Source of the DNA: an uncultured Alistipes sp.
Lineage (GTDB): Bacteria > Bacillota > Clostridia > Oscillospirales > Ruminococcaceae
Assembly: GCA_964401315.1 (NCBI GenBank)
Contig: CAYNYB010000017.1
Location: 7,596 to 71,595, forward strand
DNA length: 64,000 nt
Direction: 5' to 3'
Shown here: one piece after another, positions 1 through 64,000 of the stretch
How positions within the stretch are numbered: the first letter of the stretch is position 1
Layout: each line of letters opens with the position of its first letter
Notes under the pieces: generated by a model
What the model was told of the DNA's origin: nothing
What the model saw: only the letters and a program-made list of their open reading frames with translations
The model's database searches: none
Program-made: the position numbers and the translations under genes

Positions 1-2
1 AT

Positions 3-497
3 ATAGTTATCAAACTCACATATCCGGAGTTGGCTTCGAAAAATTACGACTGGACGTCAAGTACAACAACGACTTCCACAACAGTGACAACCACATCTCC
101 CACGACTTCGACTACTACTTCCACGACAGCAACAACTACTTTCAAGACTACTGCAACTTCAAATGCCACATCTAAAGCTTCCACAGCCACTTCAACAACG
201 GTTGCCACAATGAAAACAACAACAAAATCTTCACCCTCGACAACTTCTACGCCCTCAACTACGACCGTCACATCGACGACCGCTCCCAAAGAGTTCGAAT
301 ACGGCGATCTCAATCATGACGGAAGAGTAACAATCGCTGATCTTGTTTACTGTGCAAGCTATGTTTTGGCGATTGAGAAAACAGAATATTCCTGTGATCT
401 CAACGATGACGGAAGAGTTGACGTTTACGATGTAGTTATTATGCGACAACTGTTATATGCAAAAATGCTTGCTGCTGTAAAGAGCATGACGAATTAA
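3..497 (+). CDS. 3' end of a dockerin-bearing secreted protein (Thr/Ser-rich linker plus C-terminal dockerin); 5' end lies outside the window
   Basis: Frame is open from position 3; poly-Thr linker; duplicated Ca-binding loops GDLNHDGRVTIADL and DLNDDGRVDVYD. Confidence 0.9.
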   Translation: MVIKLTYPELASKNYDWTSSTTTTSTTVTTTSPTTSTTTSTTATTTFKTTATSNATSKASTATSTTVATMKTTTKSSPSTTSTPSTTTVTSTTAPKEFEYGDLNHDGRVTIADLVYCASYVLAIEKTEYSCDLNDDGRVDVYDVVIMRQLLYAKMLAAVKSMTN

Positions 498-510
498 AGT
501 TGGCAAAACA

Positions 511-536
511 AAAATCCCCGATAATTCGGGGATTTT
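511..536. terminator. Bidirectional intrinsic terminator
   Basis: AAAATCCCCGA-taat-TCGGGGATTTT between convergent genes. Confidence 0.85.
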
Positions 537-541
537 ATATT

Positions 542-1321
542 TTAATGTATAGAATTTTTTATAATTAAAAGTTCATCGCGGTCAATGCAGTTCGCAAACG
601 AGTTGTCGTCCATTCCCGCGAGAAGTTCGTCTATCTCCGCCCAGCATACGGATTCGACCTCGGAGTCCTGAAGAACAAGAGCATTATCGTCAACGTGCTT
701 ACGGCAGAGATATACAGCTCGTATTTCATTGTCGCATATTTCTCCGCAGCTATAGCAGGATTTATGAAATCCAAGGAAATCCAGATCATGCTCGACGATT
801 TTCAATCCAAGTTCTTCTTCGACTTCACGAACTGCGGAAATTCTAAATTCCTCACTCTGCGGCACATGACCTGCGGCGGAAACGTCATAACATTCGGGAT
901 GTATCTTCTTTTTATCCGATCTTTTCTGCAAAAGCACATAAACTCCCATATCCTTCTCCATAACTATCCACACATGGACAGCCGGATGAAGATCGCCGTC
1001 ACGATGAACAAGACAGCGAGGCTTCGCCTCCGAAAGCATATGATGATCATCGTCAACAAGATTCAGAAATTCACTTTTTATTATCTGATAAGAAATACTG
1101 TCGCCATATTTGTCGAATACGGCAAGAATTTCATCAACCGTTTTATTCGGTTCGCTTTCCGTGGAAACATAAAGATTGAAATTAAAATTTGATCCGTCAT
1201 TCTTTAAAAAAACGTCCAATGAATCGACATCGGTAATGCCGGAATTGATTTTTAAAGCCATTTCCGCGAAAATATCGCTTTCTGATGACAGTCGGTTAAG
1301 ATAAATTTCAATATCATCCAT
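542..1321 (-). CDS. NUDIX hydrolase (IDI-like subgroup) with ~80-aa N-terminal extension
   Basis: Nudix box AAGHVPQSEEFRISAVREVEEELG; HPAVHVWI and LLQKRS motifs; SD GGAGA before ATG at 1321. Confidence 0.8.
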   Translation of the reverse strand: MDDIEIYLNRLSSESDIFAEMALKINSGITDVDSLDVFLKNDGSNFNFNLYVSTESEPNKTVDEILAVFDKYGDSISYQIIKSEFLNLVDDDHHMLSEAKPRCLVHRDGDLHPAVHVWIVMEKDMGVYVLLQKRSDKKKIHPECYDVSAAGHVPQSEEFRISAVREVEEELGLKIVEHDLDFLGFHKSCYSCGEICDNEIRAVYLCRKHVDDNALVLQDSEVESVCWAEIDELLAGMDDNSFANCIDRDELLIIKNSIH

Positions 1322-1430
1322 AATAAAATCTCCCATGCAAAAAATTTCAGCGTTGTTATTATATACCTTTCAGAATAAAATGTCAACCTTTTTCGCTAAA
1401 TTTTCATGCAGAAAACTACTCAACAATCTT

Positions 1431-1841
1431 TCAGGAATTCTTATGAAATCCTACAGTCTTTACGTCGGCAGCGATATTTCCGAGATCGTCAGTTACCATA
1501 ATATGATAACAGCATACCGAGCGTCCGTTCTTCACAAGAGTTGCTTCGGCTGTAAGCTTGTTTCCCTTGACAGCTCCTATAAAGGCAATATCGGTACTGA
1601 GAGCAACTGTACCCATTTGCTGCCAGTTAGCGGCTACGGCAAAGGCAAAATCCGCAAGAGTGAAATGCACTCCGCCCATAACTCCGCCCATTGCGTTTCG
1701 GTGGATATCTTTCAGTTCAACACTGCATTTTGCATAATGATCGCCGATTTCCTCGACAATCATTCCGTTTTCCGAGGCGAACTTATCGCCCTTGAATATT
1801 GCTCGTACCTTTTCAAGATTTTCTGAATAATCACTGTTCAT
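1431..1841 (-). CDS. PaaI-family hotdog-fold acyl-CoA thioesterase
   Basis: HRNAMGGVMGGVHFTLADFAFA motif; directly downstream of the acyl-CoA ligase; SD AAGGTG. Confidence 0.88.
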   Translation of the reverse strand: MNSDYSENLEKVRAIFKGDKFASENGMIVEEIGDHYAKCSVELKDIHRNAMGGVMGGVHFTLADFAFAVAANWQQMGTVALSTDIAFIGAVKGNKLTAEATLVKNGRSVCCYHIMVTDDLGNIAADVKTVGFHKNS

Positions 1842-1851
1842 TCTGCTCACC

Positions 1852-3486
1852 TTAATTCTTTATCTGCGACGCCACAAGACTCTCTCCGCAGTAGATCTCG
1901 CGAAGCTTCGGCTTTTCTATCTTACCCGTGGGATTTCGCGGTACATCGGCAAAAACAATCTTATGAGGACGCTTGTATCTGGGCATTTTCTGACAAAATG
2001 CGTTTATCTCATCTTCGCTGCATATCATTCCGTCTTTCACGGAAATTATAGCGGCGGCAATTTCACCAAGACGCTTATCGGGAAGTCCGATAACCGCAAC
2101 ATCTTTTACAGCAGGGTGCGAACGGAGGAAATCCTCGATCTGAACGGGATAAAGATTTTCACCGCCGCTTATGATAACATCTTTCTTGCGGTCAACAAGG
2201 AAAATGAAACCGTCCTCGTCCTCCTGAGCCATATCGCCCGTAAGAAGCCAACCATCGCGAAGGCTTTCCGCCGTGGCTTTTTCATCGCGGTAATAGCAGG
2301 TCATAACTCCCGGCCCTTTTACATAAAGTTCTCCCACTTCTCCGCGCGCAACGGTATTTCCATTTTCATCGGCAATTTTTACTTCCCAGCCGAATCCGGC
2401 CTTGCCGATCGCTCCGACCTTATGTATATTTTCAACTCCGAGATGAACGCAGCCCGGTCCGATAGATTCGCTGAGACCGTAATTCGTGTCATACTGATGA
2501 TTCGGGAAATGTTCTTTCCAGCGCGCGATAAGCGACGGCGGAACAGGCTGAGCGCCGATATGCATGAGCCGCCACTGAGACAGCGAATAATCCTCAACAT
2601 TTATCTCACCTCGGTCTATCGCGTCAAGAATATCCTGCGCCCACGGAACGAGAAGCCATACGATAGTGCATTTTTCATTCGAAACGGTCTCGATTATCGA
2701 CTTCGGTTTTACGCCTTTCAGGAGAATTGCTTTGCTTCCCGAAAAGAGACTTCCGAACCAGTGCATTTTCGCGCCGGTATGATAAAGCGGAGGAATGCAT
2801 AGAAAAACGTCGTCATTAGTCTGACCGTGGTGATTCTGCTCAACCTTAGCCGAATGAACAAGGCTTTCATGATTATGAAGTATCGCCTTGGGAAATCCGG
2901 TCGTCCCCGATGAAAAATAAATAGCAGCGTCGTCGCTGTCGGTAAGCTTTACATCGGGAGCGGTGCTTGAACAATTTGCAACATTACTGTCGTAATGCTC
3001 CGCAAAAGACGGGCAGCCCTCCCCAACGTAAAACAGCAGTCTGTTGCGGCTTATTTCCTCAGCTATCTCCTCAACTCTTCCGATAAATTCAGGTCCGAAC
3101 ATAAGCACGTCGACCTCCGCCAATTCAAGGCAGTATTTTATCTCATCAGCAGTATATCTGAAATTGAGCGGCACGGCAAGAGCGCCTGTTTTGAGTATCC
3201 CGAAATAAATGGGCAGCCATTCAAGGCAGTTCATGAGAAGTATGCCTACTTTATCGCCCTTTCTTACTCCCCTTTCGAGAAGCATATTCGCAAAACGGTT
3301 AGCTTTTTCATCAAAAACCTTCCATGTTATCTCGCGCCGATAACAGCATTCGGGATTCGGCTCGATAAGTTCATATTCTTTCCATGTTACGCGCCTGTTC
3401 TCGGTGATCTCGGGATTTACCTCGACAAGGGCAATATTATTTCCGTAAAGCTGCGCATTTCTTTCAAGTAATTCTGTAATAGGCAT
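1852..3486 (-). CDS. AMP-forming acyl-CoA ligase (class I adenylate-forming enzyme)
   Basis: AMP-binding YFSSGTTGFPK, YGLSE, TGD...DRKKD and PRNPTGKIEK motifs. Confidence 0.93.
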   Translation of the reverse strand: MPITELLERNAQLYGNNIALVEVNPEITENRRVTWKEYELIEPNPECCYRREITWKVFDEKANRFANMLLERGVRKGDKVGILLMNCLEWLPIYFGILKTGALAVPLNFRYTADEIKYCLELAEVDVLMFGPEFIGRVEEIAEEISRNRLLFYVGEGCPSFAEHYDSNVANCSSTAPDVKLTDSDDAAIYFSSGTTGFPKAILHNHESLVHSAKVEQNHHGQTNDDVFLCIPPLYHTGAKMHWFGSLFSGSKAILLKGVKPKSIIETVSNEKCTIVWLLVPWAQDILDAIDRGEINVEDYSLSQWRLMHIGAQPVPPSLIARWKEHFPNHQYDTNYGLSESIGPGCVHLGVENIHKVGAIGKAGFGWEVKIADENGNTVARGEVGELYVKGPGVMTCYYRDEKATAESLRDGWLLTGDMAQEDEDGFIFLVDRKKDVIISGGENLYPVQIEDFLRSHPAVKDVAVIGLPDKRLGEIAAAIISVKDGMICSEDEINAFCQKMPRYKRPHKIVFADVPRNPTGKIEKPKLREIYCGESLVASQIKN

Positions 3487-3859
3487 CGAATTATTATCCT
3501 TTCAATTTTCTGAAAACAAGTTATGAATCTGCCATAAAATTTTTAAGCAGAGCAATATATATAATTTTAGCACAAAAAAGCGAAAAAGTAAATAGAAATC
3601 CACTAATCATTTTGTACAAATTTAATATATAATAATTGTAGATTGATACAAAATCATTTAACGCATTTCGAAACTGTTGTGTAGATGCACAAAAAAACAT
3701 GGTGTACAATGTGCAAAACGACGATTTTTTTGTAATTTTACATTTTGCTCTTTTATTTTTATGAAAATATGATATAATAATATTATATTATAATGAAATT
3801 GTTGTATACTTTTGAACTTGTTATGAGCAATATCGTATACAGCAGACGGGAGATGCTAA

Positions 3860-5752
3860 ATGAACTTAGGAAAAGTAATTGATATTGCCGTTTTCGTTGC
3901 AGGTCTCGACGAAGAATATCAGAATAATATTATTGTCGGCATAAACGAATTTGCCCGCAAAAACAATATAAACGTATCGTATTTTTCGGCTTTCGGCGGT
4001 ATGATCGACAGTAAACTCTTCGATATAGGCGAATATGCTATCTACAAGCTTGCCAATTTAAAAAAATTTGACGCGGCTATATTGATGACCAACACCATCA
4101 ACGACGATTCTGTAAAGGAAAGCATTATTAATCGGATAAAAGCTTCCGGAATTCCCGCTGTTGTTTTTGACTGCGACGAATTTCCGGAATTTCACAATAT
4201 CAGCATTAACAATACCAAAGCAATGCGCGATATGGTGCGCCATGTCATAACCGAACACGGCGCAAAAGTAATCAACTACATATCGGGTCCTATGTCAAAC
4301 CCCGAAGCGGTCGAGCGTCTGCTTGCTTTCCGTGATGTTATGGCGGAAAACGGGCTTACCGTTGAGGAAAACCGCATTTATTACGGTGAATTTCGCCGCT
4401 ACGACGGTCATGATGCTATTGAGGAATACATGAAATCGGGACTGCCGCTTCCCGATGCGTTCATATGCGCTAACGACGCTATGGCGCTGACTGCTATCAG
4501 CACTCTCGAAAAATACGGATTCTGTATCCCCCTCGACGTTATAGTGACGGGATTCGACCACACGTTCAGCGCAAGAAATTATTGTCCTGCTCTCACAACG
4601 GTTTCACGTCCGCTTTTCAAACTTGGCAGTCTGGCTTGCAACGTTATTCTCGATCTTCTCAACGGTAAAGAGCCTAAATACAATGAACTGGAAGCTTCCT
4701 GCGTTTTTACCGAAAGCTGCGGCTGCGGCTCGCTTGCGCCCGATAATTTCAGCGAATTCCGCAAGACCATGTACAATAAAAACGAATACGCAAACGATAA
4801 TGTTCATAAGCTGAACATTCTTGCAGCCAAACTTGCCGAAACTGAAAATGCAACCGAACTTTTCGGCGTTATTCAGAATTTCGTTGAAGAACTCGACTGC
4901 GAGCGTTTTTCACTCTGCATGACAAGCAACTGGCAGGAAGCTTTTGCCGATGTGGATTCCGATCTGTATGAAAGCATGACTTCGCCGTTCGTCTGGGATA
5001 AAGGTGAACTGAACAATGTTGAATATTTCCGCGGAAGCAATATGTTCCCCATTCCTCAGGAAAGCAGCGGCAACATAAATTATTTTCTTCCTCTCCATTT
5101 CCGCAATAAAACTCTCGGATATTATATCATTACAAACGGCGATTTCCCAATAAATCTGCTTTGCCATACATTCTCCATGAATATCAGCCATTCAATCGAA
5201 AATCTCCGTAAACTCACCCACATCAATAAAGCTATGGAAGAATTGAACAAAGTCTATGTTATTGATCCGCTTTGCGATATTTACAACAGAAACGGCTTTA
5301 TCAAGTTTTCCGATGAGATCTTCAAAAGCAGCGTTTCCGAAAATAAGAAAATCATGCTGACATTTATCGATATGGACGGACTGAAATATATTAACGATAA
5401 TTACGGTCACGACGAAGGAGATTTCGCGATCAGACAGTTTGCTTTTGTTATTAAGGAATGCTGCCGTCCAGGCGTTATATGCGCGCGATTCGGCGGTGAT
5501 GAATTCGTGATTTTTGATCCAAGCGCCACTGATGATTCCTCTGACTTGCTTGAAAAGCGTTTCAGCGCAAAGTTGGCAAGCATAAACAATATTATCAATA
5601 AGCCATACAGCATTTCCGCAAGTCTCGGAAGCTACGTTACGACTGTAGGCATCGGAGATACTCTTTACAAAATTGTAAAGCAGGCTGATGAACTTATGTA
5701 TGAAGTCAAAAAACAAAAAAAGAATTCCCGTGCAGGACGCGACGGAAAGTAA
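3860..5752 (+). CDS. Diguanylate cyclase with N-terminal LacI-type sugar-binding domain
   Basis: Periplasmic-binding-fold motifs (ICANDAMA, VTGFDH, ALTTVSRP); C-terminal DMDGLKYINDNYGH and intact RFGGDEF. Confidence 0.88.
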   Translation: MNLGKVIDIAVFVAGLDEEYQNNIIVGINEFARKNNINVSYFSAFGGMIDSKLFDIGEYAIYKLANLKKFDAAILMTNTINDDSVKESIINRIKASGIPAVVFDCDEFPEFHNISINNTKAMRDMVRHVITEHGAKVINYISGPMSNPEAVERLLAFRDVMAENGLTVEENRIYYGEFRRYDGHDAIEEYMKSGLPLPDAFICANDAMALTAISTLEKYGFCIPLDVIVTGFDHTFSARNYCPALTTVSRPLFKLGSLACNVILDLLNGKEPKYNELEASCVFTESCGCGSLAPDNFSEFRKTMYNKNEYANDNVHKLNILAAKLAETENATELFGVIQNFVEELDCERFSLCMTSNWQEAFADVDSDLYESMTSPFVWDKGELNNVEYFRGSNMFPIPQESSGNINYFLPLHFRNKTLGYYIITNGDFPINLLCHTFSMNISHSIENLRKLTHINKAMEELNKVYVIDPLCDIYNRNGFIKFSDEIFKSSVSENKKIMLTFIDMDGLKYINDNYGHDEGDFAIRQFAFVIKECCRPGVICARFGGDEFVIFDPSATDDSSDLLEKRFSAKLASINNIINKPYSISASLGSYVTTVGIGDTLYKIVKQADELMYEVKKQKKNSRAGRDGK

Positions 5753-5807
5753 GAACTTGTTCTTATTCATATACTCCCCTCTATTCTAAACCCTAACAAT
5801 CTTCCAA
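5751..5807. repeat. Truncated left end of a family-C palindromic element
   Basis: AGAACTTGTTCTTATTCATATACTCCCCTCTATTCTAAACCCTAACAATCTTCC aligns with 13026-13079. Confidence 0.7.
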
Positions 5808-5854
5808 GTATAAAAACCAAAAGCCGATGCTTGAATGCATCGGCTTTGCTGTAG

Positions 5855-7147
5855 TTATTCTGTTTCGGGCAGTGATTTTAACACACCTGCATCAAGCTTC
5901 TGAATAGCAAGAGCGTCAGCAGCCGTCACGCCGTCGCCAACGTTGCTGCAATCGGCATTTTTCATGCCATGCTCCGTAAGATTATATTCGTCTTTGTTTG
6001 TCAGGAATTGAAGAATCAGCGTAGCGTCAGCGATCTCGACTTTACCATCGCAGTTCGCGTCGCCGTAAACAACCTTTTCAGCGGAATTTGTCCATACGCC
6101 ATCGAGAGAAATTCCAAGTCCGGGAAGCGCTCCGTAAATCAGATATTCATCTCCGGGCTGATATATTTTTCCTTCACTGTCTTTCCAACCTGAGAAATAT
6201 TTGCCATTATCGGGCGCGTCGGGTTCGGGGCAGACTATAGTTTCATCGGTTTTACCCTTTACTTTAATGCTTTTTCCACCGTTTCCGCTATCAAATACGA
6301 TAACATAGTTTTTAGGCTCCCATACCGCCGTAAATGTTATGTCCTCATCAGGCAACGTTACTGATTGAAGCGGCTTGTAAATCTGACCGTCATAATCGGA
6401 AAGCCAGCCTGTAAGATTAAATCCCATACGTGAAAAACGATCGCTTTGCGCAAGCTCAGTACTGGATTTGCCATTTTTTTGATAAATGTTGATATCATTT
6501 CCAACAAGTCTGTCCACGTTGCCTGCATAATATGTGAGATTTATATATTTTATCCACTGCGGTGTAATTACAACGTCTTCAGCAGGCATTATAAATCGCT
6601 TTTCGAATGAAAGCGGATAATCCTCGCCCAAGATAAGTCCGTTTGAAAATCCATCGTCAAGTGAAATCCTTGTATAATCGGGCGTTATGATCATTCCCTC
6701 CACAGCCTCGATATCCTCAAGCCATTCGGGATATTCAAGAACCTCGCCGTTATATTCCAGATTATACGAAACCGTATGCACGTTCGTATCTTTTGAACCA
6801 TACCAGACAGGCTCAAAAACCACTTCTGTCACATCGTTTGTAATAACATATGTATCGCCGGGGAGATACCCTTCGATTCCGTCAATCGTCCAGCCGCTGA
6901 ATTGATAACCTTCCTTAATAAAAGTTCCTTTCGGAATATTTATGTACTTATAATTTGTTGTTGTATCATCAAAAAGCGTAACGTCAACCTTTGGTGCAGG
7001 CTCCATATCGTCGGTTATATTAAATCTGAATGTGTACTGCACAGGTTCGGAATCTGCCGCTGCTGCTACGAATCTGCCGAACGCTCCGCATAACGACATT
7101 GTGACTGCCGAAAGAAGAGCCGTCGTTTTTATAAGTGTTTTTTTCAT
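5855..7147 (-). CDS. Secreted non-catalytic dockerin protein with Listeria-Bacteroides (InlB B-like) repeats
   Basis: Signal peptide; repeated GYxFxGW...Y.PG...F..VW units; C-terminal dockerin VYGDANCDGKVEIAD. Confidence 0.82.
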   Translation of the reverse strand: MKKTLIKTTALLSAVTMSLCGAFGRFVAAAADSEPVQYTFRFNITDDMEPAPKVDVTLFDDTTTNYKYINIPKGTFIKEGYQFSGWTIDGIEGYLPGDTYVITNDVTEVVFEPVWYGSKDTNVHTVSYNLEYNGEVLEYPEWLEDIEAVEGMIITPDYTRISLDDGFSNGLILGEDYPLSFEKRFIMPAEDVVITPQWIKYINLTYYAGNVDRLVGNDINIYQKNGKSSTELAQSDRFSRMGFNLTGWLSDYDGQIYKPLQSVTLPDEDITFTAVWEPKNYVIVFDSGNGGKSIKVKGKTDETIVCPEPDAPDNGKYFSGWKDSEGKIYQPGDEYLIYGALPGLGISLDGVWTNSAEKVVYGDANCDGKVEIADATLILQFLTNKDEYNLTEHGMKNADCSNVGDGVTAADALAIQKLDAGVLKSLPETE

Positions 7148-7177
7148 TTTTCCCTCACATTCCGATGCTCCGCGGCA

Positions 7178-7354
7178 TCATCTGAAGCTGTTTGTTTCTT
7201 TATCGTATTTATAGCCGACGAATTCAAGCTTGCGTTCAATTTCATCGCGTGAAACGCACAGGCTGCCGCATAACTCGTCAAGATCGGAAAATTCATCACG
7301 CAGCTTTGTATTAATAAAACTAAGAAGAATAATTGGATCGTTCGGAATATTCAT
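7178..7354 (-). CDS. DUF4250-like small protein (58 aa; below the ORF-track cutoff)
   Basis: Hand translation MNIPNDPIILLSFINTKLRDEFSDLDELCGSL...KLEFVGYKYDKETNSFR; SD CAGGAGG. Confidence 0.8.
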   Translation of the reverse strand: MNIPNDPIILLSFINTKLRDEFSDLDELCGSLCVSRDEIERKLEFVGYKYDKETNSFR

Positions 7355-7743
7355 ATAATTGTCCTCCTGAATTTTTAAAGACTGTTCAGTATCTTACTGC
7401 CGAAGCCGTGCTAAAAGCTTCGACAAATGTCATGCAGCTATCCTCGTCTTGATATAAATATACAATAAATATATATATTTGTCAATGATTTTTTAGAAAA
7501 TCAATATGAGAATTTTATGTTAATTTGATATATTTTTTTCAGTACTATCTGCTATCACTTAAATAAAAATACCAAAAATCTTTTTGTTAGACAATACTAA
7601 CCAATTTTCAACATTTTCTTTTGTGCAAAATAAACAAGAAATTCACCGTTAATTAGTCTAAAAAAGCGATAGAATTTTTTTTGATTATATGTTATAATAC
7701 ATAAGAGATATGTGGGTGGTAATATAACTGTCGGTAAGCGGTT

Positions 7744-7761
7744 TTGTTATTTATTTCACAT
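7744..7761. promoter_or_regulatory. Candidate Rex operator upstream of hydCBA
   Basis: TTGTTATTTATTTCACAT resembles TTGT(G/T)A-N6-T(C/A)ACAA; lies downstream of an extended -10 (TGtTATAAT near 7690). Confidence 0.5.
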
Positions 7762-7863
7762 TATAGTTGATCGATAATCATTTTGATTTCCGAACAGGTC
7801 TCTATTATGTCCGGTACGAAGTCCATCTTCGTGCAGACTAAGTTTAAAGGAGGTTCATCTTAC

Positions 7864-8361
7864 ATGAATTCAGCTAAATCTACAGTTCCTTTCAAAGGCA
7901 CTAAGGAACAGGAAGCTCAGCTTCTCGCTGTTATTGCCGAGAAGAAGGACACACAGGGTGCGCTTATGCCCATTCTGCAAAAGGCTCAGGAAATTTACGG
8001 CTACCTCCCCATTGAGGTTCAGACAATTATTTCCGACAACACAGGTATTCCGCTTGAGAAAATCTACGGCGTTGTAACTTTTTACGCTCAGTTCTCTCTC
8101 TTCCCCAAGGGCGAATACACTATTTCCGTTTGTCTCGGTACTGCCTGCTACGTTAAAGGCTCGGGCGATATTTACGACAAGCTTCAGGAAAAACTTGGAA
8201 TCGCCGGCGGCGAATGCACTCCCGACGGAAAGTTCTCTCTGGAAGCCTGCCGCTGCATAGGCGCTTGCGGTCTTGCCCCTGTTCTTACCGTCAATGAGGA
8301 CGTTTACGGACGTCTTACCGTGGACGATGTTGATAAAATCATCGAAAAGTATACTGCATAA
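7864..8361 (+). CDS. hydC: Electron-bifurcating [FeFe]-hydrogenase gamma subunit (NuoE-like)
   Basis: [2Fe-2S] motifs CLGTAC and CIGACGLAP; SD AAAGGAGG before ATG at 7864. Confidence 0.92.
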   Translation: MNSAKSTVPFKGTKEQEAQLLAVIAEKKDTQGALMPILQKAQEIYGYLPIEVQTIISDNTGIPLEKIYGVVTFYAQFSLFPKGEYTISVCLGTACYVKGSGDIYDKLQEKLGIAGGECTPDGKFSLEACRCIGACGLAPVLTVNEDVYGRLTVDDVDKIIEKYTA

Positions 8362-8388
8362 TATACATAACTGTTAGGAGGTTAACTT

Positions 8389-10287
8389 ATGAAGACTCTT
8401 GAAGAACTCAAGGCTGTCAGAGAATCGGTGGAGGGCGAAGTTGCTCTCAGAACTCATGGCAACGCTTCTTCAAAATATGAAAGACACGTTCTTGTCTGCG
8501 GCGGTACAGGCTGCACTTCTTCCGGCTCTCCCAAGATAATCGAGAAGCTTGAGGAGGAATTCGCTGCCAAGGGACTGAACGATAAAGTACAGATCGTTAA
8601 AACAGGCTGCTTCGGTCTCTGCGAAAGAGGTCCGATCATGATCGTTTATCCCGAAGGCTCATTCTACTCACGCGTTGGCGTTGAAGAAATCACACGTATT
8701 GTTGACGAACACCTCATCGGCGGCAATCCCGTTAAGGAATTCCTTTATGAAGAGACTGTTGACGGCGATAATATAAAAGCTCTCGACGATACTGCATTCT
8801 ATAAAAAACAGCATCGTGTTGCCCTCAGGAACTGCGGCGTTATTGATCCCGAAAATATCGACGAATATATCGGCAGAGACGGATATTCGGCTCTCGGCAA
8901 GGTTCTTACCGAGATGACTCCCGAGGACGTTATCCAGACTATTCTCGATTCAGGTCTCCGCGGAAGAGGCGGCGGCGGATTCCCCACAGGTATGAAGTGG
9001 AAGCTCGCCAGAAATATCGTTCCCGACGCTGACATGAAGTATGTCTGCTGCAATGCCGACGAGGGTGACCCGGGCGCATTCATGGATCGTTCCGTTCTCG
9101 AAGGCGATCCGCACGTTGTTCTCGAAGCTATGACTATCGCAGGTTACGCTATCGGCGCAAAGCAGGGTTACATCTACGTTCGTGCCGAGTATCCTATCGC
9201 TGTTGAGCGTCTTAATATCGCTATCAAGCAGGCTCGTGAAGCAGGTATGCTCGGTAAGGATATCTTTGGCACAGGTTTCGATTTCGATATTGATCTCCGT
9301 CTCGGTGCAGGAGCTTTCGTTTGCGGCGAAGAAACTGCTCTTATGACTTCAATCGAAGGCAACCGCGGCGAACCCAGACCAAGACCTCCTTTCCCTGCTG
9401 AAAAAGGTCTGTTCCAGAAGCCCACTATCCTTAACAACGTTGAAACATACGCTAATATTCCCCAGATCATTCTCAACGGCGCTGAATGGTTCGCTTCCAT
9501 GGGTACCGAAAAGTCCAAGGGTACTAAGGTATTCGCTCTCGGCGGTAAGATCAAGAACACAGGTCTTGTTGAAATTCCTATGGGTACTACTCTCCGCGAA
9601 GTTATCGAAGAGATCGGCGGCGGAATCCCCAACGGCAAGAAGTTCAAGGCTGCTCAGACAGGCGGTCCTTCAGGCGGCTGTATTCCTACAGAGCATTTCG
9701 ATATCCCGATCGACTACGATAACCTTATCGGCATCGGCTCAATGATGGGTTCGGGCGGTCTTATCGTTATGGACGAGGACAACTGTATGGTTGACATCGC
9801 TAAGTTCTTCCTCGAATTTACAGTTGACGAGTCCTGCGGTAAATGTACTCCCTGCCGTATCGGTACAAAGAGAATGCACGAGATTCTTGACAAGATCACA
9901 AAGGGTAAGGGTACTCTCGAAGATATTGATAAGCTTGAAGAACTTTGCTATCACATCAAGTCCAATTCACTCTGCGGTCTTGGTCAGACAGCTCCCAACC
10001 CTGTTCTCTCCACACTTCGTTACTTCCGTGACGAATACATAGCTCACGTTGTCGACAAGAAGTGTCCCGCAGGCGTTTGTAAGGATCTTCTCAGCTTTGA
10101 GATCGATAAGGATAAGTGCTTCGGCTGCTCAATGTGCGCTAAACAATGTCCTGCTGAGGCTATTTCCGTTACAGACTACACTGCACCCGGAAAGAAGAAG
10201 CCTGCATACACGATCGACAAGGATAAGTGCGTAAAGTGCGGAGCTTGTATCGCTACATGTAAGTTCAAGGCAATCAGCAAGAAGTAA
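8389..10287 (+). CDS. hydB: Electron-bifurcating [FeFe]-hydrogenase beta subunit (NuoF-like)
   Basis: LRGRGGGGFPTG, CNADEGDPG, GAFVCGEETAL, ESCGKCTPCRIG; N-terminal thioredoxin-like 2Fe-2S; two C-terminal 4Fe-4S motifs. Confidence 0.95.
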   Translation: MKTLEELKAVRESVEGEVALRTHGNASSKYERHVLVCGGTGCTSSGSPKIIEKLEEEFAAKGLNDKVQIVKTGCFGLCERGPIMIVYPEGSFYSRVGVEEITRIVDEHLIGGNPVKEFLYEETVDGDNIKALDDTAFYKKQHRVALRNCGVIDPENIDEYIGRDGYSALGKVLTEMTPEDVIQTILDSGLRGRGGGGFPTGMKWKLARNIVPDADMKYVCCNADEGDPGAFMDRSVLEGDPHVVLEAMTIAGYAIGAKQGYIYVRAEYPIAVERLNIAIKQAREAGMLGKDIFGTGFDFDIDLRLGAGAFVCGEETALMTSIEGNRGEPRPRPPFPAEKGLFQKPTILNNVETYANIPQIILNGAEWFASMGTEKSKGTKVFALGGKIKNTGLVEIPMGTTLREVIEEIGGGIPNGKKFKAAQTGGPSGGCIPTEHFDIPIDYDNLIGIGSMMGSGGLIVMDEDNCMVDIAKFFLEFTVDESCGKCTPCRIGTKRMHEILDKITKGKGTLEDIDKLEELCYHIKSNSLCGLGQTAPNPVLSTLRYFRDEYIAHVVDKKCPAGVCKDLLSFEIDKDKCFGCSMCAKQCPAEAISVTDYTAPGKKKPAYTIDKDKCVKCGACIATCKFKAISKK

Positions 10288-10302
10288 GCGGAGGAATTAT
10301 TA

Positions 10303-12045
10303 ATGGAAAATATAACAGTTAAAGTTAATGGTGCTGAAATCTCCGTACCCAAGGGCACTACCGTCCTTGAAGCTGCCCATATGGCAGGTTTTGAGATTCC
10401 TACACTTTGCTATATGAAAGAAATTAACGAGATCGGCGCTTGCCGTATCTGCGTTACAGAGGTAAACGAAGGAAGAGGTTTCCGTCTTGTTGCAGGCTGC
10501 GTATATCCCTGCTCCAATAACATGGAGATTCTCACGTCTTCTCCCAAGGTGATCGAATCACGCAAGAGAACTCTTGAGCTTATCCTCTCCACTCACGACA
10601 GAAAGTGCCTCTCCTGCGTAAGAAGCGGTAACTGCGAACTTCAGAAACTCTGCAAGGATTATGGTATTGACGACGCTTCCAAGTACGATGGCGCTAAGAA
10701 TGAGTATGAGGTTGATACGACCGCCGCTCATATGTACCGCGACAATAACAAGTGTATCCTTTGCCGCCGCTGTGTAGCAGTATGCTCAAAGACTCAGGGC
10801 ATCGGCGTTATCGGCGCAAATGAAAGAGGTTTCAAGACATTTATCGGCAGCGCGTTTGATATGGGTCTCGGCGAGACAAGCTGCGTTTCCTGCGGTCAGT
10901 GTATCGCTGTATGTCCTGTTGGCGCTATTGCTGAAAAGGATTACACAAAGCCCGTTCTCGAGGCTATCGCTGATCCCGAAAAGGTTGTTCTTGTTCAGAC
11001 TGCTCCCGCAGTACGCGCCGCTCTCGGCGAGTGCTTCGGTATGCCTATCGGCACAAATGCAGAAGGCAAAATGGTTGCCGCTCTCAGAAAGCTCGGATTC
11101 GATAAGGTATTCGATACTGATTTTGCCGCTGATCTTACGATCATGGAAGAAGCTAACGAATTCCTTGACAGACTCCAGAATGGCGGAAAGCTTCCTCTTA
11201 TCACATCATGCTCACCCGGTTGGGTTAAGTTCTGCGAGCATTATTTCCCCGATATGACTGAGAATCTCTCGTCATGCAAGTCTCCTCAGCAGATGTTCGG
11301 CGCAACTGCAAAGACTTACTACGCAGAGAAAATGGGCATTGATCCTAAGAATATCGTAATGGTTTCTATCATGCCTTGTACTGCTAAGAAGTTCGAGATC
11401 GGCAGAGACGATCAGAGTGCAGCAGGCGTTCCCGATGTGGATTACGCTCTCACAACTCGTGAACTCGGCAGAATGATCGAGCGTGCAGGCATCAATTTCC
11501 TCGGTCTTGAAGATGAAAAGTTCGACGATCCGCTCGGAATCTCAACAGGCGCAGGCGTTATATTCGGCGCAACAGGCGGCGTTATGGAGGCTGCTCTCCG
11601 TACTGCTGTTTATACTCTCACCGGCGAGAATCCTATCGACTTCCCCGAAGTTCGCGGCACAGAGGGAATTAAGGAAGCTGAGTATGATGTTGCAGGCACA
11701 AAGGTAAAGGTTGCTGTTGTAAGCGGTCTTGCAAATGCAAGAGAGCTTCTTGAGAAGGTTCAGAATGGCGAAGCTGATTATCAGTTCATTGAGATCATGG
11801 GTTGTCCCGGTGGCTGCGTAAACGGCGGCGGTCAGCCTCAGGTTGCAATGGGTATCAGAAACTTTGTTGATATCAGAGAAAAGAGAGCTAAGGTTCTTTA
11901 CGATATCGACGCTGCAATGCCTATCCGACAGTCTCACGAAAATCCCGCTATCAAGGAGATCTACAACACATTCTTTGAGAAACCCGGCAGTCATAAGGCT
12001 CATGAGGTTCTTCACACAACTTACGTTAAGAGAAGCATCAACTAA
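10303..12045 (+). CDS. hydA: [FeFe]-hydrogenase catalytic subunit (group A3 type)
   Basis: H-cluster motifs TSCSPGW, MPCTAKKFE and EIMGCPGGCVNGGG; N-terminal Fe-S clusters. Confidence 0.96.
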   Translation: MENITVKVNGAEISVPKGTTVLEAAHMAGFEIPTLCYMKEINEIGACRICVTEVNEGRGFRLVAGCVYPCSNNMEILTSSPKVIESRKRTLELILSTHDRKCLSCVRSGNCELQKLCKDYGIDDASKYDGAKNEYEVDTTAAHMYRDNNKCILCRRCVAVCSKTQGIGVIGANERGFKTFIGSAFDMGLGETSCVSCGQCIAVCPVGAIAEKDYTKPVLEAIADPEKVVLVQTAPAVRAALGECFGMPIGTNAEGKMVAALRKLGFDKVFDTDFAADLTIMEEANEFLDRLQNGGKLPLITSCSPGWVKFCEHYFPDMTENLSSCKSPQQMFGATAKTYYAEKMGIDPKNIVMVSIMPCTAKKFEIGRDDQSAAGVPDVDYALTTRELGRMIERAGINFLGLEDEKFDDPLGISTGAGVIFGATGGVMEAALRTAVYTLTGENPIDFPEVRGTEGIKEAEYDVAGTKVKVAVVSGLANARELLEKVQNGEADYQFIEIMGCPGGCVNGGGQPQVAMGIRNFVDIREKRAKVLYDIDAAMPIRQSHENPAIKEIYNTFFEKPGSHKAHEVLHTTYVKRSIN

Positions 12046-12055
12046 TTCAATATAC

Positions 12056-12083
12056 AAAAACGCCCGAATAATCGGGCGTTTTT
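12056..12083 (+). terminator. Intrinsic terminator of hydCBA
   Basis: AAAAACGCCCGA-ataa-TCGGGCGTTTTT. Confidence 0.85.
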
Positions 12084-12256
12084 CTTTAGTTGAGAATAAA
12101 CCTTATTAGAGAAATATATTCATTATAATAATCGATAAAATCGAATAACACAAAAATCCGCTGTAAATAGCGGATTTTAGGTTCGAAAAAATAATTTTAG
12201 CACGAAAAAAGCGAACCCGAGAGCGGTCATACGAACCGTCTTCCGAAACTCGCTAC

Positions 12257-12343
12257 TGGTGCCGGTGGCGGGGGTCGAACCCGCACTCTGTTGCCAGAAC
12301 GGGATTTTGAGTCCCGCGCGTCTGCCAATTCCACCACACCGGC
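12257..12343 (-). tRNA. tRNA-Leu (CAA), encoded CCA
   Basis: GCCGGTG acceptor stem, D-loop TGGAATTGGCAGAC, anticodon arm CGGGA-CTCAAAA-TCCCG, long variable arm, GGTTCGAC T-loop, 3' CCA. Confidence 0.96.
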
Positions 12344-12451
12344 AAAAACAGATATCTCATCTGCTTAAATATTATATCACAAAAAAACAGATTTGTCAAG
12401 TTTTTTTTAAAAAAATTCAAGGCGTATCCAAAAATACGCCTTGAAATAATT

Positions 12452-13003
12452 TTAACCGAAATATCTTTTGAGAAGTCCCTCAAAAGCCTTGCCGTGACGA
12501 GCCTCATCCTTAGCCATTTCATGAACAGTATCATGAATAGCGTCAAGGTTAAGTTCCTTAGCTCTCTTCGCAAGATCAAGCTTGCCCTGTGTTGCACCGT
12601 GTTCAGCGGCAACTCTTTTCTCAAGATTCTCCTTTGTGGAAGAAGAAACAACATCGCCGAGAAGCTCAGCAAATTTTGCAGCGTGTTCAGCCTCTTCATA
12701 AGCAGCTTTCTCCCAGTAGAGACCGATTTCAGGATAGCCCTCTCTGTGAGCAACTCTTGCCATCGCAAGATACATACCTACTTCTGTGCATTCGCCAGAG
12801 AAATTAGCTTTCAGACCTTCAATGATCTGCTCATCTGTAACTGCCTTTGCAATTCCAACTTCATGCTCGCAAGCGAAAACAAGATTTCCCTCTTCCTTTT
12901 TCTCAATGAACTTAGATCCGGGAACTCCGCACTGAGGGCATTTTTCTGGGGCGGAATCGCCCTCATGAACATAGCCGCAAACGGGACATACATATTTAGC
13001 CAT
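12452..13003 (-). CDS. Reverse rubrerythrin (N-terminal rubredoxin plus ferritin-like diiron domain)
   Basis: CPVCGY...CPQC rubredoxin knuckles; GECTE, EEAEH and DEARH diiron motifs; SD GGAGG. Confidence 0.93.
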
Positions 13004-13043
13004 AATAATTACCTCCATTTTATATAGAACAAGTTTTTATATG

Positions 13044-13206
13044 TATACTCTCCTCTATTCTAAACCCGAATAATCTTCCGAGCATAAATTACGTCAGTCG
13101 TCGTCGCAAATCCTCGACGGGCGACATCCCGTCTTGCGGTTTGCTTCTATACTGACATGATTTCTGCTCGAAATCTTTATTCGATTTTAGAATAAAGGCG
13201 AGTATA
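13044..13206. mobile_element. Family-C palindromic miniature element (~163-bp core)
   Basis: Imperfect TIRs TATACTCTCCTCTATTCTAAA / TTTAGAATAAAGGCGAGTATA; nested internal stems; same ends recur at 5771 and 18534-18775. Confidence 0.7.
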
Positions 13207-13247
13207 TAAACTTATTCTGAATAAAGCCTTTCGACTTTTTCAACTAA

Positions 13248-13511
13248 TTAGACACCATGCTTTACTCTGTCGTGTTCTTCAGCGCGTTTACCGTCGTTGA
13301 AGCGGTCAAGAGTACCCACCAGATAACCTGTAATACGTCTAATGCGGTCAAAGGGTACGTTTGAAAATTCATATTTCAAATCAACAAAATCTCCGTCCAA
13401 AGTCACGGTCATTTCATTGATTATCCTGTCGCTGTATTTTTCCTCGCCGTACTTGATGTACGCGTCGATTTCCTGCTGCGGAAGAGTTCCGCCTATAACG
13501 TTTACTTTCAC
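13248..13511 (-). CDS. Stand-alone 87-aa protein ending in an NrdD-type glycyl-radical motif
   Basis: C-terminus RIRRITGYLVGTLDRFNDGKRAEEHDRVKH; GTG start with SD CAGGAGG. Confidence 0.82.
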   Translation of the reverse strand: MKVNVIGGTLPQQEIDAYIKYGEEKYSDRIINEMTVTLDGDFVDLKYEFSNVPFDRIRRITGYLVGTLDRFNDGKRAEEHDRVKHGV

Positions 13512-13640
13512 CTTACAGACCTCCTGAATAAATTCACACAAAACCAAGCCAATATGCACTTCACATATGACTTAACTATATTTGCAGAGCCTGCGCAGGA
13601 CTGCCTCAGAATCAAAAATACCGTCATTAAAAATCGATAC

Positions 13641-13702
13641 TTGACATTTGACTAAATATATTGTATCATAATAAGAGAAAAAAATCTGTTGCAATTGCAA
13701 CA
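13641..13702 (+). promoter_or_regulatory. SigA promoter plus 16-bp perfect palindrome upstream of the Crp/Fnr gene
   Basis: TTGACA(13641)-N17-TATCAT(13664); TGTTGCAATTGCAACA at 13687-13702, just before the SD. Confidence 0.65.
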
Positions 13703-13715
13703 CAAGGAGAAATAT

Positions 13716-14378
13716 ATGTTAGTCAAGAATAACACATTGTTCAAAGGCGTCTCACCTGAAGACTGTACACGCATGATAGAATGTTTCAACGCCGAAACAC
13801 GGAAATTCCGCGCGGGCAGCTGTATCGCCGATTTCTCGGTACAGCGTGGAAAAATCGGTGTCATATTGAGCGGAAACGCCGAGATTGTGCGCTATGACAT
13901 AAACGGCGTTAGGAGCATAATCGAAACTTTAGGCGCGCAGGATATTTTCGGTGATTTTTTCACCTATTCCTCTTCCAAAAAAAGTACTGTTGAAATAATT
14001 GCGGAAGCGGACTGCGAAATACTTTTCGTACTCCGTTCCGAACTTATGAAGCGATGTGCGAAAGCCTGCCAATGCCATTCGCAGGTAGTTGAAAATATGC
14101 TCGATCTTATGACAGAAAAAGCTGTTTCACTCAGCGAACGCATAGAAGTTCTTAGCCAGCGTACTATTGAAGATAAGCTACTTAGTTTTTTGCAGATCAC
14201 CGAAAATAATACCGCCGCAGGAAAATCGCCGCAGATACCTTTTTCAACAACGGCACTTTCGGATTATCTCTGCGTAAACCGAAGCGCACTCCAGCGTGAA
14301 ATGGCTAAGCTGAAAAAATCAGGTGTTCTCACAATTTCAAAAAGAAAATTCAAACTCAACCGCAATCAAGAAATCTGA
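13716..14378 (+). CDS. Crp/Fnr-family transcriptional regulator with Cys-rich segment
   Basis: cNMP-binding-fold N-terminus (GDIFG-like QDIFG); HTH LSDYLCVNRSALQRE; CAKACQCH segment. Confidence 0.9.
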   Translation: MLVKNNTLFKGVSPEDCTRMIECFNAETRKFRAGSCIADFSVQRGKIGVILSGNAEIVRYDINGVRSIIETLGAQDIFGDFFTYSSSKKSTVEIIAEADCEILFVLRSELMKRCAKACQCHSQVVENMLDLMTEKAVSLSERIEVLSQRTIEDKLLSFLQITENNTAAGKSPQIPFSTTALSDYLCVNRSALQREMAKLKKSGVLTISKRKFKLNRNQEI

Positions 14379-14386
14379 AATTCTTA

Positions 14387-14543
14387 GGAACTGTCCAGAA
14401 ATAAATTGTGCATTTAGGCGCAGGATCACTTGTTCTGTGCAAGGCGCGCGACCGTAGGAATACTGGCGTATTTCAAGGGAGTGCAACGCTGCACAGGACA
14501 TGCGAGACAAGCATAAATGCATAAGTTATTTCTGGATAGTTCC
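14387..14543. mobile_element. MITE-like element A1 (157 bp), TTA direct repeats
   Basis: TIRs GGAACTGTCCAGAAATAA / TTATTTCTGGATAGTTCC; TTA at 14384-86 and 14544-46; homologous to 35818-35974. Confidence 0.8.
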
Positions 14544-14617
14544 TTAGGTAAATTGCACAAAATTACCATAGAAAAATAATCATATTTCAAAAATAAGCCA
14601 GACTATTCACATAAAAA

Positions 14618-14646
14618 TTGACATATATTTAAATGTATGCTATAAT
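14618..14646 (+). promoter_or_regulatory. Consensus SigA promoter of uppP
   Basis: TTGACA-N17-TATAAT. Confidence 0.8.
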
Positions 14647-14686
14647 AAAATTCATAGAATAACTCGAATAACGAAAGGATAAAAAT

Positions 14687-15565
14687 ATGATCTGGGAATT
14701 TATCAAATCCATAATTCTCGGTATTGTCGAGGGCATTACCGAATGGCTGCCCGTCAGCAGTACGGGACATCTGATACTTGTCAACGAATTTTTGCAGTTG
14801 AATGTCAGCGACGACGCGGAAATCAACGAAGGTTTCATCAATATGTTCAACGTCGTGATACAGCTTGGCGCAATAATGGCTGTAGTGCTGATCTTCTGGA
14901 AAAAACTTTTTCCATTCGGCAAAAAGGATAATCCTCACCCCTGGAAAAAAGAAGGTTTTGGAGCTTGCGTAAAAGCTGACATAATGCAGATGTGGTTCAA
15001 GGTAATAGTCGCCTGCCTGCCTGCCGCCGTAATCGGAGTTCTCTTCGACGACGTTTTTGAAGCGCTTTTCTATCGATCATGGGTAATCGCTATCGCACTT
15101 ATAGTTTTCGGAATCGCATTCATTATCATTGAAAACCGTAATAAAAACAAATCCGCAAAAGTCAACACGATCAACGAACTTACATATCAGGCGGCACTCA
15201 TAATCGGCGGATTCCAGCTAATCGCTGCAATGTTCCCCGGCACATCGCGTTCGGGAGCAACCATACTCGGAGCGTTGCTTATCGGAATTTCCCGAACCGT
15301 CGCGGCTGAATTCACATTTTACCTTGCCGTTCCCGTAATGTTCGGCGCAAGCTTATTGAAGATCGTCAAATACGACGGCGGATTCACTGGTTCGCAGCTC
15401 AGAATTCTCCTTATCGGAATGATCGTTGCATTCATTGTTTCCGTAGTTGTCATCAAATTCCTCATGGACTACATCAAAAAGCATGATTTTAAAGTATTCG
15501 GATGGTACAGAATCATCCTCGGAATACTGGTTCTCATTTACTTCGGAGCAAAAGCGTTTGCATAA
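14687..15565 (+). CDS. uppP: Undecaprenyl-diphosphate phosphatase (BacA)
   Basis: GIVEGITEWLPVSSTGH and PGTSRSGATI motifs; multi-TM. Confidence 0.96.
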   Translation: MIWEFIKSIILGIVEGITEWLPVSSTGHLILVNEFLQLNVSDDAEINEGFINMFNVVIQLGAIMAVVLIFWKKLFPFGKKDNPHPWKKEGFGACVKADIMQMWFKVIVACLPAAVIGVLFDDVFEALFYRSWVIAIALIVFGIAFIIIENRNKNKSAKVNTINELTYQAALIIGGFQLIAAMFPGTSRSGATILGALLIGISRTVAAEFTFYLAVPVMFGASLLKIVKYDGGFTGSQLRILLIGMIVAFIVSVVVIKFLMDYIKKHDFKVFGWYRIILGILVLIYFGAKAFA

Positions 15566-15569
15566 ATTA

Positions 15570-15612
15570 AAAAATCCCGAAAGCGTAATTTCAAAGCGCT
15601 TTCGGGATTTTT
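15570..15612. terminator. Bidirectional intrinsic terminator
   Basis: AAAAATCCCGAAAGCG...CGCTTTCGGGATTTTT between convergent genes. Confidence 0.82.
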
Positions 15613-15695
15613 ATTTAAATTTTGTACTAATCTTTGAAACGTTGATAGCTAAATTTAAGCCGCAAAGCTATCTATTGTTATTTTGAGGATTAGTA

Positions 15696-16862
15696 TTATG
15701 ACTGATAAGCGGAAGTGATTCCAAAATACTCTTCAAGTGTAAGATAAGGATCGCCTGCTGCAATTGCAGCATCTTGAATTCGCTGAGCATTCTCCTTACC
15801 CACATAGCGAATATGCCACGGCTCATATTTATAGCCTGTAACGCTCTGCTTACCCTGCGGATAGCGGATTATAAAGCCGTATTCCACACAATGCTCTTCG
15901 AGCCAGATAGCCTCGGGAGTTCCGATAAATGCGTCGCTGATCTCGTTTACATCTATCGCAAGACCTGTCTGATGCTCGGAATGTCCCGGACGCGCCGAAA
16001 AAGTATCAGCTGTAGCCTGTCCGTTTACGGCAACGTAATTATTGTAGATAGATTCCTGCGTTTCATAAGAGCGAAATCCCGATGAGATGTAAATATTTAA
16101 ACCATCATTGGCAGCTCCGCTCGCAAGTTCCTGAAATGCCGAATAAGTGTCGCTTGTAAGTCCGCCCGGATTATAAGAAGACGGCAAAGCGTAAGTTTTG
16201 TTGGCGATGAGGATTCCGTCAATGTATGTTACTCCGTCTACTTGCTGAACGCCTTCAGATTTTTTAACAGTAACATTAACTTCAGCGCCAAGCGACGGAT
16301 TATCAGCCGACGTCACCTTGATAACGCACGTACCCTCGCCAACACCGGTAATATTTCCGAAGGAATCAACGGTAGCAACAGCGGTATTCGAACTTGTCCA
16401 GACTTCTTTGATATTTTCCGAAACAACGGGATACTGCTTAGTCTGACCAACGCTTATCTCGGCTGAATAATAGCTGAGTGTAATGCCGCTTACTGTTGCA
16501 GAGCCGCCTGACGGAGTGGTTGCACCTCCATTTGCAGTCGGCGCTTTCGTGGTCGGAGTATTAGGATTCACCTTTGAATTATTTGCAGCCGAAGTAATTC
16601 CGGTACGCGTAACAGCCACAAATCCCGCTCCTGTAGTTGTTGTACCCGCTGCATCTGTCACGTCTTCCGCAGAAGAAGTTGTAATATCGGAAGTTTGAAC
16701 GTCGTTTTCATTATCTGTAGTATTTTCAACAATACTGCTCGAAATGCTGAGTTCCGATGATTCGTTTTGAGTAGCAGGAACTTCGTTGCCGCATGACGCC
16801 ATACCCATAAGGCAGACTAATGAAGCGATAAACGCCGTAATACGTGTAAATTTTCTATTCAT
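15696..16862 (-). CDS. Lipoprotein D,D-carboxypeptidase (VanY/M15B) with Ser/Thr linker and Ig-like domain
   Basis: Lipobox MASC; WTSSNTAVATV Ig-like domain; SGFRS, SARPGHSEHQTGLAID and EPWH motifs. Confidence 0.9.
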   Translation of the reverse strand: MNRKFTRITAFIASLVCLMGMASCGNEVPATQNESSELSISSSIVENTTDNENDVQTSDITTSSAEDVTDAAGTTTTGAGFVAVTRTGITSAANNSKVNPNTPTTKAPTANGGATTPSGGSATVSGITLSYYSAEISVGQTKQYPVVSENIKEVWTSSNTAVATVDSFGNITGVGEGTCVIKVTSADNPSLGAEVNVTVKKSEGVQQVDGVTYIDGILIANKTYALPSSYNPGGLTSDTYSAFQELASGAANDGLNIYISSGFRSYETQESIYNNYVAVNGQATADTFSARPGHSEHQTGLAIDVNEISDAFIGTPEAIWLEEHCVEYGFIIRYPQGKQSVTGYKYEPWHIRYVGKENAQRIQDAAIAAGDPYLTLEEYFGITSAYQS

Positions 16863-17004
16863 TTCGTCATCTCCCAAGCAGCGTTTATTTCCAAGCTGCA
16901 ATTTTAAATTTTCTTAACACACCTTATTATATCACACTATTTCCCAAATGTAAAGCTTTTTTTGAAAAAAGTCAGTAGCAGACAAGAAGATAGAGACGGT
17001 ATAA

Positions 17005-17724
17005 TTACATGGGCAGCTTACTACAATTATATCTGTCAACACTGTCAAAAATATTTTCTTCAGATCGTTGACGCATAGAATAAACATCATCGCAGCCAAA
17101 TATTATATGATCAACCATCGTAATCCCAAGCAATTTAAGTGCATTTTTGATTTTCAGCGTTGAAGATATATCGGCTGTCGACGGAGTACATACGCCCATA
17201 GGGTGATTATGTGCGATAAACACATATGAAGCTTCGTTTTTCATTGCAAAATTGACAATTTCTCTACATGATGACGCAACTTGAGATACTGAACCGCTGT
17301 TTAAGATTTTAGAGTCAATAATTTTGAAATTCCTGGAAACCGCCGTCACAACGATTATTTCAACGTGTTCTGATTTAAGATAAGCGGAGAAATATTTTTC
17401 AGCATTCTCAACAGTATCAAGCAGCAACATCTGGCATTTCTCCAGTTCGCAAATTCGCTTTAGCTGCGGAATAAGCGTCAGAAGAAGTGCGCTCTGCATA
17501 TTGATGCCACAGTCTTTCACAAGAAACCTCGAATCGGAATCCATAGCCATTTGAGGAGTTCCGTAAATCTCAGTAAGCTTCGCTACAGCATTTTCAATAT
17601 TTTTACTTTGCTCGGAATATGAAAGGATAAATGTAAATTTCTCAGTATCTGTAAGAGAATCAAACCCTTGCTCCAAATATTTTTTTCTTACAATATCAGA
17701 TATTTTTTGAATTTTATTGGTCAT
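17005..17724 (-). CDS. RadC-like JAB-domain protein (JAB metal motif intact)
   Basis: FIAHNHPMGVCTPSTADI matches HNHPxGxxxPSxxD; divergent N-terminus. Confidence 0.75.
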   Translation of the reverse strand: MTNKIQKISDIVRKKYLEQGFDSLTDTEKFTFILSYSEQSKNIENAVAKLTEIYGTPQMAMDSDSRFLVKDCGINMQSALLLTLIPQLKRICELEKCQMLLLDTVENAEKYFSAYLKSEHVEIIVVTAVSRNFKIIDSKILNSGSVSQVASSCREIVNFAMKNEASYVFIAHNHPMGVCTPSTADISSTLKIKNALKLLGITMVDHIIFGCDDVYSMRQRSEENIFDSVDRYNCSKLPM

Positions 17725-17774
17725 GGTATTTTATAGCATTTTAAAATTTTATTTATAGGTTCTTATAGCATTTG

Positions 17775-18446
17775 TTAAAATGAAAAAGCTCCGCACTTCC
17801 TTAGTGAAATAGTATTTCTGCCAACGCAAACTATGGAATCTATAAGACGAATTCCGATACACGTGAATTTTTCAGCAAACAAACGTGTAATAGCAAAATC
17901 GCTTTTATCCGGCAAAAAACTGTCCGGAGCATGATTTATGCCAAGACTGATTTTATTGCAGTCGGATTTTAAAAGAATTTCAGCAATACGGCGCAATTCA
18001 TTTTCATCTGTAAGAGCTATTGATTTTGAAAAGCTTGTTTGACCGCGTATTTCGTAGTTTCCGGCAATATTCAGCAGCAGACAAAGATCAGATGTAGCGT
18101 CGTTAAAATAATCGAGAAAATATTCGGATAATTCGCTTTCAGATAATGTTATAGGGCTGAGCGTACTGCTTGAACACATATCAGAAACAAGTTTCAAGAA
18201 CATTGCAGACGATTTTCCCATGCCGTCTACAGCGGCGATTTCCTCCTCTGAAGCTGCAAATATTCCATTGAAGCTTTTGAATTTGTTTATAAGATTATGA
18301 GCGATCTCATTCGTATTTCTTCGCGGGATAACGTAATACAGCAGATATTCCAGCAGTTCGTGATTACAGAATGAATCCGCGCCTTGTTTCAGAAGGCGAT
18401 TTCTCATTCTTTCCCTATGACCATAGTGAAGGGAATCATTATCCAT
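17775..18446 (-). CDS. RadC-like protein (RadC N-terminus intact, JAB motif degenerate)
   Basis: HYGHRERMRNR...HELLEYLLYYVIPRRNTNEIAH and HhH VDGMGKSSA; C-terminal GINHAPDSFLPDKSD lacks the first His; SD GGGAGG. Confidence 0.75.
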   Translation of the reverse strand: MDNDSLHYGHRERMRNRLLKQGADSFCNHELLEYLLYYVIPRRNTNEIAHNLINKFKSFNGIFAASEEEIAAVDGMGKSSAMFLKLVSDMCSSSTLSPITLSESELSEYFLDYFNDATSDLCLLLNIAGNYEIRGQTSFSKSIALTDENELRRIAEILLKSDCNKISLGINHAPDSFLPDKSDFAITRLFAEKFTCIGIRLIDSIVCVGRNTISLRKCGAFSF

Positions 18447-18533
18447 ATTCAGCCTCCCAATAATATTTATTACTATTATTATATCACATATTTCTAAAAA
18501 TTTCAAGTCGCAATTCAAATTTTTTTGAGAAAA

Positions 18534-18775
18534 TATACTCGACTTTATTCTAAAACACGCCAAAGATTTCTATTTGGATAATTGGTAGATTTTAGAACTT
18601 GTGTTCATAGGATTTGTGCATGGATTTTCGAGCATAATTTTACCGAAAGCAAGGCGAAAAAACGAAATCATACTGCCGTATGGTGAACTTTTTCAACGCA
18701 GCTATCAGTAAAATTTGCCGAAAAGACACGTTCAATAGCCTATGAACACAAGTTCTTAGAATAGAGTCGAGTATA
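18534..18775. mobile_element. Family-C element (internally shortened) interrupted by MITE B1
   Basis: Left TATACTCGACTTTATTCTAAAA; removing B1 and one TTA restores right TTTTAGAATAGAGTCGAGTATA (21/22 inverted match). Confidence 0.75.
18595..18755. mobile_element. MITE-like element B1 (161 bp), TTA direct repeats
   Basis: TIRs GAACTTGTGTTCATAGG / CCTATGAACACAAGTTC; TTA at 18592-94 and 18756-58; close copy at 41550-41710 (inverted). Confidence 0.85.
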
Positions 18776-18807
18776 TAAACAAGGCTGCCTATCGGCAGCC
18801 CCGCAAT

Positions 18808-20226
18808 TCAAGAATTTATAAGTTCGCTAAAAGTTTCAATGTAAACGCCTGCCGAAACCGACCAACTGTTATCGCATTTCATAGCACGCTTAACAAGAGA
18901 CTGCCACTTCTGAGGATCGTCGTAATCTCTTTTCGCACGGCGAACAGCATCAAGCATATCGTCGGCATTAAAAGTTTTAAATGAATATCCATTACCGTTC
19001 ACGCCGCCGTTATCGCGCACTGTATCACGTAATCCGCCTGTTTCGCGAACTATAGGCGCAGTTCCATAACGCATAGCTATCATCTGAGCAAGACCGCAAG
19101 GTTCACTCTGACTCGGCATGAGGAACATATCCGAACCAGCATATATCCTGTGAGCAAGCTCGGGAACAAATCCCGTTATCACCGAAACTTTATCAGGGTA
19201 TCTCCGCGACATCTCGATAAAGAAATCCTCATAGATCTTTTCGCCGCTTCCAAGCACGGCAACCTTGATTCCGCTGTTTATAATTTCTTCGAATACACAG
19301 CGAATAAGATCAATACCTTTATGCTTGACAAACCGCGTAACTATACCCAAAAGCGGTTCTCCGCCGTCCGCAAAACCAAGTTCGCTCAAAAGTTCCGACT
19401 TGCATTTCGCCTTACCCGACATATCGCTTTCGGAAAAATGCCAGGCGATATACGGGTCTTTCTCGGGATCGTAGAGATCGGTGTCAATACCGTTGAGAAT
19501 TCCATTTAATTTATACTGTTTATCTGCAAGAATCCGATCGAGACCGCAGGCATACCACGGATCGAGAATTTCCAGAGCATACGAGGGCGAAACGGTTATT
19601 ATCCTGTCAGCCGTCTCAATCGCGCCTTTAAGCATATTTATATAGCCGTCATATTCGAGAATTCCCGAATTATAGGCAGGAATCCCCATCAGCTCATTAA
19701 GAACTTCCTTGCCGTATCTTCCCTGATATTCGATATTATGAATAGTCATTGCGATCTTCAGCTTATCGTAACCTTCAAGATATCTGTAATAAACATGGAA
19801 ATAAACGGGGATAAGCGCCGTCTGCCAATCATTGCAGCTTATAATATCCGGCTTGAAATCGATAAATTTCAGCATTTCGAGAACAGCCCTGCCAAAAAAT
19901 ACAAACCTCTCGCAGTCGTCGTAAAATCCATAAAGACCGTCTCTGTTATAATAATATTCATTATCTATAAAATAATATGTAACATTATTTTTTTCCGCCG
20001 TATAAATTCCGCAGTACTGCTTACGCCATGAAACATCGACCGTGAGATTCGCGATAAACTCCATTTCCTCACGCAGTTTCGGATCGATAGCCTTATAAAG
20101 CGGAATTACGACCGCGCAATTATGTCCCTTTTCGCTTATAGCTTTCGGCAAAGAACCCACTACGTCGGCAAGACCGCCGGAGGCTGCGTAAGGAACAGCC
20201 TCGCTGGCAGCAAAAAGTATATTCAT
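18808..20226 (-). CDS. glgA: Glycogen synthase
   Basis: SGGLADVVGSLP, NDWQT and PSQSEPCGLAQMIAMRYG motifs. Confidence 0.96.
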   Translation of the reverse strand: MNILFAASEAVPYAASGGLADVVGSLPKAISEKGHNCAVVIPLYKAIDPKLREEMEFIANLTVDVSWRKQYCGIYTAEKNNVTYYFIDNEYYYNRDGLYGFYDDCERFVFFGRAVLEMLKFIDFKPDIISCNDWQTALIPVYFHVYYRYLEGYDKLKIAMTIHNIEYQGRYGKEVLNELMGIPAYNSGILEYDGYINMLKGAIETADRIITVSPSYALEILDPWYACGLDRILADKQYKLNGILNGIDTDLYDPEKDPYIAWHFSESDMSGKAKCKSELLSELGFADGGEPLLGIVTRFVKHKGIDLIRCVFEEIINSGIKVAVLGSGEKIYEDFFIEMSRRYPDKVSVITGFVPELAHRIYAGSDMFLMPSQSEPCGLAQMIAMRYGTAPIVRETGGLRDTVRDNGGVNGNGYSFKTFNADDMLDAVRRAKRDYDDPQKWQSLVKRAMKCDNSWSVSAGVYIETFSELINS

Positions 20227-20241
20227 ATGTGCATCTATCCT

Positions 20242-21366
20242 CTATATTTTGCCGTTTTTGTTGATATAGAGCGGATAAGTCTCTGAACCCGTCAAAGATT
20301 TTTCATCGCTGATCTCAACATTTTTATCTGTGATAACGGAAGAGATGTTGCAGCCGCTTCCGATCTTCGTACCCTGCATGATAACGGAATCCTTTACAAC
20401 GGTATCCTTTCCGATCTTAACGCCGCGGAAAATAATCGAATTTTCAACAGTACCTTCGATAACGCAGCCATCAGCAATAAGCGAATTCTTTATATTTGAT
20501 TCCAGACCGTATTTCGCTGGACCGTTATCTCCGACTTTAGTATACACGGGCATATCTATCTTGAATAACGCGTTTCTCTTTTCGGCATCAAGAAGCATTT
20601 TATTAGCTGCAAAATAATTCTCAACGCTGTCTATGCGTACAAAGAAATCCTTATGCTCGTAGCCCATTATCTTATACTCGCTGTTTTTATTCTGAAGAAT
20701 TTCTCTTGTAAAGCTGTAGAGGTTTCTGCTTGCGGCATCGTCAACCACCTGACGTAGAAAATCCTTGCTGATTATCATCATTTCAAGCCACTGATTGCAT
20801 TCTCCCGAAATTTTCGGAGCAACAAGAACATCGCTTACGGTATTATCCTCGTTGAACTGAAGAACAGTAGTACCCGCATTCTTCTCGCTGTCATAATAAC
20901 CCTTGCTGTATATGAGAGTAATATCAGCCTCAGTCTCCATATGCTGACGGAGAACGGGGTTAAAATCAATAGTTGAAACAACATCGCAGTTTGAAAGTAT
21001 CACATACTGCGCCTTTGAATGCTCAACAAAACTCCAGACATTATTGAGGGCGTCCAGTCTGCCCTTGTAAATTCCGCCGGTCTGGCTGTACGGCGGAAGA
21101 AGATGAAGACCGCCCTTTTTACGGGCAAGATCCCAGTCTCTTCCCGAACCGAGATGATCCAGTAAAGAGCCATAATTCGACTTTGTAATAACGCCGACTT
21201 CGGAAACGCCGGAATTAACGAAATTGGATAGTGGGAAATCGATAAGTCTGTATCTGCCGCCGAAAGGAATAGAACCCATAGTTCTCTGCTTCGTAAGCTC
21301 GCTTACATAAGAATCATGCATACTTGCAAAAATCAGACCCAAAACATTATAATTAACACTGCTCAT
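20242..21366 (-). CDS. glgD: Glucose-1-phosphate adenylyltransferase, GlgD subunit
   Basis: IPFGGRYRLIDF with degenerate N-terminal GG motif; follows glgC. Confidence 0.93.
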   Translation of the reverse strand: MSSVNYNVLGLIFASMHDSYVSELTKQRTMGSIPFGGRYRLIDFPLSNFVNSGVSEVGVITKSNYGSLLDHLGSGRDWDLARKKGGLHLLPPYSQTGGIYKGRLDALNNVWSFVEHSKAQYVILSNCDVVSTIDFNPVLRQHMETEADITLIYSKGYYDSEKNAGTTVLQFNEDNTVSDVLVAPKISGECNQWLEMMIISKDFLRQVVDDAASRNLYSFTREILQNKNSEYKIMGYEHKDFFVRIDSVENYFAANKMLLDAEKRNALFKIDMPVYTKVGDNGPAKYGLESNIKNSLIADGCVIEGTVENSIIFRGVKIGKDTVVKDSVIMQGTKIGSGCNISSVITDKNVEISDEKSLTGSETYPLYINKNGKI

Positions 21367-21380
21367 TGTGATACCTCCGC

Positions 21381-22607
21381 TCAGATATTTTCGCCGATGA
21401 TCTGCTTTGGATCAACGGATTTGCATTCCGATACTGTTACGTTATGTCCCACTACCGCAATACCCCAATCGTCTCTGTTTTCAACCATTTCGGGGCTTTT
21501 TCCGATATGAGCGCCGCTTTCTATAACGCAGTCGCTGCCTACAATGGCGTATTCAACAACAGCGCCCGACTTGATAACCGTACCGGGCATAATTATACTG
21601 TAATTTACAGTCGCGCCCTCTTCAACAGTAACGCCTGCAAAAAGAACTGAGAAATCCACAGAACCGTCAACGGAACTTCCCTCGGCGATCATGGAATTTT
21701 CAACATGAGCATTCTCGCCCATATACTGCGGCGGCATATAGCTGCTTCTGGAGTATATCTTCCAGCTCTTGTCATAAAGATCGAGAGGCACACTGGGACT
21801 GAGGAGATCCATATTTGCTTCCCAAAGCGAATCGAGAGTACCGACGTCTTTCCAATAGCCCTCGAATTCATAAGCAAAAAGACGCTGCTTATCGCGGAGC
21901 ATGGAAGTGATGATATCTTTTCCGAAATCCTTCGACCAGCTTTCGCCGCGCTCGCGCTTTGCATTGGCATCATTTTCATTTTCAATAAGGTACTTTTCCA
22001 GCTTTTTCCAACTGAAAACATATATACCCATAGAAGCGAGCGTTGATTTAGGCTCCTTGGGCTTCTCGACGAAATCAACTACCTTGTTGTTTTCGTCGCA
22101 TATCATAATTCCAAAACGTGAAGCTTCGGCAAGAGGAACATCGATAACGGAAATTGTGCAGTCGGCATCGTTGGCGATATGGAAGTCGACCATTTTCGAG
22201 TAATCCATTTTATAGATGTGATCTCCGCCGAGTACAACAACGTAATCCGGATCGTAACGCTTGATGAAATTCATATTCTGGTAGATCGCGTTTGCAGTTC
22301 CCTCGTACCATGAAGCGCCTGCCTGAGATTCATAAGGCGGAAGAACGTGAACTCCGCCGTTCATTTTATCGAGATCCCACGGCTGACCGTTGCCGATGTA
22401 TTCGTTAAGGACGAGCGGCTGATACTGAGTAAGAACGCCTACGGTGTCGATACCTGAATTTGTGCAGTTTGAGAGAGGGAAATCAATAAGTCTGTATTTT
22501 CCGCCGTATGGAACAGCAGGTTTAGCCACGTTTTTTGTAAGAGCGTACAGTCTGCTTCCCTGACCGCCTGCAAGGAGCATCGCTACAACTTTTTTCTTGG
22601 TGTACAT
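21381..22607 (-). CDS. glgC: Glucose-1-phosphate adenylyltransferase, GlgC subunit
   Basis: [32 protein letters not shown] and YWKDVGT. Confidence 0.96.
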
Positions 22608-22715
22608 AAATATTCCTCCTGATATTTATATTAATAGATATATGTTTGAATTAGGGGAACATGGCGTATCTTTGGAATTTCTCCAAAGATCGCACATTTT
22701 CCCAATAATTTATCA

Positions 22716-24710
22716 TTATTTCGTTTCATCGTCAGGACTTTTCTTACGTCTTGCCGATGATTTTTTTGCCTTAACAGGAGTTTCTTCGGACTCCTGCAGC
22801 TTTTTTACAGATTTTCTTTTTGGCGCAGCCTTGAGATACATTACAGATAGAGGCGCAAGCGTCATGGAAATGCTGTAGTCGAAGCCGTGCATCGATTCTT
22901 TTTCAGCCTTATACGATTTTGCAGACGCGCCGCTTCCGCCGAATTCAGCGGCATCAGTGTTCAAAACTACCTTGTAAGTCCCCTTATCAGGCACGCCTAT
23001 GCGGTAATTTTCGCGTTTTACGGGAACGAAATTGCATACTGCGATAATTTCATTTCCGTCGTCGTCGATACGTCTGAACGCGATAACGCTCTGTTTATAA
23101 TCGTCGTTAGAGATCCAGCTGAAACCGCTCCACGAGTCGTCATTCTGCCACAAAGGAGAATTTTCGACATAGAATTTATTAAGCTTTTCTGTAAATTTCA
23201 GCATATTTTTATGCGGTGCGGAGTCAAGAAGCCCCCAGTCGAGCTGAGATTTGTAATTCCACTCATTGCTCTGGGCGAATTCCTGACCCATAAAGAGGAG
23301 TTTTTTGCCCGGATGAGCCATCATATAAGCCATAAAAGCACGGTACGATGCGAATTTATCAACTTCATAGCCCGGCATTTTATTTATCATCGAACATTTT
23401 CCGTAAACGACCTCGTCATGGGAGATCGGCAGGATATAATTCTCGGAGAAAGCGTAGAAGAAAGAGAATGTGAGCTTATCGTGATTAAACGAACGGTAGA
23501 TCGGGTCAAGCGACATATAGCTGAGCATATCGTTCATCCAGCCCATATTCCACTTGAAATTAAATCCAAGTCCGCCGATGTCGGTAGGCTTTGTCACCAT
23601 AGGCCAAGCCGTTGATTCCTCCGCAACCATCAGAGCATCAGGGTGTTTGGAGAAAACAGCTTCGTTGAGCCTTTTCAGAAATTCCACAGCCTCAAGATTT
23701 TCGTTGCCGCCGTGAATATTCGCAGTCCATTCGCCGTCGCGCCTGTCATAATCAAGATAAAGCATAGAAGCTACCGCGTCGACTCTCAAACCGTCAACGT
23801 GCATTTCCGTAAACCAATAATTCGCGCTTGAAATAAGGAACGAGCAGACCTCAGCCTTGCCGTAATCGAAAACATGAGTACCCCATGCCTTATGTTCCTT
23901 TTTCCTGCTGTCTGTATATTCGTAGCAGCAAGTGCCGTCGAATTCGTATAAGCCTGCCGCATCTTTCGGGAAATGCGCAGGCACCCAGTCAAGGATAACG
24001 CCGATGCCCGCTTCGTGAAGCATATCGACCATTTTACGGAAATCGTCGGGAGTTCCATAACGGGAAGTAGGCGCAAAATAGCCCGTTACCTGATAACCCC
24101 ATGAGCCGTCGAAAGGAAATTCCGTAAGCGGCATAAATTCAACATGAGTATACGACATTTTCTTGAGATAAGGAATTATTTCTCTCGCAAAATTTATATA
24201 AGAAGTAAATACTTCCTCTTCACCCGAATTTTTCCAGGAATTAAGGTGAACCTCATACACGTTCATTGGACTCTTGTAAACATTTTTATTTTTCTTTAAT
24301 TCAAACCAGGCAGAGTCATTCCACTCATAGCTGCTCTCGTAAATTTTCGAAGCAGTACCGGGACGCGTTTCAAAATGAGGAGCGTAAGGATCAGATTTCA
24401 GCAATATTTTGCCCTCGCGCGTTTCAATACTGTACTTATAAATATCAAACTGCTCCAGCTTTGATATCTCGGCTTCCCAAATTCCGTCCGAAATGAGTTT
24501 CATTGGAGCTTTCGAACGATCCCATTTATTGAAATCGCCGACAACAGAAATGCTTACAGCATTAGGAGCCCATACTCTGAATGTGAAAACCTTGCCTCGT
24601 CCTTTTTTTCTGGAATGCGCACCAAAAAATTTCCATGCTTCATAATTTTTGCCCTGATAAAAAAGATAAAGCGGAAAATCATTCGGATTGTTATTTTTAT
24701 TTACTGACAT
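22716..24710 (-). CDS. glgB: 1,4-alpha-glucan branching enzyme (GH13)
   Basis: FRVWAPNA, YEVHL, SWGYQ, DWVPAHF, LRVDAVASM, AEEST and ISHDEVV. Confidence 0.96.
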   Translation of the reverse strand: MSVNKNNNPNDFPLYLFYQGKNYEAWKFFGAHSRKKGRGKVFTFRVWAPNAVSISVVGDFNKWDRSKAPMKLISDGIWEAEISKLEQFDIYKYSIETREGKILLKSDPYAPHFETRPGTASKIYESSYEWNDSAWFELKKNKNVYKSPMNVYEVHLNSWKNSGEEEVFTSYINFAREIIPYLKKMSYTHVEFMPLTEFPFDGSWGYQVTGYFAPTSRYGTPDDFRKMVDMLHEAGIGVILDWVPAHFPKDAAGLYEFDGTCCYEYTDSRKKEHKAWGTHVFDYGKAEVCSFLISSANYWFTEMHVDGLRVDAVASMLYLDYDRRDGEWTANIHGGNENLEAVEFLKRLNEAVFSKHPDALMVAEESTAWPMVTKPTDIGGLGFNFKWNMGWMNDMLSYMSLDPIYRSFNHDKLTFSFFYAFSENYILPISHDEVVYGKCSMINKMPGYEVDKFASYRAFMAYMMAHPGKKLLFMGQEFAQSNEWNYKSQLDWGLLDSAPHKNMLKFTEKLNKFYVENSPLWQNDDSWSGFSWISNDDYKQSVIAFRRIDDDGNEIIAVCNFVPVKRENYRIGVPDKGTYKVVLNTDAAEFGGSGASAKSYKAEKESMHGFDYSISMTLAPLSVMYLKAAPKRKSVKKLQESEETPVKAKKSSARRKKSPDDETK

Positions 24711-24971
24711 TAAAACAGCCCCCTTTGCCGTAATACCGCGCGGCTGCATAAAATCATGGCGCAGTATCACTTATAGCAGTATTACCTATAGTTATTTTAC
24801 CAGAATATGCAAAAATATTCAAGCTTTTTTGCAAAAATGCACAAAAATTCAGACAATACCATAAATATTAGTTGTAATTTTTGTGCATTTTACCATAATA
24901 CAAGCTATAACTTTACGATCTATTTGTACACACAAACATAATGAATCCGGTTTCGTTGCATAAATTAAAAA

Positions 24972-27149
24972 TCATTTCCGCTTGATTTTTATACCGATAA
25001 CAGTAACATCATCGGGGCGTACGGAAGAATTAAATACAGCAGCCTTTTCTGTTATAGAACGTACTATTTCTTTGATATCCCCGCCGCCGAGAAGAAGCTC
25101 CTTAATGAACAAATGCGCATTTTCGCCTATTCCGTCGGAAAACATGATTATCATGTCGTCCTGTTCAAGATCATATTGAGTTGTATATATTTCCGCCTGC
25201 CCTGTAATGCCTATAGGGAAAGTAGGCGCAGATATTTTAATAACGTCACCGCCTCTTTTGATTATGGTTGACGCAGCTCCCGATTTAATAGACATCATGA
25301 CACATTTGTCGAGATCAAGTCTTACGGAATCAAACGTCGCAAAGGATTCGTCGCGCGATTTCGTGACCATTACAGAATTTATAAGCCGAACCGCAGATGA
25401 AAAATCCATTCCGCCGCAGATAAGCTTCCGAAACATTCCGATCACCATATGAGAGTCCACAGCCGCATTTTTCCCCGTACCCATTCCGTCCGACAAAACG
25501 ATATATTCCACGCCCTCGCCGTCGGAAAATACAGCCGTACTGTCTCCGCTCACTTCGGCTGCGCGAGAGCCTGCGGAAAATATTTCCGTATAATAGGCAG
25601 GCTCTTCGTATAGACTTATGCGCATTTCTTTTGAGGAATTCACTTTGGGCGCGGAGATAAGGCTGATTTCAAGACAGTCGGACACAAGGTCGCATATTCT
25701 TTCCGTACTTTCGGGGATTTCGCTTATCTCAAAATATATCTCCGCAATAAGGCGATTTGCCGAATTATAGTAAGCTTCAACACGCAAGGGCTTAATTCCG
25801 TGATCTTGGAGATATCCAAGGACATCACGGCTTTTCGAAGCCGAAAACCGCATATCAGCTCTTTCAGCCGTACTCCTCACAAGTTCACCCATAATTTTTA
25901 ATTGTTCATTCAAAAGTTCGCGGTCGTCGGAAAATCTCAGCCGCATAAGCTGATCTGCTATCCTGCCGCGTATATTTTTGTCCAGTTCTTCTGCAATTTT
26001 CTGCCTGTTGGTGCAATCCTCGGGCAGTATGGGCATTATCTCTTCGGCGAATTCATAATCCAAACGGCATACGCTCCGTCTGTAGCAGTCTCCGCATATT
26101 TTCTTGACCTGCTCTTTATCCGATATATCTTTTTTATGTACAGCTGCAAGAGCAGACGCGATCCTGCCCGAATCAAGTCTTACAGCCTCGATAACGTCCG
26201 ACAAAAAATTCTTTTTGCTCGCGTTTATATCAGCAGAATCGCCGCTCGAAGTTTCCGCCGCAGATACCCATTTATCAGAATAATGCGGAGCTGCGGCAAC
26301 AAACAGCGAAACGCCGCATATAATACTTAAGGTCATCTGCATTTCCGCAGCCGCACCCGTAAGAACGCACAGCATAAAGCATGAAAGAGCGAAAAACAGA
26401 GCCGATGATACGATTCTCCTGCGATTCAGGAATCCTGAGAGAAATCCGGCAAGAGGGAGCATTGCAGCCGTTGTTCCGAGTTCGGCGGAAGCAAACAGCG
26501 CTCCTGCCGCGGACAGCGCGCCAACTACGATTCCGCCGAGACTCCGATAGAAAAATGCCGCTCCAAGCGTGAAAGCTGCTCCCGAAATTATCCCCAAATT
26601 CACCGCGTCCAGTCTGATCGAACACATTGAAGCCGTGAATACGATATATACTATTCCATATGCGCAGCCAGAAGCGCCGCTGAGATCAATCACTTTTCTG
26701 TCTTTCAGGCTTGCTGCAAGACGATTCAGCGATGATGAAGTAAATCCTCCGATAGCTCCGTAAAATGCGTAAAACAGGAGTTTTTCGGAAAATTCCCCTA
26801 TCAGTACCGAAACTGCCGCTCCCGATATAAAAATTGATACAGCCGTAATAATTCCGCATAACGCGGGCTTATTGCTGCGTTCCGTAAACATTTTTACCGC
26901 AGTTATCATCGTCATCGCCGCTAATTTTACGATATTTTTCCCGACGGAATCGGAAAGTATGCATCGCATGAGCGCTCCTATAAACGCCGCCGCCGAATAT
27001 GGGAGCGGAAACGCTCCGCATAGCGATATATCAGCGAAAGAAGCCACTCCGCCTATGCTCGATCCCGACAATGCAAATCCTCCTGCCGCCGATAATATCA
27101 ATCCGATCATAGGTTCAAATACTGCAAAACGTCCTGCTTTTTTCAACAT
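24972..27149 (-). CDS. spoIIE: SpoIIE-like membrane PP2C phosphatase
   Basis: Multi-TM N-terminus; C-terminal LSDGMGTG, FSDG and DDVT metal motifs; SD GAGGTGG. Confidence 0.8.
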   Translation of the reverse strand: MLKKAGRFAVFEPMIGLILSAAGGFALSGSSIGGVASFADISLCGAFPLPYSAAAFIGALMRCILSDSVGKNIVKLAAMTMITAVKMFTERSNKPALCGIITAVSIFISGAAVSVLIGEFSEKLLFYAFYGAIGGFTSSSLNRLAASLKDRKVIDLSGASGCAYGIVYIVFTASMCSIRLDAVNLGIISGAAFTLGAAFFYRSLGGIVVGALSAAGALFASAELGTTAAMLPLAGFLSGFLNRRRIVSSALFFALSCFMLCVLTGAAAEMQMTLSIICGVSLFVAAAPHYSDKWVSAAETSSGDSADINASKKNFLSDVIEAVRLDSGRIASALAAVHKKDISDKEQVKKICGDCYRRSVCRLDYEFAEEIMPILPEDCTNRQKIAEELDKNIRGRIADQLMRLRFSDDRELLNEQLKIMGELVRSTAERADMRFSASKSRDVLGYLQDHGIKPLRVEAYYNSANRLIAEIYFEISEIPESTERICDLVSDCLEISLISAPKVNSSKEMRISLYEEPAYYTEIFSAGSRAAEVSGDSTAVFSDGEGVEYIVLSDGMGTGKNAAVDSHMVIGMFRKLICGGMDFSSAVRLINSVMVTKSRDESFATFDSVRLDLDKCVMMSIKSGAASTIIKRGGDVIKISAPTFPIGITGQAEIYTTQYDLEQDDMIIMFSDGIGENAHLFIKELLLGGGDIKEIVRSITEKAAVFNSSVRPDDVTVIGIKIKRK

Positions 27150-27400
27150 ATCTACCACCTCGGAATAAATTATAGCACAGATACGGCGCATATTTTGTCG
27201 GAATAATAACATGATTTTTATATATAGCAATATAGTTATAATTTTCATTTCAATCGATGCAGAATCAAATCTCAGGCGCCTGTTTTGCGTTCGTTTGAAC
27301 TTATTTTGTGCGCAAACGTACTGTTTGTGAGTTCCTGCAAACATATTCTATTTTATCTGGTGTTATAGTGCAGAATCATATGTATGCAAATTTGCCCATA

Positions 27401-27429
27401 TTGACAAAAAAATATCAATGCGTTATAAT
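27401..27429 (+). promoter_or_regulatory. Consensus SigA promoter of the flotillin gene
   Basis: TTGACA-N17-TATAAT. Confidence 0.78.
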
Positions 27430-27525
27430 ACAATTACACTCAGCGGTGCAAATGAGCCGGCATATCACTGCTGATACATTCGAAGCCCAAAAGCAATATA
27501 ATACATATTTTTAGGAGGAATCATT

Positions 27526-28992
27526 ATGGAATTCATTACGCTCCCCATCATTCTTATCGCTGCCGCGGTAATTTTTCTGATCGTCATTCTCGCCATGGGT
27601 TACATCAAAGCTCCGCCCGACATGGCATACATCATTTCAGGTCTGCGCCGAAAAATTATAATCGGTAAAGCAAGTATTCGAATCCCCTTCTTTGAGCGCG
27701 TTGATAAACTGAAACTCCAGCTTATCGCGGTCGACGTAAAAACTTCAAGTGCAGTTCCAACTGCCGATTACATCAACATCAACGTTGACGCCAATGTAAA
27801 CGTAAAAGTCAGCAGCGACCCGATACTTATCAAACTCGGCGCGGAAAACTTCCTCAACAAAGAAACGGTATATATCGCGAAAGTTGCAAGAGAAGTTCTC
27901 GAAGGAAATATGCGTGAGATCGTCGGACAGATGACTCTCGAAGCAATGGTCAACGACCGCAAGGCTTTTGCTGAAAAAGTTCAGGAAAACGCCGCTCCCG
28001 ATCTCAACAGAATGGGACTGGAGATAGTTTCGTTCAACGTACAGAATTTCACAGATGATCAAAATCTCATTGAAAATCTCGGTATTGATAATACCACTAA
28101 AATTCAGAAGAAAGCCGCTATTGCAAGAGCAGAATCCGAAAAAGAAATCGAGATCGCAAAGGCGCAGGCGAAGAAAGAAGCAAACGACGCAAAAGTTCTC
28201 GCCGAGACCGAGATCGCTCAGAAAAACAATCAGCTTGCCATTCGTCAGGCGGAATTGAAAAAAGAAGCCGATACTCAGCTTGCTATCGCCGACGCCGCTT
28301 ATGAGATTCAGCGTGAAGAACAGCGCCGCTCAATTGAGGTATCGAAGTACAATGCAGATATTGCAGCATCTGAAAAAGACGTTGAATTAAAGACAAAAGA
28401 AGCCGAAGTTATGGAAAAAGCTCTTGACGCCGACATCAAGAAGAAAGCCGAAGCCGATAAGTACAGGGTTCAGCAGTTATCGGATGCAAAGCTTTATCAG
28501 CTTAAAAAGGAAGCTGAAGCCGATCGTTTCCAGCGCGAACAGGAAGCCGAGGCTCAGAAAGCCGAAGCGGAAGCGCAGAAATTTGCCAGAATGCAGGAAG
28601 CCGAAGGTATTGCAGCAGTAGGTCAGGCAGAAGCCGACGCGATCCGCGCCAAGAGCCTTGCCGAAGCCGAGGGTATCAACGCCAAGGCGGAAGCGATGAA
28701 GAAATACGGCGAAGCGGCTGTCCTTGAAATGTATTTCAAGGCGCTCCCCGATATTGTTAAGAATGCTGCAGCTCCCCTTGAAAATGTTGATCGCATAACA
28801 ATGTACGGCGACGGTAATTCAAGCAGAATGGTAGGCGACATAATCAGTTCCACGGCAAAAATAACAGACGGTCTTTCGGAGGCTACGGGAGTTGACATAA
28901 AATCCGTTCTTGCAGGATTTCTGGGAGGAATGAAAACTCATGAAACGCCTGCTCCCCAAACATCTGCACCCGACAGTTTTGAAGAAGTTTAA
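27526..28992 (+). CDS. Flotillin/SPFH-domain membrane protein
   Basis: N-terminal TM, SPFH domain (VLEGNMREIVG, FNVQNF), AEA-rich coiled coil. Confidence 0.93.
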   Translation: MEFITLPIILIAAAVIFLIVILAMGYIKAPPDMAYIISGLRRKIIIGKASIRIPFFERVDKLKLQLIAVDVKTSSAVPTADYININVDANVNVKVSSDPILIKLGAENFLNKETVYIAKVAREVLEGNMREIVGQMTLEAMVNDRKAFAEKVQENAAPDLNRMGLEIVSFNVQNFTDDQNLIENLGIDNTTKIQKKAAIARAESEKEIEIAKAQAKKEANDAKVLAETEIAQKNNQLAIRQAELKKEADTQLAIADAAYEIQREEQRRSIEVSKYNADIAASEKDVELKTKEAEVMEKALDADIKKKAEADKYRVQQLSDAKLYQLKKEAEADRFQREQEAEAQKAEAEAQKFARMQEAEGIAAVGQAEADAIRAKSLAEAEGINAKAEAMKKYGEAAVLEMYFKALPDIVKNAAAPLENVDRITMYGDGNSSRMVGDIISSTAKITDGLSEATGVDIKSVLAGFLGGMKTHETPAPQTSAPDSFEEV

Positions 28993-29000
28993 ACTTAACC

Positions 29001-29039
29001 AAGACCTTGAAATACTCGACGTATTTCAAGGTCTTTTTT
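29001..29039 (+). terminator. Intrinsic terminator of the flotillin gene
   Basis: AAGACCTTGAAATAC-tcgac-GTATTTCAAGGTCTTTTTT. Confidence 0.85.
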
Positions 29040-29107
29040 GCGTCAATGTTGATTTTCACAATTATTTATGTTATAATTTAGAAAAATAAAAATCGGGAGA
29101 TGATCGC

Positions 29108-29887
29108 ATGGAAATATTTATAACAATACTTGTAACTTTTTTTGCAGGAATGGGCGCAGGTCTTGGAACCGGATTTGCAGGAATGAGCGCCGCCGCCGTA
29201 ATTACGCCAATGCTTGTGACATTTTTGGGAATCGAACCATACATGGCAGTCGGCATTGCATTATCGTCGGACGTTCTCGCAAGCGCGGTTTCAGCTTACA
29301 CGTATGGCAAAAATAAAAATCTCGACATAAAAAACGGACTTATAATGATGTTCACCGTTCTTATCTTCACAGTAGCGGGGAGCTTCGTCTCAAAGCTCGT
29401 TCCATCTACCGCAATGGGCGGATTTTCAGTATTTATGACGTTTCTGCTCGGTATAAAATTCATCGTAAAGCCTGTAATGACAACAAAAGAAGCTATGGAA
29501 TCCACCGATGCTAAAAAGCGTATAAAGCAATCTCTCGTCAGCGGCACTCTTATAGGCTTTATATGCGGATTTATCGGCGCAGGCGGCGGAATGATGATGC
29601 TTCTTATTCTCACGTCCGTACTTGGATACGAGTTGAAAACCGCCGTCGGCACAAGCGTATTTATTATGACGTTTACGGCTCTGACGGGAGCGGTATCGCA
29701 TTTCGCGATTGGCGGACTTCCCGCTCCTCTCGTTTGGATATTATGCGTGGTATTTACATTTATATGGGCAAGGATCGCCGCAGTTTTCGCAAACAAAGCC
29801 ACGCCCAAAACCCTTAACCGCGCCACAGGTATCATACTTGCGCTTCTCGGACTTGTTATTATGGGATTCTCACTTTTTACTAAGTAA
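29108..29887 (+). CDS. TauE/SafE-family (sulfite exporter-like) membrane protein
   Basis: Duplicated halves with GxGxGxAG and GFIGAGGG; AVGTS motif; multi-TM. Confidence 0.88.
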   Translation: MEIFITILVTFFAGMGAGLGTGFAGMSAAAVITPMLVTFLGIEPYMAVGIALSSDVLASAVSAYTYGKNKNLDIKNGLIMMFTVLIFTVAGSFVSKLVPSTAMGGFSVFMTFLLGIKFIVKPVMTTKEAMESTDAKKRIKQSLVSGTLIGFICGFIGAGGGMMMLLILTSVLGYELKTAVGTSVFIMTFTALTGAVSHFAIGGLPAPLVWILCVVFTFIWARIAAVFANKATPKTLNRATGIILALLGLVIMGFSLFTK

Positions 29888-29903
29888 TAACTGCAGAGAT
29901 TCG

Positions 29904-30401
29904 TCAAAATCTTCTGCAAAAGCAGAAATATACCGTTACAGCAAGTCCTGATATAACAATAATTTGTACAAACGTTACAATGCTTCGTATAAGTCTTTCG
30001 TGAACGCTCCCCTCTGCAAGAAGTTCAAGAGCTGCTCCGCCATCGAGGAAACTGAACGGCAGCAGATTGAAGATCCCCTCGGCAAGATTAAACGTGCAGA
30101 GATATCCGCGTAATCCAAAATGCCAAAGAACGGCGAAGAAAAGCAGATTGACGGCAGGTCCGCACATCAGAACAGCTATACCCTCTTTGATATTTTTGCA
30201 GGGCGAAGCTGTCATTTTAATTCCGAAGCAGCCGAATTCAATAGAACGAAGCTCGCCGCCCGTAAGCTTTAAAGCTATAATATGACCTGTCTCATGGGCG
30301 ATACACGATATGTAAAACGCCGTTATAAGATTTCCGTCGCGCAAAAGAAAAAGCAATGCGTTGAATATCAGAAACGAATATCTGATTTTTATTTTAGTCA
30401 T
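29904..30401 (-). CDS. M50 (site-2 / SpoIVFB-like) intramembrane metalloprotease, short form
   Basis: HETGH, CGPAVN and FNLLPFSFLDGG motifs. Confidence 0.82.
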   Translation of the reverse strand: MTKIKIRYSFLIFNALLFLLRDGNLITAFYISCIAHETGHIIALKLTGGELRSIEFGCFGIKMTASPCKNIKEGIAVLMCGPAVNLLFFAVLWHFGLRGYLCTFNLAEGIFNLLPFSFLDGGAALELLAEGSVHERLIRSIVTFVQIIVISGLAVTVYFCFCRRF

Positions 30402-30730
30402 AGATTTTTTACAAATTCGATAATATAATCTACGGGATTAGGAATAATATTTTTATCTGCTGTTGAAAGTTTGCGCAGAAATCCGATCATTTCTTCCGCG
30501 ATCTCGGGCTTGGCAATGTTGAGTATAACAAGTCCCGCCGCAATTATCAGGCATAATACAGTCTGCATGGAAACAATATCGTCTGCTCGTCCTTCACGGC
30601 GTCTGCGGATATCTTCCTCCTGCAGCCTTTCAGTGCTATCCTCATCGGAAATGACTTCAGTTTCCGTCTCTTCATTTGCAATTTCTTCTTCATTAACATA
30701 ATTCTCTCCTATAACAAGATCTTCTTCCAT
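30398..30730 (-). CDS. Hypothetical single-TM protein with acidic N-terminus, overlapping the M50 start
   Basis: SD GGAGG; 4-nt overlap with the next gene; one hydrophobic segment. Confidence 0.7.
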   Translation of the reverse strand: MEEDLVIGENYVNEEEIANEETETEVISDEDSTERLQEEDIRRRREGRADDIVSMQTVLCLIIAAGLVILNIAKPEIAEEMIGFLRKLSTADKNIIPNPVDYIIEFVKNL

Positions 30731-30878
30731 GTCCGCACCTCCTTCATATTAATTCATATGCAAATTTACAATAAATATTACAATGACAGTATTGACTTTT
30801 TCCAAAAATTGTGATAAAATCATGATGAATAGTTATATCAGATAAAGAAATAAAATTTTACCTTTAAGGGTGATATTT

Positions 30879-33194
30879 ATGATATGGTTAATGGTCGCGA
30901 CCATGTTTGCCGGCTCGGCATTCACGCTATGCTGCGCGATTTACGGTATATTGAAACTGCGCGAAAATCCACTGGAAAATTACGAAAGAAAAGCGCTTAT
31001 ATGCGCCGCCGGAGTGCCTGCGTTAAATGCCGCGGCAATGCTTGCACCGAACGAAAAAGCAGCCCTGTTTTTATTCGGGCTGTACAATATATGCGAGACG
31101 TGTACCTCGCTATGCCTTTTATTATTTGTCAGGCGATATATGGGCATTACAAGGTCGTTGGACAAAGTAAAAAAAATAATTTACATTGTCGCCGTTATCG
31201 ACGCCGTCATGATGCTTATCAACCCATTCTTCAGCTTTTTGTTCAAAGTCGAACCGTATTACGATAGATGGGGATCGCTGTTCTACCGATCCTATAATAT
31301 GATGCCGCCGTATTATTTCCATGCGGCATTTACCACAATTATTATGATCGCGACGCTTGCAATGCTGCTGCGACGCATTATAATCGCTCCGAAAGCATAT
31401 GTTATAAAGTACAGCTCTGTATTCCTGTCGCTTGCTATAATTGCGGCTATCGGAACGCTTTATATGTGTCTTGATCTTAAATTCGATTACTCGCTGATGC
31501 TTTATCCTTTCGTCGCACTCCTGATCTTCTACTTCTCCCTTGTTTACGTTCCGCGCGGACTTATGGAACGCCTTATGTTCTTCACCGTCGCGAATATGAA
31601 AGACGGAATAGTCTGCATAGATATCGATTCCAAGATCGTCCATGCAAACAAGGCTGCGAAAGATTTCTGCGAAGCCGATATTGATGTTCAAACACTCGAA
31701 AAACAGGTCAAAAAATGGCTTCTCGAAGATATCGACCCGAATATTTCCGTTCATATCTGGGAAACCAAAAGACGCGTCAACGGTCAGAAGCATTATTTCA
31801 AGATCGAATATCACAGAATTTACGACAGCTCCGTAAAATATCTCGGCTGCTTTTTCCTTATACACGACAGGACTGAGGAATACATCAAATATACTACCGA
31901 AAAATATAAAGCGACTCACGATATGCTGACAGGACTTTACAATAAAGAATGCTTTTGCGAATGCGTTAAAAATAAGCTGAATAGCGATACGGAAACGGGA
32001 TACTATATCATTGTCACCGATGTGAAGAATTTCAAAATAGTAAACGACGTTTTCGGCGTTGAAGCAGGCGACAGACTCCTTAAAAAAATTTCCGAGATCA
32101 CCTCGCAGTTCGGCGGCAGCGACTGCATTTACGGTCGTCTCACGGGAGACCGATTTGCGATATGTATGCCGAAATCGAAATTCTCGGAGGAAGAACTGCT
32201 TGAAACATATTCAGCCGTAGACTCGTTTCTGGAAAGCGCTGCTTTCAAAACTCATATTCATATAGGCGTATATGAAGTTACCGACCGCTCGCTGCGAGTT
32301 TCCGTAATGTGCGACCGCGCTAATCTTGCGATCAAAAAGATCAAGGACAGCTACCGCAGCTTTGTTGCATATTATGATAATGAGCTTCGCGAAAGCTTTA
32401 TCAGCGAACACAAAGTTATAAGCGAATTTGAAAAAGCTATAGGCGGCGGTCACTTTCAGCCGTACATACAGCCGCAGATCGCCTCAAACGGCAATATCAC
32501 GGGCGGCGAAATCCTTGTTCGCTGGATTCATCCGAAGGAAGGCATGATACCGCCCGATAAATTTATCAAGCTGCTTGAACAGACGGGCCTGATAAGCCGT
32601 CTCGACAAGCATATGTGGGAGCTTGCCTGCATACAGCTTAAACGCTGGACGGAGATGGGATTGACCGAAAGTTATCTTTCCGTAAATATATCGCAGAAAG
32701 ATTTCTATCTTCTTGACGTATACGCTACGATGATCTCTCTTGTGAATCAGTACGACATCTCCCCGAAAAGACTCCATCTTGAGATCACGGAAACGGCTAT
32801 CATGGATAATCCGATGGCTCAGCTGGAGCTTATCGCAAAACTGCGCGACTGCGGATTTATAGTTGAGATCGACGATTTCGGCAGCGGCTATTCGTCGCTT
32901 AATATGCTGAAAGAGATCGAAGCCGATGTGCTGAAGATAGACATGGGATTTTTGAAAAAAACAGATCATCAGCAGAAAAGTCAGATCATTCTGAAAATGA
33001 TAATCAGTCTTGCAAAATCTCTGAATATGGAAGTCATTACCGAGGGTGTGGAAACCATGGAACAGGTAAAATTCCTTGAAGAATACGGCTGCGACACTTA
33101 TCAGGGCTATTATTTCGCAAAGCCGATGCCGGTAAAGGAATTCGAGAGTACTTATCTTAATAAGCGTTTCAGAATAGATCTCCTCAAAAAATAG
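30879..33194 (+). CDS. 7TM-PAS-GGDEF(degenerate)-EAL protein, probable c-di-GMP phosphodiesterase
   Basis: Multi-TM N-terminus; GGDEF replaced by TGDRF; EAL motifs GEILVRW, LEITE, DDFGSGYSS, LKID and EGVE intact. Confidence 0.88.
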   Translation: MIWLMVATMFAGSAFTLCCAIYGILKLRENPLENYERKALICAAGVPALNAAAMLAPNEKAALFLFGLYNICETCTSLCLLLFVRRYMGITRSLDKVKKIIYIVAVIDAVMMLINPFFSFLFKVEPYYDRWGSLFYRSYNMMPPYYFHAAFTTIIMIATLAMLLRRIIIAPKAYVIKYSSVFLSLAIIAAIGTLYMCLDLKFDYSLMLYPFVALLIFYFSLVYVPRGLMERLMFFTVANMKDGIVCIDIDSKIVHANKAAKDFCEADIDVQTLEKQVKKWLLEDIDPNISVHIWETKRRVNGQKHYFKIEYHRIYDSSVKYLGCFFLIHDRTEEYIKYTTEKYKATHDMLTGLYNKECFCECVKNKLNSDTETGYYIIVTDVKNFKIVNDVFGVEAGDRLLKKISEITSQFGGSDCIYGRLTGDRFAICMPKSKFSEEELLETYSAVDSFLESAAFKTHIHIGVYEVTDRSLRVSVMCDRANLAIKKIKDSYRSFVAYYDNELRESFISEHKVISEFEKAIGGGHFQPYIQPQIASNGNITGGEILVRWIHPKEGMIPPDKFIKLLEQTGLISRLDKHMWELACIQLKRWTEMGLTESYLSVNISQKDFYLLDVYATMISLVNQYDISPKRLHLEITETAIMDNPMAQLELIAKLRDCGFIVEIDDFGSGYSSLNMLKEIEADVLKIDMGFLKKTDHQQKSQIILKMIISLAKSLNMEVITEGVETMEQVKFLEEYGCDTYQGYYFAKPMPVKEFESTYLNKRFRIDLLKK

Positions 33195-33318
33195 CCCCGT
33201 ATGATAGTCTGAGATACTGAACAGGCTTTGATAAATGGTGACGCTGGATTTTTGCCTTGACATATTTTATGAATTATGGTAAAATTATTAAAATGAATTT
33301 TGAACTGGAGGAGTACTT

Positions 33319-34395
33319 TTGAAAATAATCAGAAATATCACATCAATCTCGGCAGCTATCGCTCTTGCCGCTGCAATGACAGGCTGTTCCGCTACAAAAT
33401 CTGATTCCGATGAAAAGCAATTTGAAAGAAACGCTCCAGACAGCGTTTCTTTTGAATGGCAAAAGGCTTATGAAAGCAAGCTGAGCGAATTCAAAGAATC
33501 GGAGGATTTTTCCGAAGATCAGGAATCGGGCTCGGCTTTCGATCTTATCGATATTACGGGCGACGGCTTGCCCGAACTTATTATCTCCCCAAATACGGGC
33601 GGATCTACCAAATGTTCTATTTATTCGTTCACCGACGGCGAAGCTGCTGAAATCGGCGATATCGGAAATACGGGCAGCTTTATGTATCTTCCGCTTATAA
33701 ATACTGTCAAGGACGAATACTGCGGCGACGGCTTTATCCTCGGAAGCTATCTCAAATTCGAAAACGGCGCTTTCAATCAGGAGATCAGCTACAGCGACAA
33801 TTCTCAGTCTGCAATGACGGGCGCTGTTATCGTTCATGAAATTGACGGTGCAGAAGTTCTTCTCCCCGATTATGAAGCCGCTCTCGAACCTTATACCGGT
33901 TCGCCCGCTATCAAGGTGGGAAGAAAATATTCAATGGGAGACGGCGTTATCAAATATGCTCTTTACCGCTCCGAAAGCTGGGAAGAAATAATCAGTCCGG
34001 CAGATAAGAAGCTATGCATGGATATCCTCAAAGAAAAACTTCTCCCTGAATATGAAACAGGCTCGGAGATCGCCTATGAACTTGCCGATCTCAACAACGA
34101 CAACGTTCCCGAACTCCTCATTTCGGAAGGCACATATCCCGAAGCTCCCTGTTCGATCTTCTATTTCAAAAACAATACTCTCTGCCCCGTTGAGGGAACT
34201 TACGGTTCTTGGGGTGAGATTACTCTCGATACCGATAATCTGATCTTCTACTCTGTTTCAGGTACGGAGACTATCTACTGGAGCATATCCAACAGCGCAT
34301 TCTCTTCGACAAATTATGTAAGCTCCGGCAATACGGCTGTTCTCGGCAGAAAGCGTCTGCTTACCGAGGAAAATATTTCTATGGATTTCAGTTGA
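33319..34395 (+). CDS. Acidic lipoprotein with two Ca-blade (DxxxDxxPEL) motifs
   Basis: Lipobox MTGC; DITGDGLPELIIS and DLNNDNVPELLIS; TTG start with SD GGAGGAG. Confidence 0.75.
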   Translation: MKIIRNITSISAAIALAAAMTGCSATKSDSDEKQFERNAPDSVSFEWQKAYESKLSEFKESEDFSEDQESGSAFDLIDITGDGLPELIISPNTGGSTKCSIYSFTDGEAAEIGDIGNTGSFMYLPLINTVKDEYCGDGFILGSYLKFENGAFNQEISYSDNSQSAMTGAVIVHEIDGAEVLLPDYEAALEPYTGSPAIKVGRKYSMGDGVIKYALYRSESWEEIISPADKKLCMDILKEKLLPEYETGSEIAYELADLNNDNVPELLISEGTYPEAPCSIFYFKNNTLCPVEGTYGSWGEITLDTDNLIFYSVSGTETIYWSISNSAFSSTNYVSSGNTAVLGRKRLLTEENISMDFS

Positions 34396-34396
34396 T

Positions 34397-35770
34397 ATGG
34401 CAAAATCAAAACTTGTTTATGAATGCAGCGCCTGCGGATACGAAAGCTCTAAATGGAATGGAAAATGTCCCTCATGCGGCGCTTGGAACACATTTGAGGA
34501 AGCGATCAGCGAACCTGCACCCTCATCTTCCTCATCTTACGCTTCAAGAGGAATACTCGATCTCTCCGACAGCATACTTGAACTGGAAGATATAGGCTAT
34601 GACAGCGACGTGCGCTACGATACGGGAATAGGCGAGCTTAACCGCGTTCTCGGCGGCGGACTTGTAAAAGGTTCTCTCGTACTTCTCGGCGGCGAACCGG
34701 GAATCGGAAAAAGTACGATACTGCTTCAAATTTGTCAATATCTCGGCGAGGAGCATTCCATACTTTATGTTTCGGGGGAAGAATCGGCAAGACAGATAAA
34801 ACTCCGCGCACAGCGTCTCGGCGTTGATACCGAAAATCTATATCTGCTGACTTCCACCGACGCAGAGGCAGTTGCGGAAACGATAGCCTCGGCATCGCCC
34901 GATATTGCGATCATAGATTCTATCCAGACCATGAATATAAGCCGCATCACATCAAGTCCCGGAAGTCTTACTCAGGTACGCGAATGCTCTAATCTGTTCA
35001 TGCACACCGCAAAACGTCAGGAAATTCCGATAATTCTCGTCGGTCACGTCAATAAAGACGGCGCAATAGCAGGTCCGAAAGTCATGGAGCATATAGTTGA
35101 CGCCGTACTTTATTTCGAAGGCGAGCGTCATCAGAGTTATCGCCTGCTACGCGCGGTCAAAAACAGATTCGGATCTACAAATGAAATCGGCGTTTTTGAA
35201 ATGCTTGACAAGGGGCTTGCAGAGGTTGAAAATCCGTCCCAAATGCTTCTTTCGGGCAGACCGCATAATGTTTCGGGAACGTGCGTTGCCTGCGTTATGG
35301 AGGGAACACGTCCTATTCTTGCCGAGGTACAGTCTCTTGCCTCAAAAACAAGCTACGCAGCTCCGCGCAGAATGGCGACGGGATTTGATTTCAACAGGCT
35401 AAATATTCTCATAGCCGTGCTTGAAAAGCGTTTGGGAATATATATGGGTTCTCTCGACGTTTATCTCAATATCATCGGCGGATTTCGTCTTGATGAACCA
35501 GCCGCCGATCTTCCCGTGGCAATGGCTTTGTATTCGGGTATCATGGACAAGCCGATCGACGAGATGCTAATCTCATTCGGAGAAGTCGGACTGGGCGGTG
35601 AAATTCGCTCCGTATCGCATTTGTCACAGCGCATTAAAGAAGCCGAACGCATGAGGTTCAGAAAAGTCGTGATCCCCAAACAATCGGCTTCATCGATAAA
35701 TTTCGCAGACTATAAAAATATTGAAATAATCCCTGTTTCAACGCTGAAACAGGCTTTTAGTGCGATATAA
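34397..35770 (+). CDS. radA: DNA repair protein RadA/Sms
   Basis: Zn finger CSACG...CPSC; Walker A GGEPGIGKST; KNRFG; Lon-like C-terminus. Confidence 0.97.
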   Translation: MAKSKLVYECSACGYESSKWNGKCPSCGAWNTFEEAISEPAPSSSSSYASRGILDLSDSILELEDIGYDSDVRYDTGIGELNRVLGGGLVKGSLVLLGGEPGIGKSTILLQICQYLGEEHSILYVSGEESARQIKLRAQRLGVDTENLYLLTSTDAEAVAETIASASPDIAIIDSIQTMNISRITSSPGSLTQVRECSNLFMHTAKRQEIPIILVGHVNKDGAIAGPKVMEHIVDAVLYFEGERHQSYRLLRAVKNRFGSTNEIGVFEMLDKGLAEVENPSQMLLSGRPHNVSGTCVACVMEGTRPILAEVQSLASKTSYAAPRRMATGFDFNRLNILIAVLEKRLGIYMGSLDVYLNIIGGFRLDEPAADLPVAMALYSGIMDKPIDEMLISFGEVGLGGEIRSVSHLSQRIKEAERMRFRKVVIPKQSASSINFADYKNIEIIPVSTLKQAFSAI

Positions 35771-35775
35771 TCATG

Positions 35776-35810
35776 AAAACGGCAGCAGAATTTTTTCGCT
35801 GCCGTTTTTT
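35776..35810 (+). terminator. Terminator of radA
   Basis: AAAACGGCAGC...GCTGCCGTTTTTT. Confidence 0.82.
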
Positions 35811-35817
35811 ATACTAA

Positions 35818-35974
35818 GGAATTGTCACGAAATAAGTTGTGCGTTTAGACGCAAAATCGTTTGTTCTGTGCAAGGCACACAACCGCAGGAATAATGACGT
35901 ATTTCAAGGTTGTATAACGCGGTGTAGTACAAACGAGACAAGCGTAAATGTGCAGGTTATTTCGTGACAGTTCC
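35818..35974. mobile_element. MITE-like element A2 (157 bp), TAA direct repeats
   Basis: TIRs GGAATTGTCACGAAATAA / TTATTTCGTGACAGTTCC; TAA at 35815-17 and 35975-77; collinear with A1. Confidence 0.8.
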
Positions 35975-35979
35975 TAATG

Positions 35980-36009
35980 AAAAAAGAGCGTTCGGAAACG
36001 CTCTCTTTT
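35980..36009 (-). terminator. Terminator of the pectate lyase gene
   Basis: GAGCGTT-cgga-AACGCTC hairpin flanked by A/T runs. Confidence 0.7.
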
Positions 36010-36038
36010 CATTATATCATTATATTTAAGGAACGGGC

Positions 36039-39000
36039 TTACTTAATAGGAAGATCTTCAAGCTTGTAAATACCTGCGTCAACCTGCTGAATCGTAAGTG
36101 CATCCTGAGCTGTTACACCGTCTTTGTTTCCGATAACATCGGCGTTGATAAGTCCCTGATCTGTAAGAGAATACTCGTCTTTATTTGTAAGGAACTGGAG
36201 AATCAAAGTTGCGTCTGCGATCTCAACCTTGCCGTCGCAGTTTGCGTCGCCGTAAACGTTTTTGTCTGATGAAGTTGTTGTAGTTCCTGCAGGCTGCTGA
36301 GTTGTAGTTACCGGAGCCGATGAACCGTCTGCATATATCATGTAGAAGAGATTTGCCGTATCAGCCTTAGTAATAGTGTGCGAACCGGACGCAAGGTCTA
36401 CCGTGATGATTCCGTTGACCGCCTTATATTTCGTATCGTCGATCTTTACTGTAGTGTCAGCCTCAGCGAATACCAGAGTAAGCTTTCCTGCCGACGCAGC
36501 GTTGAATGTGATATTTGTTGCGGATTCCATTTTCAGGCATTGTGTGAGAGTTTTGCCATCGTAATTTACCGTACCCTTACTTGTTGAAAGGTTGCCCGTG
36601 ATTTTGTAGAATGTGCTGTCTTTGCCGTTAGCTGTAAAGTCGTGAACATATCCGCCTGAAACCACGGGAGTTGAAGATGTAGTGGTTGTAGTTGTCTGAG
36701 CATTAGAATTTGTTGTTGACTGTGTAGTTACAGGAGGAGTAACTGATGAACCTGTGAAGTGATAGCCCATTGAAACGTATTCGCCCTTGGTTTCAAAATA
36801 ACCGTTTGTATTTACGCTGCCGTCAGCGTTTCTCCATGCTGTGTGGAAATCTGTACCCTGTACAGGAGCTTTAGCTGTTGAAACAAAGTCAGATGTTGCA
36901 GGTCCATCGTATTTAGTACCGATTTTTGCACCGTTTGTTACAGCAGTATCGGAAGCTACTTTATAATAACCGCTGTTATAGTAAACACCGTTATTGTACA
37001 TACCTACATACTTATCATTTGCCGGCTTGCTTACCGAAAGCTTGCTGTCTGAAATGTAAGAAGCTGTATTATAATATGAAATGAGGTTGTCGAAGTCACA
37101 GTTTGTACAGCGGTATACCGAGAAGTTTGGCTTACCGTTTCCGCCGCCGCCGTTGTTGATTGCTGTGGAGTTGGAAATTGAACCGAGCTTCGGGTTGTTG
37201 TTGTCTGTGAATCCACAGTTGAGATTCTCAAACGCAAGGCAGTTATCAACAATATGTGCAGAGCCAATACCTGAACCGCCGAGCTTGAATCCGTTACCGT
37301 CGCAGTCGCCATAGCCCTCGCCGAATTCAGTGAAACCATTTCTGAATGCAACACAGTTCTTGAGTGTTACCACGCCGATAGGACCTGTTTCGGATTTTGC
37401 AAATAAATCCCAGCCGTCATCAGAGTTATTGTATGACATACAGCCGTCAAATACATTGCCCTCACCGCAGGTAAGTTTTGCAGCAAATCCGTCAGCGTTT
37501 TCCATTGTAGCGTCATCGCAGTTATTCTTGGAAGTACAGTTGAGGATCGTATTATATGAAGGCCAGTCAGCAAGAGTTGCCGCGCTTGTGTTGTAGCGTG
37601 AGATCTGGAGACCTGTATCCTGATTGTCGTTGAATACCATCATTTCAATGAGGTTGTTATTACCGGAAAGCAGCATTCCGTTATCGGCAGCCTTTGTGAT
37701 CTCAAATCCGTAGAAGTGCCAGTAATCGCCGTCAAGCGTAACGCCTCTCTTTGAACCGTCAGCAGCGCCCTGTCCTGAGAAATCCCAAACAACCTTTGCG
37801 CCTGGGTATGCGGAAATTGTCTTGTATTTTCCTGCTGAACCGTTGTTGTTTGAATCGATGAGGATCATTTCGCTGAACTTATATGTTCCGTCAAGGAGAT
37901 AGATCGTACCGCCTGCGGGAACAGCCTTGATAGCTGAAAGAACGTCTGTGGGAGCCTGCATTGTCTTACCGTCTCCGCCACCGTTAGGTGAAGCGTAGAT
38001 CACATTTGCGCCTGTAACGGGAGCCGCGGTAGTTACGACAGGGGGATTTGTAGCAGGCGGAGCCGTAGTCTGAGTAGTCTGAACAGGAGCCTGAGTTGTT
38101 GCAGGAGGATTGGAAACATCTTCCTTGAATCCGCTTCCGATAGCAACTATCGAATCTTTGTAAGCTACGAGAGCAGCTTTTAATTCGGCATTTACAGCGT
38201 AGCTTGCATCGTCAACAGCGTTGTTGAACTGCCATTTGAAGTCACCGCCGTCAACACGTCCTGCCTTAGATGTTACAATAGTGGGAACATCTGCCGCAGC
38301 ATCAACATTATAGCTGTAGAAATCACTTGCTGTATCAAAGTTATTGTATGTTGCGCCGCCGTCCTTTGCCTTTACAGATGAAGGAACCTTTTCGTCTCTT
38401 GATGAAGCAACATAAGCGTCAAAGTCTGTATTGTTTTCACTGTATGGTACAAACTTTTCAGCGCCCTCTATAATATTGCCGTATGCCTTGATCATACCGC
38501 CGGTTTCACCGGAAAGTACAAGTCCGCCCTCTGAACCCTGCTTTGAAATAAGCATAGGCTCTTTGCAGTTGCGGAAGTAATTGTTCTCCGCAAAAATGTC
38601 TGAATCTGTAGTAGAACCGATGCCGTACTTTGCATTGCCGTCATAGTAGTTGTTGTAAACATGAACTGTTGCAACTCTTACACGGGGGTGACGCGAATCG
38701 GAGTGATCGTACCAGTTGTGGTGATACGTGATGTAATTTGAAGTATCGCTTGCGTTTGCGCCCTGAAGATTACACTTTCCGTTATCATAGAAATGATTGT
38801 AGGAATGAGTGATATGGTGAGATTTTTTTGTATCGAGAGCGCCGTCGCCCTTTACCTGATCGGCGTCCGAACCCGCATCGCCGTAGAAATAATCGCAGTT
38901 ATGAACCCAGCAATAGGAATCGTCCTGCTGTAGACCGATATTATCGCCCTCGGAACTGTTGCAGTTCATTGTACCGATATTTCTCACTTCAATATCGTTG

Positions 39001-39767
39001 CAGCCTTTGAGAACGATTCCCCAGCCGTTTGCAGTTGCATCGTTTCCGATACCCTCGATCGTCATACCTGCGGAGGTTACGCCGTCAACGTAAAGATCGC
39101 CCTTGGGCATATTGGAAGGATCGCTGATATTTCCGATAAGTCTGATAGAGATCGGGCGTGTTTCCTTGCCTTTCTTGTATGCGGTTATGATTTCCTGAAC
39201 GCCTACACAGTCAACATCGCCCTTACCCTGTGCGTTAAGCTTAACTGTTACTGTATCCTTGTTTTCCTCGGTAACATAAACGACTACGGCATTATCTTTA
39301 AGAGTACCGTCAGCTTTGTAAGCGCCGGGCATATGACCATCCGCGAAAGCATATCCGCTTCTGTCGTGAGCGTAGCATGAAGCCGTTGCCTCGGCAGCCT
39401 TTGAGGAATCTTCCTTGCCGCTGATAATCGGAACGATCTTCATTGTGTGGCTTCCTGCCTTGAGACCTATTGCATCAGCTCTCATATAGCCGCTGTACTG
39501 TCTGATGAGCATTGAATCGATCTGAACGCCGTCAACATAAACGTTGTAGCCTGATGCGCCCGAAACAGACCCCCATGTTGCGTACATTCCCTCTGCATAG
39601 CCTGTGCATGACATAACCTTTACGCTTGCCTCAGCCGCAAAAGCTGCCGTCATGCTTCCTGCAAGAGGAGTAACCGCGCTTATCATAGTTCCCGTTACAG
39701 CCGTAACGCTCATTACAGCCGAAGCTGCAATGGCTGTGATTTTCTTTTTCATCATTGAATTTCTCAT
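36039..39767 (-). CDS. Cellulosomal bifunctional pectate lyase: PL1 - PL9 - CBM77-like - dockerin
   Basis: PL1 motifs WVHNCD, ITYHHNWY, SRHPRVR; PL9 motifs DGFAAKL, DDGWDL, GNGFKLGG; Thr/Pro linkers; CLKMESATNI module recalled as CBM77; C-terminal dockerin. Confidence 0.9.
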   Translation of the reverse strand: MRNSMMKKKITAIAASAVMSVTAVTGTMISAVTPLAGSMTAAFAAEASVKVMSCTGYAEGMYATWGSVSGASGYNVYVDGVQIDSMLIRQYSGYMRADAIGLKAGSHTMKIVPIISGKEDSSKAAEATASCYAHDRSGYAFADGHMPGAYKADGTLKDNAVVVYVTEENKDTVTVKLNAQGKGDVDCVGVQEIITAYKKGKETRPISIRLIGNISDPSNMPKGDLYVDGVTSAGMTIEGIGNDATANGWGIVLKGCNDIEVRNIGTMNCNSSEGDNIGLQQDDSYCWVHNCDYFYGDAGSDADQVKGDGALDTKKSHHITHSYNHFYDNGKCNLQGANASDTSNYITYHHNWYDHSDSRHPRVRVATVHVYNNYYDGNAKYGIGSTTDSDIFAENNYFRNCKEPMLISKQGSEGGLVLSGETGGMIKAYGNIIEGAEKFVPYSENNTDFDAYVASSRDEKVPSSVKAKDGGATYNNFDTASDFYSYNVDAAADVPTIVTSKAGRVDGGDFKWQFNNAVDDASYAVNAELKAALVAYKDSIVAIGSGFKEDVSNPPATTQAPVQTTQTTAPPATNPPVVTTAAPVTGANVIYASPNGGGDGKTMQAPTDVLSAIKAVPAGGTIYLLDGTYKFSEMILIDSNNNGSAGKYKTISAYPGAKVVWDFSGQGAADGSKRGVTLDGDYWHFYGFEITKAADNGMLLSGNNNLIEMMVFNDNQDTGLQISRYNTSAATLADWPSYNTILNCTSKNNCDDATMENADGFAAKLTCGEGNVFDGCMSYNNSDDGWDLFAKSETGPIGVVTLKNCVAFRNGFTEFGEGYGDCDGNGFKLGGSGIGSAHIVDNCLAFENLNCGFTDNNNPKLGSISNSTAINNGGGGNGKPNFSVYRCTNCDFDNLISYYNTASYISDSKLSVSKPANDKYVGMYNNGVYYNSGYYKVASDTAVTNGAKIGTKYDGPATSDFVSTAKAPVQGTDFHTAWRNADGSVNTNGYFETKGEYVSMGYHFTGSSVTPPVTTQSTTNSNAQTTTTTTSSTPVVSGGYVHDFTANGKDSTFYKITGNLSTSKGTVNYDGKTLTQCLKMESATNITFNAASAGKLTLVFAEADTTVKIDDTKYKAVNGIITVDLASGSHTITKADTANLFYMIYADGSSAPVTTTQQPAGTTTTSSDKNVYGDANCDGKVEIADATLILQFLTNKDEYSLTDQGLINADVIGNKDGVTAQDALTIQQVDAGIYKLEDLPIK

Positions 39768-40177
39768 TTTCTTTCCCTCCATGAGATCTGACGCTGATGC
39801 GTCATTTTCTGCCTTTGCCTAACAGCAGATATTTAATATAATGATATAATTGACAGAGCCAATTATCTGTCCTGTGGTCTTTCCGACCTTGTGATTATAT
39901 TATAAATCATCTTTCCACATTTTTCAATGATATATAATACTGATTAACTGACATATTGTGCTATAATGATTTTACATCAAGTTCAATTAGTCATTCACAG
40001 ATACTCTATTGAATTATTGATCATTATATGATATAATAGAACCGTTCAATAACTTCCAAAACGCTGCCTGACTTGTTTTTTTGCATCATTCAGCATTTTT
40101 CCGGTTATTAAACAGATCTAAAATTCCGGAACTGAGCAAAAAAACTGCTCTTCTCCGCATTATAAAGGGTGAATTAT

Positions 40178-41500
40178 ATGAGTAAATTCAGAACACAACA
40201 TATGACGATCGACTGGCATGATATCATAGACTGCGAAAGTACAGCCGCAGCAGCTGATGCACCTCTAAAGGAAAAAACTTATCTCGTGGGCAGAGTAGGA
40301 CTTCTCATGCTGTCTGTCGGAACAGCGGCATGGCGTGTGCGCGCCTCAATGAATAAGATCGCACGCGCACTGAATATCACCTGCAACGCTGATATCGGGC
40401 TGCTTTCGATCGAATATACCTGCGTCGATAACGGCGAGACCTGCACTAACGCTCTTTCGCTGAAAACGACAGGCGTTAATACTCACAAGCTTTCCTATCT
40501 TGAATATTTCAACGATAATTTCGCCGAAAGAACAGGAAAATATTCAATCGAGCAGTTCAATATGATGCTCGATAAGATAGAGAATCTGCCTGCAAATTAC
40601 AAGGCTATTCGACTCGGATTCGCAGCCGCTCTCGCCTGCTGCGCATTCACATTCCTGCTTGGCGGAGGCCCTGTTGAAATGATAGGAGCATTTCTTGGAG
40701 CAGGCGTCGGAAATTTCGTTCGCAAGAAGCTACTGGAAAATCACATAACTCTTTTCGCGAACGTCGCCGCAGGAGTTGCTTCCGCCTGCTGCACCTACGT
40801 TATTTTTATAAAGCTTGCCGAGTGGTTATTCGACGTTTCGGCAGTCCATCAGGCAGGCTACATATGCTCAATGCTTTTTGTTATTCCGGGATTTCCGCTG
40901 ATAACAGGCGGATTTGATCTCTCAAAACTTGATCTCCGCTCAGGTATTGAACGCGTGACGTATGCGCTGCTTATTATAGGTATCGCAACTCTGACAGGCA
41001 GCGTGACAGCTTCTTTATTCAGCTTCGCGCCCTCCGCATTCGAAGCCGTCGCGATACCTGCACATTTAAAGATTTTGCTGCGCCTTGCAACGAGTTTCTG
41101 CGGAGTTTACGGATTCTCGCTCATGTTCAACAGTCCGCGTAAAATGGCGGCAGCTGCGGGAATCATAGGAATGACAGCCAATACTCTCCGTCTGGGGCTT
41201 GTAGATTTCACGCCTGTCCCTGCTGCTGCGGCTGCATTTATAGGAACGTTCGCAGCAGGTATGCTCGCAACGCTCATAAAACCTGCCGCAGGTTATCCGA
41301 GAATCACACTGACAGTTCCGTCGATAGTAATTATGGTTCCTGGAATGTATATGTACAAGGGAATATTTTTTATTGCGCAAAAAAATCTCGCAGAAGGCGG
41401 AATGTGGCTCTGCGAAGCCGCACTGATAATTGCCGCCCTGCCGCTGGGACTGATCTTCGCCCGTATCGTGACTGATAAAAATTTCCGTAAAAGCAGCTAA
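40178..41500 (+). CDS. ThrE-family threonine/serine exporter (fused two-domain form)
   Basis: GLLMLSVGTAAWRV, IPGFPL and VPSIVIMVPG; multi-TM. Confidence 0.88.
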   Translation: MSKFRTQHMTIDWHDIIDCESTAAAADAPLKEKTYLVGRVGLLMLSVGTAAWRVRASMNKIARALNITCNADIGLLSIEYTCVDNGETCTNALSLKTTGVNTHKLSYLEYFNDNFAERTGKYSIEQFNMMLDKIENLPANYKAIRLGFAAALACCAFTFLLGGGPVEMIGAFLGAGVGNFVRKKLLENHITLFANVAAGVASACCTYVIFIKLAEWLFDVSAVHQAGYICSMLFVIPGFPLITGGFDLSKLDLRSGIERVTYALLIIGIATLTGSVTASLFSFAPSAFEAVAIPAHLKILLRLATSFCGVYGFSLMFNSPRKMAAAAGIIGMTANTLRLGLVDFTPVPAAAAAFIGTFAAGMLATLIKPAAGYPRITLTVPSIVIMVPGMYMYKGIFFIAQKNLAEGGMWLCEAALIIAALPLGLIFARIVTDKNFRKSS

Positions 41501-41504
41501 TCAT

Positions 41505-41542
41505 AAAAAAGCACAGCATTTCAATTTTAACGCTGTGCTTTT
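41505..41542. terminator. Terminator between thrE-like gene and cls
   Basis: AAAAAAGCACAGC...GCTGTGCTTTT. Confidence 0.8.
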
Positions 41543-41549
41543 ATTTTAA

Positions 41550-41710
41550 GAACTTGTGTTCATAGGATATTGCACGCATCTTTTCGGCAAATTTTACCGA
41601 TAGCAGCGTTGAAAAAGCTCACCATACGGCAGTATGCTTTCGCTTTTTCGCCTTGCTCTCGGTAAAATTATACTCGAAAATTCACGCACAAATCCTATGA
41701 ATACAAGTTC
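41550..41710. mobile_element. MITE-like element B2 (161 bp), TAA direct repeats, inserted at the cls stop codon
   Basis: TIRs GAACTTGTGTTCATAGG / CCTATGAATACAAGTTC; TAA at 41547-49 and 41711-13; reverse complement of B1 with scattered substitutions. Confidence 0.85.
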
Positions 41711-43290
41711 TAAAATAACGGTGCAATTAATTTCAGGAATTGACCTACTACTTTATAGTATAATTTCTCCTTTTTAATGCTCTCGCGAGTAACCATACGG
41801 CATTTCGTCAGCGTTTCCTGAAAATCCTCTTCGATTGACTCGATACATTCCGTTTTATACATATAAGTCGCACATTCAAAATGATGATAAAGACTGCGAT
41901 AATCAAGATTTATCGTGCCGACTACCGCTTTTTCATCGTCGCATACGAAAATTTTGGAATGCACGAATCCGGGCGTATATTCGTAAATCTTAACGCCGGC
42001 TCTTATAAGGGACTTGTAATGAGTTTTCGCAAGGGAATACGCAGCCTTTTTATCGGGAATCCCCGGCAGGATTATCCTTACGTCGATACCGCGTTCCGCC
42101 GCGAATTTCAAAGAATTTTCCAGTTCTCCGTCAAGTATCAGATACGGCGTCATTATATGAACGTAATTCGTGGCGCGATTGAGAATATCCATATAAACGT
42201 TTTCGCCGACTTTTTCATCGTCAAGCGGACAATCGGCATATGGCAGAACATATCCGTCGAATTTTCCAAAAGTCTCAACAGGTTCAAGCCATTTATCCCA
42301 CTCAGGCTCTTTTTCGGAAATATTCCACATCTGCAAAAACATAAGCGTAAAACTCCGAACGGCGTCGCCTTTTATCATTACGGCGGCGTCCTTCCAATGC
42401 CCGAAACGTTCCCTGCGGTTTATATACTCGTCCGCGAAATTCACACCGCCGTTAAAGGCTGTTTTTCCGTCGATAACAACGATTTTTCTATGATCGCGGT
42501 AATTGTAATAAGTCGACAGAAACGGCATGATAGGCGAAAAAGCCTTGCATTTTATTCCAAGATTATTCATGCGCGCAGGATAATCATGAGTAAGCGTGGA
42601 CATCTCGCACATTCCGTCGTACATTACCCGGACTTCAACGCCCTGAGCCGCCTTGTCACGCAGAATCTCCAGTATTTTTCCCCACATATAACCCTCGTCC
42701 AGAATAAAATACTCAATGAAAATAAATTTTTCTGCTTTCTGAAGCTCCTCGATAAGTCTTTCGAATTTACTCTCGCCGCTTGGGAAATATTCGGTATAAA
42801 TATTTTCGTATATCGGAAAACAGCCTGTACGATTGAGATAAAAGCATAGATCGTCAATGCCTGAACTACGAACCTCTTTCCGTGCCAGCAATCCCTTATT
42901 ATGCGGAAGTTTCCTTTTAGTTTCCGCAATAAGCTTTGCGACGCGTTTTTTTATCGCAAGATGACCTGCGTCGCTCTGAATAAATCCCAGAAGTATCGTT
43001 CCCGGAATAGGAAATATCATTATGATTATCAGCCACGAAAGTTTCGCCGAGGAATCCATTTTGCAGTTGAAAAGGTAGAATATCATTATTATCATGAAAA
43101 TTTCCAGAAACAGCCGTATCTGCGGAACAAAGTCAAGAAAGAACTGATATATCGAAACAAGAATGAAAATTTGCAGCAGCACAAGCAGAGCGATCATAAA
43201 AATTCTGCTGAATATTAATCTGAGAAGCCCTTTTTTTCGTATTGGAATAAGCCTTAATATTCCGTCGTCCTTAATTTTTTTCTTAAACAT
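41710..43290 (-). CDS. cls: Cardiolipin synthase
   Basis: Two HKD motifs (HRKIVVID, HSKIFVCD); N-terminal TMs. Confidence 0.95.
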   Translation of the reverse strand: MFKKKIKDDGILRLIPIRKKGLLRLIFSRIFMIALLVLLQIFILVSIYQFFLDFVPQIRLFLEIFMIIMIFYLFNCKMDSSAKLSWLIIIMIFPIPGTILLGFIQSDAGHLAIKKRVAKLIAETKRKLPHNKGLLARKEVRSSGIDDLCFYLNRTGCFPIYENIYTEYFPSGESKFERLIEELQKAEKFIFIEYFILDEGYMWGKILEILRDKAAQGVEVRVMYDGMCEMSTLTHDYPARMNNLGIKCKAFSPIMPFLSTYYNYRDHRKIVVIDGKTAFNGGVNFADEYINRRERFGHWKDAAVMIKGDAVRSFTLMFLQMWNISEKEPEWDKWLEPVETFGKFDGYVLPYADCPLDDEKVGENVYMDILNRATNYVHIMTPYLILDGELENSLKFAAERGIDVRIILPGIPDKKAAYSLAKTHYKSLIRAGVKIYEYTPGFVHSKIFVCDDEKAVVGTINLDYRSLYHHFECATYMYKTECIESIEEDFQETLTKCRMVTRESIKKEKLYYKVVGQFLKLIAPLF

Positions 43291-43311
43291 AAAAACCTTA
43301 CCTAAACTTTA

Positions 43312-44520
43312 TTAATTAAAAATTATTTCAGTTACTCCCTTAGAGCGAATTCCAAGTATTCGGCATCGCTCCTCTCCGAGGAAAGAATTCATTTTCTCCG
43401 TGTATTCTACAGCAATATATGACGGCACAAAAACCTGTACAATTCTGCCGCCGCAAACATGTACCGCGCCGCTTTCGCCAAGGAATCTCCTGCTGACAGC
43501 TACAACAGCGGCTGCCTCCTGATTCGCAGTATATTTTCCCGACTGATCGACAAGCCTGAAAAATTCCTCTGTATCGCCTATGCCCAAAGCCTTCACGGCG
43601 TCGGCTGCACGGCGATTTTCCTCAAAGAATCGAATCGCGCTCAATATAGCCGCATCTGAACAGCATTTTCGCATTTTCGGCAGTTCGTCGTAAAATTCAT
43701 CTTCATCAATATCATGCAAAAGAGATTTGCCGAAATATTTTGCAGCTTCTTTCATTCCGCGCGTCATCTCGTCAATATCATCTAAATTTTCCGAATCATC
43801 ACTTCCTGCAACTGTAATGCACACACTGTAGCCCAACGATGAAAAATCATAATCAATGGCTTTGATGATCGGAGCATTTCCGTCAAATTCAGCCGAAACC
43901 AAACCTCCTACCGCGCCGACGATCATATCGACATTAACATTCGGACTTGACATTGCGATTTTTTCAGCCGAAACCTCGCCATTATTGTAATAATTATTAA
44001 TTATGATTCCCATAAGATTTTCAAACGCCGCCGCTGCCGAAAATCCAGTATCAATCGGAATATCCGACGAAATATAGGCGTTGATTCCATATGATGAAAA
44101 ATTTTTTCCCACAAAAGCGGCAATTACTCCCCTGACGATTTCAACATACGGACTTTTTTTAGCTTCGTTTGTAAATCCGCCGTCAATATTGATCTCGCAG
44201 CATGGAAAATTCGGCGAATCAATGCGTATTACTCCATCTTCATTCGCTCCGGTAACAGCTATAATATCAATAGTTGCAGCCGCCGAAATCACGCAGCCGC
44301 CCTGACGATATGTACCCTCCTCGCCGATATTGACGCATACGGGCGAAGAAAATATTCTTATATCGTCGCATTCGGGATAAGCCCGCGAAAAATGCTCGGC
44401 TGCATTGATATACCGTGCACGCTGTTTCATTATCTCACGCTCGGAATTTCCGTAAAGTTCCCTGAATTTACTGTCAAATGCTCCTCCGGTAACGGCATTT
44501 ACAAGCTGCTGAATAGTCAT
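43312..44520 (-). CDS. Galactokinase-like GHMP protein with degenerate catalytic motifs
   Basis: GalK-like N-terminus and overall length; PIDTGFSAAAAFE in place of PxGxGLSSSAA; other motifs altered (see findings). Confidence 0.75.
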   Translation of the reverse strand: MTIQQLVNAVTGGAFDSKFRELYGNSEREIMKQRARYINAAEHFSRAYPECDDIRIFSSPVCVNIGEEGTYRQGGCVISAAATIDIIAVTGANEDGVIRIDSPNFPCCEINIDGGFTNEAKKSPYVEIVRGVIAAFVGKNFSSYGINAYISSDIPIDTGFSAAAAFENLMGIIINNYYNNGEVSAEKIAMSSPNVNVDMIVGAVGGLVSAEFDGNAPIIKAIDYDFSSLGYSVCITVAGSDDSENLDDIDEMTRGMKEAAKYFGKSLLHDIDEDEFYDELPKMRKCCSDAAILSAIRFFEENRRAADAVKALGIGDTEEFFRLVDQSGKYTANQEAAAVVAVSRRFLGESGAVHVCGGRIVQVFVPSYIAVEYTEKMNSFLGEERCRILGIRSKGVTEIIFN

Positions 44521-44618
44521 TAGTACAATCTCCAATCAATTTTTTTATTCTACTTATTATTATAAATCAAAATCGAAAAAAAATCTATAGTTTTTTTGAA
44601 TTTATTTTTTTAAATCCC

Positions 44619-44647
44619 TTGACAAGTTACAAAAAAGAATGTATACT
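44619..44647 (+). promoter_or_regulatory. SigA promoter of the GH130 gene
   Basis: TTGACA-N17-TATACT. Confidence 0.72.
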
Positions 44648-44718
44648 TAAATATAAAGTTAATCGTTGCTTAATTTTTGTTAAATTTTAAGGTGACGTCA
44701 CATAAAGGAATGATAAAT

Positions 44719-45738
44719 ATGTCTGAAATAAAGCTGATTTGTCCGCCTTTGCCCAATATTCCATGGCAGGAAAAGCCTGCGGACTGCACCGCTCCCATGT
44801 GGAGACACCGCGAAAATCCTATTATAGGAAGAAATCCTCTGCCCGAGGTGAGCCGCATTTTCAACAGCGCAGTTCTCCCGTATGAGGGTGAATTTGTAGG
44901 CGTATTCCGCGGTGAACAGCGCGACGGAGTTCCTCATATATATTTCGGAAAAAGCCGCGACGCTCTGCATTGGGAATTCGAAGCGGAGAAGATAAATTTC
45001 ATCGACAAAAACGGAAAATCATTTCAGCCGCTTTACGCATACGACCCGCGTCTTGTGAAGGTTGAAGATACGTATTATGCGATCTGGTGTCAGGATATGT
45101 ACGGCGCAGCGATAGGAATGGCGAAAACCAAGGATTTCAAAACGTTTACCCGTCTTGAAAATCCTTTCCTGCCTTATAATCGGAATGCAGTTCTCTTTCC
45201 GCGCAAAATCAATGGAAATTATGTTATGCTGTCGCGCCCTTGCGATAACAGTCACACGGCTTTCGGCGATATTTTCATAAGTGAAAGCAAAGATCTGGAA
45301 TTCTGGGGACGTCACCGCCATGTTATGGGAAAATCCGAAAACTGGTGGGAAAATCTCAAGATCGGCGGCGGAGCTGCTCCCATTGAGACCGATCGCGGCT
45401 GGTTGTTGTTTTATCACGGCGTGGTAAACACCTGTAACGGATATGTTTACAGCGTCGGTGCGGCGATTCTTGATATTGATCAACCGTCAAAAGTTCTTCA
45501 CCGCTGCGCAAATTACATACTTGCGCCTGAAGAATGGTACGAGGAGCGCGGATTCGTCCCCAATGTGTGCTTTCCGTGCGCAGCTCTTCACGATTCCGAA
45601 AGCGGAAGGATAGCTTTATATTATGGCTGCGCTGACAGCTATGTCGGGATAGCATACACGACAGTTTCTGAAATTTATGACTACATTCTCGCTCATGACT
45701 GCGCGGATTCCCAAGATAAATCCGCAGGCAGAAGATAA
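44719..45738 (+). CDS. GH130 beta-mannoside phosphorylase (likely GH130_2, beta-1,4-mannooligosaccharide type)
   Basis: NIPWQEKP, IFNSAV, YDPR, NRNAVLFPRKING, KIGGG, YHGV and NVCFPC motifs. Confidence 0.9.
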   Translation: MSEIKLICPPLPNIPWQEKPADCTAPMWRHRENPIIGRNPLPEVSRIFNSAVLPYEGEFVGVFRGEQRDGVPHIYFGKSRDALHWEFEAEKINFIDKNGKSFQPLYAYDPRLVKVEDTYYAIWCQDMYGAAIGMAKTKDFKTFTRLENPFLPYNRNAVLFPRKINGNYVMLSRPCDNSHTAFGDIFISESKDLEFWGRHRHVMGKSENWWENLKIGGGAAPIETDRGWLLFYHGVVNTCNGYVYSVGAAILDIDQPSKVLHRCANYILAPEEWYEERGFVPNVCFPCAALHDSESGRIALYYGCADSYVGIAYTTVSEIYDYILAHDCADSQDKSAGRR

Positions 45739-45965
45739 ACAGCCCTCTCATTCCTCGGCAAACCTCGGTTTGTCGGGGATTTTTCATTTGAATTTATAGT
45801 AAAAACCAACAAAAAATAATGTTGATAATTGTCTGATATGTACTTCTCATGCAAATTTTTTTGATTTTTTGCAAATAATACTTGCAGTTTTTTGTGAAAT
45901 GTGATAAAATAAAATGTAACTGAAAACAAATTTCGAATAGTTATTATATGACAAAGGAGATAGTT

Positions 45966-47039
45966 ATGGCAAAAATCAAAGCTGCTGTTATTTTTGGCGG
46001 TACATCGCAGGAACACGAACTTTCACTTGCTTCCGCCGCGGAGGTAATACGCAATATTCCGCGTTCTTCGTATGAGGTAGTTTCCATCGGTATAACACGT
46101 AAGGGACGCTGGCTTTATTTCCCCGGCGATCCCTCGGAGATCGCCGACGGAAGCTGGGAATCCAATCCCGACTGCACTTCCGCTATTCTATCCCCCGATC
46201 CTCTCCACCGCGGCATTATGATCATCGAAAACGGCGAAGTCTCTTTCAGAAAGATCGACGTTGCATTTCCCGTGCTTCAGGGCAAGAGAGGCGCGGACGG
46301 CACTATTCAGGGACTTCTCGATATGTCGGGCATTCCCTATGTTGGCTGTGGTCTGCTTGCCTCGGCTTCGTGTATGGATAAGTCTCACACCCACATGGTT
46401 CTCGACGATTACGGAATCAAAACCGCCGACTGGAAACTTATCTGTCAGCGCGATCTGAGCAGGATCGACGAAAAATGTGAAGAAATTTCCCGTCTGCTCG
46501 AATTTCCGCTTGCCGTCAAACCCGCAAACAGCGGATGCAGCGCCGGAACAAGCGTTGCCCGAAATCTCGCCGAACTTATAACCGCCGTGAAAATAGCCTT
46601 TTCCAACGACAACAAGGTCGTTGTCGAAAAATACGTAAACGGCAGAAAACTTGAAGTTGCGGTATTCGGATACGACGCGCCTTTCGCTTCTTACGTAGGC
46701 GAAATTCTCCCGACAAACAAGGATTATAATCCTACGGAAGTAAGAAAAGATCCTGCCGACGATTTCCGCGTTCCCGCCGATCTTTCAGATCAGGATCACA
46801 ATATGATACGCGAAACTGCGGTAAAGGCATTCAAGGCTCTCGGCTGCAAGGGTCTCGCAAGAGTTGAATTCTTCCTTGCCGAGGACGGAACGCTTTTCCT
46901 CAACAAGGTAATCACGGCTCCGGGTCTTCGTTTTAACAGCGTTTATCCGCAGCTTATGACTCATCTTGGCATGGATATGGGATATCTGGTTGACAAACTT
47001 CTTGAGCAGGCTATTGAAAATGCCGAAAAAACCTATTAA
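45966..47039 (+). CDS. D-Ala-D-Ala ligase-like ATP-grasp protein with substituted catalytic residues
   Basis: FGGTSQEHELS, GTIQGLL, MDKS and VKPAN retained; NEVN replaced by NKVI; HG...GEDG replaced by QG...GADG. Confidence 0.8.
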   Translation: MAKIKAAVIFGGTSQEHELSLASAAEVIRNIPRSSYEVVSIGITRKGRWLYFPGDPSEIADGSWESNPDCTSAILSPDPLHRGIMIIENGEVSFRKIDVAFPVLQGKRGADGTIQGLLDMSGIPYVGCGLLASASCMDKSHTHMVLDDYGIKTADWKLICQRDLSRIDEKCEEISRLLEFPLAVKPANSGCSAGTSVARNLAELITAVKIAFSNDNKVVVEKYVNGRKLEVAVFGYDAPFASYVGEILPTNKDYNPTEVRKDPADDFRVPADLSDQDHNMIRETAVKAFKALGCKGLARVEFFLAEDGTLFLNKVITAPGLRFNSVYPQLMTHLGMDMGYLVDKLLEQAIENAEKTY

Positions 47040-47052
47040 AGAGGAGATTGAT

Positions 47053-47472
47053 TTGAAAAACGATGTTATGATTTCCCTTACCAGTATTCAGTGGCAGGAC
47101 GGCGAAAAAAATGAAACGGAGCTGCTTACCAAAGCTTCTCTTTCAAAATCAGGCGGACAGGACGTTATTTCCTACGAGGATACGACGGCTACGGGTTTCG
47201 AAGGTTCAGTTACCACCATTACCGTTGACGGCAGCCGCTCTGCGTCTATAATCCGCAAAGGAACGGCGAATTCCGTTTTGTCGCTTGAAATAGGCAGAAA
47301 ACACTTCTGCCAGTACGGTACGCCTTACGGAAATATGCAGATCGGAGTCTACACTCACGCTATCAGCAACGAACTTTCGGAAAACGGCAGACTTTACCTG
47401 AAATATACTCTTGACTTAAACTCTTCTTATCTTTCGGATAATGAAATAATTATGACTATAAATCAAGCCTGA
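47053..47472 (+). CDS. DUF1934 (YwiB-like) protein
   Basis: beta-rich; YGTPYGNMQIGV motif; sits directly before argS; TTG start with SD GAGGAG. Confidence 0.82.
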   Translation: MKNDVMISLTSIQWQDGEKNETELLTKASLSKSGGQDVISYEDTTATGFEGSVTTITVDGSRSASIIRKGTANSVLSLEIGRKHFCQYGTPYGNMQIGVYTHAISNELSENGRLYLKYTLDLNSSYLSDNEIIMTINQA

Positions 47473-47511
47473 TGTCGAAATACAGAAAGGCTACGAGAAA
47501 GGATTTTACAA

Positions 47512-49278
47512 ATGGCAGATCTTATTAAATCCGCATCAATGCAGCTTCGCGAACTTATTACGGAGGCTCTCGGGAAATTGGTTGCCGAGGGAACGGCTCC
47601 TGCCGATCTTCTTCCCGATTTCACAGTCGAAATACCGGCGGACAAATCTCATGGCGATTTCGCCGCAAATACGGCTATGGTGTGCGCGCGCTCGTTTAAA
47701 ATGCCGCCGAGAAAAATTGCCGAACTCATTATTGAAAAGATCGATCTGAACGGCTCGGTATTCGAACGTGCGGAAATTGCGGGTCCCGGATTTATGAACT
47801 TTTTCCTCAGCAGAAAATGGTTCGCAGACGTTGCTGAGAATGTCCTTACGGAAAAGGACGATTTCGGCAGAACCGATCTCGGAAAGGGCAGGCGCGTTCT
47901 CGTTGAATTCGTTTCAGCCAATCCAACAGGACCGATGCACATTGGAAACGCACGCGGAGGAGCTATCGGCGACTGCCTTGCAAGCGTTCTCGACTGGGCA
48001 GGATATCACACCGAAAGAGAATTCTATGTAAACGATGCAGGCAATCAGATCGAAAAATTCGGCAAATCCCTTGACCTTCGCTTTATGCAGCTTTGCAGCG
48101 AAGCAGGTAAAGCTGCTATGGAAAAATTCGCAGATAATGAACAGCTTTTCCAGCATATCTACGATCTCAGCGGCGAGGGTATGGAATTTGAAATGCCCGA
48201 GGACGTTTATCTCGGCATGGATATTATTGAACACGCAAAAAATTATTATGACATAAACGTCGATAAACTCGCTTCTGCTCCCGATCAGGAACGCAGAAAC
48301 GCTCTTGTGGACTATGCGCTCCCCATTAATATAGCAGGTCTGGAACGCGATCTGAAAAAATACAGGATCGTGTATGACAACTGGTTCAGAGAAAGCACGG
48401 TTCACGAAAAAAATGAGACCAAGGCTGTTGTGGACAAGCTTCTTGCTTCTGGTCACGCTTACGAGCAGGAAGGCGCAATCTGGTTCAAAGCTACCGATTA
48501 CGGAATGGATAAGGATTTCGTACTTCGCCGCAGCAACGGTCTGTATACTTATATAGTTCCGGATATCGCGTACCATTATGACAAACTGGTCACACGCGGA
48601 TTCGATAAGGCAATAAACGTTCTCGGAGCTGATCATCACGGCTATGTTCCGCGCCTTAAAGCGGCTCTTACCGCTCTCGGAGTCGATGCCGCAAAACTCG
48701 ACGTCGTTCTCATGCAGATGGTAAGACTTGTGAGAAACGGCGAAACTGTCAAGCTTTCAAAGCGCAGCGGCAAGGCGATCACTCTTGTTACTCTCCTTGA
48801 TGAGATCCCGATAGACGCGGCGAGATTTTATTTCAATCTCCGCGAGGCGAATTCTCAGTTCGAGTTCGATCTCGATCTTGCAGTAGAGCATTCTTCTCAG
48901 AATCCCGTATTTTATGTGCAGTACGCTCATGCGAGAATTTGCAGCCTTATCTCTAATCTTGCTTCAGAGGGCGTAAATATTCCTGAAAAAGCCGATTTTA
49001 CCCTTCTTGATAATCCGCGTGAGATAGAACTTATCCGTCATATTGCTTCTCTTCCGCATGAGATCGAAATTGCGGCGAAAAATTACGATCCTGCGAAACT
49101 CACAAAATATGCTGTCGATCTCGCTACGCTTTTCCACAGATTCTACGACGGATGCAGCGTAAAGAATGCAGAAACTCCCGAACTTATGAATGCGCGCATT
49201 CTTCTCTCTGTCATTGTAAGACAGGTGCTGAAAAACGTGCTGACCATACTCAAGATCGATCAGCCTGAAAAAATGTAA
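47512..49278 (+). CDS. argS: Arginine-tRNA ligase
   Basis: EFVSANPTGPMHIGNARG, GADHHGY, KLSKRSG and YVQYAHAR. Confidence 0.97.
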   Translation: MADLIKSASMQLRELITEALGKLVAEGTAPADLLPDFTVEIPADKSHGDFAANTAMVCARSFKMPPRKIAELIIEKIDLNGSVFERAEIAGPGFMNFFLSRKWFADVAENVLTEKDDFGRTDLGKGRRVLVEFVSANPTGPMHIGNARGGAIGDCLASVLDWAGYHTEREFYVNDAGNQIEKFGKSLDLRFMQLCSEAGKAAMEKFADNEQLFQHIYDLSGEGMEFEMPEDVYLGMDIIEHAKNYYDINVDKLASAPDQERRNALVDYALPINIAGLERDLKKYRIVYDNWFRESTVHEKNETKAVVDKLLASGHAYEQEGAIWFKATDYGMDKDFVLRRSNGLYTYIVPDIAYHYDKLVTRGFDKAINVLGADHHGYVPRLKAALTALGVDAAKLDVVLMQMVRLVRNGETVKLSKRSGKAITLVTLLDEIPIDAARFYFNLREANSQFEFDLDLAVEHSSQNPVFYVQYAHARICSLISNLASEGVNIPEKADFTLLDNPREIELIRHIASLPHEIEIAAKNYDPAKLTKYAVDLATLFHRFYDGCSVKNAETPELMNARILLSVIVRQVLKNVLTILKIDQPEKM

Positions 49279-49493
49279 AAAGTTACAATTACGCAGGAAT
49301 TTATTACTATTCAGTTACAAAATATTATTTTCGTTTGTATGATTATCACAATACTAACACGGAAATATTGTCTAAAGTTCAAGCTTTCAAAAGAAAATTA
49401 ACATTTTGTTCATGATTAATTCATAATTATATGTTACAATTTGTAATATATTCTGAAAGCTGTCAAAAAATTTTATAGAAGGGATTTATACCT

Positions 49494-50579
49494 ATGTCCA
49501 ACAGATTATTTCAGGGTTTAGTTCACCAGATGAGAGATACTATCGACGCCACTATCGGCGTTGTTGACGAAACCGCTACGATCATCGCTTGCAGCGATCT
49601 TACAAAAGTAGGTACGACCAACGAATTTGTTTCCCTCGACCTCAGCGATTCTCATGATATTTTTATTCGCGACGGCTATACTTATAAGCCCTTCGGTTCG
49701 AGAGTAAAACCCGATTACGCGGTTTTCGTAGAGGGCGTTGACGACGCAGCGGCAAAATATGCAAGCATTCTTGCTATCACTCTTTCAAATATAAAGCAGT
49801 ATTACGACGAAAAATACGACCGCAACAACTTCATCAAAAATGTTATCCTCGACAACGTTCTCCCCGGAGATATCGTGATCAAAGCCCGTGAGCTGCATTT
49901 CAATGCCGAGATCAGCCGCGCCGTATTCCTTATCAGGATAGTTTCCGCAAACGATATTTCCGCTTACGACGTTATTCAGAATCTCTTCCCTGACAAGAAC
50001 AAGGATTTCGTTTTCAACATCACTGAATCCGACATCGTTCTTGTTAAGGAGCTGAAAAGCACCGTCGATTCAAAGGATCTGGAAAAGCTTGCTCGCTCTA
50101 TCGCGGATACTCTTTCCAGCGAATTCTATACAAGAGTAAATGTCGGCATCGGTACTGCCGTTGTAGGAGTAAAGGATCTTGCGCGCTCTTTCAAGGAAGC
50201 TCAGATGGCTCTTGAGGTCGGCAAGGTTTTCGATACCGATAAGGTGATTGTCAGCTACGACAATCTCGGCATTGCTCGCCTTATCTATCATCTCCCCACT
50301 ACTCTCTGCGATACTTTTCTTCATGAGGTTTTCAAAGTGGGCAGTATCGATTCCCTCGATCACGAAACGCTTTTCACCATTCAGAAATTCTTTGAGAATA
50401 ATCTGAACGTTTCCGAAACTTCGCGTAAGCTTTTCGTTCACAGAAATACTCTTGTGTACAGACTTGAAAAAATCAAAAAACTGACAGGTCTTGACCTCCG
50501 TGAATTTGATCACGCCATTATCTTCAAAATCGCCCTTATGGTTAAAAAGTACCTGTCCGCCAATCCGGTCAAGTTCTGA
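49494..50579 (+). CDS. CdaR/PucR-family transcriptional regulator
   Basis: C-terminal NVSETSRKLFVHRNTLVYRLEKI HTH. Confidence 0.9.
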   Translation: MSNRLFQGLVHQMRDTIDATIGVVDETATIIACSDLTKVGTTNEFVSLDLSDSHDIFIRDGYTYKPFGSRVKPDYAVFVEGVDDAAAKYASILAITLSNIKQYYDEKYDRNNFIKNVILDNVLPGDIVIKARELHFNAEISRAVFLIRIVSANDISAYDVIQNLFPDKNKDFVFNITESDIVLVKELKSTVDSKDLEKLARSIADTLSSEFYTRVNVGIGTAVVGVKDLARSFKEAQMALEVGKVFDTDKVIVSYDNLGIARLIYHLPTTLCDTFLHEVFKVGSIDSLDHETLFTIQKFFENNLNVSETSRKLFVHRNTLVYRLEKIKKLTGLDLREFDHAIIFKIALMVKKYLSANPVKF

Positions 50580-50638
50580 GTTGTCATGCTGAAATGGCTT
50601 TCTCATACATCTTGCCCTAAAGGAAGGAAGGTGTAAAC

Positions 50639-51484
50639 ATGGTCGAGCTTCAGAACGTATCTGTAACTTACTCAAGCGGCGTCGACGCCCTTAACAATGT
50701 CAGTCTCAAAATCAACGACGGTGACTTTGCTTTCGTGGTAGGCTCTTCGGGTGCGGGAAAAAGTACCATGATAAAACTGCTTCTTAAGGAGATCGACGCT
50801 ACAAGCGGCGTCGTTACTGTAAACGGTTATAACCTTAATAAGCTCCGAAAACGGAAGATCCCGGAATTCCGCCGTACTATCGGATTCGTTTTTCAGGATT
50901 TCCGCCTGATACCGTCAATGACGGTATACGAAAATATAGCGTTCGTACTGCGCGTTCTCGACGCGCCCTTAAAGCTCATCAGAAAAAGAGTCCCTTATGT
51001 TATAAGTCTGGTCGGTCTGCAATCCAAGACCAATTCATATCCGGACGAGCTTTCCGGCGGTGAAAAACAGCGTGTTGCAATTGCTCGCGCACTTGTCAAC
51101 GATCCCCAGCTTATAATCGCGGACGAGCCTACGGGTAATATAGACCCCGAACTTTCATATGAGATCGTCGAGCTGCTGAAAGGCATCAACGATCAGGGTA
51201 CTACTATACTTATGGTCACGCATGAGCATGATCTTGTCCGTCATTTCGGCGGAAGAATCATTAATATAACGGAAGGCGAGATCGTTTACGACGAAGTCGT
51301 TATGGGTATAAACGATGAAATGCTGTCTGAATCCGATTTCGCTCAATCTGCGGAAAACGAGGCTTCCGCTCTCTATCAGACTGCGCTTAACACGGAATCG
51401 GACGACTCTGAACTTCCGCTGATCGACGACGTTATCGCGGCTATCACGGGCGCATCTCAGAATGACGAAGGAGGTGCGGAATGA
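50639..51484 (+). CDS. ftsE: Cell-division ABC ATPase FtsE with acidic C-terminal tail
   Basis: [25 protein letters not shown] and ADEPTGN; overlaps ftsX. Confidence 0.93.
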
Positions 51485-52386
51485 AAATAAGCGGCATTAA
51501 ATATCTTGCCAATCAAGGTATTGAAAATATCTGGAAAAATAAAATGATGGCGTTCGCAACGTTCTGCGTTCTGCTTATTTCACTGCTTCTTGTAGGCTGT
51601 TCCGCGCTTTTTTACATCAATATGAATTCCATGATACTCGGTCTCGGAAATCAGAACGAAATAGCGGTGTATCTTTATCCCGAAACCCCTCATGAACGAG
51701 TAGGCGAAATAAACGCTCAGCTCCTTGAACTTGAAAATGTTGATACGGTTGTGTACAATTCAAAAGACGAAGCTTACGAACGTATGCAGAATCAGATCTC
51801 GCAGGGAAAGGAAATTTTCAATTATATCGACGATCACGAATTTATGCCCGACGGATTCAGCGTGACTGTTTTAAATAACGATCAGATCGAAAATACAACA
51901 CAGGTGATAAATCAGATAGCCGAGGTTGAAGTTGCAAAATCTTCTCCGCAGGTCGCGCAGTTTTTACGCGAATTGAGAAGAGTTGTTACTATCATTGCAG
52001 GCGCGGTAATTATCGCCCTTGCTGCCGTTTCAATGATCATGATCTCCAATACTACCAAGGCAAGCGTTTTTGCGCGGCGCGAGGAGATCCAGATCATGAA
52101 ATACGTAGGCGCTACCAACGCCTTTATCAGAACGCCTTTCTTCGTTGAAGGCTTTGTAACAGGTTTTTTTGCAGGCGCAGGCGCATTTCTCATCACATGG
52201 GCTGTATATCGTTCCGTATATAACATACTCCTCGAACAGGGTACGCTCATGAACGCATTCGGCGTGTCAAGCCTTATTCCTTTTGCTGACATCAGAATTA
52301 TTGTCGGCTTGGCTTATCTACTGATAGGCGGATTGGTAGGCGCTCTCGGAAGCGTTGTAAGCACACGGCGTCATTTAAATGTGTAA
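51481..52386 (+). CDS. ftsX: Cell-division permease FtsX
   Basis: 4-TM pattern; RREEIQIMKYVGATNAFIRTPF. Confidence 0.93.
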   Translation: MKISGIKYLANQGIENIWKNKMMAFATFCVLLISLLLVGCSALFYINMNSMILGLGNQNEIAVYLYPETPHERVGEINAQLLELENVDTVVYNSKDEAYERMQNQISQGKEIFNYIDDHEFMPDGFSVTVLNNDQIENTTQVINQIAEVEVAKSSPQVAQFLRELRRVVTIIAGAVIIALAAVSMIMISNTTKASVFARREEIQIMKYVGATNAFIRTPFFVEGFVTGFFAGAGAFLITWAVYRSVYNILLEQGTLMNAFGVSSLIPFADIRIIVGLAYLLIGGLVGALGSVVSTRRHLNV

Positions 52387-52430
52387 AATCAAGGACAAAT
52401 CTGAAAGGAGTTTACGGTGTTCTTCACCGA

Positions 52431-53861
52431 ATGATTATGAAGAAATTAACAATTGCTAAAAAGGTACTGTCGTTTATGACCTGCGCCGCTATTTCGGTCG
52501 GAGTTGCGGCAGCTTATCCCTCGTTTACCGACAAGGGCGAGGTTCAGGCTGCAAAAACGCTTCAGGAAATTCAGGAGCAGCGCAAGGCTAATGCCGAAAA
52601 AATCGCAAATCTTGAAAGTCAGATAAACAGTCTCGAGGGAGACAAGGATTATGAAAAACAGCAGCAAGAATATCTGAACGAGCAGATCGGCTATATTCAG
52701 GAAAATATTGATCTTCTCAACGCCGAGCTTGCAAGCATAAGCACGGATATCGAAACTATCGCAACGAATATCACTTTTCTTGACACCGATATTGTAAATC
52801 AGCAGGCGGCTATCGATAATAATATCGAACTTTTCAAACAGCGTCTCTGTTCAATGTACGTGAACAGCAACGATTCGGCTGCTACAGTGGTTCTCGGTTC
52901 AACAAGCTTTTACGATATGATGGCTCGCGTTCAGATGATAAACAGAGTTGCAGAATACGACGATAAGCTTATCAACGATATTCTCAACGAGATCCAAGCT
53001 CTGGAGCAGTCCAAAAGTGATCTTGAATCCGAAAAGCTCAACCTTACAATGAAGCTTGAAGAACAGGAAAAACGAAAAGAGGAAAAAACTGCCGAGATCG
53101 AACAGTTGAATGTGAAAATGAAAGATACTCAGTACGAGATCGAAAGAATTGCACTGGAACAGGAAGCGCTCAACGCTGATAAGGAAGAGCTTGAAGAGCT
53201 TAATGAAGCGCTTGCAAAGGAAGAAGACGAAATGGTCGCAGCCATCAAGCGCGCAGCTGAAGAAGCTCAGAAAAAATATGAAGAAGAGCAGAGAAAAAAA
53301 TGGGAAGCTCAGCAGGCACTTTTACAACAGCAACAGGCGGCTAATAATGCTAATAATAACAATAACGGCGGCGGTGATACTGCCACTCCCACTGACACTC
53401 CCAGTTTGCCCGCATACATTCCTCCCGAACCCTCTTCAACAGGATTCACATGGCCATGTCCGGGATTCAGTTATATTACCAGTCCTTTCGGTCCTCGCTG
53501 GGGACGCAACCATAACGGTATAGACGTCGGCGACGGCGGTATAATGGGCGGAGCGGCTGTAGCTTCGAAATCAGGTACCGTAATTACCGTTGTCAACAAC
53601 TGTTCTCACAATTTCGCCAAAAATTACAACTGCGGCTGCGGCGGCGGATACGGAAATTACGTTATTATTTCTCATGACGGAACTTATTCCACAGTTTATG
53701 GTCATCTTTCCTATGCTTCTGTTTCCGTAGGCGACTATGTAGAGCAAGGTGATGTTATCGGCGCTATCGGTTCGACAGGTCATTCAACAGGTGCGCATCT
53801 TCATTTTGAAATACGTGTAAACGGCGCCGCTCAGAATCCTTTGAATTATGTAGGTCCGTAG
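52431..53861 (+). CDS. Coiled-coil plus M23 peptidoglycan hydrolase (EnvC/CwlO-like FtsEX partner)
   Basis: Signal peptide; long coiled coil; HNGID, YGHL and HLHFE motifs. Confidence 0.9.
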   Translation: MIMKKLTIAKKVLSFMTCAAISVGVAAAYPSFTDKGEVQAAKTLQEIQEQRKANAEKIANLESQINSLEGDKDYEKQQQEYLNEQIGYIQENIDLLNAELASISTDIETIATNITFLDTDIVNQQAAIDNNIELFKQRLCSMYVNSNDSAATVVLGSTSFYDMMARVQMINRVAEYDDKLINDILNEIQALEQSKSDLESEKLNLTMKLEEQEKRKEEKTAEIEQLNVKMKDTQYEIERIALEQEALNADKEELEELNEALAKEEDEMVAAIKRAAEEAQKKYEEEQRKKWEAQQALLQQQQAANNANNNNNGGGDTATPTDTPSLPAYIPPEPSSTGFTWPCPGFSYITSPFGPRWGRNHNGIDVGDGGIMGGAAVASKSGTVITVVNNCSHNFAKNYNCGCGGGYGNYVIISHDGTYSTVYGHLSYASVSVGDYVEQGDVIGAIGSTGHSTGAHLHFEIRVNGAAQNPLNYVGP

Positions 53862-53934
53862 TACATAATATATACATAGCACCGCACAAATTGTGCGGTG
53901 CTGCCTTTATTTTTGAAAGAAAGAGAGACAGCTT

Positions 53935-55104
53935 ATGAATAAAAAAATCAGTCTTGGACTTGCTTTGAGCCTTATCGCCGTATCAATTGCGGTAACCTTC
54001 ATTCTCACATCATTCTTTTCGCTACAAAGCTTCAATACAAAAGTTGTAGACGTTAATGAAAAAGCTAAGAAATATACTGCGCTTCAGGCTCTCGATTCCT
54101 ATGTCAGAGATAATTATTTCGGCGATATAAACGAGAATACACTCAGCGACGGAATAATGAAAGGCTATGTATCGGGAATCAACGACAAATATTCCCGATA
54201 TCTTACCGAAGAGGAATATCTGACGGAGCAGAACGATAATTCAGGAACTCTTGTAGGTCTTGGACTTACCATTGCCGAGGACGAAAGCGGATATATCAGA
54301 ATTTCGGAAATAATCTCCGACTCCCCTGCTACGGATTCGGGACTTCTCGAAAACGATATTATCATCGCTATCGACGGTGTTGACGTCAAGGAGATCGGTT
54401 TCACCGAAGCTGCCGACGCAATGCGCGGTACGGAGGGTTCGGCAATCTCTCTTACTATCCGCCGCGACGGCAAAGATACGATGTATTCATTCACGCGCCG
54501 CTCTATTGAAATCACTACAGTCGAAGCCGAAATGCTCGGAAATTACGTTGGATATATCAAGATCAGCGGATTCAAACAGAATACTCCCCAGCAATTTATC
54601 GACGCACTGGAAAGATTGACTACCAACGGCGCAACTTCTCTGGTTTTCGATCTTCGCGATAATGGCGGCGGTCTTGTTTCGGCTCTTTCGGAATGTCTCG
54701 ATCCGCTTCTCCCGGAGGGCGTTGTGGCGACTGCCGAATACAAGGACGGTCATTCCGAAACTCTCGTTTATTCGGACGCTTCGGAATTAAATATGCCAAT
54801 GGTGGTCATCGTTAATGAGAATACCGCCAGCGCTGCGGAACTTTTCGCTGCTGCTCTCCGCGATTTCGGAAAAGCGCCTCTCGTTGGTTCGCAGACTTAC
54901 GGAAAAGGCGTTATGCAGACTACAACGGAACTTGAAAACGGCGGAGCTATAATTCTGACAGTTGCCGAATATAAAACGGCATTTTCGGAATGTTATAACG
55001 GAATAGGTCTTACTCCCGACGTTCCGGTAGAAAATGACATTGAGGGCTTCGATTCCCAATATTCAGCCGCGATCGAAGTTGTACAGCAGCTTGCACTTAA
55101 TTAA
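53935..55104 (+). CDS. S41 carboxyl-terminal processing protease (PDZ + S41)
   Basis: DLRDNGGG, TASAAE (catalytic Ser) and TYGKG (Lys). Confidence 0.92.
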   Translation: MNKKISLGLALSLIAVSIAVTFILTSFFSLQSFNTKVVDVNEKAKKYTALQALDSYVRDNYFGDINENTLSDGIMKGYVSGINDKYSRYLTEEEYLTEQNDNSGTLVGLGLTIAEDESGYIRISEIISDSPATDSGLLENDIIIAIDGVDVKEIGFTEAADAMRGTEGSAISLTIRRDGKDTMYSFTRRSIEITTVEAEMLGNYVGYIKISGFKQNTPQQFIDALERLTTNGATSLVFDLRDNGGGLVSALSECLDPLLPEGVVATAEYKDGHSETLVYSDASELNMPMVVIVNENTASAAELFAAALRDFGKAPLVGSQTYGKGVMQTTTELENGGAIILTVAEYKTAFSECYNGIGLTPDVPVENDIEGFDSQYSAAIEVVQQLALN

Positions 55105-55301
55105 AATAAAAAAATATATAGAAATCCTCTTTTCAAAGCATAAATAATATGGTATAATTAACCTGTATTTGTATAGTATGTTTGACAGCGGATATTTAAT
55201 TATTTATTTTTCCTTTTATTGCCGCTGCTATGCAAATATAAGAAACTGTCCGCACGATTTTCCTGCAAAGACAGATTCTAAATTTTCCAGGAGGTTTTTT
55301 T

Positions 55302-57014
55302 ATGAAAGAAAAAGAACTTTACAGCCTGTGGTGCGAAAATGCAAATGCAGATCCTGATCTTCAGACTGAGCTTGCAAGCATTAAAAATGACGACGAGGCT
55401 ATAAGCGATAGATTTTACAGAGACCTTGAATTCGGTACGGGCGGTCTCAGAGGCGTTATCGGCGCAGGTACGAACCGCATGAACGTTTATACCGTAAAGC
55501 GCGCTACACAGGGTTTTGCAGACTATCTTAATCAGGAATACACAGATCCTGCCGTTGCAGTCTCATACGACAGCAGAATCAAGAGCGACGTTTTCTCAAA
55601 GGCTGCCGCAGAAGTTCTCGCTGCAAACGGTATCAAGGTTTATATCTATCCCGAACTTATGCCAACTCCCTGTCTTTCATTTGCCGTAAGACAACTTAAA
55701 TGTCAGGGCGGTATCATGGTTACGGCAAGCCACAATCCCGCTAAATACAACGGTTACAAGGTTTACGGTGATGACGGTTGTCAGATCACTCTCCGCGGAG
55801 CAGAAATAATTCTTGATAAAATAAATTCTCTCGATATTTTCAACGATGTAAAATCAGCGAATTTCGATGAGGAACTCGAAAAAGGAAATATCAGCTATAT
55901 AGGAAACGACGTTGTCGAAGCTTTCTACAAAAAAGTTCTTGCCGAGGGTATCAATACCGATCTCTGCGCTTCAAGCGGTCTTAAAGTCGTGTATACTCCC
56001 CTTAACGGCACAGGCAACAAGCCCGTCCGCGAAATTCTCAAGCGTATCGGAATCACCGATGTCACTATAGTTAAAGAGCAGGAAAATCCCGACGGCAATT
56101 TCACAACCTGCCCTTATCCGAATCCCGAGATCCGCGAGGCTCTTGAAGTCGGTCTGAAATACTGCAATGAAGTTAAGCCCGATCTTCTTCTTGCTACCGA
56201 TCCCGACTGTGACCGTGTGGGAATTGCAGTTCCCGACGGCGACGGCTACGCTCTTTTCAGCGGAAATGAAGTCGGTGCGATGCTGCTCGAATATATCGCA
56301 GATCAGCGCATAAAGAAAGGCACAATGCCTAAAAATCCTATCGCTGTAAAAACGATAGTTACAACTGATATCGTTAATTCTATCGGCAAGGAGTACGGCG
56401 TTGAGATCATCGACGTTCTTACCGGTTTCAAGTTCATCGGCGAGCAGATCGGACTTCTTGAAGAAAAGGGTGAAGAAAGCCGCTATATCTTCGGATTTGA
56501 GGAAAGCTACGGTTATCTTTCTGGCAGCTATGTTCGCGACAAGGACGCCGTAGATGCTTCAATGCTCATCTGCGAAATGGCTGCATATTACCGTACACAG
56601 GGAATTTCTCTCATTCAGGCGCGCGAAAATATGTACAACAAGTACGGTATGTTCTACCAGACTTTGTACAGCTTTACATTCGAGGGAGAAAGCGGCATGA
56701 AGAAAATGGATTCTATCATGACTTCTCTCCGTGAAAATCCTCCTGCTGAAATCGCAGGAATCAAGGTCGTTAAGTTTGACGATTATAAAGCAAGCACTTC
56801 TAAAAATACCGCTACAGGCGAAATCACAGAGATCACTCTTCCAAAGTCAAACGTTCTGGCATTCTTCCTTGAAGGCGGCTCAAAAGTAATTGTTCGTCCT
56901 TCAGGTACTGAACCTAAGATAAAGACATATCTCACAGCCAAGCAGCCTACGAGAGCCGAAGCCGAGATACTTGAACAGAAGCTTCATGAGGATTTTGCGA
57001 AGAACTTTGAATAA
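55302..57014 (+). CDS. pgm: Phosphoglucomutase/phosphomannomutase
   Basis: FGTGGLRG, TASHNP, ATDPDCDR, FEESYG and RPSGTEPKIK. Confidence 0.93.
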   Translation: MKEKELYSLWCENANADPDLQTELASIKNDDEAISDRFYRDLEFGTGGLRGVIGAGTNRMNVYTVKRATQGFADYLNQEYTDPAVAVSYDSRIKSDVFSKAAAEVLAANGIKVYIYPELMPTPCLSFAVRQLKCQGGIMVTASHNPAKYNGYKVYGDDGCQITLRGAEIILDKINSLDIFNDVKSANFDEELEKGNISYIGNDVVEAFYKKVLAEGINTDLCASSGLKVVYTPLNGTGNKPVREILKRIGITDVTIVKEQENPDGNFTTCPYPNPEIREALEVGLKYCNEVKPDLLLATDPDCDRVGIAVPDGDGYALFSGNEVGAMLLEYIADQRIKKGTMPKNPIAVKTIVTTDIVNSIGKEYGVEIIDVLTGFKFIGEQIGLLEEKGEESRYIFGFEESYGYLSGSYVRDKDAVDASMLICEMAAYYRTQGISLIQARENMYNKYGMFYQTLYSFTFEGESGMKKMDSIMTSLRENPPAEIAGIKVVKFDDYKASTSKNTATGEITEITLPKSNVLAFFLEGGSKVIVRPSGTEPKIKTYLTAKQPTRAEAEILEQKLHEDFAKNFE

Positions 57015-57051
57015 GAATCAAAGTTAAAATAAAAAAATATATCAAAACCAC

Positions 57052-57080
57052 TTGACAAACAAAAGGTTCTATGATATAAT
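57052..57080 (+). promoter_or_regulatory. Consensus SigA promoter of rpmE
   Basis: TTGACA-N17-TATAAT. Confidence 0.8.
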
Positions 57081-57168
57081 TTATAAATGTAATGTATAAC
57101 GGCACTACTGTCTAAGGTAACTGATGGGCTGCACGATTTACAAAAATTAACCGAAAGAGGTGACAATC

Positions 57169-57372
57169 GTGAAAGAGGGAATCCATCCTAATTTTGTAAA
57201 GACTACCATTACCTGCCACTGCGGTAACGTAATCGAAACTATGTCTACAAAAGAGAATATCAAGGTTGAAATCTGCTCAAAGTGCCATCCGTTCTATACC
57301 GGAAAGCAGAAGCTTGTTGACACAGGCGGACGCGTTGACAGATTCAAGAAGCGTTTCAACATGGATAAGTAA
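57169..57372 (+). CDS. rpmE: 50S ribosomal protein L31 (Zn-binding C+ type)
   Basis: MKEGIHP...CHCG...[10 protein letters not shown]...GGRVDRF; GTG start with SD GAGGTG. Confidence 0.96.
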
Positions 57373-57381
57373 TTACTCAAT

Positions 57382-57408
57382 AAGCCGCTCAGCATCGAGC
57401 GGCTTTTT
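57382..57408 (+). terminator. Terminator after rpmE
   Basis: AAGCCGCTC-agcatc-GAGCGGCTTTTT. Confidence 0.8.
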
Positions 57409-57431
57409 GCTGTCAGAGCGAAAGGATTTTT

Positions 57432-58064
57432 ATGAATTATTTCACAATATATGAACCTGCCGAAGCTTCATTTATCGAAAAAAAATCCGAGTTTATCGGC
57501 TATATCGCACCTGTAAAAACCAACGACGAAGCTGTTGAATTCATCGGCAAAATCAAAGCCATGCACCGCAAGGCGCGCCATAACGTTTACGCATATATTC
57601 TGCGGCATGACAATATTTCCCGATATTCCGATGACGGAGAGCCGCAGGGTACGGCGGGAACTCCGGTTCTTGAGGTGCTGCAAAAACGTGGTCTTACCGA
57701 TGTATGCATCGTCGTTACGCGTTATTTCGGCGGAATTCTCCTTGGCGGCGGCGGTCTTATCCGAGCTTATTCCCATGCAGCTTCTATTGCCTGCGACGCC
57801 GCGAAGATAATGGATATGCGGCTTTGTCATCGTATGAAGATAAACGCTGATTACGGTCTGTACGGAAAAATCAGCTATATTCTGCCAAACTTCGATGTTA
57901 TCACCGTCAATTCCGATTTTGGAAGCAGCGTAACTCTGGAAATTCTCGTTCAGAATGAAATGCTCCCCTCTCTCATTAAGGAATTGACCGAGATAACAAA
58001 CGGCGCTGCCGAAATTACCGATCAAGGCGAACTTTTTGAAGATTTCTCCTCGGTTATAAAATAA
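57432..58064 (+). CDS. YigZ/IMPACT-family protein
   Basis: EKKSEFIG, ARHNVYAY, SDDGEPQGTAG and VTRYFGGILLG.GGLIRAY. Confidence 0.93.
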   Translation: MNYFTIYEPAEASFIEKKSEFIGYIAPVKTNDEAVEFIGKIKAMHRKARHNVYAYILRHDNISRYSDDGEPQGTAGTPVLEVLQKRGLTDVCIVVTRYFGGILLGGGGLIRAYSHAASIACDAAKIMDMRLCHRMKINADYGLYGKISYILPNFDVITVNSDFGSSVTLEILVQNEMLPSLIKELTEITNGAAEITDQGELFEDFSSVIK

Positions 58065-58150
58065 TTGAAAAAAATTAAAGGGTTTTTGTCTTTTTGTGAG
58101 TATAAGTATAATGAAGGGTTATTTTTTACATGAGTAAAGGGAGGCATTTC

Positions 58151-59146
58151 ATGACGGTACGCGAACAGAACGAGAATACGGAAGCTATCATGCTCAGCCG
58201 ATACGCTTGTACAAGCCAGAACGATGAAATGACGCGGAGAGAAAAATATGAGGAAAAATGTCCGTACAGAACTGATTTTCAGCGCGACAGGGACAGAATC
58301 CTTCACTGCAATTCTTTCCGCAGGCTTAAACGTAAGACTCAGGTTTTCCTCTCTCCCGTCGGTGATCATTATCGAACCAGACTTACTCATACACTCGAAG
58401 TTTCGCAGATCGCGCGGACTATTTCCCGCTGTATGCGCTTGAACGAGGATCTTACGGAAGCGATCGCACTCGGACATGATCTTGGGCATTCCCCTTTCGG
58501 TCACTGCGGCGAAGCCGTTCTTAACGAGATCTGCCCTCACGGATTCAAGCATTATATGCAGAGCGTCCGTGTTGTGGAATTCCTCGAAAAAAACGGTCAA
58601 GGTCTGAATCTCACGAAGGCTGTCAGGGACGGCATCGAATGCCATACAAACATGACTGCCGCCACACGTGAAGGCTGCGTTGTGCGCCTTGCCGATACTA
58701 TCGCATACATAAACCACGATATTGAAGATTCCGTCCGTGCAGGTGTGCTTAATTCAGCCGAACTGCCTGCTGACTGCGTCCGCGTTCTCGGAAACACAAA
58801 GACGGAAAGAATTACCGCTCTTGTTGCCTCTGTGGTGGAACACGGTGTGTATTCCATAGATTTTGAACCGCATATCAGAAAAGCTCATGACGATCTCAAA
58901 AATTTTATGTTTAAAAGAGTTTACACTAATCCTGCCGCAAAGCAGGAGGAGTACAAGGCGGAGCTACTCATTAAAAAGCTTTATTCCCATTTTAAGGAAA
59001 ACACGGAACAGATGCCTGATTTTTACCGCGATATAGCCGAAAAATACGATGTTGACCGCGCTGTATGCGACTATATCTCAGGCATGAGCGATGAATATGC
59101 CGTAGATCTTTACACTGAGCTTTTCGTACCGAAATTTTGGAAGTGA
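58151..59146 (+). CDS. Deoxyguanosinetriphosphate triphosphohydrolase-like HD protein
   Basis: FQRDRDRILH, KRKTQVF, RTRLTHTLEV, LGHDLGH.PFGH and DYISGMSD. Confidence 0.92.
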   Translation: MTVREQNENTEAIMLSRYACTSQNDEMTRREKYEEKCPYRTDFQRDRDRILHCNSFRRLKRKTQVFLSPVGDHYRTRLTHTLEVSQIARTISRCMRLNEDLTEAIALGHDLGHSPFGHCGEAVLNEICPHGFKHYMQSVRVVEFLEKNGQGLNLTKAVRDGIECHTNMTAATREGCVVRLADTIAYINHDIEDSVRAGVLNSAELPADCVRVLGNTKTERITALVASVVEHGVYSIDFEPHIRKAHDDLKNFMFKRVYTNPAAKQEEYKAELLIKKLYSHFKENTEQMPDFYRDIAEKYDVDRAVCDYISGMSDEYAVDLYTELFVPKFWK

Positions 59147-59153
59147 GGCTGCC

Positions 59154-60896
59154 ATGGCACAAAACGACGAATTTATTTTTGCGCTGCGTAATGCAAATCC
59201 AATTGAAACTGTGATAAGTTCCTATATCCAGCTGAAAAGGCGCGGCAGGAATTACGTCTGCAACTGTCCCTTTCATTCGGAAAAAACGCCTTCTTTCACA
59301 GTTTTCCCCGATTCGCAGAATTTTTACTGCTTCGGTTGCGGTGCGGGCGGAGATGTGATAACTTTTATTATGAAATCGGAAAATCTCGATTTCATGGAAG
59401 CTGTCAAGCTACTCGCCCAACGCTGCGGAATGGAAGTTCCCGAACGTAACAATCACGACAGTCAATTGGCAAAACGCCGTACCCGAATTTACGAAATGAA
59501 CCGAATCGCAGCTAATTATTTTCATCATAATCTTGTCAAGGGCAGCGATAAGGCAGGTTTGCAATATCTCTTCAACCGCCGACTTGCTCCCGAAACCGTT
59601 AAAAAATTCGGTCTTGGATATTCCTCGAATTCGTGGAACGAACTTACAGCTCTTCTGATCTCCAAAGGTTACTCCGAAGATGAAATAATTGACGCATGGC
59701 TGGGCGGAAGATCGCAGAAAAGCGGAAAAATTTATGATATGTTCAGCGGCAGAGTAATGTTCCCCATAGTCGATCTGCGCGGAAATATTATAGGCTTCGG
59801 CGGCAGAGTTCTGGACGATTCCAAGCCCAAATACCTGAATACGGGAAAAACTCCCGTCTTTGACAAGGGCAGCAATCTTTTTTCTATGAATTACGCCAAG
59901 AATTCCAACAGTAAGCGGCTTATCCTCTGCGAGGGATATATGGACGTTATCGCCGTAAATCAAGCAGGGCTGGAGAATGCAGTTGCAACTCTCGGTACTG
60001 CCATAACTCCGAATCAAGCTCGGCTGATGAGCCATTACGCTGAGGAAGTTATAATCGCCTACGACAGCGACAGCGCGGGGCAGACTGCTGCAAAACGAGC
60101 TATATCGCATTTTTCCGACGTTGGCATAAAAACTCGTATACTGCGTATGGAAGACGCAAAGGATCCCGACGAATACATAAAAAAATTCGGTGTTCAACGT
60201 TTCCGCAGGCTGATAGAGGGATCGGACGACGCCAATAATTTCATGCTCGACCGATGCGAAGACGGAATTGACATAAATACCGAAGCAGGAAAAGTTGAAC
60301 TGCTGAAAAAAACTGCGGCTTTTCTCTCGGAAATGCAGTCGCCGTTGGAACGGGAAGTATATATTTCACGGACTGCCAAAAAGTATGATTTCCCCGTGGA
60401 GGTCTTGAAAAGCCACATCGACGACATCATCAGAAAAAAAGAATACGCCGACCGAAAAAATCAATGGCGGAACATAAAATCTCAGGCTTCCGTTCCGCAC
60501 GATAATATAAATCCTCAGGCGGCTCATAATAAAAAGGAAGCTAAAGCGGAGGAAACTATAATTTGCTATCTGCTGAAAAATCCCGAAAAATCAAAAGAGA
60601 TCGGAAATGAAGCACCGGTTGAGATATTTATTACCGATTTTAACAAAAAGGTTTATCAGGCGTTATTGAAAATTGCGGCAGAATGCGAATTCTTTTCCCT
60701 CTCGCTGCTCAACAATGAATTTTCTACCGAAGAAATGGGAAAAATAAACGGAATGGAAGTGAAATACCGCGAAATTCCCATTGATCATAAAGCGTTTACG
60801 GACTGCACGGAAGTTTTAAAAAAATATAGGGTGATTGATCCCGATAATATTACCGACGATTATTTGCAGGATCTGTTGAAAAATAAGAAACATTAA
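59154..60896 (+). CDS. dnaG: DNA primase
   Basis: CPFH.EKTPSF...CFGC Zn ribbon; FGGR, KYLN, EGYMDV and TOPRIM YDSD. Confidence 0.96.
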   Translation: MAQNDEFIFALRNANPIETVISSYIQLKRRGRNYVCNCPFHSEKTPSFTVFPDSQNFYCFGCGAGGDVITFIMKSENLDFMEAVKLLAQRCGMEVPERNNHDSQLAKRRTRIYEMNRIAANYFHHNLVKGSDKAGLQYLFNRRLAPETVKKFGLGYSSNSWNELTALLISKGYSEDEIIDAWLGGRSQKSGKIYDMFSGRVMFPIVDLRGNIIGFGGRVLDDSKPKYLNTGKTPVFDKGSNLFSMNYAKNSNSKRLILCEGYMDVIAVNQAGLENAVATLGTAITPNQARLMSHYAEEVIIAYDSDSAGQTAAKRAISHFSDVGIKTRILRMEDAKDPDEYIKKFGVQRFRRLIEGSDDANNFMLDRCEDGIDINTEAGKVELLKKTAAFLSEMQSPLEREVYISRTAKKYDFPVEVLKSHIDDIIRKKEYADRKNQWRNIKSQASVPHDNINPQAAHNKKEAKAEETIICYLLKNPEKSKEIGNEAPVEIFITDFNKKVYQALLKIAAECEFFSLSLLNNEFSTEEMGKINGMEVKYREIPIDHKAFTDCTEVLKKYRVIDPDNITDDYLQDLLKNKKH

Positions 60897-60911
60897 ACAG
60901 GAGGTCTTTCT

Positions 60912-61994
60912 ATGGATTCAAAGAAAAATACTATCGATACACTCATCGAACAGGGACAGGCTCACGGAAAACTCACTACAAAAGAAATCACCGACGCATT
61001 GGAGGAACTTGATTTTGACGTCGATCAGATCAACAGTTTTTACGACAGATGCGAAGCTCTGAATATCGAGATCGTAGAAGATATGAACGTTGACGCCGAT
61101 CTCAAAATCGGTCTTGATTCAACTATGACCGACGACCTTGAAATGGCTCTCTCTACCGAAGGAATCGCAATCGACGACCCTGTTAAGATTTATCTTAAAG
61201 AGATCGGACGAGTTCCCCTGCTTACCACGGAAGAGGAGATCGAACTTGCTCAGCGCATGATTAACGGCGACAGATACGCTAAAAAACGCCTTGCAGAAGC
61301 TAATCTCCGACTTGTTGTAAGTATCGCGAAAAAATACGTCGGCAGAGGTATGCAGTTCCTTGATCTCATTCAGGAGGGCAACCTCGGTCTTATCAAGGCT
61401 GTCGAAAAGTTCGACTATACCAAGGGATTTAAATTCTCCACATACGCGACATGGTGGATTCGTCAGGCTATCACAAGAGCTATCGCCGATCAGGCAAGGA
61501 CTATAAGAATCCCTGTTCATATGGTTGAAACTATCACCAAGGTCAAGAAGATCTCCAGTCAGCTTCTCCATGAAAACGGTCATGATCCAAGTCCCGAGGA
61601 GATCGCCGAAAAACTCAATATGCCTATCGACAAGGTAAGAGACATTATGCGCGTCGCTCAGGATCCCGTATCGCTGGAAACTCCTATAGGCGAAGAAGAG
61701 GACAGTCACCTTGGAGATTTCATTCCTGATGACGACGCTCCGGCTCCTGCCGAGGCAGCTTCTCATACTCTTCTGAAAGAACAGCTTAACGAAGTTCTTT
61801 CCACTCTTACCGACCGTGAAGCAAAGGTTCTGAAGCTCCGCTTCGGTCTTATTGACGGCAAGGCAAGAACTCTCGAAGAAGTTGGTCAGAAATTCGACGT
61901 TACACGCGAGCGTATACGCCAGATAGAAGCCAAGGCTCTCAGAAAACTTCGTCACCCCAGCCGCAGCAAAAAGGTCAAGGATTTTCTGGATTGA
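60912..61994 (+). CDS. rpoD: Primary sigma factor SigA/RpoD
   Basis: [40 protein letters not shown] and TRERIRQIE. Confidence 0.98.
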
Positions 61995-62040
61995 TCCGTC
62001 AGCTGCGTACATAAATTTCCAATACGCATATAGAAATAAT

Positions 62041-62071
62041 GCCCGAAAGTAGTTTTCAACTGCTTTCGGGC
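62041..62071. terminator. Hairpin/terminator after rpoD
   Basis: GCCCGAAAGTAG-ttttcaa-CTGCTTTCGGGC. Confidence 0.7.
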
Positions 62072-62098
62072 TTATTATAATTTCGCATAAATCGGAAT

Positions 62099-62315
62099 CT
62101 ATAATGACATATCCGAAATAAGCTTGTTGAATCTTTTAGCAAACATCGGTGGAATATTATGCGCTGCCTTATCCCATATCTCATAACAGCAATTCGGATT
62201 TATTTCAGACATTTTCTTAACGCTGTCCAGAATATCTTTCTGCTCCTTTCCGCCTGCCAATGCAACGACAGGAAAGTGTACATCAGCAAACGCAGGTTGG
62301 CTTTCAAATGTAATT
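62099..62315 (-). pseudogene. 3' fragment of an alpha/beta-hydrolase gene
   Basis: PVVALAGGKEQ...YEIWDKAAHNIP...RFNKLI resembles the C-terminal His region of alpha/beta hydrolases; no start or N-terminal part. Confidence 0.55.
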
Positions 62316-62725
62316 GTGATTTGACAAGCAGAATACAAAAAGGTTGAAAAGGCTTGATTTGACTGGAATTGGATGAATCTGCTTAAAATATGCCTATATT
62401 TCGTGATATTTTAGGCTTGAATCTGAGAGAAAAGTTAAAGTCAATAAAATTAACGTGTCAAAAATAAATGCGCCGATTTGAGGAGCTTTCCGCAAATCGG
62501 CGCATTTTAAATTATTCTCAAAATATTGTTTAATCGGTGTTTAAATAAACCTTATGTCGTTTAAAGATTTTGAAAAATGACTATGTATAGCGATTTAAAC
62601 GCTTAAACAGTAGATGTGATTTTTAAATAACCTTTTCAAAAATCTATAAAAACAATCATAAAAAACAGCTATTGAACCTTTGAACCAAAATTGCCTTGCT
62701 ATTGAACTGGTTCAATAGCAAAATT

Positions 62726-63181
62726 TTATACTTTTTGTATATCTTTTATCTTGACATTTTTGCTAATATTTGAATACATACAAAGCAAGTATATTGGTAT
62801 TATCATGGTGAATACAGAAATAAATATCACCTGCTCCGTTTGCAGAGCTTGAACAGAAAACACGGCTGATAAAATAGGTGTTAATATCAATAAACAAAAA
62901 GATATTAACCGATGCCTTAATGAGCCGTATTGTAATGAGTACAACAACACGAACAAGCTAAATGCTCCTGTACATAAGAAAACAGAATTTGATAAGGATA
63001 TTAAAGGATAACTCTGTTCAGCAAAGAAGTATGGAATTTCTAACAGTGATGCTCTAAAAAATTCAAATATACAGGAAAAACAACTTATCCCATATAAAAG
63101 AACAATTACAAAGTCACAAAGAATCATATTTCCCAAAACATTTATAAAGAAATTCTTTATAGTATTATGGTTGCCATGCAC
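62726..63181 (-). CDS. AT-rich hypothetical ~4-TM membrane protein (mobile-element cargo)
   Basis: Hydrophobic segments; downstream of the repressor in the same orientation; start uncertain. Confidence 0.55.
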   Translation of the reverse strand: MHGNHNTIKNFFINVLGNMILCDFVIVLLYGISCFSCIFEFFRASLLEIPYFFAEQSYPLISLSNSVFLCTGAFSLFVLLYSLQYGSLRHRLISFCLLILTPILSAVFSVQALQTEQVIFISVFTMIIPIYLLCMYSNISKNVKIKDIQKV

Positions 63182-63222
63182 AATATTGTTGATATTTGTA
63201 TTTTTTTTCGTTATTCGTCTTG

Positions 63223-63744
63223 TTAATTCTGTTTTTTTTTAGATGTTTCTAATAATTTCTTAAAAGTTTCTATAGTATTACGAACTTGTGCAGCAAGCAA
63301 TTCACGTTGAGAATCATCATTTAATGAACGTATCATATCATCAAGTTCTTGAACAATTTTATCTGTGTCATAGCTTCTTGATGATTGTTTGCCTATCATA
63401 TTGAAGTTAGTCTGCTTTATATCATTTCCAATAGCAATATTAGCTGTTTCGTTGTATGTATTACCATTGTTGATGTTTTCAAAAGAGTCATCTGTTCCAA
63501 TTGGATTCTGGTCATCAGCGTTAATATTATTTGCTGACAAACTTTTTTCTTCACCCGTGAGCAGATAATCGGTGGAAACTCCAAAAAAATCTGCAAGCAT
63601 GGGTATAGTATCTGCGGCTGGATTAGTTCCTCTTTTATTCCATGCTGAAATAGTCGATGTAGATATACCTGTGTATTCAGATAATTCATTCTGTTTCTTG
63701 CCTTGTTTTCCTAATAGATAAAATACTCTTTGTGAAATTGTCAT
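63223..63744 (-). CDS. XRE/cI-like HTH repressor without S24 autoprotease domain
   Basis: QNELSEYTGISTSTISAWNKRGTNP...LADFFGVSTDYLLTG; SD AAAGGGG. Confidence 0.9.
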   Translation of the reverse strand: MTISQRVFYLLGKQGKKQNELSEYTGISTSTISAWNKRGTNPAADTIPMLADFFGVSTDYLLTGEEKSLSANNINADDQNPIGTDDSFENINNGNTYNETANIAIGNDIKQTNFNMIGKQSSRSYDTDKIVQELDDMIRSLNDDSQRELLAAQVRNTIETFKKLLETSKKKQN

Positions 63745-63780
63745 AATATGCCCCTTTCAAAAATGTGCAATATGCCAAAA

Positions 63781-63833
63781 AATCCACAAGTGTAGATTTG
63801 AGTATTGACAATTCCACATTTGTGGATTATAAT
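63781..63833 (+). promoter_or_regulatory. Phage/ICE-type switch: two operators plus consensus rightward promoter
   Basis: AATCCACA-ag-TGTAGATT (63781-98) and ATTCCACA-tt-TGTGGATT (63811-28); TTGACA(63805)-N17-TATAAT(63828). Confidence 0.8.
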
Positions 63834-63920
63834 ATTAATAGTGAATATTTCAGGGCGCAAAAGCCCTATGATAATTCTACCACAAGAAACTTGAAATGTA
63901 AATAGGAAAGGACTAATTTT

Positions 63921-64000
63921 ATGACATCAGAACAGAAAAAGCAGGTAACAGATGCTCTTGTAGCATTCGTATTAACCGTAACAGACAGTTCATACCCCCT
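63921..64000 (+). CDS. 5' end of a small gene divergent from the repressor (truncated by the window)
   Basis: SD GGAAAGGA; MTSEQKKQVTDALVAFVLTVTDSSYP is open to the window end. Confidence 0.6.
   Translation, partial: MTSEQKKQVTDALVAFVLTVTDSSYP

Follow-up and report, generated by a model that had tools for sequence, protein, structure and literature searches.

Glycyl-radical enzymes, among them the class III ribonucleotide reductase (RNR) NrdD, are cleaved by oxygen at the glycine that bears the radical (PMC12288474, PMC13450708). Spare parts such as GrcA/YfiD are known only for formate lyases according to a June 2026 review, which leaves the question open (PMC13450708), and a 2021 paper on YfiD agrees with that review on spare parts and reports that the N-terminus of this protein is disordered and its C-terminal domain structured (PMC8683613). 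The division of an RNR chain has been described for class II, i.e., for NrdJa and NrdJb of Pseudomonas aeruginosa, which represent a barrel polypeptide and a small C-terminal polypeptide (PMC9669993). Neither a spare part for NrdD nor a split class III RNR is described in the searchable literature, to which subscription-only papers do not belong.

The window analyzed in the current study, i.e., the whole stretch of DNA with a length of 64 kb, encodes a protein of 87 amino acids (Table 1) to which the first-pass annotation had assigned a C-terminal glycyl-radical loop of the NrdD type, and matches to Pfam, NCBIfam, and the structure 8p23 bear this assignment out. The C-terminal 34 residues, PFDRIRRITGYLVGTLDRFNDGKRAEEHDRVKHGV, correspond to the NrdD glycyl-radical loop with G62 as the radical glycine (codon 13326-13328). 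Residues 54-85 align with the last 30 positions of the Pfam model NRDD PF13597 (533-562 of 562; E 1.2e-7) with a score of 31.3 bits, which exceeds the gathering cut-off of 26.2 bits, and the C-terminus matches positions 711-744 of 746 of the NCBIfam NrdD model PRK07111 (E 1.3e-11). The loop furthermore matches residues 707-738 of the Prevotella copri NrdD 8p23 (E 8e-8), a stretch that contains the radical Gly711 (residue roles: PMC11226230). A profile of the family recovers 8p23 with an E of 4e-13, the last 32-46 residues aligning with the NrdD loop and tail, and also the T4 NrdD 1h78. Judged by these scores, the homology to the NrdD loop is far beyond chance. Pfam and NCBIfam scans at E <= 10 returned NrdD models only and neither a Gly_radical nor a GrcA model, and the small protein scores 31-44 bits against whole-protein NCBIfam equivalog cut-offs of 326-764 bits. 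It contains no cysteine and hence lacks a Zn site, and a barrel is likewise missing, exactly as had been stated with respect to Zn-binding CxxC pairs and the barrel. The GTG start codon (13509-13511) opens a reading frame of 87 amino acids plus the stop. A version of 103 amino acids from the mechanical list of open reading frames was rejected, since every family member begins with MK(V/I)NV; homologues of the small gene likewise possess their own ribosome-binding site.

Table 1. Positions of the small gene, its parts, its regulatory sites, and its neighbors in the window.
Feature	Position	Strand	Basis or remark
HydABC-type [FeFe] hydrogenase	7783-12045	(+)	
Terminator-like site	12416-12445	(-)	3' of rubrerythrin; scan
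Reverse rubrerythrin (N-terminal rubredoxin-like and ferritin-like domain)	12452..13018	(-)	Pfam RUBY_RBDX and Rubrerythrin
Small gene, encoding the autonomous glycyl-radical loop protein of the NrdD type (87 aa)	13248..13511	(-)	GTG start; stop 13248-13250
Glycyl-radical loop module, residues 54-87	13251..13352	(-)	Pfam, NCBIfam, and PDB matches
N-terminal domain, residues 1-50, Cys-free, predicted beta-alpha-beta-beta	13362..13511	(-)	AlphaFold2 model
Ribosome-binding site AGGAGG	13520..13525	(-)	8 nt before GTG; direct sequence reading
Extended -10 element TGATACAAT of the putative small-gene promoter	13660..13668	(-)	Conserved in window, L007, L020-L026
Perfect palindrome TGTTGCAATTGCAACA (TGTTG-N6-CAACA)	13687..13702	.	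Operator candidate for the divergently encoded Crp/Fnr-type regulator
Divergent Crp/Fnr-family regulator, 220 aa from the probable start ATG 13716	13716..14378	(+)	Pfam cNMP_binding

The protein belongs to a large, unnamed family that is conserved over its full length, including the N-terminal domain. A word-indexed search returned 7999 proteins, the best 120 of which have a length of 87-129 amino acids (mostly 87-90) and are 71-100% identical to the query; nearly all source-named entries among these 120 are labeled Ruminococcus. When representatives at 50% identity were searched exhaustively, at least 596 clusters matched at E <= 1e-10. The top 150 clusters are all represented by small proteins (52-236 amino acids), most of which match over most of the query length with the N-terminal part included. 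At least 585 loci were confirmed in a scan of one genome per species, and the best 80 of them mostly carry the labels Ruminococcus, Oscillospiraceae, Clostridia/Clostridiales, or Christensenellales. In an alignment of 89 sequences, R58, R59, T61, G62, Y63, L64, N72, K75, E78, and R82 are invariant, and E14 and Y18 of the N-terminal domain are nearly so. Pfam, NCBIfam, and PHROG contain no family-specific model, and it is the NrdD C-terminus alone that matches. Several sources accordingly label the protein "hypothetical" or, like a fragment, "anaerobic ribonucleoside-triphosphate reductase." The exact protein is present on 20 metagenome contigs, and a homologue of its gene was found in one metatranscriptome contig.

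According to an AlphaFold2 model based on the 89-sequence alignment, residues 1-50 are folded (pLDDT of about 90) with strands at 2-6, 31-39, and 42-49 and a helix at 12-25. The loop half has a low pLDDT of about 53, a value that would fit a segment folding only inside a barrel. The N-terminal part had previously been regarded as an unrelated domain; a separate domain it is, but not a wholly unrelated one, because in a profile search its hairpin (profile positions 36-49) matched the Zn ribbons of the P. copri and T4 NrdDs over their second half. The domain may represent a metal-free remodeling of the NrdD ribbon, and it is probably the part by which the loop is docked or positioned on NrdD or NrdG. 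A phmmer search of the domain against 120 NrdDs gave no match, and a Foldseek search against the PDB gave none with E < 0.1 (best 0.14, generic YfiA/HPF-like beta-alpha-beta folds). The insertion of 60-70 residues in long NrdDs (821-851 amino acids) was considered as kin of the domain and rejected; it is an unrelated, internal helical repeat.

The earlier proposal of an NrdD loop that acts in trans gains support from operons of the type nrdD-small gene-nrdG-nrdR, from the identity of the two loops within a genome, and from bacterial lineages and phages whose NrdD lacks the radical glycine. Locus L029 encodes an NrdD of 779 amino acids, a small protein of 94 amino acids, nrdG, nrdR, and a Crp-type gene; locus L186 encodes an NrdD of 842 amino acids, a small protein of 87 amino acids, nrdG, and nrdR. 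Both NrdDs are full length, and in each genome the loops of NrdD and the small protein are identical in 32/32 amino acids, with DNA identities of 88/99 and 88/96 (approximately 90%). The residues shared by both proteins nevertheless vary from genome to genome, e.g., AEEHD in L029 vs AEVND in L186, and this matching of loops within the genome is, as far as the sequences tell, the mark of a co-evolution for the same barrel and activase.

Other lineages have a Gly-less NrdD. In a common human-gut organism (L099-L105), the NrdD of 835 amino acids ends with ...CGRKEHESDIKCSERLKRFVTHGECASLESF and a stop and has no Gly loop; its gene is followed by a family member of 89 amino acids with its own ribosome-binding site, by nrdG, and by nrdR. 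The order Gly-less nrdD-small gene-nrdG recurs in L174, L176, and L185, and Subdoligranulum variabile (L017) combines a Gly-less NrdD of 759 amino acids with a loop protein of 53 amino acids that is devoid of the N-terminal domain and with nrdG. Gly-less enzymes account for 24/120 closest relatives of the L029 NrdD and for 96/120 closest relatives of the L177 NrdD. They retain the catalytic motifs TTCCQ and GCRTR and terminate right after the ...ERI(K/R)R strand, i.e., at the point where oxygen would cut the radical-bearing enzyme. The Gly-less NrdDs near L029 end in several unrelated tails, which is indicative of repeated loop losses. Every inspected Gly-less nrdD with nrdG alongside also has the small gene alongside; among the loci surveyed, a full-length nrdD with nrdG directly downstream (L106, L163, L172) has none. 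"Orphan" Gly-less nrdD genes with neither the small gene nor nrdG nearby exist and belong to a large clade (L177).

The family is also present in viruses, with 502 matches on IMG/VR viral contigs. Among the best 80 of these viral loci, 21 contain a cone-less and Gly-less nrdD (approximately 600-650 amino acids) with the small gene and nrdG immediately downstream; all of the phage nrdD loci in this set (21/21) are thus Gly-less and accompanied by the small gene, and none has its own loop. The commonest neighbors in the viral loci are a MazG-like pyrophosphatase, a phage exonuclease, and the phrog_4291 protein.

A class III RNR does not work without a glycyl radical. Since the bacteria and phages with a Gly-less NrdD lack any other loop, the radical would be supplied in trans by the small protein, which on the basis of this gene content is an obligate radical subunit of these lineages and not a spare. 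With respect to the family as a whole, we regard it as very probable that it represents a trans-acting NrdD radical loop that is activated by NrdG.

The situation in the lineage of the window itself is different with regard to synteny. No nrdD or nrdG was detected in the window by tblastn or by Pfam searches of the large open reading frames, and the small gene is unlinked to nrdD in 78/79 species (79/80 species loci among the best 80 of at least 585). PLSDB contained no Ruminococcus nrdD that could be found, and among the matches listed in the homologue searches there was no NrdD labeled as that of a Ruminococcus isolate. The PLSDB search returned the split locus of S. variabile and a contiguous NrdD of Monoglobus. 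The first-pass annotation had proposed looking for a full-length nrdD with its own loop together with nrdG, and it took an nrdD without the loop to speak for a split enzyme. Both genes were found in a relative, R. flavefaciens ATCC 19208, which is the nearest one with an isolate run. Its small protein is 75% identical to that of the window, with the same neighbors and promoter.

Contigs from isolate reads were aligned to reference loci with a threshold of 80% DNA identity. Run X1, with contigs of 3.9 Mb, contains 100% of the sampled words of the ATCC 19208 locus L026, and the expected 53-kb contig was recovered at 100% with its own small-gene locus. A second contig of 87,207 bp is collinear with the L177 nrdD (record 18780-20573), running into PCCGYTGIIG of the Zn-ribbon region, and maps as well to the loop half of the ATCC 19208 small gene (record 20650-20756; 81% DNA identity). 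Both contigs map to the window gene, at 83% and 88%. Beyond the aligned stretch, the reverse-complemented sequence encodes S-N-N-V-A-F-D-R-I-R upstream of the loop, and the 76 nt from NHPVDRD to the loop exactly fit PCCGYTGIIG-DxCPxC-GRKEHSNNV. On the 3' side, the loop is followed by N-V-stop, 10 nt, and ATG AAT ATC AG..., corresponding to MNIRIAG, a typical NrdG start. The nrdD gene of the 87-kb contig accordingly ends with ...GRKEHSNNVAFDRIRRITGYLVGT...DRVKHNV and a stop, nrdG comes next, and the small gene is located on another contig. These alignments indicate that ATCC 19208 harbors a contiguous, full-length nrdD (...FDRIRRITGYLVGT...DRVKHNV, stop), nrdG, and an unlinked small gene. The two loops of this strain differ at eight listed DNA positions, all of them synonymous third-codon exchanges. 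When run X1 was compared with L117, a locus with an nrdD of the 787-aa type, only 38 nt aligned. Run X46 of a second isolate, FD-1, yielded neither a second contig nor a match on the window gene, which is a non-detection and not an absence.

The window organism is represented in metagenomes only, and the evidence on its nrdD comes from the relative with the 75% identical small protein and from metagenome depth. In two metagenomes, the window-like contig has a depth of 42.2 and 31.4, and a contig of 4.5 kb (4472 bp) that is collinear with nrdD has a depth of 31 and 23.9 (ratios of 0.73 and 0.76). The loop at its end is 86% identical to the window gene at the DNA level (13257-13343). Such co-variation is suggestive of a full-length nrdD of the window organism. 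Within the Ruminococcus clade, the data from the relative thus point to an NrdD with its loop and not to a split enzyme. Since the ATCC 19208 NrdD keeps its loop and nrdG follows, the interpretation as a spare part survives in the lineage of the window. The NrdD counterpart of GrcA that had originally been envisaged is retained for this lineage, but it does not hold for the lineages with a Gly-less NrdD, where the protein is an obligate subunit. On balance, we consider it somewhat probable that oxygen-damaged NrdD of the window genome has its spare part in the small protein.

The genetic neighborhood had been read as an oxygen-related one, with a co-oriented reverse rubrerythrin, a divergent Cys-rich Crp/Fnr regulator, and an oxygen-sensitive hydrogenase. 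The first two are present as described; the regulator is encoded within an open reading frame from 13689 to 14378 (+) with eight cysteines. Its real start is probably ATG 13716, and contigs of the same species carry called regulator genes of 220 amino acids. The cysteines (C17, C23, and the motif RCxxACxCH) are conserved across the Ruminococcus clade, which comprises the window and the loci L007 and L019-L026, and a role of the regulator in redox sensing may be suspected from them. The gene order of the clade is UppP, Crp on the opposite strand, and then the small gene and rubrerythrin. The downstream rubrerythrin gene is probably co-transcribed with the small gene; nothing terminator-like was detected between them by the scan, and the spacer in relatives measures about 50-65 nt. 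A HydABC-type hydrogenase is indeed encoded nearby, separated from rubrerythrin by a tRNA-Leu gene, but its adjacency is peculiar to the window species. As a functional neighbor it was rejected, because it is missing from that position in L007-L011 and in other species. Rubrerythrin adjoins the small gene in 8/79 and Crp in 7/79 species (from the best 80 of at least 585 loci). The oxygen-linked context therefore stands for the Ruminococcus clade and not elsewhere, and the hydrogenase is incidental. Among the species surveyed, the tie to oxidative-stress genes is confined to this clade.

The predicted transcription start of the small gene lies near 13653, and a consensus scan found TTGCAA-18-TATGAT overlapping the extended -10 element. 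The palindrome listed in Table 1 is centered approximately 41.5 bp upstream of the predicted start, which is the classical class II Crp/Fnr geometry, and it is kept in 9/10 Ruminococcus-clade loci. It is the sole perfect match in the 64-kb window; with up to one mismatch, 6 sites were observed vs 1.3 expected. A promoter with a Crp/Fnr-type site suggests a redox- or oxygen-responsive control. No conserved NrdR-box-like motif was seen upstream of the Ruminococcus genes.

By analogy to GrcA/YfiD and on the basis of the comparisons above, we infer the activation by NrdG, the docking, the repair role, and the regulation in the following way. NrdG would abstract a hydrogen from the small protein at Gly62, and the activated loop would insert into the NrdD barrel in place of the C-terminal loop of NrdD and generate the thiyl radical by which ribonucleotides are reduced. 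In the lineage of Ruminococcus, whose NrdD has not lost its loop, the small protein would represent a second, exchangeable loop and hence, in effect, a spare part. An NrdD cut by oxygen at its radical glycine could then be re-armed with a peptide of 87 residues vs an enzyme of approximately 780 residues. The small gene would be expressed together with rubrerythrin from the promoter with the Crp/Fnr-type site at about -41.5. A point against this mechanism is that the oxygen-cleaved NrdD retains the Zn ribbon and the ERIRRI strand, and that the incoming small protein also brings this strand, so that both copies would have to be accommodated. Docking may differ from that of YfiD given the folded N-terminal domain and the predicted disorder of the loop half. 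Among other Clostridia, and likewise among gut phages, the NrdD loop has been lost, and the family would now be the obligate subunit of a two-piece class III RNR. With about an even chance of being right, the family records a path from a duplicated spare loop (L029, L186, Ruminococcus) via repeated loss to a spare that has become obligate (L099, the L177 clade, S. variabile), so that the class III RNR of many gut Clostridia and their phages consists of two components, of which the radical subunit is disposable. The small subunits of phages might even re-arm or take over the NrdD of the host.

Several alternative explanations have to be weighed against a spare part. The NrdD of the window organism could itself lack the Gly loop, in which case the small protein would be the sole radical-bearing polypeptide of a two-piece RNR with scattered genes. 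This architecture does exist in the family (L099, L174, L176, L185, L017, and the 21 phage loci), orphan Gly-less nrdD genes belong to the large L177 clade, and the window is devoid of nrdD. However, ATCC 19208 with its identical gene order and promoter has a full-length, looped nrdD and nrdG, and in two metagenomes the depth of a contig with full-length nrdD follows that of the window-like organism, so that we consider a sole loop unlikely. A related explanation is that Ruminococcus could possess a second, divergent Gly-less NrdD paralogue, invisible at the 80% DNA threshold, which is served by the small protein. Alternatively, the protein may tune RNR as a competing NrdG substrate, as a radical reservoir, or as an inhibitor that occupies NrdD or NrdG. 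It bears the full recognition loop for NrdG, its folded N-terminal domain could bind NrdG or NrdD, and in Ruminococcus its gene is apparently regulated apart from nrdDG. Such a regulator or buffer is nevertheless quite improbable, given that lineages and phages with a Gly-less NrdD require a catalytically productive small protein and that the identity of the loops within a genome is what interchangeability predicts, whereas a decoy would need only those residues that NrdG recognizes.

The location of the gene away from nrdD in 78/79 species (best 80 of at least 585) would be compatible with a different partner, i.e., the barrel of another glycyl-radical enzyme or an unknown protein. The loop, however, is specifically of the NrdD type without a Gly_radical/PFL match, its residues follow those of the resident NrdD loop one by one, and whenever the small gene is linked to another gene, this is always nrdD or nrdG; we therefore hold another partner to be highly improbable. 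Finally, the short length and the "hypothetical" or fragment-like annotations could be taken for signs of a gene-calling artifact or of a non-functional remnant of a partial nrdD duplication. This is hardly credible for a gene of full length with its own ribosome-binding site, a conserved promoter, a homologue in a metatranscriptome contig, and an invariant radical motif that has been kept in hundreds of species. A spare part for NrdD in the window lineage, with a derived obligate subunit elsewhere, is the interpretation that we favor.

If the path from a spare to an obligate loop is true, the family would provide a spare-part system for the first time beyond the formate lyases and, also for the first time, a split class III RNR, with the adaptive logic of replacing 87 residues vs approximately 780 per oxygen hit. 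The family is an abundant candidate spare part for an essential DNA-precursor enzyme of strict anaerobes, and it may partly explain how rumen and gut Clostridia survive transient oxygen. Natural controls are available within the family, i.e., genomes with both loops, genomes with a detached loop only, and the phage versions. For genome annotation, thousands of "hypothetical" or fragment-like "NrdD" calls correspond to real genes, and seemingly truncated NrdD genes are probably functional halves.

In comparison with known systems, the protein resembles Escherichia coli GrcA/YfiD and the phage T4 protein Y06I as a small, stand-alone copy of a C-terminal glycyl-radical loop. Like GrcA/YfiD, it coexists with the intact parent enzyme and its activase, the parent being NrdD and not PFL; the strand that immediately precedes the loop is retained, as it is in the cleaved enzyme; and phage-encoded versions exist. 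E. coli yfiD is activated by FNR, and the small gene is located behind a Crp/Fnr-type site. Unlike in GrcA/YfiD, the loop is of the NrdD type (RRITGYLVGT) and not of the PFL type (RVSGY), without a match to Pfam Gly_radical PF01228 or GrcA (IPR011140), and the presumed activase is NrdG instead of PFL-AE. In contrast to YfiD (PMC8683613), the small protein is predicted to have a folded N-terminal half and a disordered loop half. The deletion of the enzyme's own loop in many lineages is unlike anything reported for GrcA. With NrdD (8p23, 1h78; PF13597/TIGR02487/PRK07111), the small protein shares the R-x-x-G-Y loop and the conserved tail, G62 and Y63 being invariant in 89 sequences, but it lacks the ten-stranded alpha/beta barrel, the finger loop with the thiyl-radical cysteine, the ATP-cone, and the Cys4 Zn site, and it has a metal-free beta-alpha-beta-beta domain in the position of the Zn ribbon. 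Judged by its domain content, it is neither a member of the GrcA/YfiD group, because a Gly_radical match is missing, nor an NrdD enzyme, because both the barrel and the Zn site are absent. NrdJb belongs to another class with another chemistry and, unlike the small protein, has Zn-finger and IscU-like domains and no radical site, but with an RNR catalytic chain divided in two, NrdJa/NrdJb represents the formal precedent (PMC9669993).

A minimal arrangement of a detached glycyl-radical loop was found in Subdoligranulum variabile. There, a Gly-less NrdD, i.e., an anaerobic ribonucleotide reductase chain ending before its own radical loop (759 aa, C terminus ...YPGTFTYCGCE), precedes a loop protein of only 53 aa, without the N-domain, and nrdG, the activase gene, comes next. 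A detached loop thus does not strictly need the N-domain. "Orphan" Gly-less NrdDs of 745 to 760 aa, with tails such as ...ERIKRIKVS, form a large clade (L177:3546-5807 [JGI Ga0256405_10000125]; P0433-P0525). In L177, neither the small gene nor nrdG was found within ~5 kb of the Gly-less nrdD, and genomes of this clade presumably carry the loop gene at another site.

The combination of a cone-less, Gly-less nrdD with the small gene and nrdG is present on phage contigs of ~9 to 63 kb (L231-L260 from IMG/VR), and the commonest neighbors across these viral loci are a MazG-like pyrophosphatase, an exonuclease (phrog_3953), and a phrog_4291 protein. Among the best 80 of 502 IMG/VR matches, 59 other viral loci contain the small gene without an nrdD within 6 kb, part of which may be host fragments.

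Coordinates of features in the window and of the S. variabile system
Feature	Coordinates	Details
HydABC-type [FeFe] hydrogenase operon	7783-12045	2Fe-2S thioredoxin-like subunit, Nuo51-like subunit, HydA
Reverse rubrerythrin	12452-13018	
Palindromic insertion, ~157 bp	13047-13205	between small gene and rubrerythrin
Partial copies of the insertion	5752-5814, 18533-18555, 18756-18780	
Crp/Fnr-type regulator, mechanical ORF	13689-14378	opens at TTG 13689
VanY-domain protein, two RadC-like genes, glycogen cluster	15696-24770	glgA, two glgC/D-like genes, glgB
Minimal detached-loop system, S. variabile	L017:2607-5665 (OY725842.1)	Gly-less nrdD, loop gene, nrdG

Within the window, the palindromic insertion resembles a mobile repeat of the MITE or REP type. 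It is absent from the same-species contigs L001, L003, and L006, in which the spacer between the small gene and rubrerythrin measures ~65 bp. In two metagenomes, the insertion is covered 8 to 10 times more deeply than its flanks, and many contigs end at positions 13205 to 13208. For the divergent Crp/Fnr-type regulator, the ribosome-binding site (AAGGAG), the alignment, and the genes of 220 aa called in contigs of the same species all favor a start at ATG 13716. The candidate palindromic operator TGTTG-N6-CAACA therefore falls inside the regulator's 5' leader, a position that would make autoregulation possible. The hydrogenase, which is probably electron bifurcating, and the genes at 15696-24770 are ordinary Ruminococcus chromosome content. 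In two gut metatranscriptomes (X68 and X69), contigs with conserved segments of the reverse rubrerythrin had depths ranging from thousands to >20,000, and rubrerythrins of this type thus rank among the most expressed genes in these communities.

Short Cys-rich C-terminal tails, which are missing from the small proteins of Ruminococcus, occur in many of the NrdDs, Gly-less NrdDs, and small proteins of this subfamily (L029:4699-4983, L099:8548-8817, and P0271-P0390; e.g., …ECNCD, …CSCAEF, …SVCC, …CGCE, and …YECCFN). These tails could bind a metal or serve as a redox relay. Four longer relatives of 182 to 236 aa with additional N- or C-terminal regions (P0141, P0149, P0169, and P0238) could be fusions or gene-calling artifacts. 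P0169 starts with a 4Fe-4S ferredoxin-like membrane segment, and the C terminus of P0149 (…HLATIRAWARKD) carries a motif similar to phage replication-organizer proteins.

Follow-up and report, generated by a model that had tools for sequence, protein, structure and literature searches.

Recently mobile palindromic miniature transposons with duplicated TTA/TAA targets and strand-asymmetric pairing in gut Ruminococcus-like bacteria

Four short palindromic elements found in the analyzed 64-kb stretch of DNA (herein referred to as the window) are recently mobile miniature transposons of gut Ruminococcus-like bacteria, with a duplicated TTA or TAA target. Taken as a whole, the observations are best explained by membership of these elements in a large superfamily of non-autonomous DNA transposons (MITEs) of gut and rumen Oscillospiraceae/Ruminococcus, an explanation that we consider likely.

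All four elements are intergenic, near-perfect hairpins, each bracketed by identical TTA or TAA trinucleotides. Their ends, as read directly, are given below together with their surroundings and with scores of the covariance model (CM) built for the family; a distant relative in the same window, referred to as Z, is also included.

A1, 14387-14543, plus strand: 157 bp, TTA-GGAAC...GTTCC-TTA, with TTA at 14384-14386 and 14544-14546; core 14439-14489; CM 82 bits; flanked by a Crp-like gene (13689-14378) on one side and uppP/bacA (14687-15565) on the other.
A2, 35818-35974, plus strand: 157 bp, TAA-GGAAT...GTTCC-TAA, with TAA at 35815-35817 and 35975-35977; core 35870-35920; CM 81.6 bits; between the terminators of convergent radA-like and pectate-lyase/CBM77 genes.
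B1, 18595-18755, plus strand: 161 bp, TTA-GAAC...GTTC-TTA, with TTA at 18592-18594 and 18756-18758; core 18649-18699; CM 95.5 bits; between radC-like and glgA genes, both on the minus strand, and inserted into the right arm of a second small palindromic element (18533-18776).
B2, 41550-41710, core on the minus strand: 161 bp, TAA-GAAC...GTTC-TAA, with TAA at 41547-41549 and 41711-41713; core 41606-41656; CM 105.9 bits; inserted 4 nt past the terminator of thrE and within the stop codon of a cardiolipin-synthase-like gene (41710-43290, minus strand).
Z relative, 13042-13208, minus strand: hairpin of ~167 bp with different ends (TATATACTCGCC.../...GGAGAGTATACA), a different apex and B-like arms.

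Four palindromic elements of fixed length with TTA/TAA flanks and a common scaffold had been described in an earlier note on this DNA, and the direct reading bears out that description. The scaffold, GCAAGGC-N14-ATANTGNCGTAT-N13-AACGC, has the same spacing in all four elements and was found in the window exactly four times at up to 3 mismatches, with 0.00 occurrences expected from shuffled sequences. The same four elements are the only strong matches to the family CM in the window (82-106 bits). Pairwise identity is 78% between A1 and A2, 91% between B1 and B2, and ~60% between the A and B types, and the inverted repeats at the element ends are 18-41 nt long. No ORFs are contained in these 157-161 bp elements, which are placed between ORFs. 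B2 is inverted relative to the other three copies, an orientation that the earlier note did not record.

Loci corresponding to these insertions were analyzed in related strains from gut metagenomes. An exact empty site for B1 was found in strain X1, where 18592-18755 (164 nt, or 161+3) is skipped, and exact empty sites for B2 were found in X1, X5, and X7, where 41547-41710 (also 164 nt) is skipped, with 3 ambiguous letters. These exact sites keep a single TTA/TAA. For A1 and A2, the empty alleles do not match to the letter: A2 is absent from X1 with a net 160 nt (157+3) missing and substitutions nearby, and A1 is absent from X5 and X7, where 14386-14546 is skipped and TTC is in place, a near-exact site. 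In X1, the A1 copy has an internal deletion (14418-14490). Each window copy is absent or internally deleted in at least one related strain examined. Strains sharing 94-97% identity differ in these insertions, so that the activity of the elements is recent. The trinucleotide is a true target-site duplication, as the orthologous empty loci of B1 and B2 (exact) and A2 (net-exact) demonstrate.

Members of the family are 157-162 bp long, have terminal inverted repeats, and are inserted into a duplicated TWA in intergenic DNA, in either orientation. Among 48 relatives from Oscillospiraceae/Ruminococcus genomes, identical 3-nt flanks were found in 36, as against 1 for the next 3 nt outward; when flank pairs were shuffled among the 48 elements, 16 were identical on average and 25 at most. 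The pair TTA/TTA was found 19 times, TAA/TAA 16 times, and a mixed pair once; TGA, TCA, and TTT are rarer target duplications. Random flanks on other copies, named beforehand as an outcome that would speak against duplication, were thus not observed, TWA flanks being matched in 35 cases and mixed in 1. Together, the empty sites and the covarying flanks identify these elements as polymorphic MITEs with a 3-bp TWA target duplication, and the proposal that they are non-autonomous, mobile, and MITE-like is upheld.

The flanks also bear on two other modes of transposition. For mobile hairpins moved as single strands by HUH-type enzymes, namely IS200/IS605-derived PATEs or RAYT-moved REPIN-like units, the apparent duplication would be a trinucleotide that the element has at its end as a target or cleavage site. 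A strand-specific fold, an element that is a hairpin as a whole, and the failure to find a DDE partner agree with such an origin. However, flanks would be mixed and of one polarity if a strand-specific enzyme brought along its own cleavage site at the right end, whereas the left and right trinucleotides covary, and TTA and TAA relative to the core stand at 19:16, even within one subfamily; double-stranded insertion into the quasi-palindromic TWA predicts such an even split. Moreover, the ends are long perfect terminal inverted repeats, not subterminal hairpins, and no preferred orientation was found relative to the direction of genes, which in Firmicutes serves as a proxy for that of replication. 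With duplicated and covarying flanks, nearly equal polarities, and terminal repeats, the PATE or REPIN class was rejected, and we regard it as very unlikely. In MITEs of the IS630/Tc1-mariner type, TA would be duplicated and the third base would be the element's own. The 164-nt gaps at the empty sites fit 161+3 or 162+2 alike, and the related ~280-bp Y-shaped family described below is always TA-flanked, but the TA model works only if the element exists in two forms, one extended by a 5' A and the other by a 3' T, and this extra base must never occur at both ends or at neither (TAA/TTA, 0 cases; TTA/TAA, 1 case). Nor can the TGA, TCA, and TTT duplications be read as a shared TA to which one base of the element is added. 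A TA duplication is therefore not assigned to the class of the four window elements, and we give an IS630-type origin an extremely slight chance.

It appears fairly probable that a cut-and-paste DDE transposase of the IS5/PIF-Harbinger superfamily, of the IS1031/IS427 type, mobilizes the elements in trans. This superfamily is a known source of 3-bp TNA/TWA duplications, and duplications of this kind were found here (TTA, 19; TAA, 16; also TGA, TCA, and TTT). The termini of the elements, G(G)A(A/G)C(C/T)TGT, presumably resemble the ends of IS5/PIF superfamily members. No transposase ORF was found in the 64-kb window, and no autonomous element with matching ends was found among the 109 loci listed. 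A single metagenome scan for the B terminus, in which matches to the MITE interior were left out, and searches of viral contigs, plasmids, and phages likewise revealed no autonomous partner. The IS5/PIF-Harbinger link made in the earlier note is thus compatible with the 3-bp TWA duplication and with the termini, but no autonomous element with these ends was found in these searches. Since no partner was found, the assignment to a transposase family rests on the size and sequence of the duplication and on the presumed resemblance of the ends.

PIF/Harbinger elements are described as having terminal inverted repeats and a 3-bp duplication (PMC2213677). Tourist-like PIF/Harbinger MITEs and bacterial IS5-family (IS1031/IS427) elements are similar to the elements studied here in their ~160 bp size, lack of ORFs, inverted-repeat starts of the G(G)...TGT type, 3-bp TWA/TNA duplication, high copy number, intergenic insertion, and ability to form hairpins. 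Unlike them, the elements found here are end-to-end hairpins of fixed length, have an asymmetric, sequence-conserved apical module common to families with different ends, and yielded no autonomous IS5-like partner in the searches.

A scan of Oscillospiraceae/Ruminococcus MAGs for the core pattern revealed more than 109 loci, with at least 10-16 exact-core copies per MAG; among the matches listed, many copies are located at contig ends. In DNA metagenomes, the depth over the elements is 10-30 times that of the flanks, which suggests tens of copies per genome. The expectation that many copies exist genome-wide is therefore supported.

The elements fold end to end, with MFE of -81.7 kcal/mol (z = -11.95) for A1 and -76.8 kcal/mol (z = -11.75) for the reverse complement of B2. 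In the family alignment, 90% of the cells expected to pair do so, as compared with 69% in shuffled and ~40% in slid alignments, and changes on both sides were found in 24 of 32 pairs (29 of 32 in a wider set). Compensatory changes in the apical stem include AUAC/GUAU to GUGC/GCAC, GGGC/GCCC, and AGAC/GUCU, while the nucleotides of the adjacent loops are conserved. Covariation alone is expected of any maintained palindrome. Compensatory changes and conserved loops on one strand, as in a structured RNA, are present, this resemblance being confounded by the palindromic nature of the element.

Pairing is kept only on the strand bearing GCAAGGC, a strand asymmetry absent from the earlier note. Mismatches on this strand are G·U rather than A·C (204 vs. 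16) and G·A rather than C·U (146 vs. 6), and 49% of nucleotides in unpaired columns are A. Counted by cluster majority, G·U outnumbers A·C by 45 to 3 (p ~1e-10). The core strand is the more stable one in 76 of 78 elements, by a mean of 13 kcal/mol. Whereas the core strands score 82-106 bits with the family CM, the opposite strands of B1 and B2 score 20-23 bits, and no match at E<=10 was found for the opposite strands of A1 and A2. Such strongly asymmetric pairing points to a functional single-stranded form, either RNA or ssDNA; the latter fits the asymmetry equally well, since in DNA, too, the greater stability is that of G·T, G·A, and G·G mismatches. That selection acts on the element in the form of a folded single strand has, in our estimate, an even chance. 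Most simply, this strand would be an RNA that arises by read-through transcription and is a substrate for binding or processing by a protein of the host or the transposon, and it might serve mobility, host tolerance, or transcript processing.

Alternatively, the elements could be ordinary MITEs acting at the DNA level, with the hairpin as a by-product of fold-back origin and concerted evolution of the arms. The core would then be double-stranded DNA to which a nucleoid protein or an accessory factor of the transposase binds, comparable to the IHF site of Correia elements, and the strand asymmetry would be due to inheritance or mutation rather than selection. Palindromes covary even when they have no function as RNA, and several observations agree with this explanation: no orientation bias relative to flanking genes was found (17 same, 22 opposite, 15 divergent, and 10 convergent), no convincing internal promoter was found in the elements, and the only transcript evidence is an unstranded, multi-copy contig depth in one metatranscriptome (640-710 over the element vs. 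2-20 in the flanks), four raw-read RNA runs having yielded no reads. Against it, the excess of G·U over A·C (13:1) and of G·A over C·U (24:1) extends across 19 pair columns and 15 sequence clusters, and mutation bias linked to replication or transcription should cancel because the elements occur in both orientations relative to genes. Furthermore, conserved loops beside a compensating apical stem are a pattern that folded single strands, rather than duplex sites, typically show. We consider a purely DNA-level role possible but rather doubtful.

The apical module of the four elements consists of 5' CAAGGM, an internal loop GCA/AA, a stem capped by C-UGNC-G, and RACGNAG. It was also found in MITE families with different termini, and is conserved across families that differ in both termini and duplication size. 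One of them is a Y-shaped family of ~280 bp that is always TA-flanked, TA-AGCTGAC...GTCAGCT-TA, as read from filled sites. The sharing of the core among families with different ends was not part of the earlier note. On the minus strand, the Z relative matches the family CM at 13071-13179 with 19.8 bits (E 0.017); ends of the Z family also flank B1, and a full Z copy is located at the orthologous spot in L114 (4773-4937). It is tentatively proposed that the apical hairpin functions as a single-stranded nucleic acid, most probably RNA, and forms a common payload of several MITE families (those with the 3-bp TWA duplication and the TA-flanked Y-shaped one).

A catalogued RNA family was also considered. 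Clostridiales-1 (RF01699) is an orphan candidate ncRNA of Clostridiales in the human gut (PMC2864571). Only this shared habitat and the resemblance of folds suggested in the earlier note spoke for an identity with this motif. Searches with cmscan against Rfam 15 revealed no relevant family in the whole window at the gathering threshold and no relevant match at E<=10 or E<=1 for A1, B1, and other family members (seven loci covering five subfamilies); the only matches were chance ones to microRNA hairpins, far below threshold. The Clostridiales-1 model misses every tested copy at the gathering threshold and at E<=10; what it has in common with the elements is being an orphan motif of gut Clostridiales. 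The suggested identity was rejected, and membership in this or another catalogued family has a practically negligible probability.

Similar elements are present in other bacteria. The Correia elements (CREE/NEMIS) of Neisseria are bounded by terminal inverted repeats, are ~100-155 bp long, have a short A/T target duplication and a conserved centre, and form co-transcribed hairpins; no transposase is known for them. Their target duplication is TA, and they include promoter elements and an IHF site. The elements found here are alike in terminal repeats, size, short A/T duplication, and conserved central region, but belong to a different phylum, are unrelated in sequence, and show no TA duplication, IHF site, or promoter elements. 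ERIC/IRU and BOX/RUP/SPRITE are intergenic imperfect palindromes, with secondary structure thought to be kept at the RNA level, and RUP is an IS630-derived MITE. The likeness to them is that of intergenic palindromes with no sequence relation; unlike them, the present elements are clearly bracketed by a TWA duplication, have empty sites that could be demonstrated, and form a hairpin that is much longer and fixed in length. REPINs/RAYT and IS200/IS605 PATEs are likewise hairpin-shaped mobile units with strand-specific folding, but lack a target duplication and long perfect terminal repeats and have one insertion polarity, whereas here the flanks are duplicated and both polarities are equally represented.

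In Ruminococcus-like Oscillospiraceae, important fibre degraders of the gut and rumen, these elements are abundant and have been active recently. They break short-read assemblies and create strain-level insertion/deletion differences beside housekeeping genes, and stop codons can be landing sites, as in B2. A module that is conserved in sequence and folds on only one strand is kept across MITE families whose ends have changed. Since a selfish element should keep only what its own spread needs, this module provides a handle on how MITEs are recognized or tolerated and on the protein that moves them. The apical module is absent from Rfam and would add a family for the annotation of gut metagenomes. 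If the payload interpretation is true, the module would represent a novel ncRNA class spread by transposons among gut Clostridia or, alternatively, a structured strand that acts in cis and has to be recognized by a mobilizing protein.

Four palindromic elements of fixed length, each bracketed by an identical trinucleotide (TTA or TAA), had been described in the earlier note, and direct reading of the sequence bears this out. The positions, ends, and neighboring genes of these elements are as follows, where the core is the conserved apical hairpin module and the core strand is the strand carrying GCAAGGC.

A1, 14387-14543, 157 bp: GGAAC start, GTTCC end, TTA on both sides; between a Crp-like gene and UppP
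A2, 35818-35974, 157 bp: GGAAT start, GTTCC end, TAA on both sides; between a RadA-like gene and a CBM77 pectate lyase
B1, 18595-18755, 161 bp: GAAC start, GTTC end, TTA on both sides; between a RadC-like gene and GlgA
B2, 41550-41710, 161 bp, core on the minus strand: GAAC/GTTC ends, TAA on both sides; between ThrE and a cardiolipin-synthase-like gene

The scaffold GCAAGGC-N14-ATANTGNCGTAT-N13-AACGC, with fixed spacing, is common to all four elements and lies on the minus strand in B2, which is thus inverted relative to A1, A2, and B1. Allowing up to three mismatches, this scaffold was found four times in the 64 kb and never in shuffled sequences. Pairwise identity is 78% for A1 and A2, 91% for B1 and B2, and ~60% between A and B elements. 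A single end-to-end hairpin is predicted for each element (MFE -64 to -82 kcal/mol), with folding z of about -12 for A1 and B2, the two elements compared with shuffles. All four elements are intergenic and flanked by ordinary chromosomal genes, and no transposase domain was found among the ORFs of the 64-kb window. The gene content, including dockerin, CBM77, a glycogen operon, FeFe hydrogenase, spoIIE, and dnaG-rpoD, suggests a Ruminococcus-like member of Oscillospiraceae that bears a cellulosome.

The four elements are true MITEs that moved recently and duplicate a 3-bp TWA target. This reading was borne out by a refutation test set beforehand, the comparison with orthologous empty sites, for which contigs of related strains, ~94-97% identical and drawn from public gut metagenomes, were aligned to each locus. 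At the B1 locus, the closest strain, X1, lacks 18592-18755, i.e., 164 nt comprising the 161-nt element and 3 nt more, and retains one TTA. At the B2 locus, strains X1, X5, and X7 lack 41547-41710 (164 nt, with three ambiguous letters) and retain one TAA. At the A2 locus, a net 160 nt (157+3) is absent from X1, with substitutions near the site. Thus, TTA and TAA are target duplications present in single copy at empty sites, exactly so for B1 and B2 and net-exactly for A2. A1 is absent from X5 and X7, where the junction reads CTT-TTC-GG in place of CTTAGG. In these DNA runs, depth over the elements is 10- to 30-fold that of their flanks.

At 41710-41713, B2 entered the cardiolipin-synthase-like gene (41710-43290, minus strand) at its stop codon. 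This codon is TAA in the empty allele and TAG in the filled one, where the last C of B2 and the TA of the duplication form it; the length of the ORF stays the same. The pattern of the Gram-positive LexA (Cheo) box, GAAC-N4-GTTC, is found at the B1 and B2 termini (18595-18606, 18744-18755, and 41550-41561); it is probably coincidental, since most other B copies read GAACTTGTTCTC, without this pattern.

A core-pattern scan of one genome per species found more than 109 loci, and individual MAGs carry at least 10-16 copies. Among the matches listed, nearly all hosts are Oscillospiraceae, Ruminococcus, or "Clostridiales" MAGs, and many copies lie at contig ends. Identical 3-nt flanks were found in 36 of the 48 listed relatives with both ends present; in the same set, the next three bases outward are identical in 1 of 48, and under shuffled pairing the average is 16 and the highest count 25. 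The TWA flank pairs are TTA/TTA (19), TAA/TAA (16), and mixed (1), again among the matches listed; in further copies, the repeated flank is TGA, TCA, or TTT. Relative to the core strand, TTA and TAA occur almost equally often, which fits the prediction for double-stranded DNA inserting into quasi-palindromic TWA and argues against a strand-specific HUH mechanism. A TA-only duplication for the TWA-flanked class was rejected, as it requires two element forms that never co-occur. Loss of the core with both arms kept was observed in the X1 allele of A1 (14418-14490 deleted) and at two loci of the genome collection, L112 (2243-2320) and L037 (~2440-2480), which suggests that the elements often decay by palindrome-mediated deletion.

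A 3-bp TNA or TWA duplication is a hallmark of the IS5/PIF-Harbinger superfamily; in ISfinder, IS1031 duplications are 3 bp and those of IS427 2-4 bp. Ends of the IS5 type (IS1031/IS427) resemble the termini G(G)A(A/G)C(C/T)TGT. To our knowledge, the transposase of Correia elements has never been identified either, and in this likeness the partnerless state of the window elements is not unusual. The 3-bp duplication is a published PIF/Harbinger trait (PMC2213677). An IS5/PIF-Harbinger-type transposase is thus a plausible and somewhat favored candidate for moving these elements. We infer this rather than assert it because no partner with these ends was found: of the link proposed in the earlier note, the 3-bp TWA duplication fits, but the autonomous partner did not appear in the loci, metagenome, viral, plasmid, and phage sequences searched. 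Among the matches listed, no terminus pairs lie 0.65-3 kb apart, solo termini revealed no autonomous element, and no multi-copy ORF was found at the loci. A metagenome scan with the B terminus as query, in which "not-T" codes excluded MITE interiors, yielded one chance tandem repeat, one internally deleted MITE, and no autonomous partner. Viral contigs scanned for four termini and the core gave chance matches only, and blastn against plasmids and phages gave no autonomous partner.

The same core is found in subfamilies with different termini, including GGAACTGTCC, GAACYTGT, GAGCCTGTTCAC, GAGACTGTTTAG, GGGAAGCTCTG, and GAACCGGTATG, all of 157-162 bp. It is also found in a ~280-bp class with ends AGCTGACGAGAGTCGAAC, TA-flanked throughout among the matches listed, which folds as a Y in which the conserved hairpin is joined by a terminal stem and an additional branch on the left. 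No conserved ORF adjoins the ~280-bp copies; a TnpB/IscB omega-RNA reading of these non-palindromic copies was accordingly rejected, and they are Y-shaped non-autonomous elements. Their ends carry GGGTTCGATTCCC-GTCAGCT, like a tRNA T-arm and acceptor 3' strand (L009, 4769-4937; L046, 5159-5446). The tRNA-likeness of these ends (GGTTCGAnTC) was not upheld, as ARAGORN calls no tRNA there. Variants include a 63-nt insertion within the core (L087, 4151-4375), another hairpin nested within the core (L088, 5298-5632), the same apex with a different basal loop (L096, 1722-1890), and a Y-shaped element whose left branch bears the apical motif again, inverted (L025, 3227-3333). Identical Y-shaped copies were found on contigs labeled Collinsella aerofaciens (Actinobacteria) in one binned assembly (L009, L015, L029, L046, and L084); a true host is less likely here than mis-binning of contigs from Oscillospiraceae.

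A sister hairpin family, "Z", has ends TATATACTCGCC.../...GGAGAGTATACA, B-like arms, and a different apex. Its copies are as follows.

13042-13208, minus strand: full Z copy, upstream of the Crp-like gene
18533-18553 and 18756-18776: short Z copy, between glgA and radC
L114, 4773-4937: Z copy in the genome collection

B1 sits in the right arm of the short Z copy, one MITE nested within another. At the B1 locus, strain X7 has an 832-nt replacement, retrieved via the GlgA cluster, that consists of a full Z copy and a 171-aa ORF. This ORF is membrane-type, has no Pfam match, and is not a transposase. At the window edge, a CI-like HTH repressor ORF (63223-63744, minus strand) may mark where a prophage or other mobile region begins.

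The pairing of the module was analyzed in 83 distinct central modules aligned without gaps. Paired cells amount to 90%, vs. 69% in shuffled and ~40% in slid alignments, and both sides change in 24 of the 32 pairs. A covariance model added 22 copies outside the search pattern, which are thus free of its bias. In these copies, the apical stem AUAC/GUAU is replaced in a compensatory manner by GUGC/GCAC, GGGC/GCCC, AUGC/GCAU, or AGAC/GUCU, and the unpaired CAAGG(C/A), GCA/AA, C-UGNC-G, and RACGNAG are unchanged.

Because any maintained palindrome should covary, mismatch types in the defined stems were counted. G·U exceeds A·C (204 vs. 16), G·A exceeds C·U (146 vs. 6), and G·G exceeds C·C (69 vs. 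6); taking the majority state of each of 15 sequence clusters, G·U exceeds A·C 45 to 3 (p ~1e-10). In unpaired columns, A makes up 49%. In 76 of 78 elements, the fold is more stable on the core strand. With the covariance model, the core strands of the four window elements score 82-106 bits, compared with 20-23 bits for the complements of B1 and B2 and no match at E<=10 for those of A1 and A2. Pairing is thus kept on one strand only, and the constraint therefore acts on a single-stranded form.

RNA is the simplest candidate for this form, and the chances that the module is a selected RNA fold are about even. The constrained form may instead be single-stranded DNA, as the same mismatch hierarchy holds for DNA hairpins. 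The RNA reading is held at this level because, besides the DNA-hairpin behavior, observations on orientation, promoters, and transcripts weaken it. Relative to neighboring genes, no orientation bias was found (17 co-oriented, 22 opposite, 15 in divergent gaps, and 10 in convergent gaps), and no conserved internal promoter was seen in the elements. The candidate promoter TTGAAA-N18-TATGMT, which lies opposite the core strand in B copies, was rejected, as other subfamilies do not conserve it. The sole transcript signal comes from one metatranscriptome, with an unstranded contig depth of 640-710 over B2 vs. 2-20 in its flanks; the 2026 raw-read RNA runs, which are unrelated transcriptomes, gave 0 reads.

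For the Rfam scans, the cutoff was the gathering threshold for the whole window, E<=10 for A1 and B1, and E<=1 for seven family loci. The earlier note had likened the fold to the Clostridiales-1 motif (RF01699; PMC2864571), which is included in the library scanned. This link is refuted: neither A1, B1, nor copies from five other subfamilies match it or any other relevant Rfam family. The true matches in the window are one tRNA and an unrelated S10 leader only, the rest being chance microRNA-hairpin matches. The tRNA gene (12260-12343, minus strand, 52.8 bits) has a long variable arm and is located between hydrogenase and rubrerythrin genes. Literature searches found no description of these elements. 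As far as the searches reached, the family is therefore undescribed, being absent from Rfam and from the literature found. The elements are a new family within a known class, the MITEs. Their unusual trait is an apical module, conserved on one strand only, that is common to families differing in ends and duplication sizes.

Follow-up and report, generated by a model that had tools for sequence, protein, structure and literature searches.

The window analysed here, by which we mean the whole stretch of 64,000 nucleotides, carries on its forward strand a gene for a D-alanine–D-alanine ligase (Ddl)-like protein of 357 residues (45966..47039, +), which begins with an ATG at 45966. Upstream, a terminator-like hairpin with a T-run (45752..45779, +) closes the preceding GH130 gene and forms the 5′ limit of the ddl-like transcription unit. 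The good Shine-Dalgarno sequence noted in the initial annotation can indeed be read from the sequence as AAAGGAG (45953..45959, +), six nucleotides 5′ of the ATG. Downstream, a DUF1934 gene (47053..47472, +) with its own GGAG and a likely TTG start lies 13 nucleotides past the ddl-like stop codon, and it is followed by argS, encoding arginyl-tRNA synthetase (47512..49278, +), as the third gene in a conserved ddl-DUF1934-argS array. No terminator-like sites were found among these three genes, and between 43 and 51 kb there was no Rfam match to a riboswitch, T-box, or leader. According to synteny, this gene order is ancestral, as the canonical Ddl is encoded at the same place in related genera and families, and by position the window gene is orthologous to the ligase of this ancestral array. 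The apparent operon with DUF1934 and argS had earlier been taken as a clue to function, but since the linkage is ancestral, it is uninformative about any new function.

The protein contains both of the Pfam domains Dala_Dala_lig_N (PF01820, 111 bits) and Dala_Dala_lig_C (PF07478, 164.5 bits), and its AF2 model (pLDDT of 93.2) adopts the three-domain Ddl fold, in which the omega loop is the only part of low confidence. Comparison of this predicted structure with 4fu0, 1e4e, and 3i12 gave TM-scores of 0.86–0.89, including 0.89 for VanG (4fu0). Hence, with a 357-residue reading frame and a complete Ddl fold of the DdlA/VanG type, the product is a full-length and intact Ddl-like protein, as first described. 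Among the NCBIfam subfamily models, it scores above the cut-off for NF002528 (323 versus 262) and TIGR01205 (268 versus 246), but falls under that of each equivalog model (e.g., NF002526, 280 versus 449). Moreover, its NF002528 score is 113 bits lower than the 436 bits of the canonical sister. We also considered a VanG- or VanA-type resistance ligase, though this identity was rejected on account of the model scores (321.7 versus a cut-off of 495 for VanG, and 246 versus 775 for VanA), the loss of catalytic residues, and the neighbouring genes (GH130, DUF1934, and argS), among which vanRS, vanT, and vanXY are absent.

The HMMER alignment with VanA (1e4e) and VanG (4fu0), for which residue roles are given in DdlB numbering, bore out all of the substitutions listed in the initial annotation, i.e., HGKSGEDG to QGKRGADG, GSS to GCS, G.E to GRK, RVDMF to RVEFF, and NEVNT to NKVIT, as well as the missing YxxKY of the omega loop, where FYDYxAKY is replaced by DYNPTEVRK. 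Likewise, both Mg ligands of the NEVN motif are exchanged, one of them for lysine (Glu270 to Lys314 and Asn272 to Ile316; Lys314-Val315-Ile316 at 46905..46913, +), while the MDK and VKP motifs with the ATP-contacting lysines are retained. In fact, the three Mg2+ ligands Asp257, Glu270, and Asn272 read Glu301, Lys314, and Ile316 in the window protein. In a published set of 588 Ddl sequences, Lys104, Lys148, Glu184, Glu192, and Glu275 are 98–100% conserved, Asp262 and Glu275 bind the two Mg2+ ions, and His70, Arg260, and Asn277 are key to catalysis (PMC6899670).

Conservation of these sites was followed in the 121 closest homologues, which are all from Ruminococcus where named, and separately in 143 degenerate versus 78 canonical sequences. 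Here, the suggested check of NKVI across Ruminococcus showed Lys314 to be conserved (121/121), though not Ile316, which is rare at a position occupied by Gly in 117/121. Taken as a set, the substitutions at Lys314, Lys228, Ala/Gly110, Tyr254-Asp/Asn255-Pro256, and Arg322 are clade-wide, whereas RVEFF, Ile316, Cys191, and position 105 are not. Within codons 105–110 (QGKRGA; 46278..46295, +), the position of His63 is Gln and is variable in the clade (Q/I/M/H), while that of Glu68 is Ala110, which is Ala or Gly in 121/121. The site of Cys191 in the window protein is polymorphic, with Ser as the alternative. Lys228 (46647..46649, +) stands in place of the ribose-binding Glu (DdlB Glu187; BpDdl Glu192, PMC6899670) in about 98% of the 143 clade sequences, whereas Glu is found in 100% of the 78 canonical relatives. 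The change from GRE to GRK thus equates to the loss of the ribose-binding Glu, and adenosine recognition would be altered in addition to metal binding. The omega loop (residues 249–271; 46710..46778, +) is remodelled, in that the Lys215 and Tyr216 equivalents are lost and the consensus is xYDPT(E/D)(V/F), with Tyr254 and Pro256 each in 121/121, a conserved Asp/Asn255, Val or Phe at the Lys215 position, and variation at the Tyr216 position. Of the Glu15-Ser150-Tyr216 triad, Glu16 is retained and the Ser150 position is Ser, Cys, or Thr. Glu301 (46866..46868, +), at the position of the Mg ligand Asp257, is Glu in only 3/121 and Asp in 118/121, and is a late change common only to the closest relatives. 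Arg322 (46929..46931, +) is a new and near-invariant basic residue (119/121) of the substrate loop PGxT(S)xS, where Thr is found in 100% of the canonical relatives. Sites 228, 256, 314, 316, 322, and 326 show a type-II pattern between the degenerate and canonical sets. Still invariant in the clade are the equivalents of Lys97 (Lys139, 121/121), Lys144 (Lys185, 120/121), and Glu180 (Glu221), which contact the ATP phosphates (the two lysines) and adenine, along with those of Glu15, Arg255, Gly276, and Ser281, which contact D-Ala or D-Ala-D-Ala (PMC5717164 for the roles of Glu15, Arg255, and Gly276).

The window gene is not the only ddl of its genome. As had been suggested as a check, a canonical ddl was found elsewhere, on contig C2, where it encodes about 400 residues with all motifs and sits downstream of a divergent murF, and the native murF is missing between murE and mraY. 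In the genus survey, 21/24 species genomes carry both the degenerate and the murF-linked ddl. One basal species (G022) has the native murF and a single, fully canonical ddl. Another genome (G013) has only the degenerate copy, but is not regarded as a true exception, as its assembly is without any murF, which indicates an assembly gap.

The same pairing of a second murF-linked ddl with a degenerate argS-linked copy was found in seven other genera, for which the reading frames at the loci of GC-rich genomes were picked with BLAST. The degenerate copy is present in 9/9 genomes that have the second murF-linked ddl and in 0/57 of the sampled genomes that do not, all of the latter being canonical, with the Fisher test on these figures counting genomes rather than independent events. 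Five genera in which the long ddl is the only one have lost the argS-linked gene entirely. In the Ddl tree, branches are long (0.5–1.4) for the degenerate copies of other genera and short within the Ruminococcus clade. In the ArgS tree, the taxa with degenerate copies are scattered and their grouping as one clade is rejected (p-AU of 2e-6). Since one common origin for every degenerate copy withstood the AU test when the Ddl protein tree was used (p-AU of 0.244), the claim of independent origins rests on the linked ArgS tree. This single-gene proxy and the lineage-specific substitutions suggest that the degenerate copies arose more than once.

With regard to expression, at an orthologue locus the ddl-like gene is transcribed with DUF1934 in four gut metatranscriptomes, while four 2026 RNA runs bearing the organism label of the window species gave zero reads for it. 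Contigs about 94% identical to the locus were found in four other runs (X1–X4) and belong to a close relative, but given the flat depth over intergenic DNA, these runs are probably metagenomic DNA and not RNA.

Considering the above, we think it probable that the family's ancestral argS-linked ligase of the DdlA/VanG type has become, in Ruminococcus, a catalytically dead but functionally maintained pseudo-Ddl. We infer from its sequence that this protein no longer makes D-Ala-D-Ala. Like other pseudoenzymes, it has lost residues that are indispensable to the parental reaction, and the murF-linked long Ddl, with its intact motifs, is the predicted active counterpart. The divergent murF-ddl cassette encodes a Ddl in which every catalytic residue is present and which apparently assumed the enzymatic task, and the native murF has been deleted from murE-murF-mraY. 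The argS-linked copy has undergone Glu270 to Lys, Asn272 to Gly/Ile, Glu187 to Lys, and Glu68 to Ala/Gly changes and the loss of Lys215 and Tyr216 in the omega loop, and thereafter became frozen at a constant 357 residues with near-invariant Lys228, Pro256, Lys314, Gly316, and Arg322. The carboxylate site for two Mg2+ ions may in this way have turned into a pocket lined by Lys and Arg, which would most likely bind an anionic ligand without metal and without turnover. The candidates are a nucleotide, D-Ala(-D-Ala) or a precursor akin to it, or both. In the supply of cell-wall precursors, the pseudo-Ddl could thereby serve for sensing, regulation, or scaffolding. More tentatively, and with odds that we would put below even, the ancestral Ddl may have a second and non-enzymatic role that is seen only once a murF-ddl cassette frees it from catalysis and that was fixed in Ruminococcus in the form of a dedicated pseudo-Ddl. 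The Lys228/Lys314/Arg322 pocket would then bind a nucleotide or D-Ala-containing precursor without metal so as to signal or scaffold in peptidoglycan precursor supply, possibly in concert with DUF1934/ArgS or the divergent MurF. The proposed ligand and partner are drawn from the pattern of kept versus changed residues.

That the changes are instead assembly or sequencing artefacts, or strain-specific mutations in an otherwise normal and sole ddl, carries a negligible probability. The same substitutions are shared by 22 further species genomes and by 120 database protein clusters from independent sources, which places them beyond chance or error, and independent contigs with about 94% identity come from four other runs. 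Orthologues with an intact NEVN, which would have pointed to strain-specific errors, were not seen among the 121 homologues, all of which have Lys at the Glu270 position, and the genome has its second, canonical ddl. A slowly decaying relic is another reading, in which the protein is functionless and the frame stays open as the first cistron before the essential argS, where nonsense mutations would be polar. Compatible with this are the lead position of the gene in an array with no internal terminator, its co-transcription in an orthologue, the branch lengths of 0.5–1.4 in other genera, which would fit a relaxed constraint there, and the disappearance of the gene from the five genera that have no ddl but the long one. 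Polarity by itself, however, puts no constraint on the amino-acid sequence, and in Ruminococcus the selection is as strong as that on argS. For the window species and its nearest relative, the suggested dN/dS check gave an omega of 0.040 for the ddl-like gene, next to 0.062 for argS, 0.061 for DUF1934, and 0.055 for GH130, and values of 0.07–0.13 in other close pairs (0.04–0.13 overall). Moreover, the length is exactly 357 residues in all complete degenerate orthologues of the genus read from DNA, 143/357 positions are at least 95% conserved, and the new residues are fixed at 94–100%. We therefore regard decay as very improbable, and the original preference for a maintained pseudoenzyme or a new activity is upheld by the strong purifying selection, the Lys shared by the orthologues, and the presence of a second ddl.

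The possibility that the protein is still an enzyme deserves more weight, though we consider it unlikely. The chemistry or the substrates of this ATP-grasp ligase would then have changed, for example through one-metal or Lys-assisted acyl-phosphate formation that yields another D-aminoacyl product, or through a non-ligase activity via the conserved Lys314/Arg322. The strong purifying selection and the newly invariant residues of the pocket would suit a new activity as well as they suit binding. Likewise, the invariance of the Lys97, Lys144, Glu180, Arg255, Gly276, Ser281, and Glu15 equivalents is in line with an enzyme, and because most of the clade retains the two ATP lysines along with the counterparts of Asp257 and Arg255, one-metal or Lys-assisted chemistry is conceivable. 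On the other hand, the Glu270 and Asn272 equivalents are conserved superfamily-wide in ATP-grasp proteins, the residues corresponding to Glu192 and Glu275 are those found in 98–100% of Ddls (PMC6899670), and five catalytic or cofactor positions are altered together. The equivalents of His63, Ser150/151, Lys215, and Tyr216, which contact D-Ala1 or the transferred phosphate, are variable in the clade, and this would be unexpected for a catalytic site. In our literature search, Lys at the position of Glu270 did not turn up in any active ATP-grasp enzyme, though this is negative evidence only.

Ddl belongs to the core enzymes of peptidoglycan and is targeted by D-cycloserine, and its genes are annotated automatically by homology. 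The genes in this clade carry the source name 'D-alanine--D-alanine ligase', and so across a whole genus of major fibre degraders of the gut and rumen a gene named for a ligase is, judged by its residues, almost certainly incapable of the reaction. Counting the pseudo-Ddl as a ddl would then lead to errors in metabolic models, essentiality predictions, and resistance-gene screens. The murF-ddl cassette has apparently also displaced two native genes that met opposite ends, with murF being deleted and ddl being remodelled and kept under strong selection. Recurrence in several genera points to a putative and unrecognised non-catalytic role of a Ddl-fold protein, and the substitutions provide a natural set for how lysines may replace the two-metal site of ATP-grasp. 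Should the proposed role prove true, the pseudo-Ddl would be the first case in bacteria of an ATP-grasp pseudoenzyme that descends from a core enzyme of the cell wall, and its recurrence would amount to a natural and repeated test of Ddl moonlighting.

Our search of the literature found no D-alanine ligase described as a pseudoenzyme and nothing relevant to Ddl among catalytically inactive paralogs, and for ATP-grasp pseudoenzymes it returned only TTLL12 and a SidJ preprint, with no bacterial Ddl-derived case. The pseudokinases CASK and STRADalpha bind nucleotides without metal. By analogy only, they resemble the pseudo-Ddl in that metal ligands are replaced, other nucleotide contacts are kept, and the protein is conserved beside an active paralogue, but fold and chemistry differ, and nucleotide binding by the pseudo-Ddl is putative. 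The eukaryotic synapsins bind ATP and have no known catalysis. Along with eukaryotic TTLL12, they can be likened to the pseudo-Ddl as an ATP-grasp or TTL-type fold in a non-ligase role, though their lineages and cellular contexts are unrelated. TTLL12 reportedly does not catalyse the expected reaction (PMC3520985). Closer at hand, the degenerate copies of other genera (L118–L124; P0127, P0138, P0168, and P0172) share the ddl-DUF1934-argS locus, the second murF-linked ddl, and the class of loss (Mg ligands, omega loop, and GEDG) with Ruminococcus. In contrast, their Glu270 is changed to Gln or Asn or is kept, Arg255 or Asp257 is lost in some, the Lys228/Lys314/Arg322 signature is absent, and the much longer branches suggest that constraint may be weaker or different. 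With the DdlA-type, VanG, and VanA ligases (EC 6.3.2.4 and relatives; 4fu0, 1e4e, and 3i12), the pseudo-Ddl shares the three-domain ATP-grasp fold and the N- and C-terminal Pfam domains, and with the canonical Ddl of sister genera, its genomic position. Yet, when compared with DdlA, VanG, and VanA, it lacks Glu270, Asn272, Glu187, Glu68, and Lys215/Tyr216, and has gained the clade's invariant Lys228, Pro256, Lys314, Gly316, and Arg322.

The ddl-like gene of the window (45966-47039, + strand) encodes 357 residues from an ATG lying six nt 3' of an AAAGGAG. Both Ddl Pfam domains span the protein end to end. Among NCBIfam models, its score exceeds the cut-off of the subfamily model NF002528 (323 bits against 262) but not that of any equivalog or Van-type model. 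Its closest solved structures are VanA (1e4e) and VanG (4fu0). An AlphaFold2 model, calculated with 75 homologues as input, gave a mean pLDDT of 93.2 and a pTM of 0.90, with uncertainty confined to the omega loop (residues ~251-270), and a Foldseek search with this model returned VanG at a TM value of 0.89 and structures of VanA and DdlA at 0.86-0.90. Taken together, the domain, profile, AlphaFold2 and Foldseek results point to an intact Ddl-type protein that is predicted to be well folded.

We read the substitutions residue by residue in alignments to VanA and VanG, and to 30 relatives, and every change listed in the initial annotation was borne out. Here, HGxxGEDG has become QGKRGADG, GSS has become GCS, RVD has become RVE, and FYDYxAKY of the omega loop has become DYNPTEVRK, while NEVNT, with both non-Asp metal ligands, now reads NKVIT. 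In characterized Ddl enzymes (DdlB numbering), two Mg2+ are bound by Asp257 and Glu270, key catalytic roles fall to His63, Arg255, and Asn272, and the equivalents of Lys97, Lys144, Glu180, Glu187, and Glu270 are kept in 98-100% of 588 Ddl sequences (PMC6899670); the roles of Glu15, Arg255, and Gly276 are likewise documented (PMC5717164). Read against these published roles, the alignment therefore leaves the window protein without two of the three metal ligands, which are gone outright, and with the third altered to Glu. Also missing are the ribose-binding glutamate (Glu187, through the change of GRE to GRK), Glu68, and the omega-loop Lys and Tyr. Both phosphate lysines, the adenine glutamate, Arg255, Gly276, Ser281, and Glu15 are retained. 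Judged from its residues, the protein would be unable to coordinate the two catalytic Mg2+ as every characterized Ddl does, and we infer that it makes no D-Ala-D-Ala.

We surveyed 24 further species genomes from this genus. Orthologues of the window gene, at 62-95% identity, are present in 22 of them, and the long murF-linked ddl is likewise present in 22. All 21 orthologues read are degenerate (20 complete genes and one truncated copy, G005/L034), and every complete degenerate gene read at the DNA level (21, namely the window gene and 20 genus orthologues) has a length of exactly 357 aa; the 22nd orthologue (G004/L021), aligned over 355 residues, lies outside this length check. A single, fully canonical ddl occupies the same locus in G022. 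Genome G013 has neither a long ddl nor any murF, and since murF is missing too, an assembly gap accounts for the missing ddl; G019 has an assembly completeness of just 66%.

The 121 nearest proteins in the database (68% identity or more) are from Ruminococcus wherever named and, where a name is given, are called D-alanine--D-alanine ligase, once 'family protein'. In window-protein numbering, all 121 have Glu16, Ala or Gly at 110, Lys139, Glu221, Tyr254, Pro256, Arg299, and Ser325, with Lys185 in 120, Arg322 in 119, and Asp301 in 118. As for the NKVI motif, conservation extends to Lys314 (121/121) but not to Ile316, which is lineage-specific, the residue being Gly in 117/121. In fact, both Glu301 and Ile316 of the window protein are late, lineage-specific changes. 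When 143 degenerate clade members were compared with 78 canonical relatives, six positions were fixed in each group but different (E to K228, Y to P256, E to K314, N to G316, T to R322, and M to V326), and the equivalents of His63, Ser150/151, Lys215, and Tyr216 are now variable inside the degenerate clade.

A Pfam scan of the whole 2.85-Mb window assembly found exactly two Ddl genes, the second being the canonical ddl whose presence elsewhere in the genome the initial annotation had proposed to look for. It lies on contig C2, directly 3' of murF, is about 400 aa long, and carries all motifs (HGTNVEDG, GSS, EQKY, RIDF, and NEINTIPG). This murF is only 29% identical to that of G022, which is located in the usual murE-murF-mraY array, and in the window genome mraY directly follows murE (contig C1, 140254-142476), the native murF being absent between them. 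A divergent murF beside ddl, along with a murE-mraY array devoid of murF, argues that a murF-ddl cassette (contig C2, ~120.0-122.9 kb, locus L002) replaced the native murF and would supply the canonical Ddl. The ddl of this cassette bears a Gly/Ser/Lys-rich omega-loop insertion, and the same cassette is found in five other genera (MurF 50-61% and Ddl 57-64% identical).

The ddl-DUF1934-argS array also occurs, with canonical Ddl, in related genera and other families of the order, and gene order thus marks the window gene as the positional orthologue of the ancestral ligase. In a maximum-likelihood tree of 110 Ddl sequences, the Ruminococcus degenerate clade is monophyletic (SH-aLRT 95) and nests (99) with canonical genes of five genomes (G022, G076, G062, G129, and G051).

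The degenerate fate of the argS-linked copy recurs in other genera. We sampled the family at one genome per genus (120 genera) and read 80 further loci. The argS-linked or DdlA-type copy is canonical in all 45 genomes with a single ddl, both copies are canonical in 12 genomes with an additional VanG/VanA-like copy, and the argS-linked or DdlA-type copy is degenerate in all nine genomes with a second, murF-linked canonical ddl (seven of the long type, murF to ddl, and two ddl to murF). Degeneracy thus stands at 9/0 with a second murF-linked ddl versus 0/57 without (Fisher p = 2.7e-11, counting genomes rather than independent events). Each of the seven degenerate copies from outside Ruminococcus lies at the DUF1934-argS locus, and they differ in their substitutions: Glu270 is Gln, Asn, or unchanged, and some copies have lost Arg255 or Asp257. 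The old gene has disappeared from five genera in which the long ddl is the only one. On the Ddl tree alone, a single origin of degenerate copies was not rejected (p-AU 0.244). In the linked ArgS tree, taxa with a degenerate copy are interspersed with canonical ones, and the Ruminococcus clade includes G022 (SH-aLRT 100); a constraint that unites the taxa with a degenerate copy in a single clade lowers the log-likelihood of this tree by 271 units (p-AU 2e-6).

A representative-level search of public data returned further degenerate Ddl-like proteins (P0127, P0138, P0141, P0165, P0168, P0172, P0180, and P0228). The differently degenerate copies of other genera (loci L118-L124, in G114, G053, G120, G102, G064, G158, and G140) have long branches and always accompany a murF-linked canonical ddl. 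G120 has three Ddl-type genes (loci L050, L051, and L129), namely a degenerate argS-linked copy, a canonical VanG-like copy (FFDFTEKY, NEVNTIPGFTAHSR), and a long murF-linked ddl, and a second copy of VanG/VanA-like type is frequent across the family.

Strong selection at the protein level maintains the degenerate copy, and expression was observed for an orthologue. Pairwise Nei-Gojobori estimates agree with the maintenance proposed in the initial annotation, with dN/dS at 0.040 (dS 0.67) against the closest species and 0.07-0.13 in other close pairs; for the same species pair, argS, DUF1934, and GH130 gave 0.062, 0.061, and 0.055. Moreover, branches within the Ruminococcus degenerate clade are as short as canonical ones. 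For an orthologue locus (L020, 71% identity), >99%-identical contigs occur in pig, sheep, and bovine gut metatranscriptomes, with the ddl-like gene and DUF1934 on single contigs and zero depth in about 250 nt of intergenic DNA immediately upstream of the ddl-like gene. A search for RNA data from the window species itself turned up none. In the window, a hairpin resembling a terminator stands at the end of the preceding GH130 gene, and none lies between the ddl-like gene, DUF1934, and argS.

Several local features were also noticed. An 11/12 sigma-70 promoter match (TTGACG-16-TATAAT; 47225-47252, + strand) inside the DUF1934 CDS could drive argS internally or could be fortuitous. Two L020 segments, upstream of the ddl-like gene (1012-1146) and between DUF1934 and argS (3044-3098), show very high depth and contig breaks in the metatranscriptomes, with an alternative joint skipping 133 nt, and look like copies of a small dispersed, MITE-like repeat. 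Just upstream of the window gene (45872-45912), contigs of four public runs, ~94% identical to the window, are interrupted at an AT-rich intergenic segment of ~30-40 nt where short high-depth contigs pile up, which suggests a dispersed repeat; the exact 40-mer examined occurs only once in the window. Between cls and GH130 lies a 407-aa ORF (43312-44535, - strand) with no Pfam match at E<=0.001, and a 28%-identical homologue adjoins the ddl-like gene of a genus relative (L017).

We consider the window gene to be, fairly probably, a dead but maintained Ddl paralogue. An operon-polarity relic is a very improbable reading, contradicted in Ruminococcus by the amino-acid-level constraint, though it could hold for the fast-evolving copies of other genera, and the chance of an artefact is negligible. 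As to what a maintained, dead paralogue might do, Ala, Lys, and Lys stand in place of the acidic Glu68, Glu187, and Glu270, and Arg322 has been gained; the resulting side-chain charge change of +5 would roughly offset the loss of Lys215 (-1) and two Mg2+ (-4), and invariant phosphate, adenine, and D-Ala contacts appear to remain in the altered pocket. The charge swap and these contacts tentatively suggest that the protein binds an anionic ligand independently of metal and does not turn it over, with a possible role as sensor, regulator, or scaffold. That the protein is instead an enzyme with new chemistry seems unlikely.

By fold and descent, the window protein is a member of the Ddl family, but because the defining catalytic features fail, annotation as a D-Ala-D-Ala ligase or a Van ligase would be inappropriate. 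No Ddl-derived pseudoenzyme was described in the literature that we searched. The closest concepts are eukaryotic ATP-grasp proteins without ligase activity, namely synapsins, which are not known to catalyse any reaction, and TTLL12, which is reported not to carry out the reaction expected of it. The likeness to metal-independent pseudokinases is by analogy only.
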